DNA of 64,000 nt. Origin: the human T2T-CHM13v2.0 reference genome, Homo sapiens. This document shows positions 1 to 64,000 of the stretch, one piece after another (position 1 is the first letter of the stretch; every line of letters starts with the position of its first letter). The position numbers and the translations under genes were made by a program. The notes beneath the pieces were generated by a model, which was given only the letters and a program-made list of their open reading frames with translations, was not told where the DNA came from and did not search any database. The stretch lies in assembly GCF_009914755.1 (NCBI RefSeq), contig NC_060928.1. One strand, given 5' to 3'.

Positions 1-522
1 TTGAAGCAGCCATCCCATTACTGGATATCTACCCAAAGGATTATAAATCATGCTGCTATAAAGACACATGCACATGTATGTTTATTGCGGCACTATTTGC
101 AATAGCAAAGACTTGGAACCAACGCAAATGTCCAAAAACGATAGACTGGATTAAGAAATGTGGCACATATACACCATGGAATACTATTCAGCCACAAAAA
201 ATGAGTTCATGTCCTTTGTAGTGACATGGGTGAAGCTGGAAACCATCATTCTCAGCAAACTGTGGCAAGGACAAAAAACCAAACACCCGATGTTCTCATT
301 CATAGGTGGGAATTGAACAATGAGAACACATGGACACAGGAAGGGGAACATCACACACTGGGGCCTGTTGTGGGGTGGGGGGGAAGGGATAGCATTAGTA
401 GATATACCTAATGTTAAATGACGAGTTAATAGGTGCAGCACACCAACATGGCACATGTATACATATGTAACAAACCTGCACATTGTGCATATGTACCCTA
501 AAGCTTAAAGTATAAAAAAAAA
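1..522 (+). mobile_element. LINE-1 (L1PA4-6-like) 3' end: ORF2 C-terminus, 3'UTR and poly(A); continues left of the window
   Basis: CATCCCATTACTGG..TATAAATCATGCTGCTATAAAGACACATGCAC, G-rich tract at 361-390, ends CCCTAAAGCTTAAAGTATAAAAAAAAA. Inserted into a MER44 whose remaining part starts at 523. Confidence 0.95.
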
Positions 523-689
523 TTCCAAGGTGGGATGGTATGAGACTTCATCATGCTACTCAGAATGACATGCAATTTAAAACCCATGATGTGTATTTCT
601 AGAACTTTCCACTGGATATCTTCCATCTGTGGGTGACTAGATAGCAAACTGCAGAAAGCAAAACCCCACGCATAAGAAGGGGACCACTG
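523..689 (+). mobile_element. MER44 (Tigger7-derived DNA transposon), terminal part
   Basis: GAGACTTCATCATGCTACTCAGAATGACATGCAATTTAAAAC and terminal ATAAGAAGGGGACCACTG match the MER44 end. Paralogous to 23710-23866. Confidence 0.8.
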
Positions 690-729
690 TGGAGGTTCTG
701 AGGCATCAGCCAATTGTTACGAGTAATCT

Positions 730-928
730 TGGAAGCAGATCCTCGTGTATGCAGTTGAGCCCTCAGATGAGAACATGTCCTGGCTAACAGACGGTGTCTT
801 CATGAGAACCTGAACCAGAGGTGTCTGGCTAAGCTATGAGTGCATTCCTAACCCTTAAAACCTAGAAGATAAGTATGTGCTGTTTTAAGCTGCAAGGGTT
901 AATTTGTGCAGCAGCAATAGATAAACCA
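730..928 (+). mobile_element. MLT1 (MaLR LTR, MLT1F-like) 3' part
   Basis: GAGCCCTCAGATGAGA..GCTAAGCT..TGCTGTTTTAAGCTGC..AATTTGT..GCAGCAATAGATAA is a typical MLT1 3' end. Confidence 0.65.
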
Positions 929-3900
929 TGTCTATGGCAACAGGCAGCTGCTACTTGGCTTCAGCAAGTGATTGCTGTGCAGGAATAACAGTGGTATTGG
1001 CCAAGAAATGGCCATACTTGAAAGCAGAAAATGTAGACTTTTGCATGAATCTTGCTGTACAGCAGAAGCTGCCTACTGGTACGTAGGTCAGTGTATCTTC
1101 AGACATGCTTTGGCACCTGCAGCATTTTAACAAACTAATTGCATGTTCTGATTCTATCTACCATGGCAGGTCAGGTGATTAAGAAAAAGGCTCTAAACTC
1201 AATCAGTAAATAGATGTTGCTAGGGCTTCAGTACTCCTTCTTCCACTAGTGTCCCTTTACTTACACTCACTTTTGTCAACAGGATAAGCGCATTTGGACC
1301 ATGATAGAATGGATCAGCTAAGGAACATTGACATTGGCTTTTTGAAAATGGAATATGGTTTCATGGATTTCGGGGTCTGGGAGAGCTAAGAAGATCACAA
1401 GAGACTTGTAGAGTCAGACTAGAATGGAGTAAGCAGGATCAGGCATGCCAAGGTCTTGTTAGAGTTTCTACTGCATCAGTTGACACTCATTGCCACCCTA
1501 GAGATCATAATTCTGAGACTTCCCTCACTCAGTACAGGGAGTTCCCTACTAATAGCCTTGAATGGGGTAGCTCTGTCCAATAAAATGAGCTGTCTACATT
1601 TCAACTACTCTAATAGTCTAATTTCACCTGACTCTTATTTTTCAATCTTAAAATTCCTGGATTGGGTTAGATGGAGATTCAAGTCCCATCTACTCCTATT
1701 CAACTGTGGCTCTGGTTCTAATTTAGGGTCTTCTAGCCTGGGCAGTAATTCCCTGCGTACTGATGAAGGAACTGCCTCATAGGCTTGTTTAAAATCAGAT
1801 GACAATTTACCCATGTTTTCCTTAAAAAAAAAAAATTGCCAGCTCTTGGGAACTTAGTATATGTTCTTAAAGGAAAAATGCCCTCTCAGTAGACTGCTTG
1901 TGACTTATGACCTGTCTGGCTCCTAGAAGTACCCATTGTAGGTTGGATGACGGACAGCTGCAGATTCTTGTGCCACCAGTGAAGCAATCTAGACCATTGA
2001 GCATGTTCCAGAGGTGGGGTCAGGCTGGGTAAGCTGAGGCCACAGCCAGCATTAGAATAGGGACCTAAGCCAGAACTGGGGCAGCTGTCAGATGGGGTTC
2101 ATTCAGTCCTCAGTAGGAAGGACTCAGGGAAGGGCAAGTTGAGTGTCTACTTCCCTCTGAGGGGAAGACTAAAGCTGGGCAGCCTGCAAGGGTGTGAAGG
2201 TGAGGGTTGAGAGGCTTACCATGAAGTGCCAGTCAACTCCACGTAGGGTCTGCAATAGAATGCATCCAGGGAGGTCTTACTTTTTTCACCCCGGATGTAG
2301 AAATCTCGAACTGCTTGTCTTTTGGTGTAGAATGGAGGTACGTCTGACTGATGCCAGCTGACCCAAAATAAACCTTACTCTCCACTTCACCTTGCAGATT
2401 TGGAATAGAAGCAGATTCAGAGTTGAAAGCTTTTGGTGGGCTGTCCTGGAGTAGACCTCCACCAATATCCCATGTACCTCCCTCTCCATGTTGGGTGTCA
2501 AATGAGGCTTGTACACATGAGTGCCTATCATGTGACAGAAGCTAAGATTCTAGTTACTGCTGACTCGCATCTTATTCCTGAAGACTTTGGATAAGGCCTA
2601 ACATACCTAGCTGCAGGACACATCTGTCCCCTTTCTGTAGAAAAGGCAGCTAGGCCTTGTAGTGACAGGCCAGGATGGTGTGGTCCTGGTGGAGATGGAG
2701 CAGAAGCATGGAAGTACTGATGTGCTTCTCCTTGAGTATTCCCTTTTGCTCTCTGCTCAGGGAGGCTTACTACCTGAGTCCCATGTCTTGGCTGGACCCA
2801 TCCGTGAGGTGAGGAGATGAGTCTCCTTTCCGGGTAAAGGCCCAGCTTGACTTGGAATCTTGGCTTTTCCCTCTTGATTGTATATATTCTAGTTTCCTCT
2901 AAGATGTAGCTTTAGAAGTACACACTGGGATATTTTGGAGTGGTATGGATTGGACTAGAACTAATTGTGAATTCATTGAAAGAATCGTGTATACTACATA
3001 CATAAGAGACTAGAAAAGATGACTGGGCTGGTTAACTTCACCTACCCTATTCATAAGCACAAATTTTGTGGTGCTGTGGGGCATTTCTAGATGACTGCCA
3101 TCCATGCCTCTTGGCTTCATCAGTGCTCCTTTAGTGCAATCAGTGGACCACTTGCTGTGGTTATTGGCCAACAAGTGCATTTGTAGACATGGTGTATATC
3201 TTATCCTACCTAACCCCATGGTTAAGGTATCTTACTGGATTCTAGATCTTAGCTTAAATGTGGCTGCCTCAAAGTGCCTCTACTTCATGCATGTGAATGA
3301 ATGTGCAACCCCCATTTAGTCTGTCACAACTTGTGACCACATTTATTCCCCACTACTATGAACATGAGGACAGATAAACTACCTCTAGCCCATCACTATG
3401 ATTCTAATGTGTAACTCCATGTTTGAAACAGACTTCATTTCTGACCTGACAGGAAGCTGGGCACTAGAATATGTCTATGGTACTGTTGATTTTGGACAGG
3501 ATCTTCCATGTAGTGGGGAAAACAATAAGAAGTTTGAAGTATGCTGGGGGTGTGATGTGTACAACATAATACTTACGTGAGAATGTCTTATAGTGCCATC
3601 ATTCTGCCTACCACAGAAAGGTCAGGGACCCTATCTCCCCGTGGAAAAAAGGGGTAGGAGGTCCTGAAATGAGTCAAGTGAGTCCATGCTGATGCTGCTC
3701 ATGAGATGTTGACTGTTCCCACCACCATAGCATGAGCTCCAAAGATAGTGTGCTCAGTGGATATGGAGATGGAAGGAGATGCATCTGAGAACCAGTGGGT
3801 CTGTATGCCTCTTGGAAAGATTGTGGTGTTCTTTCTGGTTCTCCTTCACTTTGACCTGTGAGCTTCTCTGTAATCTGCATAAGCTGGCTAGCTGCTTCTA

Positions 3901-4656
3901 ATTCTGGTTGCGCTACACCTTCAGATACTGTTAGACTTAATATTTTCTACCACTTGTTCAGATATGGGATCATAGAACTTGATATGTGTTCAGATTCCTC
4001 CCCCATAACTTTGGCCATTGTCTTAGCTTTGTGGTCTTAAGCATTCATGTCCTTGTGAACTAAGTTTCTCTTCGATGCTTGCCTCTTCATGAGCTTCAGT
4101 GCTCAAGTGTTGTTCCTCTGTTCAGTGAAGCTGTAATGCTATTCCTTGAGCAAAAATAACCAAACCAATCTATACTGACCACAGTTGTGGGTGACTCATA
4201 GATCACAGTTCTGGGTGACCTCTATGGGCCCCAGAACTCATCTGGCAGCACCAACAATATCTGAAGAACGGGCAGGAAGGGCTGTGCTTAGTTTGCGTTT
4301 TCATGGCATGAAGTAATTGTTGCAAGTAGAACTAAAGATGACCATGTGAGCCTCCCTGGAAGGGTTCCATCTGATTGCTGTGGGAGGTTCTATTGGAGAC
4401 CAATTTTTCTTTTTTCTCCAAGGGCCAGAAATCTGGTCTGTAGTCAGTGAAAGCACAGTACTGGAGGGTCCTTGAGTAGTATCCATTTGTTTGACCAGTA
4501 TAGGTGAGATGGGCATTTGGTGTTACACATCTGCTCTCCTTGGGATGTTTATTCCTTCACTCGAATAGACATAAGAATCCTGACAAACTATTTGGTAATT
4601 TAAAAAAAAATAATAAATGTAGCAGTCCATGTGGTTCTTGTTCAGGTCAGATAAGG

Positions 4657-5733
4657 TATTGGGAGAACCCACCCCCAATATTTCAGTGTAGGTCCTTTCT
4701 ATTTTCCATAAGTGTCGGCTGGCTGAGAAATACACAGACAGTACAAAGAGAAGAATTTTACAGCTGGGCCGCCAGGGGTGACATCACATATCAGTAGGAA
4801 CATGATGCTAGCCTGAGTCTCAGACCAGCAAGTTTTTATTAAGGGGTTCAAAAGGAGAGGGGGATGTAAGAACAGGGAGTAGGTACAAAGATCACACACT
4901 TCAAAGGGCAAAAACAGAACCACTAATAAGGGTCTAACAAAGATCACATACTTCTCAGGGAACAGGACAAACGGCAAAAGTGGAACCACTGATAAGGGCC
5001 CAACAAAGATCACAAGGCAAAGAGCAAAAGCAGAACTACTGATAAGGGTCCGTGTTCAGTGGTGCACGTATTGTCTTGATAAACATCTTAAACAACAGAA
5101 AACAGGGTTCAAGAGCAGAGAACCAGTCTGACCACAAATTTACCAGGGTGGAGTTTTTCCCCACCATAGTAAGCCTGAGGGTTCTGCAGGAGACCAGGGC
5201 ATATCTCAGTCCTTATCTCAACTACACAAGACCTTCCCAGAGCAGCCATTTATAGACCTCCCTCCAGGAACACATTCCTTTCCCAGGGTATTAATATTAA
5301 TATTCCTTGCTAGGAAAAGAACTTAGTGATATCTCTACTTGCATGTCCGTTTATAGGCTCTCTGCGAGAAGAAAAATATGGCTCTCTTTGCCCAACCCTG
5401 CAGGCAGTCAGACCTTATGGTTGTCTTCCCTTGTTCCATAAAAATCGCTGGTATTCTGTTCTTTTTCAAGGTGCACTGATTTCATATTGTTCAAACACAT
5501 GTTTTACAATTTTGTACAGTTAACACAATTATCACAGTGGTCCTGAGGTGACGTACATCCTCAGCTTATGAAGATAACAAGATTAAGAGATTAAAGACAG
5601 GCATAAGAAATTATAAAAGTATTATTTGGGAACTGATAAATGTCCATATTAAGATGAAATCTTCACAGTTTATGTTCCTCTGCTGTGGCTCCAGCTTGTC
5701 CCTCCATTTGGGAGTCCCTGACTTCCCACAACA
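4657..5733 (-). mobile_element. MER11 solo LTR (HERV-K11/HML-8 family)
   Basis: Minus strand begins TGTTGTGGGAAGTCAGGGACTCCC and ends AATATTGGGGGTGGGTTCTCCCAATA. Internal AAAGATCACA..GATAAGGG repeats. 6-bp TSD ATAAGG (4651-4656) / GTAAGG (5734-5739). Confidence 0.93.
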
Positions 5734-7629
5734 GTAAGGATTTGTGATCTCTTAGGTCAAAAAAACCCTCAAGGCATTTGAGTTGTCAAATGTGAGTCAT
5801 CATGGCTACCCTCTGTTCTTGGAAGGAGAAGTGGAGACTAAAGATGGCCAGCTTGAAGCTTGCTTTCAAACGCCTGAACTATAACTTGCCTACTAGTTCT
5901 GTCCACACCCATTGCCCAGGATTTAATCACGTGGTCACAACTAGCTGAGAGGCTAGTCATATAGTCTTGGCTGGTGGAGCTGTGTGGCTACCTAACTTGG
6001 AACTCTTACCTACAGGAAGAAAATGGGCATTGGATAACTAGTCCTTTATACCACCTAGGATAAGAAAATCCTTCAGATTTAGTACCAAATGTAACTACAT
6101 GTGTAACAATGTGCTAGCTCACCTGATCAGGTTTCCTCTGCCTCACCCATGGTAGATTGATGGTGTCTAACTTCTTAGAGGTTGGCTACCTGGCTTAGAT
6201 CTGTCTAGCTTTGAGTGTAGTGGTCACACATTAGCTACTGGCAGGTTCAGGCAGAGTTCTAGTGTTCTAAGAACCTCATGTGAGGCCACCACTAAGAACT
6301 CATGGGCCTATGGAGCACCCACCACATTGGTGTTTGTGCACTTTCTGGCCTCTGAGGCTGGTGTCTTCAGTACCTCACCAGAATCTAGGTAAAGCAGCAT
6401 CATGTTGTCTAGCTGCAAGGCCTGGGTAAGGTATAGTAGTAAAATTTTCATATTGTGTCTTGTATTCTTGGGCTATGGAAATGTGAAAATAGGGATTGGG
6501 TACGAAGCTACTTAAGCAGCTCTGGTGAGGGGTGGAAAAATAGCAGGAAGGAACTTCCTCTTATTTCCTGCTGCAGCCCTTCTAGTATACTTAGAGATTT
6601 GGTGCTTTCTAGAAAGACATTTTAATGCTGATCTGAGAGGGTAGATGAGGGAAGCATAGTGGGCCTATTTTTCAGCACCCATGAGTCCATTAACCTTGGT
6701 CAGTAGGTAGCTGTGGCAATTTTGGTTTCTTTGCTTTGAAGAAAGGTTAACTAAGCCCTGAGTGTAGGGCAGGATAGGCCCTAGGAAAAGGGGTAGGTTC
6801 TACTCCTTGAAGCTTTGGCCTTTCATATTAGGTTTCAAGCCTCTATGCTATTCATTGTTGGGTATGAATACTGAGGGTTAGCCAACCACTCCCTATTGCC
6901 TGACTTCAAAGAGGCTGTCAAAGCTAAACATAAGTTCCATCTAACCTCAATAGGTGACAGCGCAAGAACTAATATAACAAATATCTGTACTGAAGGGCTT
7001 TTGGAAAGACTGATCTGATCCAACTAGAGGCATTGCACTGTTATTATAATGGTACCTGAAACATCTATGTGACATATGCAGGTCAGAAGCTATTCTGAGC
7101 CTGAGGTACATGCATCTTGGCAGTCAATGTTAAGATGAGAGAATGGGAACATGGAAAGAACTTGGGTCCCTGATGACACCACTGAGCTTCAGGACTCAGT
7201 AATGACTTACCACCAAAGCTGTTGTATGTGAAAAACAACTTAAAATGTATTCAAGCCAAACTGGTACTCCATGTAGAGAAAACTGAGTTACTTACATGAA
7301 AAACCTCTGAGTAAAATAGACTCTTTGAAATCTTCCCCTAACTTTACCCAAAATATTTCTATAAGTCACATAAGGGGAAAAAGAGGAACAGGGTCAAGTT
7401 CCCTGCCTCAATGCTGCAACTGCACTGTTCTACTGGCTAACAATGCTCACTTAGATGCAAGAAATGAACGGCTCAGCATAACATAAACAAATATTAAGGT
7501 GGACAAGTGTAAGTCCCTTTGTCTTTCTTAAAATGGTCTCAACATCTGAGCCCAGCTCAACTTAGTTGAGTCCCTGTGTTAAGAACTTTTCAGGTAAATT
7601 TAGTCAATTCAGGTTCCATTCCCATTTAG

Positions 7630-8050
7630 TTTGGGTTCTCTAGAAAGGCAAGAAATTGGGCACAAGTAACTTAATGGAGGTGATTCCTGGAAGCATGGTG
7701 AGGGGAAGTGGCTGGGAAGGCAGGTAAACCATGAAAGTGTCAGTGAGTGGGTGAGCCCAGTGGGAAACTGGGGCCAATTCTGAGGACCCTCTGGGACAAT
7801 CCTGAGGAATGGTCTATGTGGATGGCTGGGATGAGCTGCTCACTCCTGCCCCTCACTGGCTGAGGACTCTTCCTGAAGATGAACTGTCAGCACTCCTGGC
7901 CTGTTCTGCATGTAGGCAAGCATGTTTCTGTGGCAGGAGAATATGGGTACAGACAGAGCCTTAGAACACAACATGTGGACGTGTCTGCAGGGGACCTCTG
8001 GTGGCTTCAGCAAATACGCAAGTGGAGCTGAGTCTACCTGACTCACCTGG
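7630..8050 (-). mobile_element. Old MLT1 (J/K-like) LTR remnant; paralogue at about 31045-31480
   Basis: TTGGGTTCTCTAGAAAG..GGGCACAAGTAACTTAATGGAGGTGATTCCTGGAAGCA resembles the antisense MLT1 3' end. Confidence 0.45.
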
Positions 8051-10979
8051 ATCCACATATGCCCCTACATTGAGTTCACTATGTCTTAGTTTGACAAGTC
8101 ACCGTTTTGAAGAATCACCCATTACAAAGAGTTTTAGAATAACATGAGTATGACAAGCTACTCTCTCCACAGCTTCAACTAGTCCCTAGATAGTAATGAA
8201 TATGCATCTTCTAACCACCATTCTAGATGTCTGTTTTGCCAATATCTGTGATCTAGATGGCTTATCCAGTAGGGCGAGCCAGTGACTCATGAGGGGTCTC
8301 TAGCACCTGTGTGCCTTGCCCCTGCCAGGCCATGGTCGCTGTAGTAACTGTACTGTTGAACCACGACTGGTGGCAGCAACATGTAAGACTATATACATTC
8401 CTCTTTCTGTAGCAGAAACCTATTTCCTCATGAGCACTTGGGATCATTTGCCACTGCCTGTAGAGTAACGCCTGTCCTTGCCTACGTGTCCACTGCTATA
8501 AAATGCCCGAGTGTCCACTAGTAGCTACAGGTGTTCTGGAAACCCATTCAGTGTCTCCTAGAGGAAGTATTCCTCTCTTGGGGTAGGCAAGACTGGGTGG
8601 GGAGGGAGACTGTTCTCACTACTGGAGTTGAAGCTATAGAACAGAGCAGTCGATGTCCAGGTGGGACTCCAGTTGCAATGGTGACAGGAGCCACATTACA
8701 CTGCCCTTTGGTACTGGATGCATTTTTCTCTGGGGAAAAAAGTTCTTTCCAACTTACAGTATAACCAACAAACATGCCTTTAATTGGATGTGTGAAAGGT
8801 TTGATATGAAACCAGCTGAATTAAATACCCAAAGAGTTTGAGGCACAGAGAACTAGGACCCTGGATAATAGGGTGAGCTGAAGATGGGAAAAGGGTAATG
8901 AAGGTGGCAGGGCACAGGTGCTTCCAGATGGGCCCACTACTGATCTTAAAGCCACCTGAGACAGGCCTGAGGCTCAGCCTGCAGGGGCTGTCTGGTCAGC
9001 TGCTCACTCATCTTGAGGCTTTTGACTCCTCCTCTTCAGGAAATGGTTCTCCAGGTGTTCACATGGATGAGCTTTTACATGGTTTGCTGAACTCAGAAAG
9101 CACCGTGTGTTGACTTTTTGTTCATGGCATGTGGAGTGTGACCCTGTTCATTCTGGGAGTGTGCAGCTGAAGGGCTGACCTAGCAACTCCAGGGTGTCTT
9201 TGGTGCTTTCAGAGCATTCTTCTACCAGACGTCAAAGTGGTCCAAGCACTCTAGGGCTGCAGCATATGAAAAAAATGCCATGACAGAGTATAAAGATAGA
9301 ATGTGCTCAGATGAAAACTGATGAGGTGGCTGACAGCATCTGCTTGTAAGAAATAATCCTGGGCACATGGGAGCTTCTTTCAGGCGCAGCTGCTGCTCAT
9401 GAATGACTTCCTGGGACCAGTGGCTGCCCAGAAGTTGAGTAAGTCTTGGGGTAGATTCTTTGGAAGTAGACTTGATGAGAATCTGAGAGATGAGGACATA
9501 GAGCCAAGTAAAACTTAGTGGTAGAGAAGTGAGATGGAGGAGGGAGGTGAGCAGGGATGTAACAAGAGTCCCTTGGATGGTGAGCACAGCTTGATATGGC
9601 AGGCCCATAGAGGCTATATGGGTCATATCACAGTTGCCTCAATCAGTGAGGGAGCAGAAGTACTTATCTATTGTTACTCTGTCTGATACTGGGTAAAGCC
9701 AGACATTATGGGGACACAAACTGCCAGGTCCTTTGTGTTCCCTTAGGGCAGCCCCAAACATAGATGCAGGCTGTTGGCAGTCATATAGGTAGGCACTGGT
9801 AAGCCAAACATGAGAGAGGGGCCTAAGGAGATGTTGGCAAAGCACTGCCAGCTTCTGCTGGAAGGTCCTGGGAGCCCAGAGCTCAACGAAGAAAATCCTG
9901 TCTCTTCATTTCAAATGCTGAGAAATCAAGACCCAGATCCAGAAACTGGAAGTGTCATGGATTTAAGGTGAAATCAAGTGATATGGTGGTTTGTTTGAAC
10001 TCCCCCAGACAGACCCTGAGAGATTCATGTGGAACTAAGGAATTACTCCTAGAAGAAACAAGTGAAGGAGTGGGAGGCAGCACAGGGATTGGTAGGAGGC
10101 CAGGCAATGTTGTGATAACCATCAAAATCCTGCAATCTGTAGGCTCCTTGGGTCCCTCAGGGGAGTGCAAGATTGTACTTTATACCTTGGTTGTGGAATG
10201 AGCTTTCACAATCCTGTATCTGAGAGTCATTCATGGTGGCTCTGATTTGGTGTAGGGGGACATTTTAAACTCTGACACTTGTAACTGTTCATGTATGCAT
10301 GCAAAATGGGTCCAATAATCCAAGGGAAGTGCTCCCAAGACTGCAGGTGCTTGCCCTTGAAGACACACACAAGGTAGGGCTGAGGAGATAGACATGCTTA
10401 ATAGGAATCTGAGGTTATAGGCATGGCATGAATGTGATTCACTCATAGTTCTAACCACAAAATTAGTGACACAGAGCTGTCCTTACCACTACCCCTTCCA
10501 GGCATCCTTTGCCATGTGCCTGTCCTTGGAATGTGACACCTCTTGATTTGCAGGTTTGAGCGGGGGCTTCATCCCAAGAAGGCCATTTTTTCAAAGTAGC
10601 CTTGTTACATCATTTGACCTAAGGCCCAACTGAAGGTCTTAGATACTTATGTGGGAATTGTTAGGAGATTGGAATGAAACCTCAGAAATGGCCTGTATTT
10701 ATTTTTTTACCTCTTCAAGTCATAAAACACACTGCACTGACAATATACAGCCTTTGGCTGCAGTGGTCCTGTGTTGCTTTGTGTCACTTTAAACTCCTGT
10801 GTGTGTATGCAAGATGTTTCTTTCAGCGAATCTCTTCTAGAAAGGGAAAGAAGTTCTTGAGAATGGGGTTATCCTAAAGATGCTTCTGCCCTTGGCCTCC
10901 ATTTCATGTTACAACAGCAGATAGACTAGCATGTTTAACTGGACAAGTGAATTTCATGTTTCTGTAGCTGTCAAAATGG

Positions 10980-11390
10980 AGGGGTCTTCCAGGAAGCAGA
11001 TCCTCAGGCGGAGGTAAACCTCAGGAAACTCACCAGGGAGCGGTCTGGGGTTCCACACCTGTGAAAGGAAGCAGGACCAGGGAGAGGAAGGAGCTGAGCT
11101 GTGATGCAGCTTCCACAGAAGCTCTGGCCAATCCTGTGGGGAGTTGTGATACCTAGATGACCTTTTAGAGCTGAGTTGGGATGAGAGGTCTTGGGTTTTA
11201 TTCCCAGATTGACAAGCACTGGAAGGCAGCTACCTGGGAGGGGATGTGGCCTTAGGTGAGATTCTCTTCAGCTGAGCTAAAGCTTAGGAGGGGCCGACAG
11301 CTAATAGACTCCTGGGGCATCCAGTGGTTGCAGAACAAATCCTTCCTTCCTGAAAGGGGAAATAGTGGCTGCATCCTTTCACCTACTATG
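10980..11390 (-). mobile_element. Old MLT1 (G/H-like) LTR; paralogue at about 31826-32225
   Basis: GGGTCTTCCAGGAAGCAGATCCTCAG..GGAAGCAGGACCAGGGAGAGGAAGGAGCTGAGCTGTGATGCAG..GTGGCCTTAGGTGAG..TTCAGCTGAG are antisense MLT1 motifs. Confidence 0.55.
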
Positions 11391-14169
11391 TCAAAGAATC
11401 ACAGCATAAAAATGAACACATGAACGTTTAGACCTAGTATGGATCAAACTGTCAGGATATTTCCTTATGGTGTCCTGAAGGGGTGAACATGAAGCATCAG
11501 AGCTGACCTCCTTCTAAATTCTTAAACAGATAGATGCTGTTACTTTTAAGTCCAGCATGTCAGCCCCATCTTGAGGGTTCTGGAGTTTCAGAACTTGTCT
11601 GTGCCAAGAGCTGCAATGTTTTGAACAGACAACAGGATGAGAATTGTGTGGAAGCATCCCCAAAGCTAGATCAGTCTCTGAGGGATGCTCCCTGGAGGCT
11701 CAGTTGGGTCACCTTTGGGGCAAGGGACAGGTTGGCCTAGAAACACTTCTCCCTTTCACCACACTTCCCTAGCAGTCTCCTGGCAGGGACATTAGTCTCT
11801 AATAACTGGGGAAAAGTCAACATTGGACAGTCTTAAAGCTTGTCCTCTAGTAGACCCCAAATGATGGACTTAATGGAACTACTCTGAGTCCTACATGTTT
11901 GATAGCCTGCGATGTTACTCTTGAGGTTCAATTCAGCTGGGTCTTTGAGGCATACTATTTTCTCTGATAATGTTTGTCTTCTAACCTAGTGTTGCTGGTT
12001 GACTTGGTCTCAACCTAAATGCTTCTTGGACTTGATTGCTCTGAAGTCTAATGTATTTACACATTAATCATTTTGAGTTGGTATGTGGTATTCCTGGTGC
12101 TGATTGAACAGTTTGCCTGCTTCTGTACAAATGATGGAGCCAAACCAGACCAGGGCATCGATAGTAAAACAAGGTTATAGGAGGTAATAACAAACTGTGG
12201 TTTTCCTTCTGGCAACTCAAATGCCACTTGGCTGCCTTTTTTGCCTTTTTCAACTGTATCAGTCTGCTATCTGGTGCCTCAGAGGAATCAACATTGTTAA
12301 GGAACATGAAAAATTGCAGGCAAGAGCTGGATCTCTCTAGAAAACTGTGTTACATGTCAAACAATGCTCTGTCCAAATATACTTTCTTCTATAACATTTT
12401 TGCCCCCCTCTGGGAGGGAACTAAGACCAGGTTTTGTAGGAAAAGGTAAGAGCTTTATGCAAGTTTCACACATAGTGCTGATGTACCTTCAGAATAGTGT
12501 TGCATGAGATGAGGGAGCTCCTTTGACACAGGTTAGAGCATGGAAGGCATCATCCCCATGATGGGTGGGTTTGGGGCATCGTGAATCTCCCTAGTGATCA
12601 GGGAGAAGCTCCCTTTCCCTGTTCAAGATTGTCAACAGGGGCTGGTGGCTCAGTGAAGCTCTATGCTCTGCCCTTAGGTGGTAGAATGGATCTTCCTTGG
12701 AACCAGTCTGAATAGGAGGATACAGGAGAAGACATAGCCCAAGGCCTCTTTTGTAGCTCCCTTTGCTTTTGCCTGAGCTATTGCTGCCAGCCCTTATATT
12801 TAGTCCTGTTCCATATTTTGAGTATCAGGGACCCTTTGGTATAGACACAGAACTACAGATAGTGGCAGTGTATAAAATGCAAGTGTTAGTGCCTTCATCA
12901 TTTTGATCGCATGTCTCCTCGATTGTTGGACTCCTATAATCAGGATATTTTTTCTAGATAAAGTGTGGGCTCCTGGGCTAGGTCTGCTTGGATTGTTTGG
13001 CATAAAGCAGAAGTGTGGTGGAAACTGAGAGCTGTATCAGAGGCAAGTACCTAACCATTGTAGTTGAGGGGGAATTACAAGGGTCTTGCTGGCTTCTGGG
13101 TCCTTGAGCCCAGGATTAGGGGAAGAATATGTGAGTTCAAGGGCTGAGCTGGGTCCTATGAGAAAAAAATGCCTACACAGGATTGAACATGGAGGAATCT
13201 ATCAGACAACTGAGATGAGAAGCTGTGGGGGAGGATTCATCCCACAAAGCAGGTAAGGGAGTAAGGCAGGTAGCCTCAGAGTACAGTGAGGTGAAATGAG
13301 CTTTGGGTAGGCCAAGAGTGAGGCTTAGACTCAAAGCTGCTGAAGAGTGGGGTCCCGTTTTGTGGCAATGAGCTTGCCTTAGGCCTGGCTGCTGTGCCAT
13401 GATGGGGACACTGCTGGGCAATTACTCTTCACTGTAGACATCTGAGTCAAGCTTGGTTCCTGTGACCAGTAGAGCTCTACCTGAGAATCCTAGTATTTGG
13501 TGGTAAATCCCAGGACACTCCCATGGGGTGAGGGTAATAAGCTCCTTAAATGATTCCTGATCCCAGCTGCACTGAGTTCTGGGAAATATGAACTACTCCA
13601 ATGCCTGAGTCACATGAATTATAGGTTTCAACTCAGCAAGTCTTTGGAAAAGCTGGTCAAGTGGCCTGATGTCCGGTTAAACTGTATCAGAAATGCAGTG
13701 GAATCACTTTTGTTTTTTCTAGGCAGGATCAATTAACACAGGTGTTTTTCTGGCATAGGTATGAAGTACTCTCAGGTACTTGAATATACCTGCTCTTTCC
13801 TTGACTACCTAAGAGGCTATTGCTTATGTGGTCATACCACCCTTGTAAGTTGCTCAGAAACAGATCAGAAAGCTGTTTGTGTTTTCGAGCTGGCATGCCA
13901 AGGCCACATGTCTAGATAGTAATTTTTATTTCTATCACGTAGGCTATGTTTTGAGAACTCAAGGAAAAATAAGTCAAAGCAGGACCTAGGCTGTTGAGGG
14001 AACTCCTTGGTGAATATGTTGGCCAAAACTCAGAAGGCTTATTGATATTGTTAGCATCTTACATGAGACACTTGTCAGGTGCTTCTTCAACATTGATTCC
14101 CACATTGTTGGCCAAATACACACCTGACATCCTTGTGGAGAAATTATTCCCCACAGATCTCATTCCAGC

Positions 14170-14582
14170 TTATTAAGGTATACCATACTACAACCCACAT
14201 CCCCTAACTATAGTGACTAGTTCAGGGATGGGCATGCTATCTACATGGCCATGCCACTGAAACCCTGGAAGATACTGCTAGAACTGATGTTCTAGCACGA
14301 AGAGCATTTGAAAGAAAATACTCAAGTATACAGCATTTGTCATGAAGGGAGTGCCTGGAACTTCCTGTCCAGAGGGTGGTGGTGGAGCTGAGAGTTAAGC
14401 TGATACCACGGAGGGTAGAAGAGACAAAGAAATCTGATTCTTGGTGCACCTGAGCCTGTTGAACCAGCTTCACTTGGAACCAACACTACATGTAGAATTT
14501 GCAGTTGGTGAGCTAATTTCCTTTTTACTAGGCCAATGCAGTTGGCAGGTTCCTTGGTTAGTTGTGATCAAAAGATCCTAAC
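14170..14582 (+). mobile_element. ERVL-type LTR remnant (LTR16/LTR33-like); paralogue at about 47920-48336
   Basis: GGGATGGGCATG near the 5' end, and a 3' end AATTTCCTTTT..GCCA.TGCAGTTGG....CAAA.GA.TCCTAAC. Confidence 0.45.
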
Positions 14583-15639
14583 ACTTGAAGCCCAGTGAAA
14601 TATAACTAATGTTCTGGATATTAGAACCTAACTTATCACTTGCAGGATGAAAACCAACCTGTAGCTAACAAGTTTGGAGAGATAAGAGTACTGAATAGCA
14701 TCTAAGGCTTATCAGATTAAATGCTTAAATGAGGAAGGAGAAATCGTCTCCTAAAGAGAGCTAGAAAGGCTGTGCCAAAGCCAACATAACATGGAAATCA
14801 TACCGAATTCATGTGACTGACATGCTTATTTCCCCAGCTATGTGCCACTCATAGAAACAAGGTGGTGCCTTGTTTCTGTTGCTCATGACATTCTTTTAAC
14901 AAATTTAGATATCCCCCACCACCCTGGAACTTCTGCACAGAAATGAAAGGTGAAATCAAACAAGAAGCTTCACATGAAATATCTTGCAAATGGAAGGAGT
15001 AACTGACAGGTGTCATGGCTAGTAACGCCAACCCACACCCTAGCATAGGTGATAGTTGCCTGGATCCAGTTGAGCCTCCAGTGAAAACAAATCTGAATTC
15101 TGGCCTTCCTGATCATTGTGTCCTATGGCCACCTAAGTTTTAGACACTTGGTAATAAGCCTCTGTGGGGCATTGTGAGCCATGGGTATACGGCTATGCTT
15201 ACAGTAGTCATGAGTTCACCTGGGTCAGTAGCAGAAAGAAATGGCACATAGAGGAACATGAGAGCCAGAATAGAAGAAACCAACAATTTTCCTGGAGCAT
15301 GAGGTGGTAACTTGGCAAACAGTGAAATATTAAAGTTACAGATAGGGACTAACTCCTAGAAGGGATGGTGAAGATACCTCAGACATCAGGTCAATATGTA
15401 ATAAAGTTAATGCCCAAGGTGTAAAGGTAACTCAAGATCAGGCCTAATCATCTCCTTCCAGACAAATGGTCATCCTCCCTCTGACAGGAGTGACTGTGGC
15501 AGTGTCCATGGGCATATACATGCTGCCTTTCACATGGGGCTTTATTCAAGAGCTGTAGAAATTACATCTCAAATTACTATAGTGCTGATTTTACTCTCGA
15601 GTTTTAGTTGACATCTAAAAACTACATACTGTTGTGAAC

Positions 15640-15960
15640 TCTGAGATGCAGATGCTAAGGGAGATTCAGAGGTTCAAAAATTTTGGGATTGAGGAAGTTC
15701 TGTGAGGAATTGAATCTGGGGTAGGATCCAGAGGATCATGCATGTCAGACTCGAAGGAAGAAATATTAGGTGGGAAGTGGTTTAGACTGAGCTGTGATAC
15801 TAAGTGTCTTAGCAAAGATGCTGGTAAGCCCCAGAGCTCAAATGCCCCCTTGGAGTCACATGCGTCCTGAATGTGCTGGATTGAGCACCCCTGCTACACT
15901 CAGGCATTGGTTGGACATAGGATGTGGGAAGCAACACTTTAATAGCCACCACAGTCAGCC
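15640..15960 (-). mobile_element. Old MLT1 LTR remnant; paralogues at about 46255-46580 and 53625-53940
   Basis: GCAGATGCTAAGG..GGAAGTGGTTTAGACTGAGCTGTGATACTAAGTGTCTTAGCAA, conserved in all three copies. Confidence 0.5.
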
Positions 15961-17011
15961 GCTGTACTGCGCAGAGGTACTTGGCTACACAGGTTCTCAG
16001 AGCAGCAACTCCATGTCCCTTGGGCCTCCCTTCCAGAGTAAACTCAAGAGGCTCTGGGACAAAATGCAGCGCCTGTGACTGGAGTCAATCTTGGGTAACA
16101 ACTAATTCTCATCCTCTGTCTCCTCCAATATCTACCCTAAATCCCCTTTGGCCTCAGCTGTCAACTCAGCTGAGGGTTGGTGCTTACCTGGTGCTGTGAC
16201 CTAAATCTTTGGCCTGAGGGGTCTCCACTTCTAGAGATCATATGCTTTTCAAGATAGTGCTGCTTGCCTTTATCTTTTGGAGTGGGGCAAGGAAGTTGAA
16301 GGAGATGTCCCATTTTATCTGCTGGGTTCCATTCATATTACTTGCTCCCGGGGTATACTAGTCCATCCTCTCTTCAGAGTGGTTAATCCTGCATTAGGAT
16401 GACTCACAAAACACGTCAATGCTTCACTTGGAATGATGGAAAAAGGGACCACTTCTTTTTATCTCTTGGTACCGAACCCATTAGTGTTACTGGGGGTGTG
16501 GTACCATGGAGATGCCTCCCGCATGTATATGCTTTCTCCTGAAGGAGGGCATCCAAATATGCAGCATGCATGACTCACAAATGCTTCTACCAGGCTTCTT
16601 GAAGGCTGTCTGCACATTCTACAAGGCTACCTACTTCTAAATGGTCTTGTGTGAGGACTATGGATGCCCCCTCCAAGATCCAGATTCCACTTGGTACATT
16701 TGTGACCCAAGACACCTTGGGAACTGAGGTTCACAGTCTTGGCCAGATGGAAGCACTGAGTTACACAGGAAAAACCTAAGTTTCTGAGAAAATTGGGTCA
16801 GTTGGAGCCTCAGCTGGCCAACTTCTGAGATGTCATTCTGTGGAGAACAAGCAGTGATTGAGAGTCCTAAGGAGACTTCTGGGGCATGCAGGCCTGGATG
16901 GGAGGCAGTTTTGGGAAGGAGAATGGGTTAAGCTGAAAGGAAAATGAATCTCAAAGCTGGGGATCCAAAGTAGAAGTTGTTTAGGATAGAGGACCTCTAG
17001 TGGAACAGAGG

Positions 17012-17378
17012 TGATATGGTTAGGCTTAGTGTCCTCACCCAAATCTCATCTTGAATTGTAATCTCCATAATCCCCATGTGTAAAAGGAGAGAGCAGGTGG
17101 AGGTAATTAAATTATGGGGGTGGCTTCCCCCATTCTGTTCTTGTGGTAGTTCTCACAAGATCTGATGCTTTTATACGGGGCTCTTCCCACTTCATCTGTA
17201 CTTCACCTTCCTGCCAGCTTGTGAAGAAGTTGCCTTGCTTCCCCTTTGCCTTCTGCCATGATTGCACGTTTCCTGAGGTCTCCCAGCCATGCTGAACTGA
17301 GTCAATGAAACATCTTTCCTTTATAGATCACCCAGTCTCACGTAGTTCTTTATAGCAGTATGAAAACAGACTAATACA
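17012..17378 (+). mobile_element. THE1 (THE1D-like) MaLR solo LTR
   Basis: TGATATGGTTAGGCTT..CACCCAAATCTCATCTTGAATTGTAAT..GCCATGATTG..TTTCCTGAGG..CTTTATAGCAGTATGAAAACAGACTAATACA; 367 bp, TG...CA ends. Confidence 0.93.
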
Positions 17379-20300
17379 GGAGCTGAAGTCTAAAGCAGAG
17401 CAAATATGCAGAGAAGCCAGAGCCAGCTTTTCTATGTCAATGGCCAGCACCTTGGAGTGTGGACTGGGGGTCATAGTAGCTGGAGGATGGTATGTTTTTC
17501 AAGGTAACATTTGCAGAACCAAACACTTGCTCACATTTTCTCTTATGTGTAGAAAAAAAGGAATCAGAAGGAAGAAAATGTATGGCTATATTTTCTATGC
17601 TTTCACTTTCTAGTGTGCCTTATTGTATACAAACTTTCTTTCAAACAGGAGCCTTGCCAGGCCTCTTGGGATTGTTTTAACTTCTCTCAATGCAGGAAAG
17701 ACATGTGACACATCATGGCAAAGTAAGCAATGTAAGCATGTGAGATGGGCCTTGTGGGGACATAGAGTATAGGGCAGCTCTACATCCTGCATTCACCTGC
17801 AGATGAACATGCTGGTGTGCATGCACAGGGTCATGTGGGGGCATCTTCAATTTGAATAGTGGCTTGGGTAGAAAAGTTTTGCCAGTCTATACAATCAATG
17901 TGCCAGTGGTGACTTTGGCAGGAAGGACTTTGTCTTGACCTTGTTGGTTCTGTGGCTCTTCCAAAGAAGTTGAATGTTGAGGAACAGTTATGGTACTTGA
18001 TGTAAGTTACAGTTCTTAAAGCATTCAATGATAGTTCTACCTTCTTGAGGGTTAGAGTCTGCATGTTACTGCATGGGGAATTTATAGGCAAACTACTTCC
18101 CTAGGGTGACATAGCTAAGGTGTTACATGAAGTCTGGAATCCAGTTAATCTGAATTGATACAGTATATCTTCATAGACACCATTGAATTTAGAGAAGCAA
18201 GATGCTCATCTACACTTTCTCTAGGTCTTGTAGAAGATGCCACCAGTACAGAGAAAGATGATAGAATTCCAAATATCCCCCTGGTGGCAAGAGGGATATC
18301 TGGCATCTCCTTGCCCCCAACTAGTCTGGCCTCGTGTTGACATGCTCTCTGATTCAGTAACGCTAATCCTTGGACTCTATGTAGACCATGGTTAAGACCA
18401 TCGTGGGCATTGTTGCTTCTGGATTCAGGAAGGAGGGTTATCTTTGGCTTTCTAGACAGTCGTCTTTTGATGGGACCAATGAAAGACACAGAATTCCATA
18501 GGTGAGGGGCCAACACCAGGGAATAAACCATGGCAGTATAGAAGATAATTATCTAGGGCCATAAAATGCTGTAACATGCTGGCTTGTACCTAGAAATTAG
18601 AGGAAAACGTGTCATGTCACTGGTGTCAGCAATGGGCAGAACACCTATTCAGGGGACTCCAGTGTTTTGCTATCTGGTGTACTATTCTCAGGAACTTTAA
18701 ACCTTCCTGTCTGTCCAACTCCCCTGGCTTCCCCTAGGTATTTGTAGGTTGCCTGTATCCAGATGACTTCCTTTGGCTTAAGGTCTCTGCATTTGAAACT
18801 TATGTCTCGAGTGCATACTCCCACTTTTAGATACTGAGACAGGAGTCTGAGAGGTGAGCCCTAAGTATATTACGTGTATGGCTTCCTCTTCCAGGTCACA
18901 TTGCTAAAGACCCTGGAAATCGCTCCTATGAGCAGAGGAAAAATCTAAGCTATAGAAACCACAACTACAGCATGGCACTGGTGTACCTCAGGTACTACAA
19001 AGTGATAGCTGATACAGGTTGGGGTACAAAAGATAACCCTTCCAAGTGAAGGTAAAATTACAGATGCCCATAACTTTCAAGCACCAACTTAACCCTTGGC
19101 TGAGCCCTGTCCTCCATTATTTGGAGTCCTAGGGAGAGTTCTAGCGTGCAGGATCTGGATTTTATGCTGATGCTGTACTTGCAGGCCAGGGCAGACCCTC
19201 ATCAGGTTCTGTCCTGTGTGACTCTTGAGTCAACAGTCAAGTGTAGACAGTCAACCCCAAGGTTGCAGGTGGGCTCTTACTTCCAGGAAAATGACTTGAG
19301 ATGCTTTCCTCAAGGTCCTGTGAGAACCGAGTCACTGGCAGAGTAACTTGTCCTATCTCCTAGGAGCCCCTTTTCAGCTGAACAGATCAAACACGATTGT
19401 GGAGGAATCCCCATCTGCCTTGTTAGATTGGAAATTGTGTTCCTGAATTAGAAGTAATATTGATGTTAACACATCCAAGTGCCTATCAAATGGCTTATTG
19501 TAGTTCTTGTCTGTTAGCTTAAACAGTCAGAAGTCTGTTGTGACATAACTTGTGCCCCTTTAAAGAAGGTAAAAATTTTCCTACCACAGGCCATTGTGAG
19601 ATGCTTCTTGTACTCTGTCCTTTCATGAACTGAAAGTCAGCCATGCTGTTGTAGGTCAAGGTGCCTGCATAAGACTTTCTAGGGGAGGGGCAGAGGAGGG
19701 AGCTAAGCAGGCATATGGTATGTTGGAGTTCAGCTTCCATCCGGGCCCACGTGGAGCTCTGAGGTTACAAAGCATGTTGAGGGTACAGAGCATGTTGCTC
19801 TGAGAGTGCAAGTGCCATGTTGAGGTATCGATGTAAGCCTTTTATTCCCAGAGTCAGTACTGGCTGTGGGCTTCTGGGGAAGAGGTCTCTCTACTAGGCT
19901 GAGGGCAGTTTTCCAGAGGAAGTGGCTTGGGAACCATTAGCAGCCAGCAGTCTTAGCTACTGGGTGGTAAATGCCTTGACTCAGTGAAAGGGCACCGCAT
20001 GAAGCACCAACTATTTTCATCATACATGCTGGAACAACTTGTCCCACTGATGGCAAGAAGGGGGTGTGATTGTGTACCAGCATACTCTGGTTGTTGCCAA
20101 ATCTGCAACTTGGTGAGTATGTGGCTGAGCATGTTGCCACATGCAGCAGGTCCTCTTCACATCTGAGAAGGGCAGTGCACACCAGACTCTGTGAAGCTCA
20201 GCATGTTTGTGGTGCCAAATGTGGAGACGGAAGTATCATAGAAATCCAGAAAGGAGAAGTGGAAGGAACTGTGGCTGGCAGGATGGCAGTGACATGGGCA

Positions 20301-21009
20301 TCTGTCACTCAGCATAGCAGGGACCTTGGGACCTCACCAAGTAGAATTGAAGAGCACAAGAACCATATTAGAGAATGGTGAAATCTAGTCAGAACTGGTA
20401 ACAATTCTTCCCTTAACTAATTCTATTGGAAGCAGTAAGCCCAGCCACAACTACTTGTTTTGTGATACTTTGTAGTTTAGGGTGGGCATGACTCCAATTT
20501 CTACTTATATCTTATGGGTCTGAAGGTCAATGGGCTTCCCAGGGTATCTACTTAAGAGGAACAGTCTCAGCTAGCACATGTTTTTGCATTTCCCAAATCT
20601 AGTGACTTCATATCTAGTGATTTCCCAAATTGAGCAATTTCATATCTAGTGATTTGAATTGGATTTGCTTTCTAGTCTCTGACCTGCTTTTCCATGTAGA
20701 AGCACTTGGCACAGCTTTCCTGTCGAACTGCTGCCTTTCCTATAGAGCCCTCCAGATAAAATCTCATCTTCAGTGACTGGATGTGCTTGGCAAGTGAGAT
20801 GGTGTGGTAGGACTAAAGTTCTGCTTATTCTAAGCAGGTTTGGAGGAGTATTCAATAGGGCCACTATACCATCAACTTCCATTCTTCTAATTTACCTAGA
20901 AATTAAGAATTAGGTCTATAGGTATCTTACACCACAATTCATAAAGGACATAGCAGGAGTAGTCTATGTATCTGTCACTTCTATAGATTGAGTTGAATAG
21001 GAGTTCAAA

Positions 21010-23350
21010 TGCTATTCCCTCAGGTTCCAGATGGCTTGGACCATAGGGTAGACTTCCCTCCCACTCCTTTCATTGCAGGTAGGGTCAGGCTCTAGGACCT
21101 TTTGCTTTAAGGCCACCTTTAATCTTTTTTTTAAGATCTGGGATACCTGTGCAGAACGTGCAGGTTTGTTACATAGGTATACATGTGCTATGGTGGTTTG
21201 CTGCACCCACCAACCTCTCTTCCAGGTTACCAGCCATGCATGCATTAGGTATTCATCCTAATGCTCTCCCTCCCCTTGCCCCCTGAGCCTGCAACAGGTC
21301 CTGGTGTGTGATGTTACCCTCCCTGTGTCCACATGTTCTCATTGTTCAACTCCCACTTATAAGAACATGTGGCGTTTGGTTTTCTGTTCCTGTGTAAGTT
21401 TGCTGAGAATGATGGTTTCCAGCTTCATCCATGTCCCTGCAAATGGCACAAACTCATTCTTTTTTATGGCTGCATAGTATTCCATGGTATATATATGCCA
21501 CATTTTCTTTATCCAGTCTATCATTGATGGGCATTTGGGTTGGTTCCAAGTCTTTGCTATTTTAAATAGCACTGCATTAAACATACATGAGCATGTGTCT
21601 TTATAGAATGACTTATAATCCTTTGGATATACCTAGTAATGGGATTGCTGGGTCAAATTGTATTTCTGGTTCTAGATCCTTGAGGAAATGCCACAGTCTT
21701 CCACAATAGCTGAACCAATTTACACTCCCACCAACAGTGTAAAAGAATTCCTATTTCTCCATAGCCTCGCCAACATCTGTTTCCTGACTTTTTAATGATT
21801 GCCATTCTAACTGGCATGAGATGGTATCTCACTGTGGCTTGATTAGCATTTCTCTGATGACCAGTGGTCTTTTGTTCATGTTTGGCCACAAAAGTGTCTT
21901 TTGAGAACTGTCTGTTCATATCCTTTGCCCACTTTTTCATGGGTTTTTTTCTTGTAAATTTAAGTTCCTTGTAGATTCTGGATATTAGACCTTTGTTGGA
22001 TAGGTAGCTTGCAAAAATTTTCTCCCATTCTGTAGGTTGCCTGTTCACTTTGATAGTTTCTTTGGCTGTGCAGAAGCTCTTTAGTTCAATTAGATCCCAT
22101 TTGTCAATTTTGGCTTTTGTTGCCGTTCCTTTTGGTGTTGTAGTCATGAAGTCTCTGCCCATGCCTATGTCCTGGATGGTATTGCCTAAGTTTCTTCTAG
22201 GATTTTTAGGGTATTGGGCTTTACATTTAAGTCTTTAACCCATCTTGAGTTAATTTTTGTATAAGGTATAAGGAAAGGGTCCAGTTTGTTTTCTGCATGT
22301 GGCTAGCCAGTTTTCCCAACACCACTTAAGTAGGGAGTCCTTTCAATCTTATGCTCTTTTGCCACAAGGATAAAAACCTCTCAGGGAATTAGAACTGAAC
22401 CAAAACCTGTGCAGTGGCTATAGCAGAGCTCTTCTAGACTCCTAGTTCCAGGTTCCTTTGAGGTATGTCTCCAGGCAGGAGCAGTTTTGTCCAAGTCTTC
22501 TCATAGGTTCAAGATGGAGAGAGACTAAAGGGATCTGCTCAGGGACGGGGCTGTGCTTTAACTCTCAGCTTGTTTTCTCAGAATATCCTCAACTCTGACC
22601 CTGAGCCTTCAGCAGATGAGAATAGTAGAAGGTAAAGCCTAAATGAGTTCCTGCTGCCTGGAATAGGCACTCCTGTAACTATGGAGACCAGGTGGGCAAT
22701 GTGGGCTGTGGTAGGTATCGGTGATCCTTAGGGGAGGGATCTCCTGTGAAGCCTATGATCTTAGTAGCAGCCTCACAGTGAAATTCATTCTACAGTGTAT
22801 GTCACTGTAATGGGTTGGAGTTCTGGAAAGCTGTTTCAATGAAACAACTGCTGGCCCATATCCTGGCTTGTGGCAAACCCCTGTCTCAAGTAGAACCTCT
22901 GTTGCACCCTTAAGACTTTCATGCCCTTCGTTAATAGTAGCAGAGTCCCTAACAATGAGGTCTCCGGAGATGCGGCAAGTAGAATGAAAAAGACACAAGG
23001 CAAAATGCAAGACAATAGGAATCACAGTACCCAGTGAGCAGGAGATGGCATAGCACAAGTGGGCAGTCAGCCTGTGAGCCAGCCCCCAGGCATCCTTGCT
23101 GCTTGATGTTCAAGCCCCTTCCCTTGAGGGTAGATGTAGTGGCTTGATAAATAGATAATGGAAACGATTTGCCCCTCAAATGAGCTTGAGACTGGCTTCT
23201 GTCTTGGGTCTTACACTCGATTTGTTTTGCAATGTGTGTACTAGGAGAATCAAGCTATGTGGTAAACCACTCCATGCAGCAGCCAACTTGGCAAGGAGGA
23301 GAAATGTTCAACTCGACAGTCTGAGCAGCTGAAGCATATCACTGATCTTG
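21010..23350 (+). repeat. Duplication block (paralogue of 57720-58880), interrupted by an L1
   Basis: CCAGATGG.TTGGAC (21027/57749); GACCCTGAGCC.TCAGCAGATGAGAATAG (22597/58091); CCCTGTCTCAAG (22879/58386); TGAGGTCTCC (22956/58467). Confidence 0.88.
21125..22344 (-). mobile_element. 5'-truncated LINE-1 (L1PA8-like), about 1.2 kb
   Basis: Poly(T) then GTGCAGAACGTGCAGGTTTGTTACATAGGTATAC. ORF2 C-terminal fragments (..[27 protein letters not shown]; ..[20 protein letters not shown]). Short TSD-like AATCTT on both sides. The paralogue near 57835 is the empty site. Confidence 0.95.
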
Positions 23351-23356
23351 GAAGCA

Positions 23357-23866
23357 TAGTAGTCCTCCTTATGTGTGGGAGATATGTTGTAAGACCCCCA
23401 TAGATGTCTAAAACCATGAAGACATTGTCAGAAGGCCAGCTGAGAGTTAAAGCACCTTATATATACTGTTTTTCTCTATACATAATGCATCTATGACAAA
23501 ACTTAACTTCACACTTAGGCAAAGGAAGGCTAACAATAATGAAATAAAACCATAACATACCAGCATTACTACTGGTGACAATTAAGTAAAATAAGGGTTA
23601 CTTGAACACAAACACTGCAATACCATTGATTTGATAATGGAAATGGCTGCTAGTAGCTGGATAGTATACAAGGTGTAGAAATCCTAGACAAAGGGATGTC
23701 CTATGTCCACAGTAGGATGGTATGAGACCTCATCACACTACTCAATGACATGCAACTGAAAACATGACAGGATTACTCTAGGAATTCTGTCTAACTTTGG
23801 CCTGCAGGTACCTGGGTAGCTGATACTGTGGAAAACAAAACCCCACACAAAAGTAGGGGACTACTG
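23357..23866 (+). mobile_element. MER44B-like (Tigger7-derived) full-length non-autonomous DNA transposon inside an MLT1 LTR
   Basis: TIRs TAGTAGTCCTCCTTAT... and ...GTAGGGGACTACTG; internal AAGTAAAATAAGGGTTACTTGAACACAA.CACTGC. Confidence 0.85.
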
Positions 23867-26800
23867 TGGACATTGAGGTTGGCCCGCTGCTGTGAATAAA
23901 CTTGGAAGCAAGTTCTCCTTTGTTCTGGTGGAGCCCTCAGATGAGACTACCTCCTGGGTAATAGCTTGATGGTGTCTTCCTGAGAACTTGAACCAGAGGT
24001 ATCTGGCTAAGCTATGACAGCTTTCCTGACCCTTAGAATCTGGAAAGATAAGTGATTGCTGTTTTAAGCCGCTAAGTTTGAGGTTAATTTGTATAGCAGC
24101 AAAAGATAACCACATATCTATAGCAACAGGCAGCTGCTACTTGGCTCTGGTCAATGATTGCTGTGCAGGAATGACAGTGGTATTGGACAAGAAATAGCTG
24201 TACTTAAAAGCGGGAAATGCCATCTCTCATGTGACTCCTACTGTAGAGTAGGTGTCACATGTGGGTAGGTAGGTCTATCTTCAGGCATGTTTGACATCTG
24301 CAGCATTTTAACAAAGTAATTTTGTGTTCTAGTTCTACCTACCATAGAAGGTCAGGTGATTGAGAACAAGGCTGTATAGTCAGTAAACAGGAGTGCTGAA
24401 GTCATAGCCACATCTTCTTGCACTAGTGTTCCTTTGCTTACCAAACCCTTATTTTAGTCTATCAACAGGGTAAGTGTATCTGGACCACAGCAGAATGGCG
24501 GCCTGGATCAGCTAAGGAATATTGGCATTGGCTTTTGAAAATGAAATGATTTCAGGGTCAGGGGTCTGGGAGAGCTGGGAATACTACAGGAGCCTTCCAG
24601 GGTCAAATGGGAAGAATGGAGTGAGCAAAGACCAGGCATGCCAAGGTCTTGTTAGTTTCTACTGCCTGAGGTCACCCTGCTTAGTACCACCTGAGGGATC
24701 ATTCTGAGATGTGGAAATTCACCTGCTCCTCAGTACAGGGCGTTCTCTACTAATAGCCTTGAGTGAGGTTGCTCTGTCCAGTAAAATGTGAGCCATCTAT
24801 ATTTGAAGTACTAGTCTCACTAGTCTCACCTGATTCTTGTTTTTAATCTTAAAATTCCTGAGTTTGGTTAGATGTGTATTCAAGTCCCACCTACTCCAGT
24901 TGTAGCTCTGGTCCTACTCTAGGGTCTTCTGGCCTGGGTGGCAATTCCCTGCCCTCTGAAGGAACTGCCTCATGGGCTTGCTGAGGGATTAGATGATGAG
25001 TCACCCGTGCTTTCCTCAATTGCTAGCAGTTGAACTTGGTATGTGCATCTAAAGGAAAAAAAAATGCCCTCCCAGCGGACTAGTTTTTAAGTGGCTTAGA
25101 AGTTGTCTGGCTGAGTGGACAATTGGAGATTCTTGTGCCACCATGTGAAGCAATCTAGGCTGTTCAGTGTTCCAGAGTATGTTCCATAAGTGGGGGAAGG
25201 GGCTATATAAGCTGAGGCCATAGCCAGCATCAGAATAGAAACCCCAGCCAGAACTGGGGCAGCCATCCCAGATGGCATTCAATACTCAGAGTAGGAAGAC
25301 CCCAGGTAAGGGGAGGTTCTCAACTGTCCACCTCTCTCTGAGGGGAAGACTAAAGCTGGGCAGCCTACAAGGGTGAGTGGAGATGCTTGCCATGAAGTGA
25401 CAGTCAACCTCAGCCAGGGTCTATGCTGAACACATCCAGGGAGGTCTTATTCTTCCTGAATGTAGAATTCTCCAGCTGCTTGTCTTTGGCGTAGAATGGG
25501 CATGCGACTGACTGGTTGATGCTAGATGACCCAAAATAAGCCTTATTCACCACTTCACATTGGAGATTTTGAATAGGACCTGATTCAGAGTTGAAAGCTC
25601 TTGGTGGACTGTCCTGGAGTAGATCTGCCCCCACACCTCATGTTCCTCCCTCTCCATGTCAGATACATTAAATGAGTGTTATACACTTGAGTGTCTATCA
25701 TGTGACAGAAGCTGAGATTCTGGTTACTGCTGACTCACATCTTATTCCTGAAGACTTTACAGAAGACCTAACAAATCTCCAGGACACTTGTTCCCTTTCT
25801 GTGGAAAAGGCTGCTAGACCTTGTAGCAACAGGCCAGGATGGTGTGGGACCAATAGAGTAGGAGCAGAAGCATAGAAGTACTGAAGTGCTTTCCTCTTGA
25901 ATATTCCCTTGTGGTCTCTACTCAGGGAGGCTTAGGATCTTCTGAGTTCCCATGTCCTGGTTATGGGTCCATCTGAGGAAAAGATGAGTTTCCTCCCTGA
26001 GTGAAGGGCACCGCTTGACTTGGAATGTTGGCTTTTCCTTCAGAGTGTATCCTCTAGTTTCCTCTAAGACACAGATTAGAGCTAAACATTGGGATAGTTG
26101 GGGGTGGTATGAATTGGACTAGAACCAACTAATAGTGAGTCCATGGGGGGGATTCTGTGTGCTAGATAAGAGATTGAAGAAAATTGTAGGGTGGTTAACT
26201 CTTCACCTCCCAAACCTCACAAATGCAAATGCTGTCCCACCCTGGAGCTTCCCTAGATGACTGTCCCCCATGCCTCTTGCCTTTGGTGCTCCTTTACTGC
26301 AATCAGTGGCCCATTTTCTGTGGCTACCGACCAGTATGGGCATTTGAAGATGTGGTTGACATATATTTTTATCCTACATTAATCAATGGTTGAAGCTCCT
26401 TGCTGGATTCTAGATCTTGGCTTAAATGTGCCTGCCCCAAAGTGCCTGTACTTCACTCATGCCTGACCTCCCTATGTGCATTCCCCATTCAGTCTCAGTC
26501 ACAATCTGTGAACAATGAGGACAGATCAACTATCTCCAGGCCATTTTGATTCTAATGTGAAGCGCCACATTTGAAACAGACTTCATTTGCTGAGCTGACA
26601 GGAAGCTGAGCACTAGATAACATCTTTGGTACTGCTAAGGATTTTTGACAGTATCTTGTATCCAATGGGATGCTATTGAGAACTGCAAGTGTGGGGATGT
26701 GTAAAACCTAATTGTTCTGTGACACAAGAACACCTTTGGGTGCCATCATTTTTCCACAGAAGGGTCTGGGACCCTGTCTCAACCTGTTGAAAGGGTAGGA

Positions 26801-29800
26801 GGTTCTAAAATGAGTCAAGTGAGTCCATTATGCTGATGCTGCTCATCAGGTGTTGGCTATTCCCACCATCTTAGCACAGGCTCCAAAGACATATTCTCAG
26901 TAGGTATGGAGACACCTACTGAGTGAAGGAGATACATCTGAGAACAAGTAGGTCTGTGTGCCTCTTTGATAGAGGACATGATGTTCCTTCTGGTTCTCCT
27001 TCACTTTGACCTGCAAGCTCCTCTTTGGTCTACATAAGCTGCATATCTTCTTCTAGTTCTGGTTTGACTACAACTTCAGGTACTGTTAGACATAGCATTT
27101 TCTATCACTTGTGTTTAGATATCAAATCATAGAACTTGAGGCTACATGGTCAGATTCCTCCCCTGTAGCCTGAACATGGTGTTTCCTTAACTTTTTGTCT
27201 TTAACATTCATGTCCTTTTGAATTCAAAGTGGTTTTTCTCCTTCATATTTGCCTCTAATGAGTATTGGTGTTCAATGACTGTTCCTCTGTTTGGTGGAGC
27301 TGCAATGCTCTTCTGGGAGCAGGGATAGCCAAATCAGCGCAGTGATCTACTTGGGTCCCAGAACTTAACTTGCAGCATTGCTGGTACCTGGTAAAGAACT
27401 GGCAGGAAGAGTTGTGCTTAGTTGGTTGAATTTTCAGGGCATGAAGTAATTGTCAAGTGGAACTGAAGAGGATCATGTTAATCTCCCTGAAAGGGTTCCA
27501 TCTGATTGGTATGAGGTTCTATTGGAGACCAGTCTTTTCCCCTCTTTTCCCCCAGGGCAAGGAGCCTAGTCTGTAACTACTGAAGTCTAGCACTGGAGGA
27601 TCATCGAGGTATTGTCAGGTTGTTTGCGTGACCAGTATCAGTGAGATAGGTAGTTAGTGTTATGTATCCATTAAGTAGTTGGTGTTACATATCCATTCTC
27701 TTTGGGATGTTCCTTTGCTTGAATAGACATCAAAATCCTGACTTAGTCATTCAATGACTAATGGTTTAAGGTAGTAAGTAGTCCATGGGTGGTTTTGTTC
27801 AGGTCAGCTGTGGATTTGGGATCCCTTTCTTTGATCGAGTCTCCCAAAGGCATTTGAGTTGTGAAAGATGGCTCACTATGACACCATCTGTGCCAACAAG
27901 CAGAAGTAGAAACAAAAGGTGGCCAGCCTGAAGCTGCCTTTCTAAAGGCATGAACTGGAATTTTCCCACAAGTTCTGCTCACATACATTGTCCAGGATAG
28001 TCATGTGGTCACAAGTATGAGTAAGAGGCTTGTCTTGTTTTTAGCTTGGGGAGCTGTATGGCTACCTAACAGGAGACTCTGACCAAAACAGAGGAAAGCA
28101 AGGATTTGGGGTAACTAGTCTGTTACACCACCCGGTATAGAAGAGAACTCTTCAGATTTAGTACCAAACTCAACTAGTAATGATATGCTAGCTCACCTGA
28201 TCAGGTTTCCTCTGCTTCTCCCACTGTCTAGGCTGGTGGTGTCTAACTTTTGAGGTTGGCTACCTGGCTAAAACTTCAGTCTGGCTTTGAATGTAGTGGT
28301 TAGACATTGGCCACTGGCAGGTTCAGGTGGAGTTCTGGTATTCTAAGGAAGCTCATGTGAAACCATCATTAAGAACCCATCACATTGTTGTTTGTGCAAG
28401 TCCTGGCCCCTGATGCTGGTGTCTTCAGTACCTCACCAGAATCTAGGTAAAGCTGTAGCATGTCATCCAGCTGTGTGGCCTGGGAAAGATGTAGTAGGAA
28501 AGATGCCTGTATTCTTGGGCTACAGAGATGTAAAAATAGGTATTGGGTGTGAGGTTACCCAAGCTTCTCTGGTGAGGGGCTGTATTAGGTTGGCACAAAA
28601 GTAATTGCGGTTTTGAACTGTGAATTTTAAATCATTATAACTAGGCTCAAACACATCTTTATTAATCAAAGTAGGAACCATTACAATCAACAGATTTTTG
28701 CCAATGAGAAATAAGTTGATTCTTGTAACAAAAATCCATGCTTTGGGATTTGAACTCTTGGAGAGCATTTTCTTCATCTTGCTTGTTGTAGAAGCATTTT
28801 CCCTGCAAAAATTGGCAACTGACTACCGGTTCAAGCATTTTGGCAAGAGGTCAGGTGAATGTGGCAGATGAGGCGCAACTTCATAGCCTAATTCATTCAA
28901 CTTTTGAAGCATTGGTTGTGTGATGTGCAGTCAGGCATTGTCCTGGAGAACTGTACCCTTTCTGCTAAACAATATTAACTGCAGGCCTTAGGGTTTTTGT
29001 TGCAACTTATTGATATGCTGAGCATACTTCTCAGATGTAATGGTTTCACCAGGATTCAGAAAGCTACAGTGGATCAGACTGGCAGCAGACCACCAAACGG
29101 TGACCATGACCCTTTTTTTGGTAAAAATATGGCTTTGGGAAGTGCTTTGGAGGTGCTACTTGGTCCAACCACTGAGCTGGTCATCGCCAGTTGTCATATA
29201 AAATTCACTTTTCATCACATGTCACAATCTGATCAAGAAGTGGTTCTTTGTTTTTGCATAGAATAAGATGACACTTAAACGATGATTTTAAAAACTTTCA
29301 CTCAGCTCATGAAGCACCCACTTACCAAGGTTTTCCACCTTTTCCAGTTGCTTCAAATGACTGTAGAATGGTCAACATTGAGTTATTCGTCAACTTCTTG
29401 TATAGTTGTAAGAGGATCAGCTTTGATCAGCTTCAATGATTGCTCTCAATTGGTTGTTGTCAACTTCCAATAGCTGGCCACTATCTCATCTTCAAGGCTC
29501 TTGTCTCCTTTGCAACGCTTCTTGAACCACCACTGTACCGTATGTTAGCAGTTCCTGGGCCAAATGCATTCTTGCAAGTTGTCTCTGCTGCTTTATGACC
29601 CATTTTGAACTTCAATGAGAAAATCACTCATTTGCTTTTTGTCTAACGTTTCCATAGTCTAAAATAAACAAGTAATATGTCATTAGCAAAACCATAGTGA
29701 GAAAAGCCCATTAAAAATGACATATAACATAGCCACATTTTAGAGTGTATTCCAATATCAAATGGCAAATTCCAACAATGCAAAAACCACAATTACTTTT

Positions 29801-32225
29801 GTACTCACCTAGTAGCAGAAAGTAACTCTTATTTCCTGCTGTGGGTTTTCTGGTAGGCCTGTAGTCCCTGAGGGTAGGCTTGGTACCTGCATGCATGATC
29901 CTTAGGCAATATTGTTATGTGGACATGGAGCTTCTGATGCTTGAGTTGTGTGGGGTTAGTGGAAGCAAGATACAGGTAACAGCTTTAACAGCTCAAATGG
30001 TTTTTTGTGATCTGGGGCTTTCTAGATAAGCATTTTAAAGCTGATCTAAGAGGGTAGAAGAGGGGGAATATGGTGAGCCTACTTCCCAGCACCCCTGAAT
30101 CCATTAACTTTGGTCAGTAGGTAGCTGTGGCAATTGTGGTTTCTTTGCTTTGAAGAATGTCATGAGTGTAGGACTGTATAGGCCCTAGAAGATGTAGGGT
30201 CCTACTCCTTGAACTTTTCATATTAGGCTTAGGCCTCCTTGCATATTACATTTCAACCATATGGTATTCATTGTTAGTTGGCCCACCCCAGTATTCTTAC
30301 CCAATCACTATTGCCTGTCTTCAAAGAGGCTGTGAAAGCTGAACACAGGTTCCATCTAACCTCAATAGGAGGGTGAGAGCATAAGAGCTAATGTGACATA
30401 AACATCTCTACTGAAGGGCTTCTGGAAAGATTTCCTCTATAACTGGAGCCACATATCTAATTATTCCTGAAATGTCCATGTGACATTTGTGGGTCAGCAG
30501 ACATCTTTGGCCTTAGGTACAAGCATGTTGACAGTCAACATTCTAGAGACTAGGATAGAAAGGACCTGGGTCCCTGATGACATCACTGAGCCACAGGACT
30601 CAGAAATGACTTACCACCTGAATTGCTATATGTGGAAAATGACCCACAATTTACTTCAGCCCAAACTGGTATCCTGTATAAAAACAACTGAATTAACTGA
30701 AAAATCACTCTGAAACAGACTCAATTCTTAAACCTCTGCTTACTTTCATCTACCAAAAATGTTTCTTATAAAGCCTACAAGGGCAAAAGGAGGAACAGGA
30801 TTAAGTTCCTAGCTTTAATGCCATTAAGAAAGCTGCTCTCCTGGCTAAACTTAAATATGAAAGGCAAGTGAGCAGCATAACCTAATATGCCTACATCTTA
30901 AAGCAGACAAACATGTTAACTTTATTTCTCTATTAAAACAACCTCAACTTGTGAGCCCAGTTAAATTCAGTTAGGTACTTGAGTTCCTGGGTTAACACTT
31001 ACTTTTCTGATATGCTCAGTCAGCTCAGATTTCACTCCTGCTTAGTTTGAATTCTCTAGAAAGGAGACTCAGACAAGAATTAGGGTACAAGTAACTTATT
31101 GCAGGTGATTCTAAGAATAATGAGAGAGGGAATGTAGGTAATCCAATGAAAGTGTTAGTGAGCAGGTAAGCCTGGTGAGCAACTGGGGCTAATTCTGCTG
31201 AGGATTCCCTGGGACAATCCTGAGGACTGGTCTATGTGGACTCCTGGGGTGAGCCGCTCACTCCTGCTCCTCACTGGCTGAGGACTCTTCCTGGGGATGA
31301 ACTATTAGCATTCTTGGCCTGCTCTGTATGTAGGCAAGCATGTTCCTGTGGCAGGAGAACATGGGCAGAGACAGAGCCATAGAACACACCATGTGGACGT
31401 GTCTGCATGGGAACTCGGGGTGGCCTCATCAAATATGCAAGAGGAGCTGAGTGATTCTACCTGACTCACCTAGATCCACATGTATCCCCATACTGAGTTC
31501 ACTATGTCTTATCTTGATGGGTCACCATCTTGAAGAATTGCCCATTACAAAGAATCTTCTGAAGCTTCTTCCTATGTGTTTGACTTTCCTTCTCAAGTCA
31601 TAAAATCTCAGCGTTAGTAATATATAAGATTTGGCTACCTGGTCTACCTGTGCAGGGGTACTGTGCTGTTTTTGTCATTTATACTTCCTGGGCATGTGCT
31701 CATGACTTTTTTGCAGAGGGGATGGGGCAAGGCGGAACAGTCAGAAAAACCTCTCTAGGAAGAGTGAATAGACGTTCTGGAGAAAAGGGTTCTACTAAAG
31801 ACCTTCTGTGCTTGGCCTCCATTTCAAGCAGATCCTTGGGTGGATGGAGGTGAACCTTGGGAAACTCATCAGGGCATGGTCTTGGGCTCTGTACCTGTGA
31901 AAGGAAAGGAAGCAGGACCGGGCAGAGGGAGGAGCTGAGATTTGATGCAGCCTCCACGGAAGCCATGGCCAACACTGTGAGGGAGCTGTGAAGCCAAGTT
32001 GACCTTTAGAGCTGACCTGAGTTGGGATAAGAGGTCTGCGGTTTTATACTCAGGCTGACAAGAACTGTATGGCAGCCACCCAGTAAGGGATGTGGCCTTG
32101 GGTGAGATTCTCTTCAGCTGAGCTTAGCCTAGGAGGGGCTAACAGACTCCTGGGGCATCCAGTAGCTGAGAACAAGTCCTTTGTGCCTGAAAGGGGAAAT
32201 GGGTGCTGCCTCTTGGCATCCACCA
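23710..32225 (+). repeat. Ancient duplication block, copy 2 (paralogue of 523-11390)
   Basis: Collinear with copy 1 at roughly 75-80% identity by eye. Lacks the MER11 and the 8.13-10.69 kb segment, and carries an Hsmar1. Confidence 0.95.
28585..29812 (-). mobile_element. Hsmar1 mariner transposon, near full length, transposase pseudogenised
   Basis: TIRs TTAGGTTGGCACAAAAGTAATTGCGGTTTT and AAAACCACAATTACTTTTGTACTCACCTAG, TA on both sides (28583-84, 29813-14). Minus strand from about 29654 reads ATGGAAACGTTAGACAAAAAGCAAAT..TTCAAAATGGGTCATAAAGCAGCAGAGACAAC, the Hsmar1 transposase start, with frameshifts. Confidence 0.95.
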
Positions 32226-32599
32226 TGGCAATACTTCCTACGCAGCAGTATAAAATAACAAAATCACTCCCAAACAGTGACCAACCTCATATGCTGTTAC
32301 AATGTTCCTTTATCATGCCTCAAAAGAGCAAGCAGGACACATCAGAACAGCTATAGTATAAATTTCAATATATTCTTGTGTTTTGAAGTAGTCAGCTCTG
32401 ATTTGAACATTCTGCAATTCCGGCTGAGTTGCAAAGTGAAGAGGCCCGTGGGCTGAGGATCTTTCAGAGGGAGTACTGAGGCTGTAGACTGTTCTTTCCT
32501 GTCATTGTCTCCTGGCATTAACACCATTTCTAAATGAGATGTGGACATTTGACTGTCTAGAAGGATGCTGTCCAGTGTATTCCAAAGAATGGGCTCATT

Positions 32600-35500
32600 A
32601 GAGCAAGATTCTGAATCCTGCACGTTTACAACAGTTTCTAGTCTGATTCTTGAAGTTCCATTCTGGTAGATCTTTGGGTCATGTTTCCCTTGAGAGTGAT
32701 TGGTGTTGCTTCATTGTCTCCCAGTGGTGGTGTGTTGAAGTTGATTAGAGTTGATTTGGTTTCTTAAATTGTCACTGAACTTTCCCTAATTTGAAGTCTA
32801 GTATATTTGTTTGGCCATTATGAAAAGGCAGGAATATGGTGTTTCTGATGCTGACTGAATAATTGCCACGTTGGGTCTGCCCAAATGGTGAGAACCATGG
32901 CAGGCAGGAGATGGATAGAAGAAACAAGGTGAATATAACAGTAAGTGGGAAAAATCAAAATGTGTTTTCTTCTGCTAATTAGAACACCACTTGCTTGGCC
33001 CCTCAAACCACATCAGATCAGGTGCCAAAGAGTGAACCCTATAGAAGGAATGTAAAGAATTAGAGGCAATAATTAGATCTTATATGTACTTTACATGTAA
33101 GAATCTAAACAAATTTGGACAGAACATTGTTTGTTATAACATGATAAAATTAATTATTCTCTCATCGGGATCTGAGAGAAAGATCAGGTATTGTGGGAAA
33201 AGCCAAGGACCCCTGTTCTCCAGGTACGTCAACGTAGTGTAAGAAGTTTGTGACAGTCTTGCATGAGATGAGGCCGTTCCTTCACTGAAGCAGGTTAAAG
33301 AATCATGGCCATCACCACCATGAAGAATGGGGTTAGGACATCTGCCTACTTGGTGGTCAGGGAGAAGTTCTCCTTCCTTGGTCTAAGTGGATGAGAGGAA
33401 CTGAGTGCAGCTGTACCCTTGGCCCTCAGGGTACAGAGCATATTCCTAGTGAACAGATTGGAGCATGGAGGTGGATTCATTGACTACGACCTATTTCTGA
33501 TTTCTGGTTCCCCTTACTTCCACCTGAGCTGCTGCTAACCCTTGTATTTAGTCCTGTCCATTATCTTGACTATCAAGGATCTTTGGGTAGACATGGATCT
33601 ACCAGTTTTGGAGCAGGAAATAAAATGCAGTTGTTGGAGGCTTCATCACTTTGATCTCATGTCTACTCAACCTGATTTGAGCCTGTAATCTCATTTCTTT
33701 GCACCCAATTGTTGGCTCCTGGACTAAGTCTGCTTAGATTGTATTTGGCATAAGGCAGAGACTTGCTGAGAATTAAATTGTGTGAAGCTCTATCAGAGGC
33801 ACATGCCTTTACATGGAAGCTAGGGGGAATATAAGGGTCTTGCTGGGTTCAAAGGCCTTTAACCTGGGTTGAAGTGGGAGGAATTAGTCCTTGGGTTGGG
33901 CTGGGTCCTATGAGAAGTAAATGTTAAGGCAGGATTGGACATGTAGAAACTTACCGGAGAAGATGTTTGTGAGAAAAGGGAAATGCAAGAGAGCCTTTAT
34001 TCTCCAAAGTAGAGAAGGAAGTCAGGTCAATATTATGCCTCAAATTACAGTGAAGTTATACAAGAGTTTGGGGTAGGCCAAAAGAAGTGGTTGAATCAAA
34101 GATGTTTGAGAGGGGTCTCACATCCTGCAGAAATAGATTGGCCTTAGTATGCTTCCCATGGCATGTTACCTGGCCTGTCAGTCAATGATACTCCCCTTTA
34201 TAGGTGTCTAAGTAGACCTTTCTCTGGTCATTAGAGCTCTTGGGAAAAGCCTATGATTTGGGTGCAGATCTGAGGAACACCCAAAGATGGTTTTAGAACC
34301 TACTTATGTCTTAGGTAGGGCATGGATTTTCATATTGCTAGTCTAGATTCCACAGGGTGAAGGTAGTCAGCTGCTGAAATGGCTTCTGATCTCACTAGCA
34401 CTCAGCATTGGGAAGTCTTACTGACTACCAAAATGCCTGAGCTGTGTTGCAGGTTTCAGCTCAGCAAGTCTTTTGTAAAACCTGGTCAACTGACCTAATA
34501 CATGGTTGGGAAACTGACTGGAGAGGCAATGGAATCTTTTTTTCCTGAAGGTTTTGCAGAATCTATTAAGGTTGCTCCTCTAATGTGGACAGTGAGAGGA
34601 AAGAGTACCCTTGGATACTTCAATATGTCCACAAGCTGCTTGGCTCCCTAAGGAGCTGTTTAAGTATCACCCGTGTTGTAGTCTCAGATCAGAAAGCTGA
34701 AGGTTAAAATTTGAGTAGGAAAATCAATGCCATGAGGCTAGTTATTTCCTGGAATTTCTTGCACTTTTTTTTTTTAAACCAGGCATGCTGTGTTGCTAAG
34801 TCTCAAGGGTGGGTGGTAATATTGAAAGTTAGACTTGAGATTATCTAGTGAGAACTCCTCAATGATCAAGGTGGCATAAAATCAGATGGCTAATGACTCT
34901 ATTCTGGGCTTGAATCTTATGGGAGACACTTGTAGATGCTTCAACATTTATCCCCATATTAGCCAACGGTACCCCAGTCTCTTCTGGAGAGGTCATCTAT
35001 TCCTCATCTGCCTCTATTTTTGGTCATGCTCAGGCATAGGTCTGACCCCAGCTTATTAGGGTATCCCATTTCCCTACCCACAAACCCATGACTGCAGAGA
35101 CTCAGGCCCTTCTTCCTCAGTAGAAACTCAAGAGCAGTGCTAGTGATATGAAATGCCATTCATCTGGAGTTGCTGGAGTAGATGTTGCATCACCAACTGA
35201 TCCTCACCCTTTCCTTCCTCCAACATCCATGCCTTTGACCTTTAGCTATTACCTGAGCTGAGCGTTGGTGCATACCTGGTACCATGACCCAACCCTTTAT
35301 CCTAAAATACTCAAACCACTAGTAAAAATACTCAGCAGCCCTAGCTTAAAGAGCATGTCTGAATTACAATGGGGCAATGAAGTGTAAGGAGATATCCAAT
35401 GATATCACTTAGATTCCATTTATAGTTTTACCTGCTCCCATGAAGCAAAATTACCCCAGCTTCCTCCTGCTGATCAGTTATCCCTATAGCAAGGATGACT

Positions 35501-36312
35501 CAAAGCAACCCAGTGGATCAGGTGATGGAAAAAGGGACCAATGTTGCTTATATCTCATGGTTCTAGGGCCCACATAGTCTTTTTTCGGGGGATACGGTAC
35601 CACACATAAATGACTCTGTAGATACTAGATCAAGGAGGGCAGCTCAAACTTTCAGAATACCTACTTGGATGGTTCTACTATACTCCCTGAAGGTCATCTC
35701 AAAGTTCTTCAAGGCAGCTTCTGAATGCTATCATGTAAGACAACTAGTGGACCCCAAATCATAGGGCCCTTCAGTACTTCTTTTCCTGTGATATGAATCC
35801 ACTGGTCAGATGCCTTGCTGTGTGGAACTACCTATCTGGGTGGAACGTGGCAGAGGCCCCCAGACAGTGATAGGAGTTGAAGTTCTGCCAGCAGGAAAGA
35901 AATCCCTAAGATCAGATATCTAAGTCTGTAAGATCAAGATCCTGCCTCTTCTGGTATAGAAGGAGCTTAATGTAATCAAATCACTACTAAATGGCATTTG
36001 ATCTCCTTAAATAGTGCTCCACTAGGTGGGGGGGTTGGGCGGGCATGGTGGCTCAGCTTGGTCTATGGTAGATGGGCTGGGCATTTAGAGACAACAGTAG
36101 TTAGATTGTTTTAGGAAACTGACAGTCCATGTTGTTGCACCCCCATGTAGCCTCTCAGTCAGCCACTGTGGTCACTGTAGTCATCTGCCTATTGGCTGAC
36201 GAAGCTTGGCTGTCAAGTGGCAGACCCATTTTTTCCAGTTTGAATGTTGCTGCTTTGTAGTAGGTCTTTAGATAGATGAACATCTGTGTCACACATGTGC
36301 CTTTTTATAGAC
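32600..36312 (+). repeat. Older duplication block, copy 2 (paralogue of 11.9-14.2 kb, 16.2-16.8 kb and 54.2-55.15 kb)
   Basis: Shared motifs listed for 11880-16760, plus CAGTAG.TAGATTGT...AGAAACTG.CA.TCCATG.TGTTG (about 36095 vs 54910). Confidence 0.8.
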
Positions 36313-42418
<6,106 letters not shown>

Positions 42419-42421
42419 TGT

Positions 42422-44520
42422 CAGCTGATTATTTTGCTCATAAGTTGATGCAGTTTCTTCCTAGCATTGATGATCTTTACAATTTGGCATGTTTTTGCAG
42501 CGGCTGGTACTGGTTGTTCCCTTCCATGTTTAGTGCTTCCTTCAGGAGCTCCTGTAAGGCAGGCCTGGTGGTGACAAAATCTCTCGGCATTTGCTTGTCT
42601 GTAAATAATTTTATTTCTCCTTCACTTATGAAGCTTAGTTTGGCTGGATATGAAATTCTGGGTTGAAAATTCTTTAAGAATGTTGAATACTGGTCCCCAC
42701 TCTTTTCTGGCTTGTAAGGTTTCTGCCAATAGATCTGCTGTTAGTCTGATGGGCTTCCCTTTGTGGGTACCCCGACCTTTCTCTCTGGCTGCCCTTAACA
42801 TTTTTTTCCTTCATTTCAACCTTGGTGAATCTGACAATTATGTGTCTCCTGGAGTTGCTCTTCTCAAGGAGTATTTTTATGGTGTTCTTTGTATTTCCTG
42901 AAGTTGAATGTTGGCCTGCCTTGCTAGGTTGGGGAAGTTCTCCTGGGTAATATCCTGAAGAGTGTTTTCCAATTTGGTTCCATTCTCCCCATCACTTTCA
43001 GGTACACCAATCAAATGTAGATTTGGTCTTTTCATTTAGTCCCATATTTCTTGGAGGCTTTGTTTCTTTTTACTCTTTTTTCTCTAGCCTTGTCTTCTCA
43101 CTTTATTTAATTAATCTGATCTTCAATCACTGATATCCTTTCTTCCACTTGATTGAATCAGCTATTGAAGCTTGTGCATGCATCACGAAGTTCTCGTGCC
43201 ATGGTTTTCAGCTCCATCAGGTCATTTAAGCTCTTCTATACATTGTTTATTCTAGTTAGCCATTCTTCTAACCTTTTTTCAAGGTTTTTAGCTTCCTTGT
43301 GATGGGTTTGAACATGCTCCTTTAGCTCAGAGAACTTTATTTCCGACCTTCTGAAGCCTATTTCTGTCAACTTGTCAAAGTCATTCTCTGCCCAGCTTTG
43401 CTCTGTTGCTGGCGAGGAGCTGCGATCCTTTGGAGAAGAGGTGCTCTGGTTTTTAGAATTTTCAGCTTTTCTGCTCTGGTTTCTTCCCATCTTTGTAGTT
43501 TTATCTACCTTTGGTCTTTGATGTTGGTGACCTACAGATGGGGTTTTAGTGTGGATGTCCTTTTTGTTGATGTTGATGGTATTCCTTTCTGTTTGTTTTT
43601 CTTCTAACAGTCAGGTTCCTCAGCTGCATGTCTGTTGGAGTTTGCTGGAGGTCCACTCCAGACACTGTTTGCCTGAGTATTAACAGTGGAGGCTGCACAA
43701 CAGCAAGTAGTGCACAACAGCAAGTACTGCAGCCTCTGATCCGTCCTCTGGAAGCTTCATCCCAGAGAGGCACCCACCTGTATGAGGTGTCTGTCTGCCC
43801 CTACTGGGCAGTGTCTCCCAGTTAGGCTACACACGGTCAGGGGCCCACTTGAGGAGGCAGTCTGTCGGTTCTCAGAGCTCAAACGCCTTGCGGGGACCAC
43901 CACTGCTCTCTTTGGTGCTGTCAGACAGGGAGGTTTAAGTCTCAAAGTTTCTCCTGCCTTTTGTTCAGCTATGCACTGCCCACAGAGGTGGAATCTATAG
44001 TGGCAGTAGGCATTGCTAAGCTGCGGTGGGCTCTGCCCAGTTTGAGCTTCCTAGCAGCTTTGTTTACCTACTCAAGCCTCAGCAATAGTGGATGCCCCTC
44101 CCCACACCAGGCTGCAGCCTTGCAGGTCGATCTGACTGCTGCACTAGCAGTGAGCAAGGCTCTGTGGGTGTGGGACCTGCTGAGCCAGGCATGGGAGAGA
44201 ATCTCCTGGTCTGCCAGTTGCTAAGACTGTTGGAAAAGTGCACTATCTGGGTGGAAGTGTCCCATTTTTCCAGGTACAGTCTGTCATGGCTTCCCTTGGC
44301 TAGGAAAAGGAAATCCTCTGACCCCTTGCACTTCCCAGGTGAGGCCACGCCCCACCCTGCTTTGGCTCATCCTCCATGGGCTACACCCACTGTCCAACTA
44401 GTTGCAATGAGATGAGCTAAGTACCTTAGTTGGAAATGCCAAAATCACCCGTCGTCTGCATTGACGATGCTGGGAGCTGCAGACTGGAGCTCTTCCCATT
44501 TGGCCATCTTGGAACGGAAC
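42422..44520 (-). mobile_element. Second LINE-1 5' portion (5'UTR + ORF1, L1PA6/7-like) abutting the first L1
   Basis: Repeats the 40331-42418 region with different diagnostic indels. ORF1 start MGRNQSRKAENSKNQSTSSPKDRSSSPATEQSW; 5' end TTCCAAGATGGCCAA at about 44514. Confidence 0.95.
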
Positions 44521-45650
44521 TCAGACTGACTTTCTAGGCCACTGACCCGATGGGCAGGCCATTGGGTTCTGCCAGAGATGAGCATATATTCTCATCTTAG
44601 GCCACTCCTTATTCCAGAAAAATAGATTATTAAAACAGCTAGAGATGTCAATTACTTGCCCTACATAGTGGGCCAGAGAGGCTTATCAAGGATGCCACAA
44701 ACATAATATATAGCCAAGCTGCTTTGCAATTGAAAATCATGTCTTAAGCCAACACTTGGGACATAAGTTGGTCTCTTTCCTAATCTCAAAACTGCATTAG
44801 TGATGCTGACAGAGGCTTTAAACTCCTGAAATATCTACACTTGTGGCTGAGGATATACCCGTCTTTTGTGCCTGTGCCCTTCTGGTAAAGCAGTGAGGAA
44901 GGTCTGTTATTTAGCAAAGAGCATATTTTTGAAAAAAGTTTGATTTGATAATGACTTTGTTAAAGAGATTTGATCACTTACGGCAGCAACTGATATATGC
45001 AAATCACTTACTAGGGCAAGCTGAAAACTGGCTATGGGGTATTCTGGGCCCCAGTCAGTAATACTTAAGGCTTCTGGCAAATGTCACTTTACAAAAGGCC
45101 AGGGAGTGAGAAATGGATGATGATGATAGTTTGGGGGAGAGGAGGTGGTGGCAAGGATCTTTTTGTCCAGTAGGTAGATTGTGATTTAAAAGTGTTTGAC
45201 AAATTGTAATGAAATGTCCTCATTGTCTTCAGGATGAGATTGAAATCTGTGGTTTTTAGGCCTTAGATTTTTGTAGTTTTTTAAGTTGTATGAAAGTTGA
45301 TCTTACCAATTATCTAACAAAAATGTATTCCAAAGCTAAGAACAACTCTACAAGAGGTATATAGAAACAGCTCTGGGCATGGAGGTCATGCAACATTCCT
45401 GCCTTTATAGCCTCTTGGAGGTTAGTTCTTAATCTGCATCCAGAGTTGGAAATCTGTTAATACAACATCCTAGAGCACAGGCAGCCAGTGATTCTGAGTG
45501 ATGAAGGGCCTGATTCCACTTAACTACAGAATTGTCTTGACATTCAAGGGGGAGCTTCCATGAACCATTTCTGGTGCTACAGACTGTGGAATGGAGTATT
45601 GATGTTACTTCTCTGGCAAAACTATATTCTATACTTGACTCTCAAATGGA
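44521..45650 (+). repeat. Duplication block continuing from 36312 (paralogue of 55170-56480)
   Basis: CAGAGATGAG.ATATATTCTCATCTT (44573/55216); CTGACAGAGGCTT..AAACTCCTGAA (44806/55444); TTGAAATCTGT (45240/55808); TGTTACTTCT.TGGCA (45603/56440). Confidence 0.85.
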
Positions 45651-48578
45651 TCAACTGTTACATGTGGGTCAGGCTCAGGAAGAAAGGGTTACAGAGCCTT
45701 GGCCTGGTGAAAAGTTGGCTAGCACTTGCCAGTCTTTATAAAGCACGGGGAGGTAAAATGCATCTACCCATTCAGCTCAGTAAAGCACTGCTCTTTACTT
45801 ATAGCAGTCTCCTATTAGAAGCTCTTCCTTCCTATTACCGACATTCAGGAACTCAACTGATCCCAACTGGTAAAAAATCACTCTAGAAATGCACATGAAA
45901 GCAAGTCCTGCACCTAAAGGCTAGAAGGCACTTTTGTAGGTCTCTTCACTGGCTTATTTGACCAGATAGGTCAAAAAAAGTTGATCAGGGTATTTGGGCT
46001 TTCCTTCCTCTGAAGGAGACACATAGTGACTCTAGGGTGTAGTATCTGAGTCCATAGGACATGGCTATTAACTGATCACTGAGTTCCTCCATGTTTTATG
46101 AGATGTGGCTGGCTCTGAGCATCTATCTCTTTTGAATAAAGCAGTCTTGGGAGTGTGTACAGTGATACACAAGCTTGCTTTCACATCTGAATGTACCTGA
46201 GTGTGCCTAGTTGAAATTAAAAGCTTTTTCATTGCTGCCTTGTGGCCTCATACATGCAGATGCCAAAAAGGAATTGAATGTTTGAGTTCTGGGAGGAGAA
46301 AGTTCTGTGAGGGATACAGGAGAGGAAGCTGGAAAGATCTGGGTGTAGATCCACTTATAATGCAGGTCAGGCCCTGTGAAGGAAAATACTGGATAGGAAG
46401 TAGCTTAGACTGAGGTGATACTAAGTGCCTTGGCAAGGCCGATGGCAAATACTAGAGCCCAGATTGCCCATTAGAGGAGTGGTGAGTGTCCTAAATAGGA
46501 CGGCCTTAGCATCCCAGCTGCACCTGGGCATCAGTTGGAAACGACCACACATGGGATGTATGGCATTCTAATGGCTCCACAGGTGGCCACTGTGCTGCAC
46601 AGGTACACTTATCTGTACAAGTTGACAGAAGTAACTGTCCCACAGGCTCCTGTTCTTGAGGGGAAACTGAGGAAAGATGGTGGGATGCAATGTGGCTCCT
46701 GTGGCTGGAGTTGATCTTGGGTCAGAATTGAAACTCATTCTCTGCCACCTCCTGGTAATTATGCAACAATGCAATTGTTGACATACTCATCACTTTGATC
46801 TCTACAAACTGATTCGAGCCTCACTCTTATAATCTGGATGATTCTTCTTGTACCCACGTGTGGGTTTCCAGGCTAGGTCTGCTTGGATTGTATTTCAGTA
46901 TAAGGCAGAGACTTGGTTAGAAATGAACTGAACATAAGACTGCCTCTATCAGAGGCAGGTACCTAAACATGGAGTTTTAAACGAAGTATAAGGGCCTTTC
47001 TGGGTTCTGGGGTCTTGAGTCAGGGTTGGGGGAAAACTAACGAGTTGTTGGTCCTGTGAGAACCCCATACTGAGGCAGGATTGTACATGTAGGAACTTAC
47101 TGGAAGGCAGCTATGCTTACCAGTGTACCACCTAAGCTGCAAGAACTTATTTCATGTTCTGTCAGCCAACCCACTACCTGGAATTGCCCCAAAAGCAACA
47201 GCTGGGGAGTTCACTCATGGGACTTGCCCACCATCCCAAGATGGGGCCAGCTGGGAATCCAAATGCACTAAATGCCAGGGGGATAAATCTAAAACACCTA
47301 CCAGGAAGCTTGCTTACAAAATGCAGGGATCCTTGTGGATAGTGAAAGGGTATCTTGGGTATGTCCCCAATGAGTGGGACAGGTTAGTGTTTTGAGTCTT
47401 CAGAATTTGACTAGGCATGGGGCTAGCCTTTACGTGTTAATCAACATGCTTGATGCAACAGCCTAAACAAGTTCGTCAGTGCCTGAGAATATTCAAGGAC
47501 CCTGGCTTTGGTTCAAGCTTGGGAATACATGCAGCTGGCCAAGGTATTCTGTATCTGTTAGTCTGTCTGTTCTTTCTGTTGCAATAGATGCCTGTGAGAA
47601 AACAGGAGCTGCAGGAGAGCCTTCATCCCACAAAAAGAGGTTCTCTATAGAAGCCTCATGTGGCAGTGAAGTTACAGAAGAGTTCTGGGTAGACTGGTAA
47701 ATCTGAATCCAGGTTGATACAGAAGGGTGAAAAAAGCATTATAAACTCACACTGATCCTACACTAGGTTTATGTCCTACAGCAGACACTTTTCCGATGCT
47801 GTCTCAACATTTGTTTCCCTATTGTCAGCCAAATGACTGCTGACTTTGTTTTGGAGATTATTTCATATACTGTTTATATCCTTGGTCATTCTCAGCCATA
47901 GGTCTGGATGACTTGAGCATATTAGGGCATCCCATTTCCCTGCCTACATTCCCATGACTACCATAGATTGTGAAGGGATGGGCATACTATCAAGATGGGC
48001 ATGCCACTAAAACCCAAGGTGATACTGCTGGAATTGATTGATAATGTTTCAAGAAGAGCTTTGAAATAAATACCTGAAGTGTAGAGCAAGTCCATCATGA
48101 TGGGAGAGTCTGGAACTTGCCATCCAGAGGGTTGTAGTGGGGCTCTGTAGACTCCGAGCATGAATATGATATGAAGGATACAGAAGATGTAAGGAAATCT
48201 GGTTCTTGGTGAAAATGAGCCTATTGAAGTAGTCTCAGCTGGAGCCAGCACTATATTTATATTCTTGAGTCAATTAATTTCCTTTTTAAGCCAGTGCAGT
48301 TGGGTGTTGGTCATCTGTTATCCAAAGAATCCTAACAGTTACAGCCCAAAGAAACACCAAGAATGTGTGTATTAGAGTAAATTGGTTTATCGCTTGCAAG
48401 ACTAATACTGACCTTTAGCTAATAAACAGGGGGCATTAGGTAGAACTAAGTAACACTAATGCTTTCCAGACTAAACTTGAAAATGCAGTGGGAGGAGGTA
48501 GAATATCTCCCAAAGGGAGTTGGAAACGGTATGCCTTGACCAACATAACACCTACATTATCACATCCATATGCTTATA

Positions 48579-49167
<589 letters not shown>

Positions 49168-49236
49168 AACTGCTTATAACAAAGTTTACCAGCATAGATG
49201 CCATTTTTATAGACAAGGTATTGCTTTAAGATGTCA

Positions 49237-52164
<2,928 letters not shown>

Positions 52165-55100
52165 GTGTGTTCAAACTAGGTTGTTTTTCTTACCCATTAC
52201 CATAGTCTCACTTTGTTATTCCTGTAAGTATATTTAGGGAACAATGTTACCCTCCAAGTCTGGGGATGGAAAAGTGCAGACTGGTAAAAGAAATGCTCTT
52301 GTTTAAGTGTTGTGCACCCAGGTCTGACGTGCATAGATCTACTGGTGAGCCTAACCCTTTACAGAGAAGCCTGCCATGGACCCCACATTGCCTGATGTCA
52401 GAGGCTTGCCACAGAAAGGTTTCAACAGAGGTAGACTGGAACACAAATTCACAGCTGTGGGTGAAATGGCTCTTGCAGCACTTCTTGCCCATGAAGCCAA
52501 CATAGCCTTCTGAGTGGAAGTTACCATCTTAATCCTTCTCATCTTAGTCCTCTTCCGAAGCCTTGTCCTCTTGGTCATTGCCAATCAAATGACTGAAATT
52601 TCACCTGTGAGATTTCAGGAATCTTCTTCACACCTCTACTATGTTTCACACATGCCTTTGTTCAGGGTAAGCATGTTTCTAGAGCTCCAAACTTGTTTTC
52701 TGGCCATTGGTACTCAAATGTTAGCACTAGTTCTGTGAAATGTCACAATACATTTTATTAATCTACCTCATTAATCAGACACAAAATGGTTAGCAAGGGA
52801 AGAATTGCTATTTTAGAACTAGGTTTTGGGCAAGCTTTGACCTGTTCGTGAGTTTCAGGATGATAAACTACTTTTAACAGAGTTCCTGAAATTGACATCT
52901 ACCATTGAAGAAACACTTGGTTTCATTTTACTAAGCTACTCCCTAATGGAAATGTGAGGATCACATTTTCCTTGCTGAATTCCCAACTAAATACCATTCT
53001 AACTTGACTCTGTTTGCAGGAACATGCAGGGGAAGGCAAAGCAAGAGTTGGTGGCAGAGTTACCTGAGTCCTAGTCAGTTCAGACCCAGTGAACCTCCAA
53101 TCAAAACAAATGTGAATTCTGGTCCTGCTGGTCAGTCTGTGTTCACTCCTCTGGCCACTTAAGTTTTGGATGGTTGGTGATAAGCTACCTGTTGAGGCAT
53201 TGATTAGAGCCAAAAGTAGGTAGATAGCTATGCTCAGGAAAGCCAAAAGTAGAAAGATATTGTTTAGAGCAGAAAATGAAAAGACCAGAGCAGAAGAATG
53301 CAAAGTAATTGGCCCAGAGCAAATGGCAGGAGGTAACCTGGCAAACTGTAAAATTAGGATTGGAAAGATGAGGACAAACTTTGGAAGAGAAGATCCATAT
53401 ATACTAGATAACAATATCAAATGGAATAAAGTTAATATCCATAGTGTTAAGATAATAGAGAAATGGACCAAATCATCTGACATAAGATAGTCAACCTCCT
53501 CCTCATGAAGTAGCCTTAGAAGTGTCTTCAGGGGATATGCATGCTTGTCTTCACATCTGAATTCTAGTACTTCAGTTTTAGTTGAAACTAAACTTTTCTG
53601 CTGCTGACTTGTGCCCTCTTACATACAGATGCCAAGATGGAATTAGGTGTACAAGAGTAATGGGAGTGGGAAGAAAGTCTTGTGAGGGAAATAGAGGAGG
53701 GAGTTAGAGGAATTTGGAAGAAGATTAGACCACAAAGCAGGATTGACCTTGTGAAGGAAAGAAGTGTTATGTAGGAAGTGGCTTAGACTGAGGTGCCATA
53801 GTGTTTTGGCAAGGTTTGATGGGTGATTTGGGCTCTGGTACTTGCCATCTAGAGTTCCAAGTGCCTTAAATGGGCCTGCCTTAGCATCCCAACACAAGCG
53901 TCAGTTGGAAAGAGCCAAGGGAAGTGTGTTCTAATGACCAGCACAGTTGACTCCTGTGCTTCAGATCTTCTCTATGGAGGTTCACAGAGCAGTGACTCCT
54001 GGTTTACAGGAGGAAACTTGGAGGATGCTAGTGGGATGAGATACAGCTCCTGCTACCCCAACAACTGATACTAATCCTCTTCCTCCTGCACTAGCCACTC
54101 TAAATTCCATTTGCCCTGAGCCGCCATCTCAGGTGGTTAGTGCTTACCTACTGGTATGAAACAAATGTTAATATTAATGGGTCTGAATCCCTAGTGATCA
54201 TATGCTTTTCAGTTTTGAATGTGAGCTACAATGGGTCAAAGAAGTATGATGACACAAGTCAAACCTGAATTCAACTTATATTAACTTCTCCCTGTGTGTA
54301 GAACAGCCCAAAGCTCTTCCTGCTGACTGTTTTCTTTTCCCTGCAACATGTTTGATGCACAAGGCGATGTGATATCTCATTTGGAGTGATGGAAAATGGC
54401 ACCACTTGGGCTCCTTCCTCATTTTTAGCACCTATGTAGTCTTTCTACTTGGGATAGAGTGTAGAGTATCACATAGATGTTTCTATAATGTGCATCATGG
54501 AGGGCACCAAATTTTCAGTAGTTTAACTGAGTGCTTCTATGCTGTGTGAAGCTGTCTGAACATTGAAGCTACTTGCTTCTGAAAGATGCAGTGACACCAG
54601 TTTATCCCATGATTGAGGTCCACTGTACCTTATATGTGACCTCAGTCCATTGGTGAGATGTCCTTCTGGGTATAATTCCATGCCTGTAGAGGGGACATTG
54701 CAAATAGTGGTGGTAGTGAAGGGTCTCCAACCAAGAAAGACAAACCCATGGCAAGATAGCTATCTATTCCTGTGAGTCTATATTGTAGGCTTTTCTAGAA
54801 GGGAAGGGGTTCAATGTAGTTAACCTGCTACCAAGTAGTATGTTGGTGTCAGAATGCCATATTTAGATCCAATGTTTTATCTCCAGCAGGCTGGACATTC
54901 AGAGGCAGCAGTAGCTAGATTGTCCCTAGAAACTGGCATTCCATGCTGTTGGGTACCTGTGTAGTCTTCATCTTTGTCACTATGGCCACTTATTCTCCCA
55001 TTAGCTGATCCAAGTGGGCTACTGAAAACTGGCACAGCCATTGGGTCTTGTTCACCCAGTCTTCTGTGGTTGATGCTTTGTAGTGGGGCTTAACATAGAA

Positions 55101-55950
55101 CATAAAATCTACCTGTTTTCTACAGGCACGTGCCTTTTCATAGACTTGTTGTCTCAAAATTCCTAATCCCCTTCCGTCTAGTCTACTGACCACGTAGCCA
55201 GGACATTGGCCTCTGCAGAGATGAGGATATATTCTCATCTTGGACTGTGTGTCAATCACCTTAACATAGAGATTCATGGTATAATAGGTTACATTTTCAA
55301 GTCTCCAAAGATGTAGCCTAGAGGCATATTTTCCTTGGTGCTATAACCATAGAGCATAGTCAGGATGCTTTAGAATTGGAAATAGTGTCCTCAGCATTTG
55401 GAACAGAAGTTTGTTTCCTTACCCCAAAATGGTATTAGGTTTACTGACAGAGGCTTATAAACTCCTGAACAAAAATTTGTGATTTAGGAATTTACTTGTC
55501 TTTGGCTCTTTTGATAGAGATGAGGATCTTTCACTTGATTAAAAATAAAGTCTTTAAAGTACAATAGGATTCTCATTTAGTAGCCAAACTTGAAAGCAGA
55601 CTGGCCCTGGGGTATTCATAGTACTAGTCAGTAATGCCTAGGCCTGATGACAAAACCATGAGCCAAAACTTAAAATGAAGGAATACATGTCAGTTTTTGG
55701 CTGAGGTTAGTGGCAGAAATGGATCTCTTGCTCACGAGGTGTTTTCTGACTTCAAGCCCTTTCTTTTGGACAAAGTGAAACTTGCTCTCCTTACTTTTAG
55801 GATGGAGTTGAAATCTGTAGTGTCTTTAGACCTGTGATGCTATTGGTTTTTGTAAGACTCCCTGTACTGAGCGAGTGTGAAGGCCTAGTTTGCGTTTCCT
55901 AAGAAGGCAGAGTTCCCAGGTTAAAAGGAGCTCTATAAGAAGTGTGTGTA

Positions 55951-56202
55951 CGCATATTCTCACTCATAGGTGGGAATTGAACAATGAGATCACATGGACA
56001 CAGGAAGGGGAATATCACACTCTGGGGACTGTGGTGGGGTCGGGGGAGGGGGGAGGGATGGCATTGGGAGATATACCTAATGCTGGATGACACGTTGGTG
56101 GGTGCAGCGCACCAGCATGGCACATGTATACATATGTAACTAACCTGCACAATGTGCACATGTACCCTAAAACTTAAAGTATAATAAAAAAAAAAAAAAA
56201 AA
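55951..56202 (+). mobile_element. Very young 5'-truncated L1 (L1Hs/L1PA2 boundary, ACG/A type), 252 bp
   Basis: GAGATCACATGGACAC..AATATCACACTCTGGGGACTGTGGTGGGGTCGGGGG matches the L1Hs 3'UTR; ACG at 56092-56094; A at the Ta 'G6015' position; pure A tail; perfect 14-bp TSD AAGAAGTGTGTGTA (55937-55950 / 56203-56216). Confidence 0.96.
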
Positions 56203-56999
56203 AAGAAGTGTGTGTAAACACAGTTGGGCTTGGGTGTACACAAGTCCTGCCTTCTAGCCCCCTGTCTGAGTGTGCCAATATGTATCCAAAGTCAATTCTA
56301 TTCCACAAGATTCCTAGAGGACGGGAAAGTCTGAGTGGTGGGGCCTGGCCCATCCACTATGGCAGTCACCTGGATGTTGCAGGGGAGCGGCCACTGAGCC
56401 ACACGTGACGTTCCTGGTTTGGGAATAGTATATCATTGGTGTTACTTCTGTGGCACAGCTCTACATTCTACAAGCTTAAGACCCATCTACATCTTTTCAG
56501 GTCTCACAGAAGATGCAGTAGGACTGATCATTTTGTAAATCACTTTCCTCTGAGGACTGTACTGGCCTGGAGATGAATATTCAACTCTTCATTTCCCACT
56601 ACCAGTAGAGTGGTTGAGTGTGGATCCTCCCTGGCATCACACTGCATGTATAAAGCCAGTTCTTGCACTCTAGGCTTTTGAACCCATAGTGGATGGTGCT
56701 TTCTAATTTTAGAAGGTAGAACCAACTCTGGATTAGGTGTGTTGGGTTGGATAAATAAGCCATGTGGAAAGTGCTCTTGGTGAGGAGCCACACACTAGGC
56801 AAGAAGCCATGCTAGAGGTAAGATCACTGGAATCTAGTGCCATAACAAGTGGGAGAGTTAGGGTGTAGTTACAGAAATGAGAGGAATCCATAACCATGAC
56901 AGGTCAGGGTTGCCAGCATAGGGCAGAACATGTCACTTGGGAGTTGAGGAAGACTGCTATATTCTGGCATTCCAGGCACAGAGAGGATTTGCATTCAAG

Positions 57000-57330
57000 G
57001 ACCTATTTAGAAACAGGTTGAAGTGGAATTTGACATGGAGTAGGTATGTAGAAATCAAATCCTATCTAAGGATGAGAAAGGAAGCAGGATTGGGTGGCAG
57101 GAACACTTAACTACAGTGTGGACCCAGAAATTCCTTGGCCAGTATGGTCAAGTGTGTGGCCCATCACAGTTGTTTAATGGTGGCCTGGGATCACTGGCCT
57201 TCACTGACCTGCTGTACTCAATGATTGGATGAGGGATGCTAGGGGAAGGGCAGGCCCTTGGAGCTGAGGCAAACCCTGTAGGAGGTGGTGGCTGGAGGCT
57301 GCTGGCTGTGCTCCCAGCACCTGAGGCAAT
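57000..57330 (-). mobile_element. Old MLT1 (G-like) LTR remnant
   Basis: GGAAGCAGGATTGGG..CCTTGGCCAGT..ATTGGATGAGGG..CCCTTGG..AGCTGAGGCAA..GCTCCCAGCA are antisense MLT1 motifs. Confidence 0.5.
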
Positions 57331-58569
57331 AAGTCCTTATTGAAGAGAGATCTGGAAATATATTCCCATGGCCTCCAAATCCAGTGGAATTGTCTACCCT
57401 TTCTTGGCTCTGGCTTTTGTTCACACATATGGATAGGCCCAGCACAGCTTTCTTGCCTAGGCCCTACCTTTCCTACTGAGTTCCAAGTGAAATCTGAGCT
57501 TCAGATACTATGACTGAAGTCAGAAGCCATGACTATGACTAGTTTGTTAGGAGACAACTGTAGTCAACTTAGATTCTTTTTAACTAGGGTTAGTATAGGA
57601 GGCTTATGTTTTGCAGAGTCTAAACTTTCAGAACCATCGCGTAGCATATATGGCAAGAGGGGTGGTGCAGGTGGTTGTCACGATGCTTAATGTCACTTGC
57701 ATTGTTAGCATGCCATACTACTTTGGTCAACTTTGCAATTTCCTTGTCCCAGATGGTTTGGACTGCAGGGAGGATTTTCTTTGTCTTGGTCATGTGTAGG
57801 TTCAGGATTTAGGACCTTTTAAAGCTACCCTTTATCTTGACCCTCTGTATTTTGCCACTTGCATGGAAATGTATCCAAGGAGGCACAATCCAGCCAGAAC
57901 TTTGTCACTGGCTGGAGCTGACCAATTATAGGCTTCTTGTCCCAGGCTTTTCAGGTTGAAGATGATGTCTAGGCAAGAGAATCATGTATAAGTTCTCTTA
58001 CAGAAATAAATAGAATAGAAAATATTCAGGACAGGGAAGTGTACTCCAACCCTTTGCTTGCCTCATGACAAAGTGAATGTCTCCCACTTAGACCCTGAGC
58101 CATCAGCAGATGAGAATAGGAGGAAAAGCCTAAAAGGTCTCTTACTGCCTGGAATTGGTGCTTGTATAAGCATGGAGGCCAGATAGGCAATATGGGCTGT
58201 ACAGGTACTAGAGTTGATCCTGAGGCAAGGCAACTCCTATGTGAAGCCTATCATTCCTTGAGTAGCAGCCTTCCAAACAGAACAACCCTTCAGCTTGTCA
58301 CTGTAAGGGACTGGAGTTTTAGGAAGTGGCATATTAACACAGTGTTAAAAATAACTGCTGGTCTGTATCCTGACACATGTAAGTCCCCTGTCTCAAGCCA
58401 GACCTCTATTATACCCTGACCTTCTCAGCAATGAATACAATGTCCTCAATAGCAGAGGTCCCTAACTGAGGTCTCCAAAGCTGTGGCACAGGGAGTAACT
58501 GAGCCACAAGGCAAAGTGTAAGATATTAGTGATAGAACCCAGGGCACAGAAGGCAGTCCGTGCAGGGTG

Positions 58570-59120
58570 GGAAGCCTGTGACATGGCCCCCATTAATATT
58601 TGCTTCTGGTATCCTTCCTATGGTAAGAGCCTTCACTCGAATGTGGATGTAGTGACTTGTTGCTTGACAAACAGATAATGGAAGAAGTGATGGCGTGTCA
58701 TCTGTTATGAGTCTATAAAGACTGTGGCTTCTCTCAGGAGTCCTTACTCTTTATTGGTCTTTGAATATGTTTCCTAGGAGAAATGAGCTGTGTTAACCAA
58801 CCCTTGGGGCGGCCCACTTACTGTGGCCAAAACGAGAAACCTGTTTGACAGACTGTGAGGAACTGAAGCTCACCACCAACTTTGAGCTGAGAAGTAGACA
58901 TTGTGAGGTGTGGGAACTGCCATGAGTCCACCTTGCAGCAGATCCCCTTACTAGTTGAGCCTTGAAACGAGAGTACATCCCCAGCTGAGATCAACTGTCT
59001 CATGTGACATTCACGTAGGTGCCTCTAGCTTCTTTCCCTCAGTCCCTAAACTGGGGCAGTGGTCAAAGACAAATGTTTGCTATGCCATGTTGCTAATTTT
59101 TCAGGTAAGTTCAGTCCATA
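58570..59120 (+). mobile_element. MLT1F-like LTR without the MER44 insertion (paralogue of about 23070-24115)
   Basis: TAGTGACTTG..AAACAGATAATGGAAGAAGTGATGG..AAAGACTGTGGCTTC..TGAGGAACTGA..GCAGATCCCC..AGTTGAGCCTTGA. Confidence 0.6.
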
Positions 59121-60744
59121 AAAACATTCAAAAACTTATGTTAAATGGTGAATTGTAAAACAGAAATGAAATGCTGCTAGTAGATTCAGTCTGATCTTCA
59201 GACATGTTTTGTTCAATGGGTCAAAAATGGGTCAAAAATGGATCAAAGTAAATCCATGTTCTTATTCTTTCACCACAGTCAGCCTAGTGACAACATGAAT
59301 GCTCTAGTTCCTCAGTAAGTGAGACTACTAAAATGGGAGCCTGCATCTTTCTCCACTGTCCTTTTACATGCAATTACCTGACTCTACCTTTAGCCTGTCA
59401 ACAGGTTAAAGGTATTTGGATGAAAATACAGTGGGGCCCTGAATCACCTAAGAACTATAGGTGCTATCTTCTGAAAATGGAAAAAGGGGGGGATAGGAGT
59501 GGGTGTAGTACTAGAGATCCTACCAGGCTAAGGACAGGGATGCTACACCCTTGAGGATCCATTGTCTGAGATGGTCCCTCTTAGGACTACCCTGGAGACC
59601 ATCTTCCTGAGATCTGGATTCACCCCTCAGTACAGGGAGCTTAGCTACTCACAGTCACATAGAAGTCATGTGATGCACATATTAACCAGGCTAGTAGACA
59701 CACTTTACTAAGAACTAGGTGAGACTACTCTTAAAGCTCTTGGGCTGGGTTAGATGTATATTTAAGTCTCAACTATTCCCACCTGTGAGTTGTAGCGCTA
59801 ATCCTAACTTAAAATCTTGTGGTCCAGAAGTAATTCCTCTCCTACTGGTAAGGGACATGTCCTGTAGGCTTGCTGGGCATCAGAGGGCAAACTATCCATG
59901 CTGTCCTCAATCCTTCCAGCTCCTAGGGAAACTGGTAAATGTTTGACAAGGCAAAATAATCTAAATGCAGGAGTTGAAGTGATTTAGGTTGTTGGCTCCT
60001 ATAAGGTACAGTAACTTCAGACTGGCAGGGAGTGGACAGTTGTGGATTCTTGCACCACCTGTGGGGAACAAGTCTCCAGGGTGTTACAGGGGTGGGGCAT
60101 GGGGAGAATGAGCTGTATCAGCAGCTGGTGTCAGAATAGGGACCCCAGCTGGAACTGGAGCAGCTGTTGCAGCTGTGGGACCACTCAATCCCCAGAATAG
60201 GAGGGACCTGGGGAGGGCAGGTTGGACTTTCCATCTCTGAGGGGAAGGTGGAAGCTGGACAGCCTGCAGAGGATTAGGGTTGTGATGCTTGGCCTGATGA
60301 AGTGCCCATCTACTGCAGGCAGGGTCTGTGCAGAACATATCCAAGGAGGTCTTGCTCATTCTTCCTGGTTGTAGAATTCTTCAGAACAATTGGCCTTGGC
60401 ATTGAAGGTAGCTCAAAACCCATTATAGTGTCCTGGAGTAAAACTGATCCTATAACCCATGTACCTCCTTCCCTCTTTCCATGGCAGGTGTGAAGTATGC
60501 ATATGAGGGGACTGCATTGGGAACATCTGGAAGCTGAGGTTCTTGTTACTCTGAATCCATTTTGATTGTGACATTCTACTTGGGCTTTGGCTGCTTCAGA
60601 GCTCATGCCAGCAAGAAGGTCTTTTTCCCCTTCTATTATAAGGCAGCTGGACCTGTAGCATCAGCTCAGGATGGCATAGTCCCGGGGAGGAGGAGGAGGC
60701 TGTGCTTAAGTCCTAGCCCCTAACTGTTCCCTGGTGCTCTCTGC

Positions 60745-62470
60745 CCATGCTCTTGGGCAGCTCAACCCCTGTGGCTTTGTAGGGTACCATATCAGGGAAG
60801 CAGCTTCCAATATTTCAACATAGGTTCTTTCTATTTTCCCCAAGTGTCATCTGGTCTGAGAAAGAGTACAAAGAGAGGAATTTTACAGCTGGGCCACCAG
60901 GGGTGACATCACATATCGGTAGGTCTGTGATGCCCACCTGAGCTGCAAAACCAGCAAGTTTTTATTAGGGTTTTCAAAAAGGGAGGGGGTTGCACAGACA
61001 GGGAGTAGGTCACAAAGATCACATGTTTCAAAGGGCAAAAGGCAGAGCAAGGATCACATGTTTCTGAGGAAACAGGACCAGGGCAAAATCAGAAACTCCT
61101 GATAAGGGTCTATGTTCAGCAGTGCACGTATTGTCTTGATAAACATCTTAACAGAAAACGGAGTTTGAGAGCAGAGAACTGGTCTGACCTCAAATTTACC
61201 AGGGCTGGGGTTTCCCAATCCCAGTAAGCCTGAGGGTACTGCAGGAGACCAGGGCGTGTCTCAGTCCTTATCTCAACTGCATAGGACAGACACTCCCAGA
61301 GTGGTCAATTATAGACCTCCCCCCAGGAATGCAATTCTTTTCCTAGGGTCTTAATATTATATTCCTTGCTAGGAAAAGAATTTAGCAATATCTCTCCTAC
61401 TTTTGCACATCCATTTATAGGCTCTCTGCAAGAAGAAAAATATGGTTCTTTTTGCCAAACCCCACAGGCAGACAGACCTTATGGTTGTCTTCCCTTGTTC
61501 CCTAAAATTGCCATTATTCTGTTCATTTTCAAGGTGCAGTGATTTCATATTGCTCAAACACACATGTTTTACAATCAATTTGTACAGTTAATGTAATCAT
61601 CACAGGGTCCTGAGGTGATGTACATCCTCAGCTTATGAAGATAACAGGATTAAGAGATTAAAGTAAGACAGGTGTAAGAAATTATAAGAGTATTATTAGG
61701 GAAGTGATAAATGTTCATGAAATCTTCACAATTTATGACCTCTGCTGTGGCTCCAGCCAGTCCCTCAGTTTGGGGTCCCTGACTTCCAACAACAGTGCAG
61801 CCTCCCTCCCAGCTGCTTTCACAGGCTGGCATTGAGTGTCTGGTTTTCCAGGCACATGATGCAAGCTGTCAGTGGATCTACCATTCTGGGGTCTGGAGTA
61901 TGGTGGCCCTCTTCTCACAGCTCCACTAGGGTGCTGCCCCAGTAGGGACTCTGTCAGGTTGCTCCAGCCCCACATTTCCCTTTTGTATTACCTTAGCAGA
62001 GTTTCTCCATGAGACAACTGCCCCTGCAGCAAACTTCTGCCTGGACATCCAGGCATTTCCGTATATCCTCAGAAACATAGGCAGAGGTTCCCAAACCTCA
62101 ATTCTTGACTTCTGTGCACCTGCAAGCTTAACACCATATGGAAGCTGCCAAGGTTTTGTTTGCTCCCTCTGAAGCCATGGCCCAAGCTGTACCTTGGCCT
62201 CTTTTAGTCATGGCTGGAGTGGCTGGAACACAGGGCACTAAGTCCCTATACTGCACACAGCACAGGGACCCTGGGCCTGGCCCAGGCCCATGAAACCATT
62301 TTCTCTTCCTAGGCCTCCAGGCCTGTGATGGGAGGGCCTGCTGTGAAGACCTCTGACATTTCCTGGAGACATATTCCCCATTGTCTTGGGTATTAAATTT
62401 TTTCTCCTTGTTACTTATGAAAATTTCTGTAGCCAGCTTGAATTATTCAGAAAATGGGATTTTCTTTTCT
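60745..62470 (-). mobile_element. THE1 internal region (MaLR-int), interrupted by MER11 and by an L1
   Basis: CTTGGGCAGCTC.ACCCCTGTGGCTTTG.AGGGTAC / AGCCTCCCTCC..CTGCTTTCACAGGCTGGCATTGAGTGTCTG..GCAAGCTGTCAGTGGATCTACCATTCTGGGGTCTGGAG..CAGAAAATGGGATTTTC. Confidence 0.9.
60790..61794 (-). mobile_element. MER11 solo LTR inserted in THE1-int
   Basis: Minus strand begins TGTTGTTGGAAGTCAGGGACCCCAAAC. Body homologous to 4657-5733 with fewer internal GATAAG repeats. TSD is degenerate (GTACCA/GTGCAG). Confidence 0.92.
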
Positions 62471-64000
62471 TTTTTTTTAATTACACTTTAAGTTCTAGGG
62501 TACATGTGCACAACGTACAGGTTTGTTACATATATATACATGTGCCATGTTGGTGTTCTGCACCCATTAACTCATCATTTACATTAGGTATATCTCCGAA
62601 CGCTATCTTTCCCACCTCCCCCCACCCCACAACAGGCCCCAATGTGTGATGTTCCCCTTCCTGTGTCCAAGAGTTCTCATTGTTCAATTCCCACCTATGA
62701 GTGAGAACATGTGGTGGTTTGTTTTCCGTCCTTGTGATAGTTTGCTCAGAATGATGGTTTCCAGCTTCATCCATGTCCCTACAAAGGATATGAACTCATG
62801 CTTTTTTATGTCTGCGTAGTCTTCCATGGTATATATATGCCACAATGTCTTAATCCAGTCTATCAATGATGGACATTTGGGTTGGTTCCAAGTCTTTGCT
62901 ATTGTGAATAGTGCCTCAATAAACATACGTGTGCATGTGTCTTTATAACAGCATGATTTATAAGCCTTTGGGTATATACCCAGTAATGGGATGGCTGGGT
63001 CAAATGGTATTTCTAGTTCTAGATCCTTGAGGAATCTCCACACTGTCTTCCACAATGGTTGAACTAGTTTACAGTCCCACCAAGAGTGTAAAAGTGTTCC
63101 TATTTCTCCATATCCTCTCCAGCACCTGTTGTTTCCTGACTTTTTAATGATTCTCATTCTAACTGGTGTGAGATGGTATCTCATTGTGGTTTTGATTTGC
63201 ATTTCTCTGATGGCCAGTGATGATGAGCATTTTTTCATGTGTCTTTTGGCTGCATAAATGTCGTCTTTTGAGAAGTGTCTGTCCATATCCTTTGCCCACT
63301 TTTTGATGGGGTTGTTTGATTTTTTTTCTGGTAAGTTTAAGTTCCTTGTAGATTCTGGATATTAGCCCTTTGTCAGATGGGTAGATTGTAAAAATATTCT
63401 CCCATTCTGTAGGTTGCCTGTTCACTCTGATGGTGGTTTCTTTTGCTGTGCGGAAGCTCTTTAGTTTAACTAGATCCCATTTGTCAATTTTGGCTTCTGT
63501 TGCCATTGTTTTTGGTGTTTTAGACACGAAGTCCTTGCCTATGCCTATGTCCTGAATGGTATTGCCTAGGTTTTCTTCAAGGGTTTTTATGGTTTTAGGT
63601 CTAACGTTTAAGTCTTTAATCCATCTTGAATTAATTTTTGTATAAGGTGTAAGGAAGGGATACAGTTTCAGCTTTTACATATGGCTAGCCAGTTTTCCCA
63701 GCACCGTTTATTAAATAGGGAATCATTTCCCCATTTCTTGTTTTTGTTAGGTTTGTCAAATGTCAGATGGTTGTAGATGTGTGGTGTTATTTCTGAGGGC
63801 TCTGTTCTGTTCCATTGGTCTATAACACTGTTTTGGTACCAGTACCATGCTGTTTTCATTACTGTAGCCTTGTAGAGTAGTTTGAAGTCAGGTAGGGTGA
63901 TGCCTCTAGCTTTGTTCTTTTGGCTTAGGATTGTCTTGGCAATGCAGGCTCTTTTTTGGTTCCATATGAACTTTAAAGTAGTTTTTTCCAATACTGTGAA
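62461..64000 (-). mobile_element. LINE-1 (L1PA5-like) 3' part; continues right of the window
   Basis: Poly(T), TTTAAGTTCTAGGGTACATGTGCACAACG; ORF2 C-terminal frames (..[18 protein letters not shown]..; [23 protein letters not shown]). Confidence 0.96.

What the first reader, a model, noticed from the sequence alone, without database searches (positions are those of the whole stretch)
1..64000. Candidate + strand germline non-coding precursor (piRNA-cluster-like or macro-lncRNA)
Seen: no coding exons. Among the clearly dated retroelements and Hsmar1, about 17 kb is antisense (four L1 loci, Hsmar1, two MER11, MER34-like, THE1-int) and under 2 kb is sense. TEs carry many microdeletions, and the + strand looks G/T-skewed by eye. 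Established: antisense TE bias and G+T skew mark germline-transcribed DNA, and uni-strand piRNA clusters collect antisense TEs and evolve by local duplication. Inference: a highly expressed + strand transcript that could yield antisense small RNAs against L1, HERV-K11, THE1 and Hsmar1. A long intron of a + strand gene is the main alternative.
Basis: inference. Interest (0 to 1): 0.8.

Follow-up and report, generated by a model that had tools for sequence, protein, structure and literature searches.

The report
Slice of known oocyte piRNA cluster

Summary
The + strand is G/T-rich (GC skew +0.065, TA skew +0.075). No coding exon was found. L1-like DNA is 12.6 kb antisense against 0.76 kb sense, and an Hsmar1-type mariner and a DPPA2-like pseudogene are also antisense. 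LTR orientations could not be tested.

Two independent oocyte small-RNA studies define a + strand piRNA cluster here:
- hg19 chr4:78,106,722-78,396,420 is the second most productive human oocyte cluster, with 15.41% of uniquely mapped piRNAs.
- GRCh38 chr4:77,189,993-77,459,766 is "piC-CCNG2-CXCL13", syntenic across mammals.

By coordinate arithmetic the window sits about 70-74 kb inside the 5' boundary. The arithmetic uses gene anchors recalled from memory and cross-checked at both ends.

Details I found in no paper read or search made:
- About 72% of the window's non-TE DNA consists of ancient head-to-tail duplicates (65-92% identity). Copies were found only at chr4:80.557-80.746 Mb, all in + orientation.
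- Alu density falls about 20-fold near the cluster's 5' edge.
- CpG o/e is about 0.1.

The cause of the GC skew is unsettled. Verdict: real, correctly read, already known.

The parts
1..64000 (+). Internal segment of the + strand piRNA precursor locus piC-CCNG2-CXCL13. The published cluster spans roughly window -74/-69 kb to +200/+216 kb.
   Evidence: Published coordinates were placed using the hub's CCNG2 position and recalled hg19/hg38 gene coordinates. They were cross-checked by a chemokine exon at chr4:80,948,570. G+T is 53.5% on the + strand.
1..522 (+). 3' end of a sense-oriented L1. It continues to about -1810 outside the window.
   Evidence: It matches the minus-strand L1s in inverted orientation at 83-89% identity.
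524..13711 (+). Right part of duplication unit U1. The whole unit runs from about -15.9 kb to +13.7 kb.
   Evidence: It is collinear with 23706-34542 at 67-78% identity. Genome-wide copies were found only at chr4:80.557-80.746 Mb, all +.
4656..5733 (.). Solo 1.08-kb LTR (MER11-like; name not tested). It is inserted in U1 and absent from U2.
   Evidence: There were 2,824 genomic candidates. All 39 that were scored are 88-91% identical over the full length. Orientation was not determined.
12646..34542 (+). Duplication unit U2, head-to-tail with U1.
   Evidence: BLAST of U1 against U2 gives blocks of 67-78% identity, one of 85.5% (17378-21058) and one of 92.5% (21789-22828).
17012..17378 (.). Solo LTR of about 370 bp of a very abundant family (THE1/MaLR-like; name not tested). 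It is present in U2 only.
   Evidence: There were 9,369 candidates. Scored copies are 82-86% identical. It fills the gap in the U1/U2 alignment.
21130..22344 (-). Antisense L1 3' fragment.
   Evidence: It matches the minus-strand L1 at 36325-37546 in direct orientation at 81% identity.
28583..29814 (-). Hsmar1-type mariner element, antisense. It is inserted in U2 only.
   Evidence: 32-nt terminal inverted repeats. Pfam Transposase_1 on the minus strand at 28991-29155, E 2.9e-15.
36313..44515 (-). Antisense L1 of about 6.1 kb (36313-42412), followed by a second 2.1-kb copy of its 5' part (42424-44515, 83% identity).
   Evidence: Pfam RVT_1, Exo_endo_phos and L1 ORF1 domains, all on the minus strand. 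Self-BLAST.
48824..49577 (+). Two Alu-like SINEs in sense orientation. The second ends in a run of about 45 A.
   Evidence: Sub-threshold Metazoa_SRP matches on the + strand. A-run at 49533-49577.
50180..51975 (-). Old antisense L1 fragment.
   Evidence: It matches 36519-38344 in direct orientation at 71.6% identity. Weak RVT_1 hit on the minus strand at 51784-51975.
52240..52932 (-). DPPA2-like pseudogene (LOC100421141), antisense.
   Evidence: Pfam Dppa2_A on the minus strand, E 9e-11. Two further minus-strand copies lie at chr4:80,691,141-80,691,990 and 80,722,153-80,722,574, at 64-66% identity.
55954..56204 (+). Short sense L1 3' stub with an A19 tail.
   Evidence: It matches 290-522 in direct orientation at 86.6% identity. 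A-run at 56186-56204.
56205..60806 (+). Further piece of the locus-private duplicate backbone.
   Evidence: Of 45 genome matches, 18 (counting the query itself) lie at chr4:80.566-80.730 Mb, all +. The other 27 cover only a 44-bp LTR edge.
60807..61796 (.). Second MER11-like LTR, in the same orientation as the one at 4656-5733.
   Evidence: It matches that copy in direct orientation at 77.9% identity.
62472..64000 (-). Antisense L1, continuing to about +70.4 kb outside the window.
   Evidence: It matches 36313-37817 in direct orientation at 89% identity. The chain extends to +70,450.

Best explanation
The window is an internal 64-kb slice of the known uni-strand oocyte piRNA cluster piC-CCNG2-CXCL13.

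Shown in print: a locus of about 270-290 kb on the + strand yields a large share of human oocyte piRNAs. These are PIWIL3-associated short piRNAs and PIWIL1/2-associated long ones.

Shown here: the window holds no gene. Its long L1s, an Hsmar1 and a DPPA2-like retrocopy lie in minus orientation, so a + strand transcript carries them in antisense.

Inferred: one long + strand precursor starts near the RefSeq lncRNA LOC107986292 (-80.2 to -66.6 kb), which overlaps the published 5' boundary. It runs through the window and is processed into piRNAs that pair with sense L1 and ERV transcripts during oogenesis.

Also shown here: the non-TE backbone is a stack of ancient head-to-tail duplicates private to this locus. 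The cluster therefore grew at least partly by tandem duplication, which keeps orientation.
For: - Literature. PMC13111593 gives cluster chr4:78106722-78396420|+ (hg19), 289,699 bp, 15.41% of uniquely mapped piRNAs, with L1 41,330/6,619 bp and ERV 51,118/23,219 bp antisense/sense. PMC10964541 gives Human-Cluster71, NC_000004.12:77,189,993-77,459,766, +, and names piC-CCNG2-CXCL13 among the top five syntenic clusters.
- Placement. The hub puts the end of CCNG2 at window -89,146. With recalled CCNG2 ends (hg19 78,091,213; hg38 77,170,060) the cluster starts at about -73.6 kb or -69.2 kb and ends at about +216 kb or +200 kb. The same T2T-to-hg19 offset puts the only IL8-family exon downstream on chr4 (80,948,570) inside the recalled CXCL13 span.
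- L1 orientation. L1-like DNA is 12,632 bp antisense against 762 bp sense in the window, and 18,422 against 2,573 over -74 to +74 kb. It is balanced upstream of the cluster (3,279 against 2,612). All 12 ORFs with L1 protein domains are on the minus strand. Hsmar1 is on the minus strand.
- Boundary marks. Of 87 Alu-like hits, 83 lie in the 140 kb upstream of -60 kb and 4 in the 134 kb after it. CpG o/e is 0.08-0.17 from -60 kb on.
- GC skew. It is positive in 16 of 17 8-kb bins from -72 kb on, against 9 of 16 upstream.
Against: - No small-RNA or RNA-seq reads could be mapped here, so piRNA output of these particular 64 kb is not shown. The browser figure is an unreadable PDF.
- The placement rests on gene coordinates recalled from memory, though they agree with each other at both ends.
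- By count the window's L1 loci are only 4 antisense against 2 sense.
- G+T above 50% is not specific to the cluster. It holds in 13 of 16 8-kb bins between -200 and -80 kb and changes sign only at about -184 kb.
- The polarised-substitution test did not show the intron-type A>G over T>C excess. The ratio was 1.12, not significant, against 1.4-1.6 reported for introns.
- PMC13111593 itself notes that across the top clusters L1 insertion frequency is not strongly biased.
Confidence: 0.9

Rival explanations
1. The G/T skew is a replication-associated (or CpG-island-anchored) long-range strand asymmetry and says nothing about transcription. The TE orientation in this one window is sampling noise.
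For: - G+T exceeds 50% from about -184 kb, where the sign flips next to a CpG-island-like stretch at -184.3 to -182.6 kb. That is far upstream of the cluster.
- Polak and Arndt 2009 (PMC2817419, passages only) report asymmetries running hundreds of kb downstream of CpG islands, with A>G/T>C about 1.09. My estimate of 1.12 is close to that.
- By count, the L1 loci are 4 against 2.
Against: - It does not explain the published + strand piRNAs.
- It does not explain why the L1 base bias is 88% antisense inside the cluster part held but balanced upstream.
- It does not explain why GC skew is strongest in the duplicate array rather than next to the sign change.
- It can be true of part of the skew without touching the main reading.
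Confidence: 0.05
2. The window is a long intron, or read-through, of an ordinary + strand gene such as CCNG2 or an unannotated gene, and has no special small-RNA role.
For: CCNG2 and lncRNA LOC107986292 are both on the + strand upstream (hub table). Antisense bias of long L1s is also typical of introns (established knowledge, recalled).
Against: The RefSeq table for T2T shows no gene spanning the window. CCNG2 ends 89 kb upstream. Two small-RNA studies call the interval a piRNA cluster.
Confidence: 0.03
3. The GC skew is mostly inherited, not acquired. An ancestral unit that happened to be G-rich on the + strand was copied many times in one orientation, so the window-wide consistency of the skew reflects duplication rather than a strand-specific mutation process.
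For: - 32,337 of 44,617 non-TE bases have a local paralogue. 75 direct HSPs stand against 2 inverted.
- GC skew is highest exactly over the array.
- TA skew outside L1 is small (+0.022), unlike the usual transcription signature.
- Substitution asymmetry is weak.
Against: - The copies have diverged by 25-35%, so an unmaintained skew should have decayed in part.
- C>T exceeds G>A on the + strand (rate ratio G>A/C>T 0.74, p = 0.01; 0.78, p = 0.056 without CpG contexts), which would feed G>C.
- This rival concerns only the origin of the skew, not the identity of the locus.
Confidence: 0.35

Closest known systems
piC-CCNG2-CXCL13 (Human-Cluster71; chr4:78106722-78396420|+ in hg19), a mammalian oocyte piRNA cluster
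   Same: Same interval, same strand, no genes, antisense L1/ERV load. The window is judged to be part of it.
   Different: Nothing differs in kind. The papers (sections and tables read) do not describe the head-to-tail duplicate backbone, the Alu drop at the 5' edge, the CpG depletion or the GC skew.
piC-ZNF518B-WDR1 (chr4:10115601-10436958, +), the top human oocyte piRNA cluster
   Same: Intergenic, about 300 kb, unidirectional, rich in antisense L1 and ERV, syntenic across mammals.
   Different: It is a different locus. No sequence similarity to this one was seen in the genome searches. Whether it also has a duplicate backbone or a skew was not examined.
Drosophila flamenco uni-strand piRNA cluster
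   Same: A single-strand precursor with transposon fragments trapped in antisense. PMC13111593 draws the same comparison.
   Different: Flamenco works in somatic follicle cells of flies with other PIWI partners. There is no homology. The mammalian cluster's backbone is non-TE duplicated DNA, with TEs at about 45% by the published table.
Transcription-associated strand asymmetry of human introns
   Same: Excess of G+T on the non-template strand.
   Different: Here the GC skew (+0.073) far exceeds the TA skew (+0.022) outside L1. The A>G/T>C ratio estimated from paralogues is 1.12, not 1.4-1.6.

Membership tests
Uni-strand oocyte piRNA cluster piC-CCNG2-CXCL13 | Lies within the published cluster coordinates on the published strand | tested here: met
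   The window is 89-153 kb past the end of CCNG2 (hub table). The clusters start about 15.5 kb (hg19 set) or 19.9 kb (GRCh38 set) past it and run 290 or 270 kb. The anchors are recalled gene coordinates, cross-checked by a chemokine exon at chr4:80,948,570.
Uni-strand oocyte piRNA cluster piC-CCNG2-CXCL13 | Dense, uniquely mapping, single-strand, PIWI-bound small RNAs (1U bias, 2'-O-methyl 3' end) | not testable with these tools
   No read data are available here. It is reported for the interval as a whole in PMC13111593 and PMC10964541. Density over this window was not seen.
Uni-strand oocyte piRNA cluster piC-CCNG2-CXCL13 | Transposon fragments predominantly antisense to the precursor | tested here: met
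   L1-like DNA is 12,632 bp antisense against 762 bp sense. Hsmar1 is antisense. LTR orientation was not determined here; the published figure for the cluster is 51,118 against 23,219 bp.
Uni-strand oocyte piRNA cluster piC-CCNG2-CXCL13 | No protein-coding gene in the body | tested here: met
   304 ORFs of 60 aa or more gave only L1 and Dppa2_A matches above chance. RefSeq lists one pseudogene (hub table).
Uni-strand oocyte piRNA cluster piC-CCNG2-CXCL13 | One long precursor transcript from a defined promoter | not testable with these tools
   Inference only. LOC107986292 (+) overlaps the published 5' boundary. There is no CpG-island-like stretch between -100.8 kb and +74 kb.
Intron of a + strand protein-coding gene | Flanked by exons of one annotated transcript | tested here: not met
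   The hub's RefSeq table shows no gene spanning the window. The nearest + strand gene ends 66.6 kb upstream.
Replication skew domain (N-domain type) | Sign switch of the skew at an origin, followed by a gradual decline to the next origin | tested here: inconclusive
   A sign switch is seen at about -184 kb. No decline is seen over the 264 kb held plus three 10-kb samples out to +134 kb. Further sequence could not be fetched.

The most novel reading that the evidence does not exclude
The body of this piRNA cluster is not just a transposon trap. Its non-TE backbone is an array of at least 188 kb of ancient head-to-tail duplicates private to this locus. There are three age classes, at about 65-78%, 85% and 92% identity. 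The array carries three antisense DPPA2-like retrocopies.

On this reading the cluster grew by repeated tandem duplication of already transcribed units, which multiplies trapped antisense elements without changing their strand.

The G>C skew, CpG o/e of about 0.1 and the roughly 20-fold Alu depletion that set in near the published 5' edge would then be footprints of long-term oocyte transcription. They would let oocyte piRNA clusters be predicted from sequence alone.
Probability: 0.3. Interest if true: 0.5.

Novelty: already known. Interest (0 to 1): 0.3.

Why it matters
The locus supplies about 15% of uniquely mapped piRNAs in human oocytes, so its content bears on how L1 and ERV transcripts are held down during oogenesis. 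That role is already published.

This check adds two things:
- A reader working from raw sequence alone picked the right strand and the right kind of locus. TE orientation was a better guide than the skew.
- It gives a sequence-level anatomy of the cluster body: a same-orientation duplicate array, an Alu drop near the 5' edge, CpG depletion and a GC-dominated skew. These could be tested on the other published clusters as predictors and as clues to how such clusters grow.

Tried and rejected
- Rfam at gathering thresholds: 0 matches in the window. Tandem Repeats Finder: only 5 short arrays.
I used stop-free ORFs only, so old ERV or DNA-transposon protein remnants shorter than 60 aa were missed, except in the Hsmar1 region.
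- Family names and orientation of LTRs (MER11, MER34-like, THE1-int): no repeat library was on hand, so these were left untested.
- Polarised substitution counts:
  - A 3-copy alignment of 2,174 sites showed no significant asymmetry.
  - The two-agreeing-paralogue method on 8,763 sites gave C>T above G>A (p = 0.01). This weakened to p = 0.056 after removing CpG contexts and does not survive correction for six tests. A>G/T>C was 1.12, not significant. I judge this inconclusive.
- DPPA2 targeting by pseudogene-derived piRNAs: rejected as unlikely. The copy is only 64-78% identical to its relatives, including a 109-bp match on chr3 that may be the parent gene.
- The 231-aa ORF at 52926-53618 (minus strand): it has no Pfam match and its translation is Leu/Ile/Ser/Phe-rich. 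I read it as a compositional artefact.
- PF00048 search at E <= 0.01 did not find CXCL13. It appeared at E <= 10.
- Literature searches for strand asymmetry or segmental duplication in piRNA clusters returned nothing on this locus.
Full report
**What the window is**

It is human T2T chr4:80,600,001-80,664,000, as confirmed by the own-genome search. By the hub's RefSeq table it lies 89 kb downstream of CCNG2, in a stretch with no annotated gene except a DPPA2 pseudogene.

**Check of the observation: composition**

- Over the whole window GC is 43.6%, GC skew +0.065, TA skew +0.075 and G+T 53.5%. CpG o/e is 0.108.
- GC skew is positive in 49 of 64 1-kb bins and TA skew in 47 of 64.
- The two skews have different sources. 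In 15,478 bp of L1 blocks the TA skew is +0.233 and the GC skew +0.038. In the other 48,522 bp the GC skew is +0.073 and the TA skew only +0.022.
- So the T excess is largely the arithmetic consequence of A-rich L1 lying on the minus strand. The G excess sits in the rest.

**Check of the observation: coding potential**

I scanned all 304 stop-free ORFs of 60 aa or more (130 on +, 174 on -) against Pfam.

- 12 ORFs carry L1 ORF1, endonuclease or reverse-transcriptase domains, and one carries Dppa2_A. All are on the minus strand.
- 6 other hits lie below the curated cut-offs and I read them as chance.
- Nothing was found in 1-34 kb.
- Rfam at gathering thresholds found nothing.

**Check of the observation: transposon orientation**

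- Antisense L1. Self-BLAST together with the Pfam strand gives four minus-strand L1 loci: 21130-22344, 36313-44515, 50180-about 51975 and 62472-64000. The second is a 6.1-kb element plus a second 2.1-kb copy of its 5' part. The last continues to about +70.4 kb.
- Sense L1. There are two 3' stubs, at 1-522 and 55954-56204. The first continues to -1810 outside the window. The second has an A19 tail.
- L1 bases. With the window's own L1 as probe, L1-like DNA is 12,632 bp antisense against 762 bp sense in the window. Over the held cluster part (-74 to +74 kb) it is 18,422 against 2,573. In the 126 kb upstream of the cluster it is 3,279 against 2,612, which is balanced.
- Hsmar1. A mariner with 32-nt terminal inverted repeats at 28583-28614 and 29783-29814 has its Transposase_1 remnant on the minus strand, E 2.9e-15.
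- Alu. Two Alu-like SINEs at 48824-49577 are in sense orientation.
- LTRs. Two 1.08-kb LTRs at 4656-5733 and 60807-61796 belong to a dispersed family. All 39 scored copies out of 2,824 candidates are 88-91% identical. A 370-bp LTR at 17012-17378 belongs to a very abundant family with 9,369 candidates.
- By count the L1 loci are 4 against 2, which is not significant. The bias lies in length: the long elements are antisense.

**What it is**

A full-text search for 'piRNA cluster' with 'CCNG2' returned four listings. Three concern mammalian oocyte piRNAs; one of these is the preprint of another, so they are two works. The fourth is an unrelated zebrafish paper.

PMC13111593 (Nat Commun 2026). I read the abstract, section 12 and Supplementary Data 10 whole, Data 9 in passages, and the passages naming hg19.
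- It lists 'chr4:78106722-78396420|+' (hg19), 289,699 bp, 'between CCNG2 and CXCL13'.
- This is the second most productive piRNA cluster of human oocytes, with 15.41% of uniquely mapped piRNAs.
- Its TE content, antisense against sense, is L1 41,330/6,619 bp, ERV 51,118/23,219 bp, Alu 3,382/3,590 bp and L2 489/332 bp.

PMC10964541 (Genome Biol 2024). I read section 9 whole and one passage of the supplementary table.
- It names piC-CCNG2-CXCL13 among the top five clusters syntenic across mammals.
- It lists Human-Cluster71 at NC_000004.12:77,189,993-77,459,766, 269,774 bp, + strand.

The preprint 10.1101/2025.07.22.666229 was seen only in the search listing.

**Placing the window**

- The hub puts CCNG2 at window -101,999 to -89,146, a span of 12,854 bp.
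- From memory, not from a call, CCNG2 is at hg19 chr4:78,078,357-78,091,213 and hg38 77,157,207-77,170,060.
- That puts the two published 5' boundaries at about -73.6 kb and -69.2 kb, and the 3' boundaries at about +216 kb and +200 kb. The window lies wholly inside.
- As a cross-check, the only IL8-family exon on chr4 downstream of the window is at 80,948,570, + strand. It was missed at the stricter threshold. With the same T2T-to-hg19 offset it falls inside the recalled CXCL13 span.
- The RefSeq lncRNA LOC107986292 (+, -80.2 to -66.6 kb) overlaps the 5' boundary and may be the annotated 5' piece of the precursor. This is inference.
- I could not see the papers' browser figures (Supplementary Figs 13 and 14a are PDFs; the supplementary docx of the 2024 paper was unreadable). 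piRNA density over these particular 64 kb is therefore not verified.

**Added anatomy 1: a locus-private duplicate array**

- Window 524-13711 is collinear with 23706-34542 at 67-78% identity.
- With the upstream DNA added, unit U1 (-15.9 to +13.7 kb) lies head-to-tail with U2 (12.6 to 34.5 kb). Most blocks are 67-78% identical, one is 85.5% (17378-21058) and one 92.5% (21789-22828).
- The MER11-like LTR, the 370-bp LTR and the Hsmar1 each interrupt only one of the two units. They therefore arrived after the old duplication.
- Genome-wide searches with four backbone pieces found copies only on chr4:80,557,781-80,746,128, all in + orientation. The rest of the hits were short dispersed-repeat segments. 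The local counts, excluding the query itself, are:
  - 6 local matches of 40, the other 33 covering only a dispersed repeat of about 150 bp;
  - 14 of 17;
  - 2 long local matches, a 37-bp inverted one, and 38 LTR copies;
  - 17 of 45, the other 27 covering a 44-bp LTR edge.
- These searches score only the best candidates, so weak dispersed copies could be missed.
- Within the 128 kb examined, non-TE local similarity is 75 direct HSPs (53,334 bp) against 2 inverted (526 bp). 32,337 of the window's 44,617 non-TE bases have a local paralogue.
- The DPPA2-like pseudogene has two further minus-strand copies inside the array, at 64-66% identity. It was part of an old unit.
- The array lies wholly inside the published cluster bounds.

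**Added anatomy 2: boundary marks**

- Of 87 Alu-like hits in the 274 kb held, 83 lie in the 140 kb upstream of -60 kb. Only 4 lie in the 134 kb from there to +74 kb, and all four are in sense orientation.
- CpG o/e is 0.08-0.17 in every 10-kb bin from -60 kb on, against 0.15-0.47 upstream. Part of that difference follows from the loss of CpG-rich Alus.
- There is no CpG-island-like stretch at the cluster's 5' end.

**The skew as evidence**

- G+T above 50% is not specific to the cluster. It holds in 13 of 16 8-kb bins from -200 to -80 kb, in 16 of 17 bins from -72 kb on, and in all three downstream samples. The sign flips only at about -184 kb, next to a CpG-island-like stretch.
- GC skew is more specific: it is positive in 16 of 17 bins inside against 9 of 16 upstream, and it peaks over the array.
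- To ask whether a strand-specific mutation process is at work, I polarised substitutions with paralogues.
  - A three-copy alignment of 2,174 sites showed nothing significant.
  - Using two agreeing paralogues as the ancestral state (8,763 sites), the C>T rate exceeded G>A on the + strand (G>A/C>T 0.74, p = 0.01). Without CpG contexts the ratio was 0.78 with p = 0.056.
  - A>G/T>C was 1.12, not significant.
- Polak and Arndt 2009 (PMC2817419, passages only) give A>G/T>C of 1.4-1.6 for introns and about 1.09 downstream of CpG islands in intergenic DNA.
- So the classic intron signature is not seen, and the cause of the GC skew remains open. The candidates are an inherited unit composition multiplied by duplication, replication-linked asymmetry, and an oocyte-specific process.
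- In this case the TE orientation was the sound clue and the skew a weak one.

**Comparison and novelty**

- The locus is the published cluster itself, so the finding is already known.
- It works like other uni-strand clusters such as piC-ZNF518B-WDR1 and, by analogy, fly flamenco. PMC13111593 makes the flamenco comparison itself.
- I found no mention of the duplicate backbone, the Alu step, the CpG depletion or the GC skew in the sections and tables I read, nor in searches for strand asymmetry or segmental duplication with piRNA clusters. A paper on repeat-mediated expansion of mammalian piRNA clusters is recalled from memory but was not retrieved.

**Verdict**

It is not novel. Interest is low to moderate, and rests mainly on the unreported architecture and on the fact that the locus was recognisable from sequence alone.

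Noticed in passing
window 52100-53000 (-); G000 chr4:80,691,141-80,691,990 (-) and 80,722,153-80,722,574 (-): There are three DPPA2-like pseudogene copies, all on the minus strand and 31-39 kb apart inside the cluster. They are 64-66% identical to each other. The window copy is 78% identical to a 109-bp stretch on chr3:112,028,320-112,028,428, which may be the parent gene. The retrocopy seems to have been part of an ancient duplicated unit. It is too diverged to target DPPA2 mRNA.
   Followed up: partly
about window -63 kb (G000 chr4 about 80,537,000): Alu density drops sharply. 83 of 87 Alu-like hits lie in the 140 kb upstream of -60 kb and 4 lie in the following 134 kb. The drop falls within about 10 kb of the published 5' boundaries of the piRNA cluster.
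   Followed up: partly
window 40331-42412 and 42424-44515: The 5' 2.1 kb of the antisense L1 (ORF1 and upstream) is present twice in tandem at 83% identity. This is either a local duplication or a second 5' fragment inserted head-to-tail.
   Followed up: no
window 52926-53618 (-): This 231-aa stop-free ORF is the longest in the window. It has no Pfam match, and its translation is rich in Leu, Ile, Ser and Phe. It is probably an effect of local T-richness of the minus strand.
   Followed up: partly
window -8871 to -3121 (L024): A small local tandem duplication of about 3 kb at 70.7% identity lies inside unit U1. It is another sign of repeated duplication in the array.
   Followed up: no
about window -184 kb (G000 chr4 about 80,416,000): G+T and GC skew change sign from negative to positive next to a CpG-island-like stretch at -184.3 to -182.6 kb. 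This is the pattern described for divergent promoters or replication origins.
   Followed up: no
window 39226-39252 and 51644-51665: Runs of 27 and 22 T on the + strand lie inside antisense L1 blocks. They may mark tails of further antisense retro-insertions or junctions between L1 fragments.
   Followed up: no

What the first reader, a model, noticed from the sequence alone, without database searches (positions are those of the whole stretch)
523..60746. The 'unique' DNA is a cryptic, very old head-to-tail array of non-coding units (period about 23 kb)
Seen: most non-L1 segments have one to three collinear, same-strand paralogues inside the window (0.5-11.4 ~ 23.7-32.2 kb; 21.0-25.9 ~ 57.7-60.7 kb; 12.9-16.8 ~ 33.6-35.8 ~ 46.8-54.7 kb; 35.4-45.6 ~ 54.3-56.5 kb; an extra partial copy at 45.8-46.75 kb). 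Homology runs across repeat/flank junctions, so it is not just repeated TE families. Identities look like about 60-80%, below the 90% cut-off of standard segmental-duplication tracks, so the array may be unannotated. Inference: repeated amplification of a gene-less unit over a long period points to an RNA-producing or structural locus.
Basis: partly seen in the sequence, partly recalled or inferred. Interest (0 to 1): 0.85.

Follow-up and report, generated by a model that had tools for sequence, protein, structure and literature searches.

The report
Fossil tandem duplication array, chr4q21
The apparently unique DNA of this gene desert next to CXCL13 is a decayed head-to-tail array of about ten very old copies of one stretch of non-coding DNA, most likely a neutral relic of repeated local duplication rather than a working locus.

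Summary
With dispersed repeats removed, self-alignment of a 264-kb stretch around the window gives 342 same-strand paralogous hits (148.7 kb aligned) against 1 inverted hit of 37 nt. In four TE-free queries totalling 14.5 kb, every genome-wide match over 300 nt lies within chr4:80.557-80.750 Mb on the + strand. The array runs from about window -45 kb to +155 kb. It has seven recurring end-to-start junctions, and their spacing is 14-40 kb, not a fixed 23 kb. Most paralogy is 64-72% identical, with nested younger layers at 79-89% and two patches at 93-100%.

The functional inference is not supported. I found no conserved cores, no CpG islands, no Rfam or tRNA match, no coding signal, and no strand-asymmetric substitution of the kind long-term germline transcription leaves. 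Two processed pseudogenes were copied along as passengers: DPPA2-like in three units and FTL-like in three units.

Best reading: a neutral fossil of serial tandem duplication, an ancient segmental duplication below the 90% cut-off. That kind is already known (SDquest, PMC5991524). My four literature searches found nothing on this locus.

The parts
524..23705 (+). Unit U1, the most complete copy, used here as the reference. I divide it into blocks A 0.5-4.7 kb, B 5.7-8.1, C 9-11.8, D 12.6-16.7, E 16.7-21.0 and F 22.3-23.7.
   Evidence: All 47 of 47 1-kb tiles find non-self + strand copies. The second half matches window -15.9..-1.85 kb at 72-86%. The first half matches U2 at 73%.
23706..36301 (+). 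Unit U2, blocks A to D. It lacks reference positions 8.1-10.7 kb and is cut by the L1 insertion that follows it.
   Evidence: Collinear chain 23706-35439 to 524-16349, K2P 0.270 over 7646 ungapped columns.
36302..44520 (-). L1 insertion that interrupts U2. It is a later event, not array sequence. Its 5' part is present twice: 40326-42412 ~ 42419-44515, 82.8%.
   Evidence: Pfam RVT_1, Exo_endo_phos and Transposase_22 domains on the minus strand. The flanks 36075-36176 and 44533-44830 are adjacent in the paralogue at 54889-55469.
44521..45700 (+). Tail of U2 beyond the L1 insertion.
   Evidence: 44533-44830 ~ 55177-55469, 65%.
46136..59432 (+). Unit U3: rearranged D pieces, then E, then F. It carries later Alu and L1 insertions at 48692-49567 and 50146-51881.
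   Evidence: nhmmer map: 46182-46753, 46766-47115, 47743-48569, 53081-54655, 56465-56959 and 57375-59432 map to reference 12.9-24.5 kb.
58897..60771 (+). Start (block A) of the next unit, U4. The F-to-A junction lies at about 58.9 kb.
   Evidence: Maps to reference 692-2776. It groups with the copies at 113.3 and 129.9 kb, 79-83% identity and 100% support.
52073..52968 (-). DPPA2-like processed pseudogene (LOC100421141), a passenger copied with the unit.
   Evidence: Pfam Dppa2_A at 52354-52584(-), E 9e-11, and again in the genome scan. The DCR and Dppa2_A exon homologies abut here but are 3.4 kb apart in the chr3 gene. Paralogous copies lie at 91078-91990 and 121687-122574.
8965..9151 (-). 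Weak remnant of a ferritin-light-chain processed pseudogene, homologous to the annotated FTLP9 in unit U-2.
   Evidence: nhmmer homology is continuous across the FTLP9 interval -42790..-42343 to reference 8003-9980. FTL gene exon pieces hit 8965-9071 and 9121-9151 (E 0.003 and 0.26, weak). Pfam Ferritin did not detect it.
4675..5735 (+). Dispersed repeat of about 1.08 kb, inserted into U1 after duplication. A second copy lies at 60807-61796.
   Evidence: 39 scored genome copies at 88-91% on many chromosomes and both strands. It is absent from U2, where 27821 and 27847 are adjacent.
17012..17376 (+). Dispersed LTR-like repeat of about 370 nt, inserted into U1 only.
   Evidence: About 38 genome copies at 82-86%. 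The flanks are contiguous in six other units, for example -10599/-10575 and 144074/144081.
19612..21061 (+). Young layer: 93-100% identical to window -8.4..-6.9 kb, while the adjoining 17541-19000 is only about 78% identical to its partner.
   Evidence: Identity profile in 100-nt steps.

Best explanation
This is a fossil tandem segmental-duplication array. One stretch of ordinary non-coding DNA of roughly 20 kb was duplicated head to tail. Misaligned units then recombined unequally, or were re-copied locally, many times. That produced about ten full or partial units over about 200 kb (chr4:80.555-80.755 Mb), split into a proximal and a distal sub-array.

The units have since decayed neutrally to 62-75% identity. 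They were broken up by deletions and by L1, Alu and LTR insertions. In primates they were partly re-duplicated or converted, giving layers at 79-89% and patches at 93-100%. Two processed pseudogenes (DPPA2-like and FTL-like) and one old dispersed repeat landed in single units and were then copied along as passengers.

Shown: the anatomy, the local and same-strand nature of the copies, the nesting of ages, the passengers, and the lack of any sign of constraint. Inferred: unequal crossing-over as the motor, the absolute dates, and the absence of function.
For: 1. Orientation. After removing 47 dispersed-repeat segments (31 kb) plus the L1 body and the 1.08-kb element, there are 342 plus-strand hits (148,663 nt) against 1 minus-strand hit (37 nt) in 264 kb.

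2. Local only. Query 1000-3000 gave 7 of 7 candidates, all at chr4:80.569-80.730 Mb on the + strand. Query 13520-16990 gave 9 of 9 matches local and +. Query 17400-20800 gave 7 local + matches, one 263-nt chr21 match and one local 37-nt inverted match. Query 5771-11400 gave 8 local + matches and two matches of 60 nt or less elsewhere.

3. Sharp edge. Only 0.2% of the 31.9 kb of non-repeat DNA at -80..-45 kb has a paralogue, against 60-79% inside the array.

4. Unit-specific insertions interrupt homology that is otherwise continuous: the L1 at 36.3-44.5 kb, the 1.08-kb element and the 370-nt LTR-like element.

5. The F-to-A junction recurs seven times.

6. Staggered ages. The ML trees show nested clades at 100% support. 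K2P distances are 0.195-0.370. Of the aligned bases, 99.3 kb of 148.7 kb lie at 64-72% identity and 6.7 kb at 84-92%. Two patches reach 93-100%.

7. Passengers. The intronless DPPA2-like copy sits at the same place in three units. FTLP9 homology is present in three units. An old repeat of about 380 nt is shared by three units.

8. No constraint. Conservation is flat. Only 16-24% of gaps are multiples of 3. There is no codon periodicity, maximum z 2.47 against 2.36 in the null. Among the 150 longest ORFs the only Pfam matches above the families' own cut-offs are L1 domains and Dppa2_A. CpG o/e is 0.127. There are no Rfam or tRNA matches.
Against: - No other species could be examined, so purifying selection across species is untested. 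Flat similarity among paralogues does not exclude short conserved elements or a function that depends on copy number rather than sequence.
- Activity continued to very recent times: a 0.8-kb patch is 99-100% identical although its flanks are 70-75% identical. Ordinary homologous recombination does not easily explain that between units so diverged.
- The array has a uniform G>C skew of 0.056-0.078, against 0.00-0.03 in the flanks. I attribute it to inheritance from the founding unit.
- An annotated lncRNA overlaps the last units and was reported as induced together with CXCL13 (PMC12904459, one passage).
- My repeat mask is home-made, from copy depth and strand. No RepeatMasker or Dfam library was available, so old MIR, L2 or DNA elements inside the units are not identified.
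Confidence: 0.8

Rival explanations
1. The array is a decayed tandem gene cluster. The founding unit carried a functional gene, for example an immune or reproductive family member near the chemokine genes. The gene was amplified and later lost in the lineage to humans, leaving only unrecognisable exons.
For: - Units of 15-25 kb in head-to-tail order are typical of gene clusters.
- The uniform G>C and T>A excess on the + strand resembles the coding strand of a transcribed unit.
- The same CCNG2-CNOT6L interval holds tandem cxcl13 duplicates in Xenopus (PMC8811506, passages read).
Against: - No IL8/chemokine domain lies in the array. At E<=10, 85 matches from 109 candidates were listed, and the nearest is CXCL13 at chr4:80,948,570.
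- Among the 150 longest ORFs of the window, only L1 domains and Dppa2_A reach their family's cut-off.
- No blocks are better conserved than the rest.
- There is no codon periodicity, though only 70 gapless windows could be tested, so power is low.
- Gap lengths look non-coding.
- The genome-wide DNA searches find no paralogue at the CXCL13 locus.
- The mouse chr5 Pramel cluster is described as a rodent-specific translocation and expansion (PMC2680341, passages read). That it lies in the syntenic interval is my recollection and was not checked.
Confidence: 0.1
2. The array is a functional non-coding locus. It would be kept or repeatedly enlarged because it produces RNA (a lncRNA or small-RNA cluster), or because it acts structurally or regulatorily, for example in the CXCL13 regulatory landscape or in replication timing.
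For: - Amplification recurred over a very long time, including patches at 93-100% identity.
- The annotated lncRNA LOC105377295 spans window 134.6-150.2 kb over the last units (hub table). It is listed as up-regulated together with CXCL13 in stimulated macrophages, log2FC 2.57 (PMC12904459, one passage).
- Compositional skew is higher than in the flanks.
Against: - There is no Rfam family or tRNA in the window.
- No core is conserved across copies.
- There are no CpG islands other than Alus, and CpG depletion is extreme.
- Among 2244 polarised changes, substitutions show no transcription-type asymmetry: A>G 331 versus T>C 337, G>A 372 versus C>T 346.
- A preprint reports no RNA polymerase II signal for at least 300 kb around the CXCL13 start site in three cell lines (10.1101/2024.08.31.609994, passages read).
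- The lncRNA lies on the opposite strand, outside the window, and covers only the last two units.
Confidence: 0.08
3. The off-diagonal matches are only copies of transposable-element families (old L1, ERV or MaLR elements) that happen to lie in the window.
For: Real dispersed repeats are present and largely unmasked in NCBI's file. They include the 1.08-kb element, the 370-nt LTR-like element, an old 380-nt repeat, L1 pieces, and a 263-nt element shared with chr21.
Against: - Collinear chains longer than 15 kb cross these elements.
- The strand ratio is 342 to 1.
- TE-free queries hit only this 200-kb interval of the genome.
- No TE protein domains occur outside the L1.
- The flank control shows almost no paralogy, 0.2%.
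Confidence: 0.01

Closest known systems
Ancient segmental duplications of 70-80% identity, as catalogued by SDquest (Pu, Lin and Pevzner 2018, PMC5991524; passages read) and by SEDEF and BISER (PMC6129265, PMC8932185; search listing only)
   Same: Low-copy paralogous non-repeat DNA longer than 1 kb, below the 90% cut-off of the standard track, mosaic in structure, and found only by low-stringency self-alignment after removing common repeats.
   Different: Here the copies form one contiguous head-to-tail array of about ten units with seven recurring junctions. Much of it (62-70% identity) lies below even the 70% floor of SDquest. Whether those catalogues list this locus could not be checked, because the supplementary archive could not be read.
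Macrosatellites, that is large-unit tandem arrays such as D4Z4 or DXZ4 (recalled, not examined here)
   Same: Kilobase-scale units in head-to-tail order at one locus.
   Different: Macrosatellite units are nearly identical, uniform in length, often CpG-rich and transcribed, and variable in copy number. These units are 62-86% identical, 14-40 kb apart, extremely CpG-poor (o/e 0.127) and individually truncated and rearranged.
Tandem gene clusters and their pseudogene graveyards, for example the chemokine clusters on 4q (recalled) and the tandem cxcl13 pair in Xenopus (PMC8811506)
   Same: Serial local duplication by unequal exchange, nested ages, and location in the same CCNG2-CNOT6L interval as CXCL13.
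   Different: No founder gene can be recognised. The only coding remnants are processed (intronless) pseudogenes of the unlinked genes DPPA2 and FTL, which were passengers.
Imprinted non-coding RNA arrays, such as the snoRNA or miRNA clusters SNORD116 and C19MC (recalled)
   Same: Gene-less repeated units amplified in tandem.
   Different: Those arrays keep a conserved RNA core in every unit. Here there is no Rfam match and no conserved core.

Membership tests
Ancient tandem segmental duplication | Paralogous segments longer than 1 kb made of non-repeat DNA | tested here: met
   524-4167 ~ 23706-27336 spans 3775 columns at 73%. In total 148.7 kb is aligned after repeat removal.
Ancient tandem segmental duplication | Low copy number and confined to one locus, not dispersed | tested here: met
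   In four TE-free queries, every match longer than 300 nt lies in chr4:80.557-80.750 Mb. The exceptions are a 263-nt chr21 match and two matches of 60 nt or less.
Ancient tandem segmental duplication | Head-to-tail orientation with recurring unit junctions | tested here: met
   342 plus hits against 1 minus hit. The F-to-A junction occurs at -34.0, 0.5, 23.7, 58.9, 98.6, 112.6 and 129.9 kb.
Ancient tandem segmental duplication | Collinearity across the boundaries of inserted repeats | tested here: met
   The flanks of the L1 (36.3-44.5 kb), of the 1.08-kb element and of the 370-nt LTR-like element are adjacent in paralogous units.
Ancient tandem segmental duplication | Old age: shared by distant mammals | not testable with these tools
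   No other mammalian genome is held. Age is inferred only from K2P 0.20-0.37 and branch lengths.
Macrosatellite | Near-identical, homogenised units of uniform length | tested here: not met
   Mean pairwise identity is 0.63-0.68. Junction spacing is 14-40 kb, and units are truncated or rearranged.
Macrosatellite | Copy-number polymorphism in the population | not testable with these tools
   Only one human assembly is held.
Dispersed transposable-element family | Many genome-wide copies in both orientations | tested here: not met
   Searches found local + strand copies only. By contrast, the true repeats gave 750-9376 first-look candidates.
Tandem protein-coding gene cluster (decayed) | Recognisable exons or domains of one family in each unit | tested here: not met
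   Pfam on the 150 longest of 304 ORFs of at least 60 aa: above the families' own cut-offs only L1 domains and Dppa2_A; the other 154 ORFs were not scanned. No IL8 domain in the array. Sensitivity for exons this decayed is low.
Tandem protein-coding gene cluster (decayed) | Exon-like islands of higher similarity, or codon periodicity of differences | tested here: inconclusive
   No island exceeds 0.78 in multi-copy blocks. Periodicity equals the null, but only 70 gapless windows were available. Only 16-24% of gaps are multiples of 3.
Non-coding RNA array (snoRNA, miRNA or lncRNA cluster) | A conserved RNA core or a known RNA family in every unit | tested here: not met
   0 Rfam matches at gathering score and 0 tRNAs in the window. 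No conserved core. Only the window, not the flanks, was scanned with Rfam.
Non-coding RNA array (snoRNA, miRNA or lncRNA cluster) | Sustained germline transcription, seen as strand-asymmetric substitution | tested here: not met
   A>G 331 versus T>C 337 (ratio 0.99). G>A 372 versus C>T 346 (0.91, p 0.23). 2244 polarised changes in all.

The most novel reading that the evidence does not exclude
The interval is a duplication hotspot that has stayed active for more than 100 million years, and its copy number or repeated architecture is itself maintained. The array would then serve, for example, as a spacer, insulator or lncRNA-bearing part of the CXCL13 regulatory landscape. Renewed amplification and conversion, down to a 0.8-kb patch that is 99-100% identical between units whose flanks are only 70-75% alike, would be driven by a mechanism other than ordinary homologous exchange.
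Probability: 0.08. Interest if true: 0.6.

Novelty: new member of a known kind. Interest (0 to 1): 0.3.

Why it matters
About 200 kb of a supposedly unique gene desert between CCNG2 and CXCL13 is really about ten decayed copies of one sequence. This matters in three practical ways. Conservation scores, enhancer calls, and read or probe mapping in this interval can be confused by paralogy of 65-90%. The two patches at 93-100% identity are possible substrates for rearrangement. The array also shows how much old duplication lies below the 90% and even the 70% cut-offs of the current catalogues.

The passengers give internal time markers for reconstructing how a tandem array grows and dies. They are two processed pseudogenes, one old repeat shared by three units, and several insertions found in single units. 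Nothing here points to a new kind of element or to a function.

Tried and rejected
- Translating whole frames for Pfam failed because of stop codons. I scanned the 150 longest stop-to-stop ORFs instead; the remaining 154 ORFs of 60-73 aa were not scanned.
- Two genome-wide searches with 10-kb pieces were swamped by young dispersed repeats, so they could not show the array paralogues. I replaced them with TE-free pieces.
- Decayed PRAME-like cluster: rejected, because the mouse chr5 Pramel cluster is described as a rodent-specific translocation (PMC2680341).
- Decayed chemokine cluster: no IL8 domain in the array.
- The 231-aa ORF at 52926-53618(-) and the 135-aa ORF at 18148-18552(-) have no Pfam match. 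The second is not kept open in its chr21 relative. I treat both as chance ORFs.
- The Pfam Ferritin scan did not detect FTLP9 or its paralogues. The FTL link therefore rests on weak, collinear blastn and tblastx hits to the chr19 gene and on the hub's annotation.
- The codon-periodicity test had little power, with 70 windows.
- The SDquest supplementary lists could not be read because they are a rar archive, so I cannot say whether the locus is already catalogued.
- Searches for the locus names LOC100421141, LOC100421142, DPPA2P and 'DPPA2 pseudogene' found nothing about the structure of the locus.
- The CXCL13 super-enhancer preprint concerns elements in and just downstream of CCNG2 and near CNOT6L, not clearly this array.


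Full report
**Setting.** The window is human T2T-CHM13 chr4:80,600,001-80,664,000, in the gene desert between CCNG2 and CXCL13 (hub table; one search confirms the coordinates). The genome could be searched, and 200 kb of flanks were fetched. All coordinates below are window coordinates. Negative values and values above 64,000 lie in the flanks.

Yes. Unmasked blastn of the window against itself gives 37 off-diagonal alignments at word size 11 and 59 with distant-homology scoring. The longest non-L1 match is 524-4664 ~ 23706-27821, 72.4% identical over 4349 columns.

Its neighbours form one collinear, same-strand chain:
- 5771-6532 ~ 27847-28579
- 6591-8135 ~ 30004-31558
- 10849-11394 ~ 31770-32231
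- 12496-13382 ~ 33255-34147
- 13521-13711 ~ 34350-34542
- 16079-16349 ~ 35173-35439

The reversed, uncomplemented window used as a null gives 4 hits and 177 nt, against 28.4 kb for the real sequence.

**2. Is it only transposable elements?**

No. There are four lines of evidence.

(a) Strand. In the 264-kb stretch I flagged as dispersed repeat every segment that had any inverted self-match or at least 9 direct ones. That gave 47 segments and 31 kb. I added the L1 body and a 1.08-kb element to the mask. What remains gives 342 direct hits (148,663 nt) and one inverted hit of 37 nt. Copies of transposable elements would lie in both orientations.

(b) Genome-wide copy number. Repeat-free pieces of the unit match only this locus:
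- Window 1000-3000 gave 7 of 7 candidates, all at chr4:80,568,969-80,730,221 on the + strand, at 65-74%.
- Window 13520-16990 gave 9 matches, all local and +.
- Window 17400-20800 gave 7 local + matches, one 263-nt match on chr21 and a local 37-nt inverted match.
- Window 5771-11400 gave 8 local + matches and two matches of 60 nt or less elsewhere.

True dispersed repeats behave differently in the same tool:
- A 1.08-kb element at 4675-5735 has 39 scored copies at 88-91% on many chromosomes and both strands, from 2816 first-look candidates.
- A 370-nt LTR-like element at 17012-17376 gave 9376 first-look candidates.

(c) Homology crosses insertion boundaries.
- The flanks of the 8.2-kb L1 at 36302-44520 (36075-36176 and 44533-44830) lie 187 nt apart in the paralogue at 54889-55469.
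- The flanks of the LTR-like element are contiguous in six other units.
- The 1.08-kb element is absent from unit 2, where 27821 and 27847 are adjacent.

(d) An internal control. Upstream of the array (-80 to -45 kb), 0.2% of 31.9 kb of non-repeat DNA has a direct paralogue. In 523-60746 the figure is 78.9%. Counting only paralogues inside the window it is 50.3%.

**3. Anatomy.**

I used 1-kb tiles of the most complete unit (524-23705) as nhmmer queries. All 47 of 47 tiles find non-self direct copies. Ten tiles have 1-3 inverted matches:
- Seven of them overlap the LTR-like element or the L1 fragment at 20828-22344.
- Two overlap the 37-nt inverted match.
- I did not look at the two inverted matches of tile 23001-24000.

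The merged map shows an array from about -44.7 kb to about +150 kb, with paralogy continuing to about +155 kb.

The end-to-start junction (block F followed by block A) recurs at -34.0, 0.5, 23.7, 58.9, 98.6, 112.6 and 129.9 kb. The spacings are 34.5, 23.2, 35.2, 39.7, 14.0 and 17.3 kb. The '23-kb period' therefore holds only for the first pair inside the window.

Block E (reference 16.7-19 kb) is present about twelve times. Units are often truncated or rearranged. In the distal half the order is E, pseudogene, D, E, F, A. A stretch at 64-85 kb is mostly not paralogous, with 19-22% coverage.

**4. Ages.**

Most aligned paralogy, 99.3 kb of 148.7 kb, is 64-72% identical. Another 6.7 kb is 84-92% identical. 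K2P distances between unit pairs are 0.195-0.370.

Maximum-likelihood trees of four blocks give nested clades with 100% support:
- In block A, a proximal clade (-31, 1.5 and 24.7 kb) stands against a distal clade (59.6, 98.9, 113.3 and 129.9 kb).
- Terminal branches are 0.07-0.34 substitutions per site.

Younger layers overlie this:
- 17541-19000 is about 78% identical to its partner at -10.4 kb, while 19612-21061 is 93-100% identical to it.
- 94588-95388 is 99-100% identical to 107.7-108.4 kb, with flanks at 70-75%. One search gives 97% over 848 nt for the same pair.

The absolute dates are inference from general knowledge of human neutral divergence, not a tool result. Root-to-tip distances near 0.3 would place the first duplications around or before the eutherian radiation. 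The 79-89% layers would fall in primates. The near-identical patches would be recent.

**5. Passengers.**

DPPA2-like pseudogene. The annotated DPPA2 pseudogene at 52240-52932(-) carries a Dppa2_A domain (E 9e-11). It has paralogues at the same place in two further units, 91078-91990 and 121687-122574:
- The first of these has a DCR domain.
- The second has Dppa2_A.

In all three copies the DCR and Dppa2_A homologies abut, whereas they are 3.4 kb apart in the chr3 gene. The copies are therefore duplicates of one intronless retrocopy. They are nearer to the chr3:112.024-112.029 Mb gene than to its neighbour. That this gene is DPPA2 is my recollection, not a tool result.

FTL-like pseudogene. 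The annotated ferritin-light-chain pseudogene FTLP9 (-42790..-42343) lies inside continuous homology to reference 8003-9980 and to -26.7..-25.5 kb. Pieces of the chr19 FTL gene hit all three places collinearly on the minus strand, but weakly: tblastx E 1e-7, 0.003 and 0.03. The Pfam Ferritin model saw none of them.

Old dispersed repeat. A repeat of about 380 nt, 70-78% identical to its genome copies, sits at the same place in the units at 94.9, 108.0 and 126.7 kb.

These passengers show that the units were ordinary DNA receiving insertions, and that amplification went on after each insertion.

One inconsistency remains. The unit at 148 kb groups with the pseudogene-bearing units in the block D tree but lacks the pseudogene. 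Loss of the pseudogene or weak tree resolution (81/87 support) could explain this.

**6. Signs of function.**

I found none.
- Conservation: mean pairwise column identity is 0.63-0.68 in the four multi-copy blocks. The best 60-column windows reach 0.73-0.78. Between units 1 and 2 the best 100-nt windows reach 0.88-0.89, at 7785-7910, and the older copies do not share this island.
- CpG: observed/expected is 0.127 over the 264 kb. The 5 island-like windows coincide with segments my filter had flagged as Alu-like.
- RNA families: no Rfam family at gathering score and no tRNA in the window.
- Protein domains: Pfam on the 150 longest of the 304 stop-to-stop ORFs of at least 60 aa gives, above the families' own cut-offs, only L1 domains at 37-43 kb on the minus strand and Dppa2_A. 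Three further matches (SHQ1, GED, Med11) fall below their families' cut-offs, and all three lie inside the L1.
- Gaps: only 16-24% of gaps between paralogues are multiples of three.
- Codon periodicity: differences show none, with maximum z 2.47 against 2.36 in the permuted null. Only 70 gapless windows existed.
- Chemokine domains: there is no IL8 domain in the array.

The + strand is G-rich. GC skew is 0.056-0.078 in the array, against 0.03 and 0.00 in the flanks. I polarised 2244 substitutions with outgroup units, and they show no complementary-strand asymmetry: A>G 331 versus T>C 337, and G>A 372 versus C>T 346. Only C>G 81 versus G>C 62 is nominally off (p 0.012, uncorrected for six tests). 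The skew is therefore best read as inherited from the founding unit, not maintained by transcription or fork polarity. From my knowledge of transcribed regions, an asymmetry of about 1.25-fold would have been detectable with these counts.

**7. Mechanism.**

Shown:
- The copies are local, direct, collinear and nested in age.
- They carry passengers.
- They are interrupted by later insertions.

Inferred:
- One initial tandem duplication was followed by rounds of unequal exchange between misaligned units. This gave two sub-arrays, partial units and deletions.
- The units then decayed neutrally.
- Later there were local re-duplication or conversion events.

The 99-100% patch inside 70-75% flanks is hard to obtain by ordinary homologous conversion. 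It may reflect a replication-based template switch. This remains unexplained.

**8. Comparison with what is known.**

Ancient segmental duplications at 70-80% identity are a described class. SDquest was built to find them, and its authors state that many remain undetected (PMC5991524, abstract and passages read). SEDEF and BISER address the same range (seen in the search listing only). This locus fits that class as a tandem case. Parts of it lie below the 70% floor.

It is not a macrosatellite, a transposable-element family, a recognisable gene cluster or an RNA array (see the membership table).

Four literature searches found nothing describing this array. The SDquest lists could not be opened, so prior cataloguing is not excluded. 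The locus would also be expected to show in self-chain tracks. That is recalled, not checked.

**9. Verdict.**

It is not supported in inferring an RNA-producing or structural role. The most likely reading, at 0.8, is a neutral fossil of serial tandem duplication. Interest is modest: it is a clean, datable example of a known kind, with practical consequences for mapping and for conservation analysis in the CXCL13 desert.

Noticed in passing
window 36302-44520 (minus strand): L1 with RT, endonuclease and ORF1 domains. Its 5' part (ORF1 plus upstream) is present twice in tandem: 40326-42412 ~ 42419-44515, 82.8%. This could be two nested or adjacent L1 insertions, or an internal duplication.
   Followed up: partly
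window 4675-5735 and 60807-61796: A dispersed repeat of about 1.08 kb, 88-91% identical to at least 39 genome copies on both strands. NCBI's file masks only about 250 nt of it, so the hub's '21% masked' understates the repeat content. I could not name the family because no repeat library was available.
   Followed up: partly
window 18226-18488; also -9740..-9482 and 120684-120955; L028:2217-2487 (chr21:29,203,217-29,203,487): A stretch of about 270-290 nt in block E has one relative elsewhere in the genome, on chr21. It is 78% identical there, which is higher than among the array copies. On chr21 it is bounded by a (TGAA)n run and an Alu. It is probably a low-copy ancient repeat fragment. No ORF is conserved across the copies.
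   Followed up: partly
outside the window: 94588-95388 ~ 107674-108447: A 0.8-kb patch is 99-100% identical between two units whose flanks are only 70-75% identical (97% over 848 nt). This points to a very recent conversion or template-switch event. Whether it is polymorphic is unknown.
   Followed up: partly
window 19612-21061, continuing into the L1 fragment to about 22830, versus -8.4..-5.9 kb: A stretch 93-100% identical in 100-nt steps lies within a duplication that is otherwise about 78% identical. A 37-nt inverted match (19513-19549 versus -8469..-8433, 97%) sits at its edge.
   Followed up: partly
window 134589-150249 (outside the window, minus strand): The annotated lncRNA LOC105377295 overlaps the last two array units. 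One paper's table lists it as up-regulated (log2FC 2.57) together with CXCL13 in stimulated macrophages (PMC12904459, one passage read).
   Followed up: no
whole array, about -45 to +150 kb: There is a uniform G>C skew of 0.056-0.078 on the + strand, against 0.03 and 0.00 in the flanks. Substitutions since duplication show no matching asymmetry. The nominal excess of C>G over G>C (81 versus 62) is unexplained.
   Followed up: yes
window 52926-53618 (minus strand): A 231-aa open frame lies directly upstream of the DPPA2 pseudogene. I estimate a frame this long would arise by chance about 0.1 times in the window. It has no Pfam match and a leucine- and serine-rich, low-complexity look. I judge it compositional.
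   Followed up: partly
window 64000-85000 (outside the window): A stretch of about 20 kb inside the array is largely free of paralogues, with 19-22% coverage. Its origin was not examined. It could be a later insertion, a unique spacer, or older repeats.
   Followed up: no

What the first reader, a model, noticed from the sequence alone, without database searches (positions are those of the whole stretch)
21125..22344. Dense 2-5 bp deletions at short tandem motifs (TOP1/ID4-like transcription scar) in an L1PA8
Seen against the remembered consensus, one repeat unit is lost again and again: TTTAT[AGT]AGAATG (about 21603), GG.TAT[AT]ACC (21628), CCACA[CT]GTCTT (21695), CTGT[TGT]TTCC (21780), TGAT[GAT]AGTT (22053), CA.TT[ATT]AA.TAGG (22327), and more. 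Few insertions were noticed. Established: topoisomerase-1 transcription-associated mutagenesis gives 2-5 bp deletions at TNT motifs in short repeats, enriched in highly transcribed germline DNA. Inference: the locus has been strongly transcribed in the germ line for tens of millions of years.
Basis: partly seen in the sequence, partly recalled or inferred. Interest (0 to 1): 0.75.

Follow-up and report, generated by a model that had tools for sequence, protein, structure and literature searches.

The report
Deletion scars in oocyte piRNA clusters
Old LINE-1 copies in this stretch of human chromosome 4, a known egg-cell piRNA locus, have lost 2-5 bases about six to fifteen times more often than matching copies elsewhere, likely because intense transcription in oocytes drives topoisomerase-1-type deletions.

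Summary
The L1 at 21125-22344 carries 12 deletions of 2-5 bp in 1,219 aligned nt. Thirty motif-picked copies of the same type predict 0.8 (P 6e-11). One-base deletions and insertions are normal.

The excess is locus-wide. An older L1 at 50180 has 26 against 4.1 expected, with substitutions exactly as expected. Two L1s near chr4:10.2-10.3 Mb, probably the top oocyte cluster, show about 9 per kb. The window lies in the published CCNG2-CXCL13 oocyte piRNA cluster, transcribed on +.

The TOP1/ID4 label fits only in part. Lengths peak at 3-4 bp (55 of 78), only 17 of 78 sit in true tandem repeats, and TN*T is above chance but not above control copies. Several young or short copies look normal. Cluster edges, parent of origin and TOP1 dependence are untested. 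Five literature searches found no report of this excess.

The parts
21125..22344 (-). 5'-truncated LINE-1 3' end (PA8-type, label recalled) with 12 deletions of 2-5 bp, one of 6 bp, two of 1 bp; antisense to the cluster transcript
21121..21126 (+). Left copy of a candidate 6-bp target-site duplication (AATCTT), next to an eroded poly(A) of about 8 T
   Evidence: read from sequence; short, so tentative
22345..22350 (+). Right copy of the candidate target-site duplication
21594..21611 (+). Recurrent deletion site: one TAG unit lost; also lost in two L1s at chr4:10.22 and 10.32 Mb; an overlapping 8-bp deletion in the L1 at 50180
50180..51880 (-). Older LINE-1 piece with 26 deletions of 2-5 bp in 1,679 nt (4.1 expected); substitutions, 1-bp deletions and insertions as expected
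36313..44515 (-). Younger long LINE-1 with doubled 5' part; 6 deletions of 2-5 bp in 2,728 nt of ORF2, 4 in its 3' 1.2 kb
62475..64000 (-). Younger long LINE-1 running past the window to about 68560; 9 deletions of 2-5 bp in 2,710 nt of ORF2 but only 1 in its 3' 1,237 nt
524..4664 (+). First copy of an old, colinear ~23-kb tandem duplication; 82 indels of 2-5 bp against 33 of 1 bp between the copies (unpolarised)
23706..27821 (+). Second copy of that duplication
1..64000 (+). Interior of the oocyte piRNA cluster between CCNG2 and CXCL13 (hg19 chr4:78106722-78396420, +); G>C skew +0.073 outside L1/Alu
   Evidence: and the hub's gene table; the hg19 position of CCNG2 used for the mapping is recalled

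Best explanation
This L1 carries a dense excess of 2-5 bp deletions shared by other old L1s in the same oocyte piRNA cluster, likely left by transcription-associated, topoisomerase-1-type cleavage and mis-religation in oocytes. Shown here: the excess, its length specificity (peak 3-4 bp, 1-bp deletions and insertions normal), its repetition in independent elements, and reuse of the same sites. From papers: the cluster is transcribed on + and gives 15% of unique oocyte piRNAs. Inferred: very long, intense transcription in arrested oocytes loads TOP1; two nearby single-strand cuts remove 2-5 nt; realignment at a short repeat or 1-4 bp microhomology lets the strand rejoin; the deletion is inherited and drifts to fixation. 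Older insertions have gathered more (about 15/kb at 11% divergence, 9-10/kb at 8%, 1-3/kb in young copies). The L1 is a passive recorder with no function of its own in this.
For: 12 vs 0.79 expected; 26 vs 4.1 with substitutions 187 vs 187. Pooled window L1s (10,793 nt) vs controls (61,656 nt), deletions per kb: 1 bp 1.02 vs 1.18; 2 bp 1.39 vs 0.31; 3 bp 2.22 vs 0.24; 4 bp 1.58 vs 0.19; 5 bp 0.19 vs 0.11. In a blind-fetched 40 kb at chr4:10.24-10.32 Mb a PA8-type copy has 7 in 789 nt (P 1e-6). One of the other 58 genome-wide carriers of the 21604 deletion is at chr4:10,223,254 (chance 0.006 for a 0.32-Mb target) and has 9 more such deletions in about 1,060 nt. Microhomology 60 of 78 vs null 36.5; TN*T on either strand 54 of 78 vs null 30. 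The same length-specific pattern marks ALB, SFTPB, NEAT1 and MALAT1 in tumours and was assigned to TOP1. Female germline mutation rate rises with oocyte expression. Autosomal meiotic hotspots favour insertions, unlike here.
Against: 2-bp deletions are only 19 of 78, against 82% in RNase H2-null mouse tumours, 57% in RNASEH2B-null CLL and 41% in de novo germline data. True tandem-repeat context is 17 of 78 vs 20 of 53 in controls (P 0.05); TN*T 54 of 78 vs 44 of 53 (P 0.10), so the motif does not single out the excess. Deletions of 6 bp or more are also raised (13 vs 3.3). No strand bias was resolved (only 11 events on sense-oriented copies). Normal-looking segments: 62487-63729 1 in 1,237 nt; young L1 at chr4:10.307 Mb 1 in 1,163; 55953-56192 0 in 225; two short pieces 0 in 212 and 0 in 134; three cluster Alus 3 in 792 nt vs 28 in 10,800. 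No flank control was obtained, so the cluster edge is unshown. The identity of the 10.2-10.3 Mb stretch as the WDR1-ZNF518B cluster rests on recalled coordinates.
Confidence: 0.55

Rival explanations
1. The deletions are cluster-linked and female-germline but come from another lesion, such as TOP2 or R-loop breaks, or breaks tied to piRNA-cluster chromatin, joined by end-joining in arrested oocytes.
For: Peak at 3-4 bp rather than 2 bp; 18 of 78 without microhomology; less repeat dependence than controls; fourfold excess of deletions of 6 bp or more.
Against: Sharp drop at 5 bp and normal 1-bp deletions and insertions match the known 2-5 bp transcription class; end-joining would be expected to add 1-bp deletions and small insertions (own knowledge).
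Confidence: 0.25
2. The excess is regional or due to transcription in another germ-cell type (testis, primordial germ cells), and the overlap with oocyte piRNA clusters is incidental.
For: No flank control; germline ID-TOP1 was correlated with male germ-cell expression; no testis expression data were examined.
Against: Two separate loci 70 Mb apart that are ranked first and second among oocyte clusters both show it, given the recalled mapping of one; six other chr4 copies were not all tested, but L005 and L024 on chr4 have 2 and 1.
Confidence: 0.12
3. Mutation rate is ordinary and fixation is biased, through selection on piRNA sequences or deletion-biased gene conversion among repeats in the cluster.
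For: Two young L1s 26 kb apart share three deletions within about 240 nt, which suggests conversion; clusters evolve fast by phyloP.
Against: Neither process predicts a 2-4 bp window with normal 1-bp deletions; shared sites between elements only 71% identical differ in deletion size.
Confidence: 0.06
4. The deletions were inherited from a deleted source element, or arise from a wrong reference or alignment.
For: The reference is a majority of genomic copies, not Dfam; some gap placements are ambiguous.
Against: Best genome matches are only 83-88% identical and lack the set; the same pipeline gives 0-4 in 33 controls; net length loss is visible without a reference (1,220 vs about 1,260 nt; 1,701 vs about 1,846 nt).
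Confidence: 0.02

Closest known systems
ID4 / ID-TOP1 signature (Reijns et al. 2022, PMC8866115; passages and section 13 read)
   Same: 2-5 bp deletions, other indels unchanged, microhomology or short repeats, TN*T above chance, tied to high transcription, present in the germ line
   Different: There mostly 2 bp and linked to male germ-cell gene expression; here a 3-4 bp peak, weaker repeat dependence, non-genic oocyte clusters, fixed over tens of millions of years
Localised 2-5 bp indel hypermutation at ALB, SFTPB, NEAT1, MALAT1 in tumours (bioRxiv 10.1101/237313; passages read)
   Same: Locus-wide excess of 2-5 bp indels at the most transcribed loci of one cell type, including non-coding RNAs
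   Different: Somatic; here heritable and spread over a cluster of about 290 kb
Oocyte piRNA cluster piC-CCNG2-CXCL13 (PMC13111593, PMC10964541; passages, one section, cluster table read)
   Same: Same place, + strand, antisense L1 bias, fast sequence evolution by phyloP
   Different: The passages read describe no deletion excess or mutational mechanism ('deletion' has 0 occurrences in PMC10964541)
SV hotspots at pachytene piRNA loci (PMC9925758; passages read)
   Same: Raised local mutation offered as a driver of piRNA divergence
   Different: Variants of 50 bp or more, testis loci; 'indel', 'oocyte' and 'topoisomerase' have 0 occurrences
TOP1-type 2-bp deletions in post-mitotic neurons (bioRxiv 10.1101/2025.03.03.641186; passages read)
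   Same: Non-dividing, long-lived cell; transcription-linked deletions
   Different: Somatic and dominated by 2-bp events

Membership tests
ID4 / ID-TOP1 | Selective excess of 2-5 bp deletions with other indels unchanged | tested here: met
   deletions of 6 bp or more are also raised
ID4 / ID-TOP1 | 2-bp deletions are the main class | tested here: not met
   19 of 78; 3 bp 32, 4 bp 23, 5 bp 4; P 0.003 against 41%
ID4 / ID-TOP1 | Short tandem repeat or microhomology context | tested here: inconclusive
   60 of 78 with microhomology vs null 36.5, but controls 45 of 53; tandem repeats 17 of 78 vs 20 of 53
ID4 / ID-TOP1 | TN*T motif at the deletion | tested here: inconclusive
   54 of 78 vs null 30; controls 44 of 53 vs null 21
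ID4 / ID-TOP1 | Rate rises with transcription level | tested here: inconclusive
   Two highly expressed clusters vs dispersed controls only; no flanks, no dose series
ID4 / ID-TOP1 | Dependence on TOP1 and embedded ribonucleotides | not testable with these tools
   Needs genetics or TOP1 cleavage maps
ID4 / ID-TOP1 | Bias to the non-transcribed strand (yeast; title seen in listing) | tested here: inconclusive
   T-only 32 of 67 on antisense copies; 5 T-only and 2 A-only of 11 on sense copies; controls also T-rich
Oocyte piRNA cluster CCNG2-CXCL13 | Position between CCNG2 and CXCL13, within hg19 78,106,722-78,396,420 | tested here: met
   Hub table puts the window 89-153 kb after CCNG2; paper coordinates; hg19 end of CCNG2 recalled
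Oocyte piRNA cluster CCNG2-CXCL13 | Plus-strand transcription with antisense L1 bias | tested here: met
   4 of 6 L1 pieces, the four longest, are on -; G>C skew +0.073; piRNA reads themselves not examined
L1PA8 | Diagnostic 3' UTR block and match to the Dfam consensus | tested here: inconclusive
   The 18-nt block is shared with 18 of 34 aligned copies; subfamily name recalled, Dfam not available

The most novel reading that the evidence does not exclude
The major mammalian oocyte piRNA clusters are female-germline deletion hypermutators: their own transcription in arrested oocytes produces a 3-4 bp-skewed deletion signature at roughly ten times background, still active today, which erodes trapped antisense transposons and explains why these clusters keep their position but not their sequence.
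Probability: 0.4. Interest if true: 0.85.

Novelty: new variant of a known kind. Interest (0 to 1): 0.7.

Why it matters
It offers a concrete mutational cause for the reported fast evolution of oocyte piRNA clusters. It would extend transcription-associated deletion from male germ-cell genes and tumours to a strong maternal case. It also gives a dated fossil record of oocyte transcription that can be read from repeats in any mammal. The predictions are directly testable in public data: step-shaped peaks of rare 2-5 bp deletions over about 1.3 Mb of top clusters, maternal phase and a maternal-age effect.

Tried and rejected
Subfamily-shared deletions: rejected. Deleted source element: rejected. 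Meiotic hotspot origin: disfavoured, because autosomal hotspots favour insertions (PMC7615360 passages) and insertions here are normal.

Alus were uninformative: only three near-full copies in the cluster DNA held, and control counts were inflated by subfamily indels. DPPA2-like pseudogenes were not usable as a matched control: the three cluster copies share an extra block absent from the chr1, chr3 and chr16 copies, and the chr16 copy is partly Alu. FTLP9 found no partner in the genome search. A Pfam search to anchor SLC2A9 on chr4p listed no chr4 match.

The young-L1 comparison (6 and 9 vs 0.8 each) is inflated: controls are younger (3.2% vs 5.2-5.6% divergence), scaling by hand gives about 1.4 expected, and two of the 2-5 bp deletions are shared between the two copies.

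Rows dropped: three secondary hits (L005b, L022b, L025b) and four partial homologs (L066, L067, L068, L070) were left out; one search kept all ten. In one search the two shared deletions were counted once. L088 events beyond the end of homology were ignored. Flank controls outside the cluster and a third cluster were not obtained. Two of 14 supplementary files of PMC13111593 were not searched, and bioRxiv supplements could not be seen.

Full report
Observation. The stretch 21125-22344 is a 5'-truncated LINE-1 3' end on the minus strand, with a candidate 6-bp target-site duplication. A genome search returned 40 other matches at 83-88% identity; 29 were aligned, with three secondary hits and two window copies. 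Against a majority of the 18 copies that share its diagnostic block, the element has 12 deletions of 2-5 bp, one of 6 bp, two of 1 bp and one 1-bp insertion in 1,219 nt. Similarity-picked controls could be biased, so I took the first 30 of 2,124 matches to a 19-nt motif. They have 10 deletions of 2-5 bp in 15,522 nt, so 0.79 are expected (P 5.6e-11). One-base deletions and insertions are as expected, and substitutions are 91 vs 65. None of the 12 is found in motif-picked copies spanning the site. The 21604 deletion occurs in 59 exact genome matches against 3,469 intact.

It is a property of the locus. The older L1 at 50180-51880 is about 145 nt shorter than its best homologs. It has 26 deletions of 2-5 bp against 4.1 expected from ten homologs, while substitutions (187 vs 187), 1-bp deletions (4 vs 4.3) and insertions match expectation. 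Two younger L1s have 6 and 9 in about 2.7 kb of ORF2; the controls there are younger, so the fair expectation is about 1.4 each (scaled by hand). Pooled over six window segments (10,793 nt) vs 61,656 nt of controls, rates per kb are 1.02 vs 1.18 for 1 bp, 1.39 vs 0.31 for 2 bp, 2.22 vs 0.24 for 3 bp, 1.58 vs 0.19 for 4 bp, 0.19 vs 0.11 for 5 bp, and 1.2 vs 0.31 for 6 bp or more (seven control rows left out as stated under Tried and rejected). Copies of an old tandem duplication differ by 4.5-11 indels of 2-5 bp per 100 mismatches in five segment pairs, against 0.6-5.2 in five overlapping control L1 pairs of like divergence.

What the locus is. PMC13111593 (passages; cluster table) reports a plus-strand cluster at hg19 chr4:78106722-78396420 between CCNG2 and CXCL13. 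It gives 15.41% of uniquely mapped oocyte piRNAs and is enriched for antisense L1. PMC10964541 (passages and section 9) lists it among the top five syntenic oocyte clusters in mammals and reports low phyloP for two sister clusters. The hub's table places the window 89-153 kb after CCNG2, which is inside the cluster (hg19 position of CCNG2 recalled). G>C skew is +0.073 outside L1 and Alu, and the four longest of six L1 pieces are antisense.

Replication. I fetched 40 kb blind at chr4:10.24-10.32 Mb, presumed from recalled coordinates to be in the top cluster (WDR1-ZNF518B); it shows the same skews and old duplications. A PA8-type L1 there has 7 deletions of 2-5 bp in 789 nt (P 1e-6). Separately, one of the other 58 carriers of the 21604 deletion lies at chr4:10,223,254 and has nine further ones in about 1,060 nt. 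Four dispersed carriers of that deletion (L008, L011, L016, L030) have 3, 1, 1 and 2 in all. Against this, five young or short segments and three Alus in cluster DNA look normal.

Mechanism. Reijns et al. (PMC8866115; passages and section 13) assign 2-5 bp deletions at TN*T in repeats or microhomology to TOP1 and link them to transcription. Among 78 cluster deletions, 60 have microhomology (null 36.5) and 54 fit TN*T (null 30). Control deletions do so at least as often (45 and 44 of 53). True tandem repeats are 17 of 78 vs 20 of 53. Lengths are 19, 32, 23 and 4 for 2, 3, 4 and 5 bp; the 2-bp share is below the 41% of germline de novo data (P 0.003). So the process works like ID-TOP1 in size window, polarity and link to a highly transcribed locus, but fails the 2-bp feature and is not filed as ID4. 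I put the cluster-linked, female-germline reading at about 0.8 and TOP1 as the enzyme at 0.55 overall. Rising maternal mutation rates with oocyte expression (PMC13439702 passages; 'indels' has 0 occurrences) and TOP1-type deletions in post-mitotic neurons make an arrested oocyte a plausible site; this step is inference. Meiotic hotspots favour insertions on autosomes, unlike here.

Novelty. The cluster and the general TOP1 signature are known. Searches (listings only) found no paper reporting a short-deletion excess at oocyte piRNA clusters; the library lacks most subscription journals. The nearest idea, structural-variant hotspots at pachytene loci (PMC9925758 passages), concerns events of 50 bp or more in testis. 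Verdict: a real, strong, locus-wide and probably cluster-general signal; a new variant of transcription-associated deletion; interest 0.7. Open: cluster edges, parent of origin, present-day activity and the enzyme.

Noticed in passing
window 37925-38170 and 64105-64345 (L077:105-345): Two L1s 26 kb apart and 92-93% identical share three ORF2 deletions (4, 8 and 3 bp) within about 240 nt; the 3-bp junction has only 46 exact matches genome-wide, two of them these. Likely a short gene-conversion tract, or strong recurrence.
   Followed up: partly
window 524-13711 vs 23706-34542: Colinear old tandem duplication with about 23-kb spacing, 67-78% identity by BLAST; further partial copies at 46-48 kb, 53-54 kb, 58 kb and 60-62 kb.
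   Followed up: partly
window 52240-52932; G000:C4:80691476 and 80722153: Three DPPA2-like pseudogenes 30-40 kb apart share an extra block of about 28 nt absent from the chr1, chr3 and chr16 pseudogenes, suggesting an older common origin by local duplication.
   Followed up: partly
window 40331-42412 vs 42424-44515: The long L1 carries two successive 5' regions about 2.1 kb long and 83-85% identical.
   Followed up: no
window 1-64000: CpG observed/expected is 0.11, against 0.16 in the chr4:10.2-10.3 Mb blocks and 0.18 in control loci, with GC 44% vs 39%; fits heavy germline methylation.
   Followed up: partly
window 39226-39252: A 27-T run, about 23 nt longer than in homologs, inside L1 ORF2.
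   Followed up: no
L076:1-521 (FTLP9): The annotated FTL pseudogene upstream found no other match in the genome search, which may reflect heavy decay or low search sensitivity.
   Followed up: no
L086:7035-9195: Young L1 with a 5' inversion in the presumed WDR1-ZNF518B cluster; a 4-bp deletion falls at the same ORF2 site as the 8-bp deletion shared by the two window L1s.
   Followed up: partly
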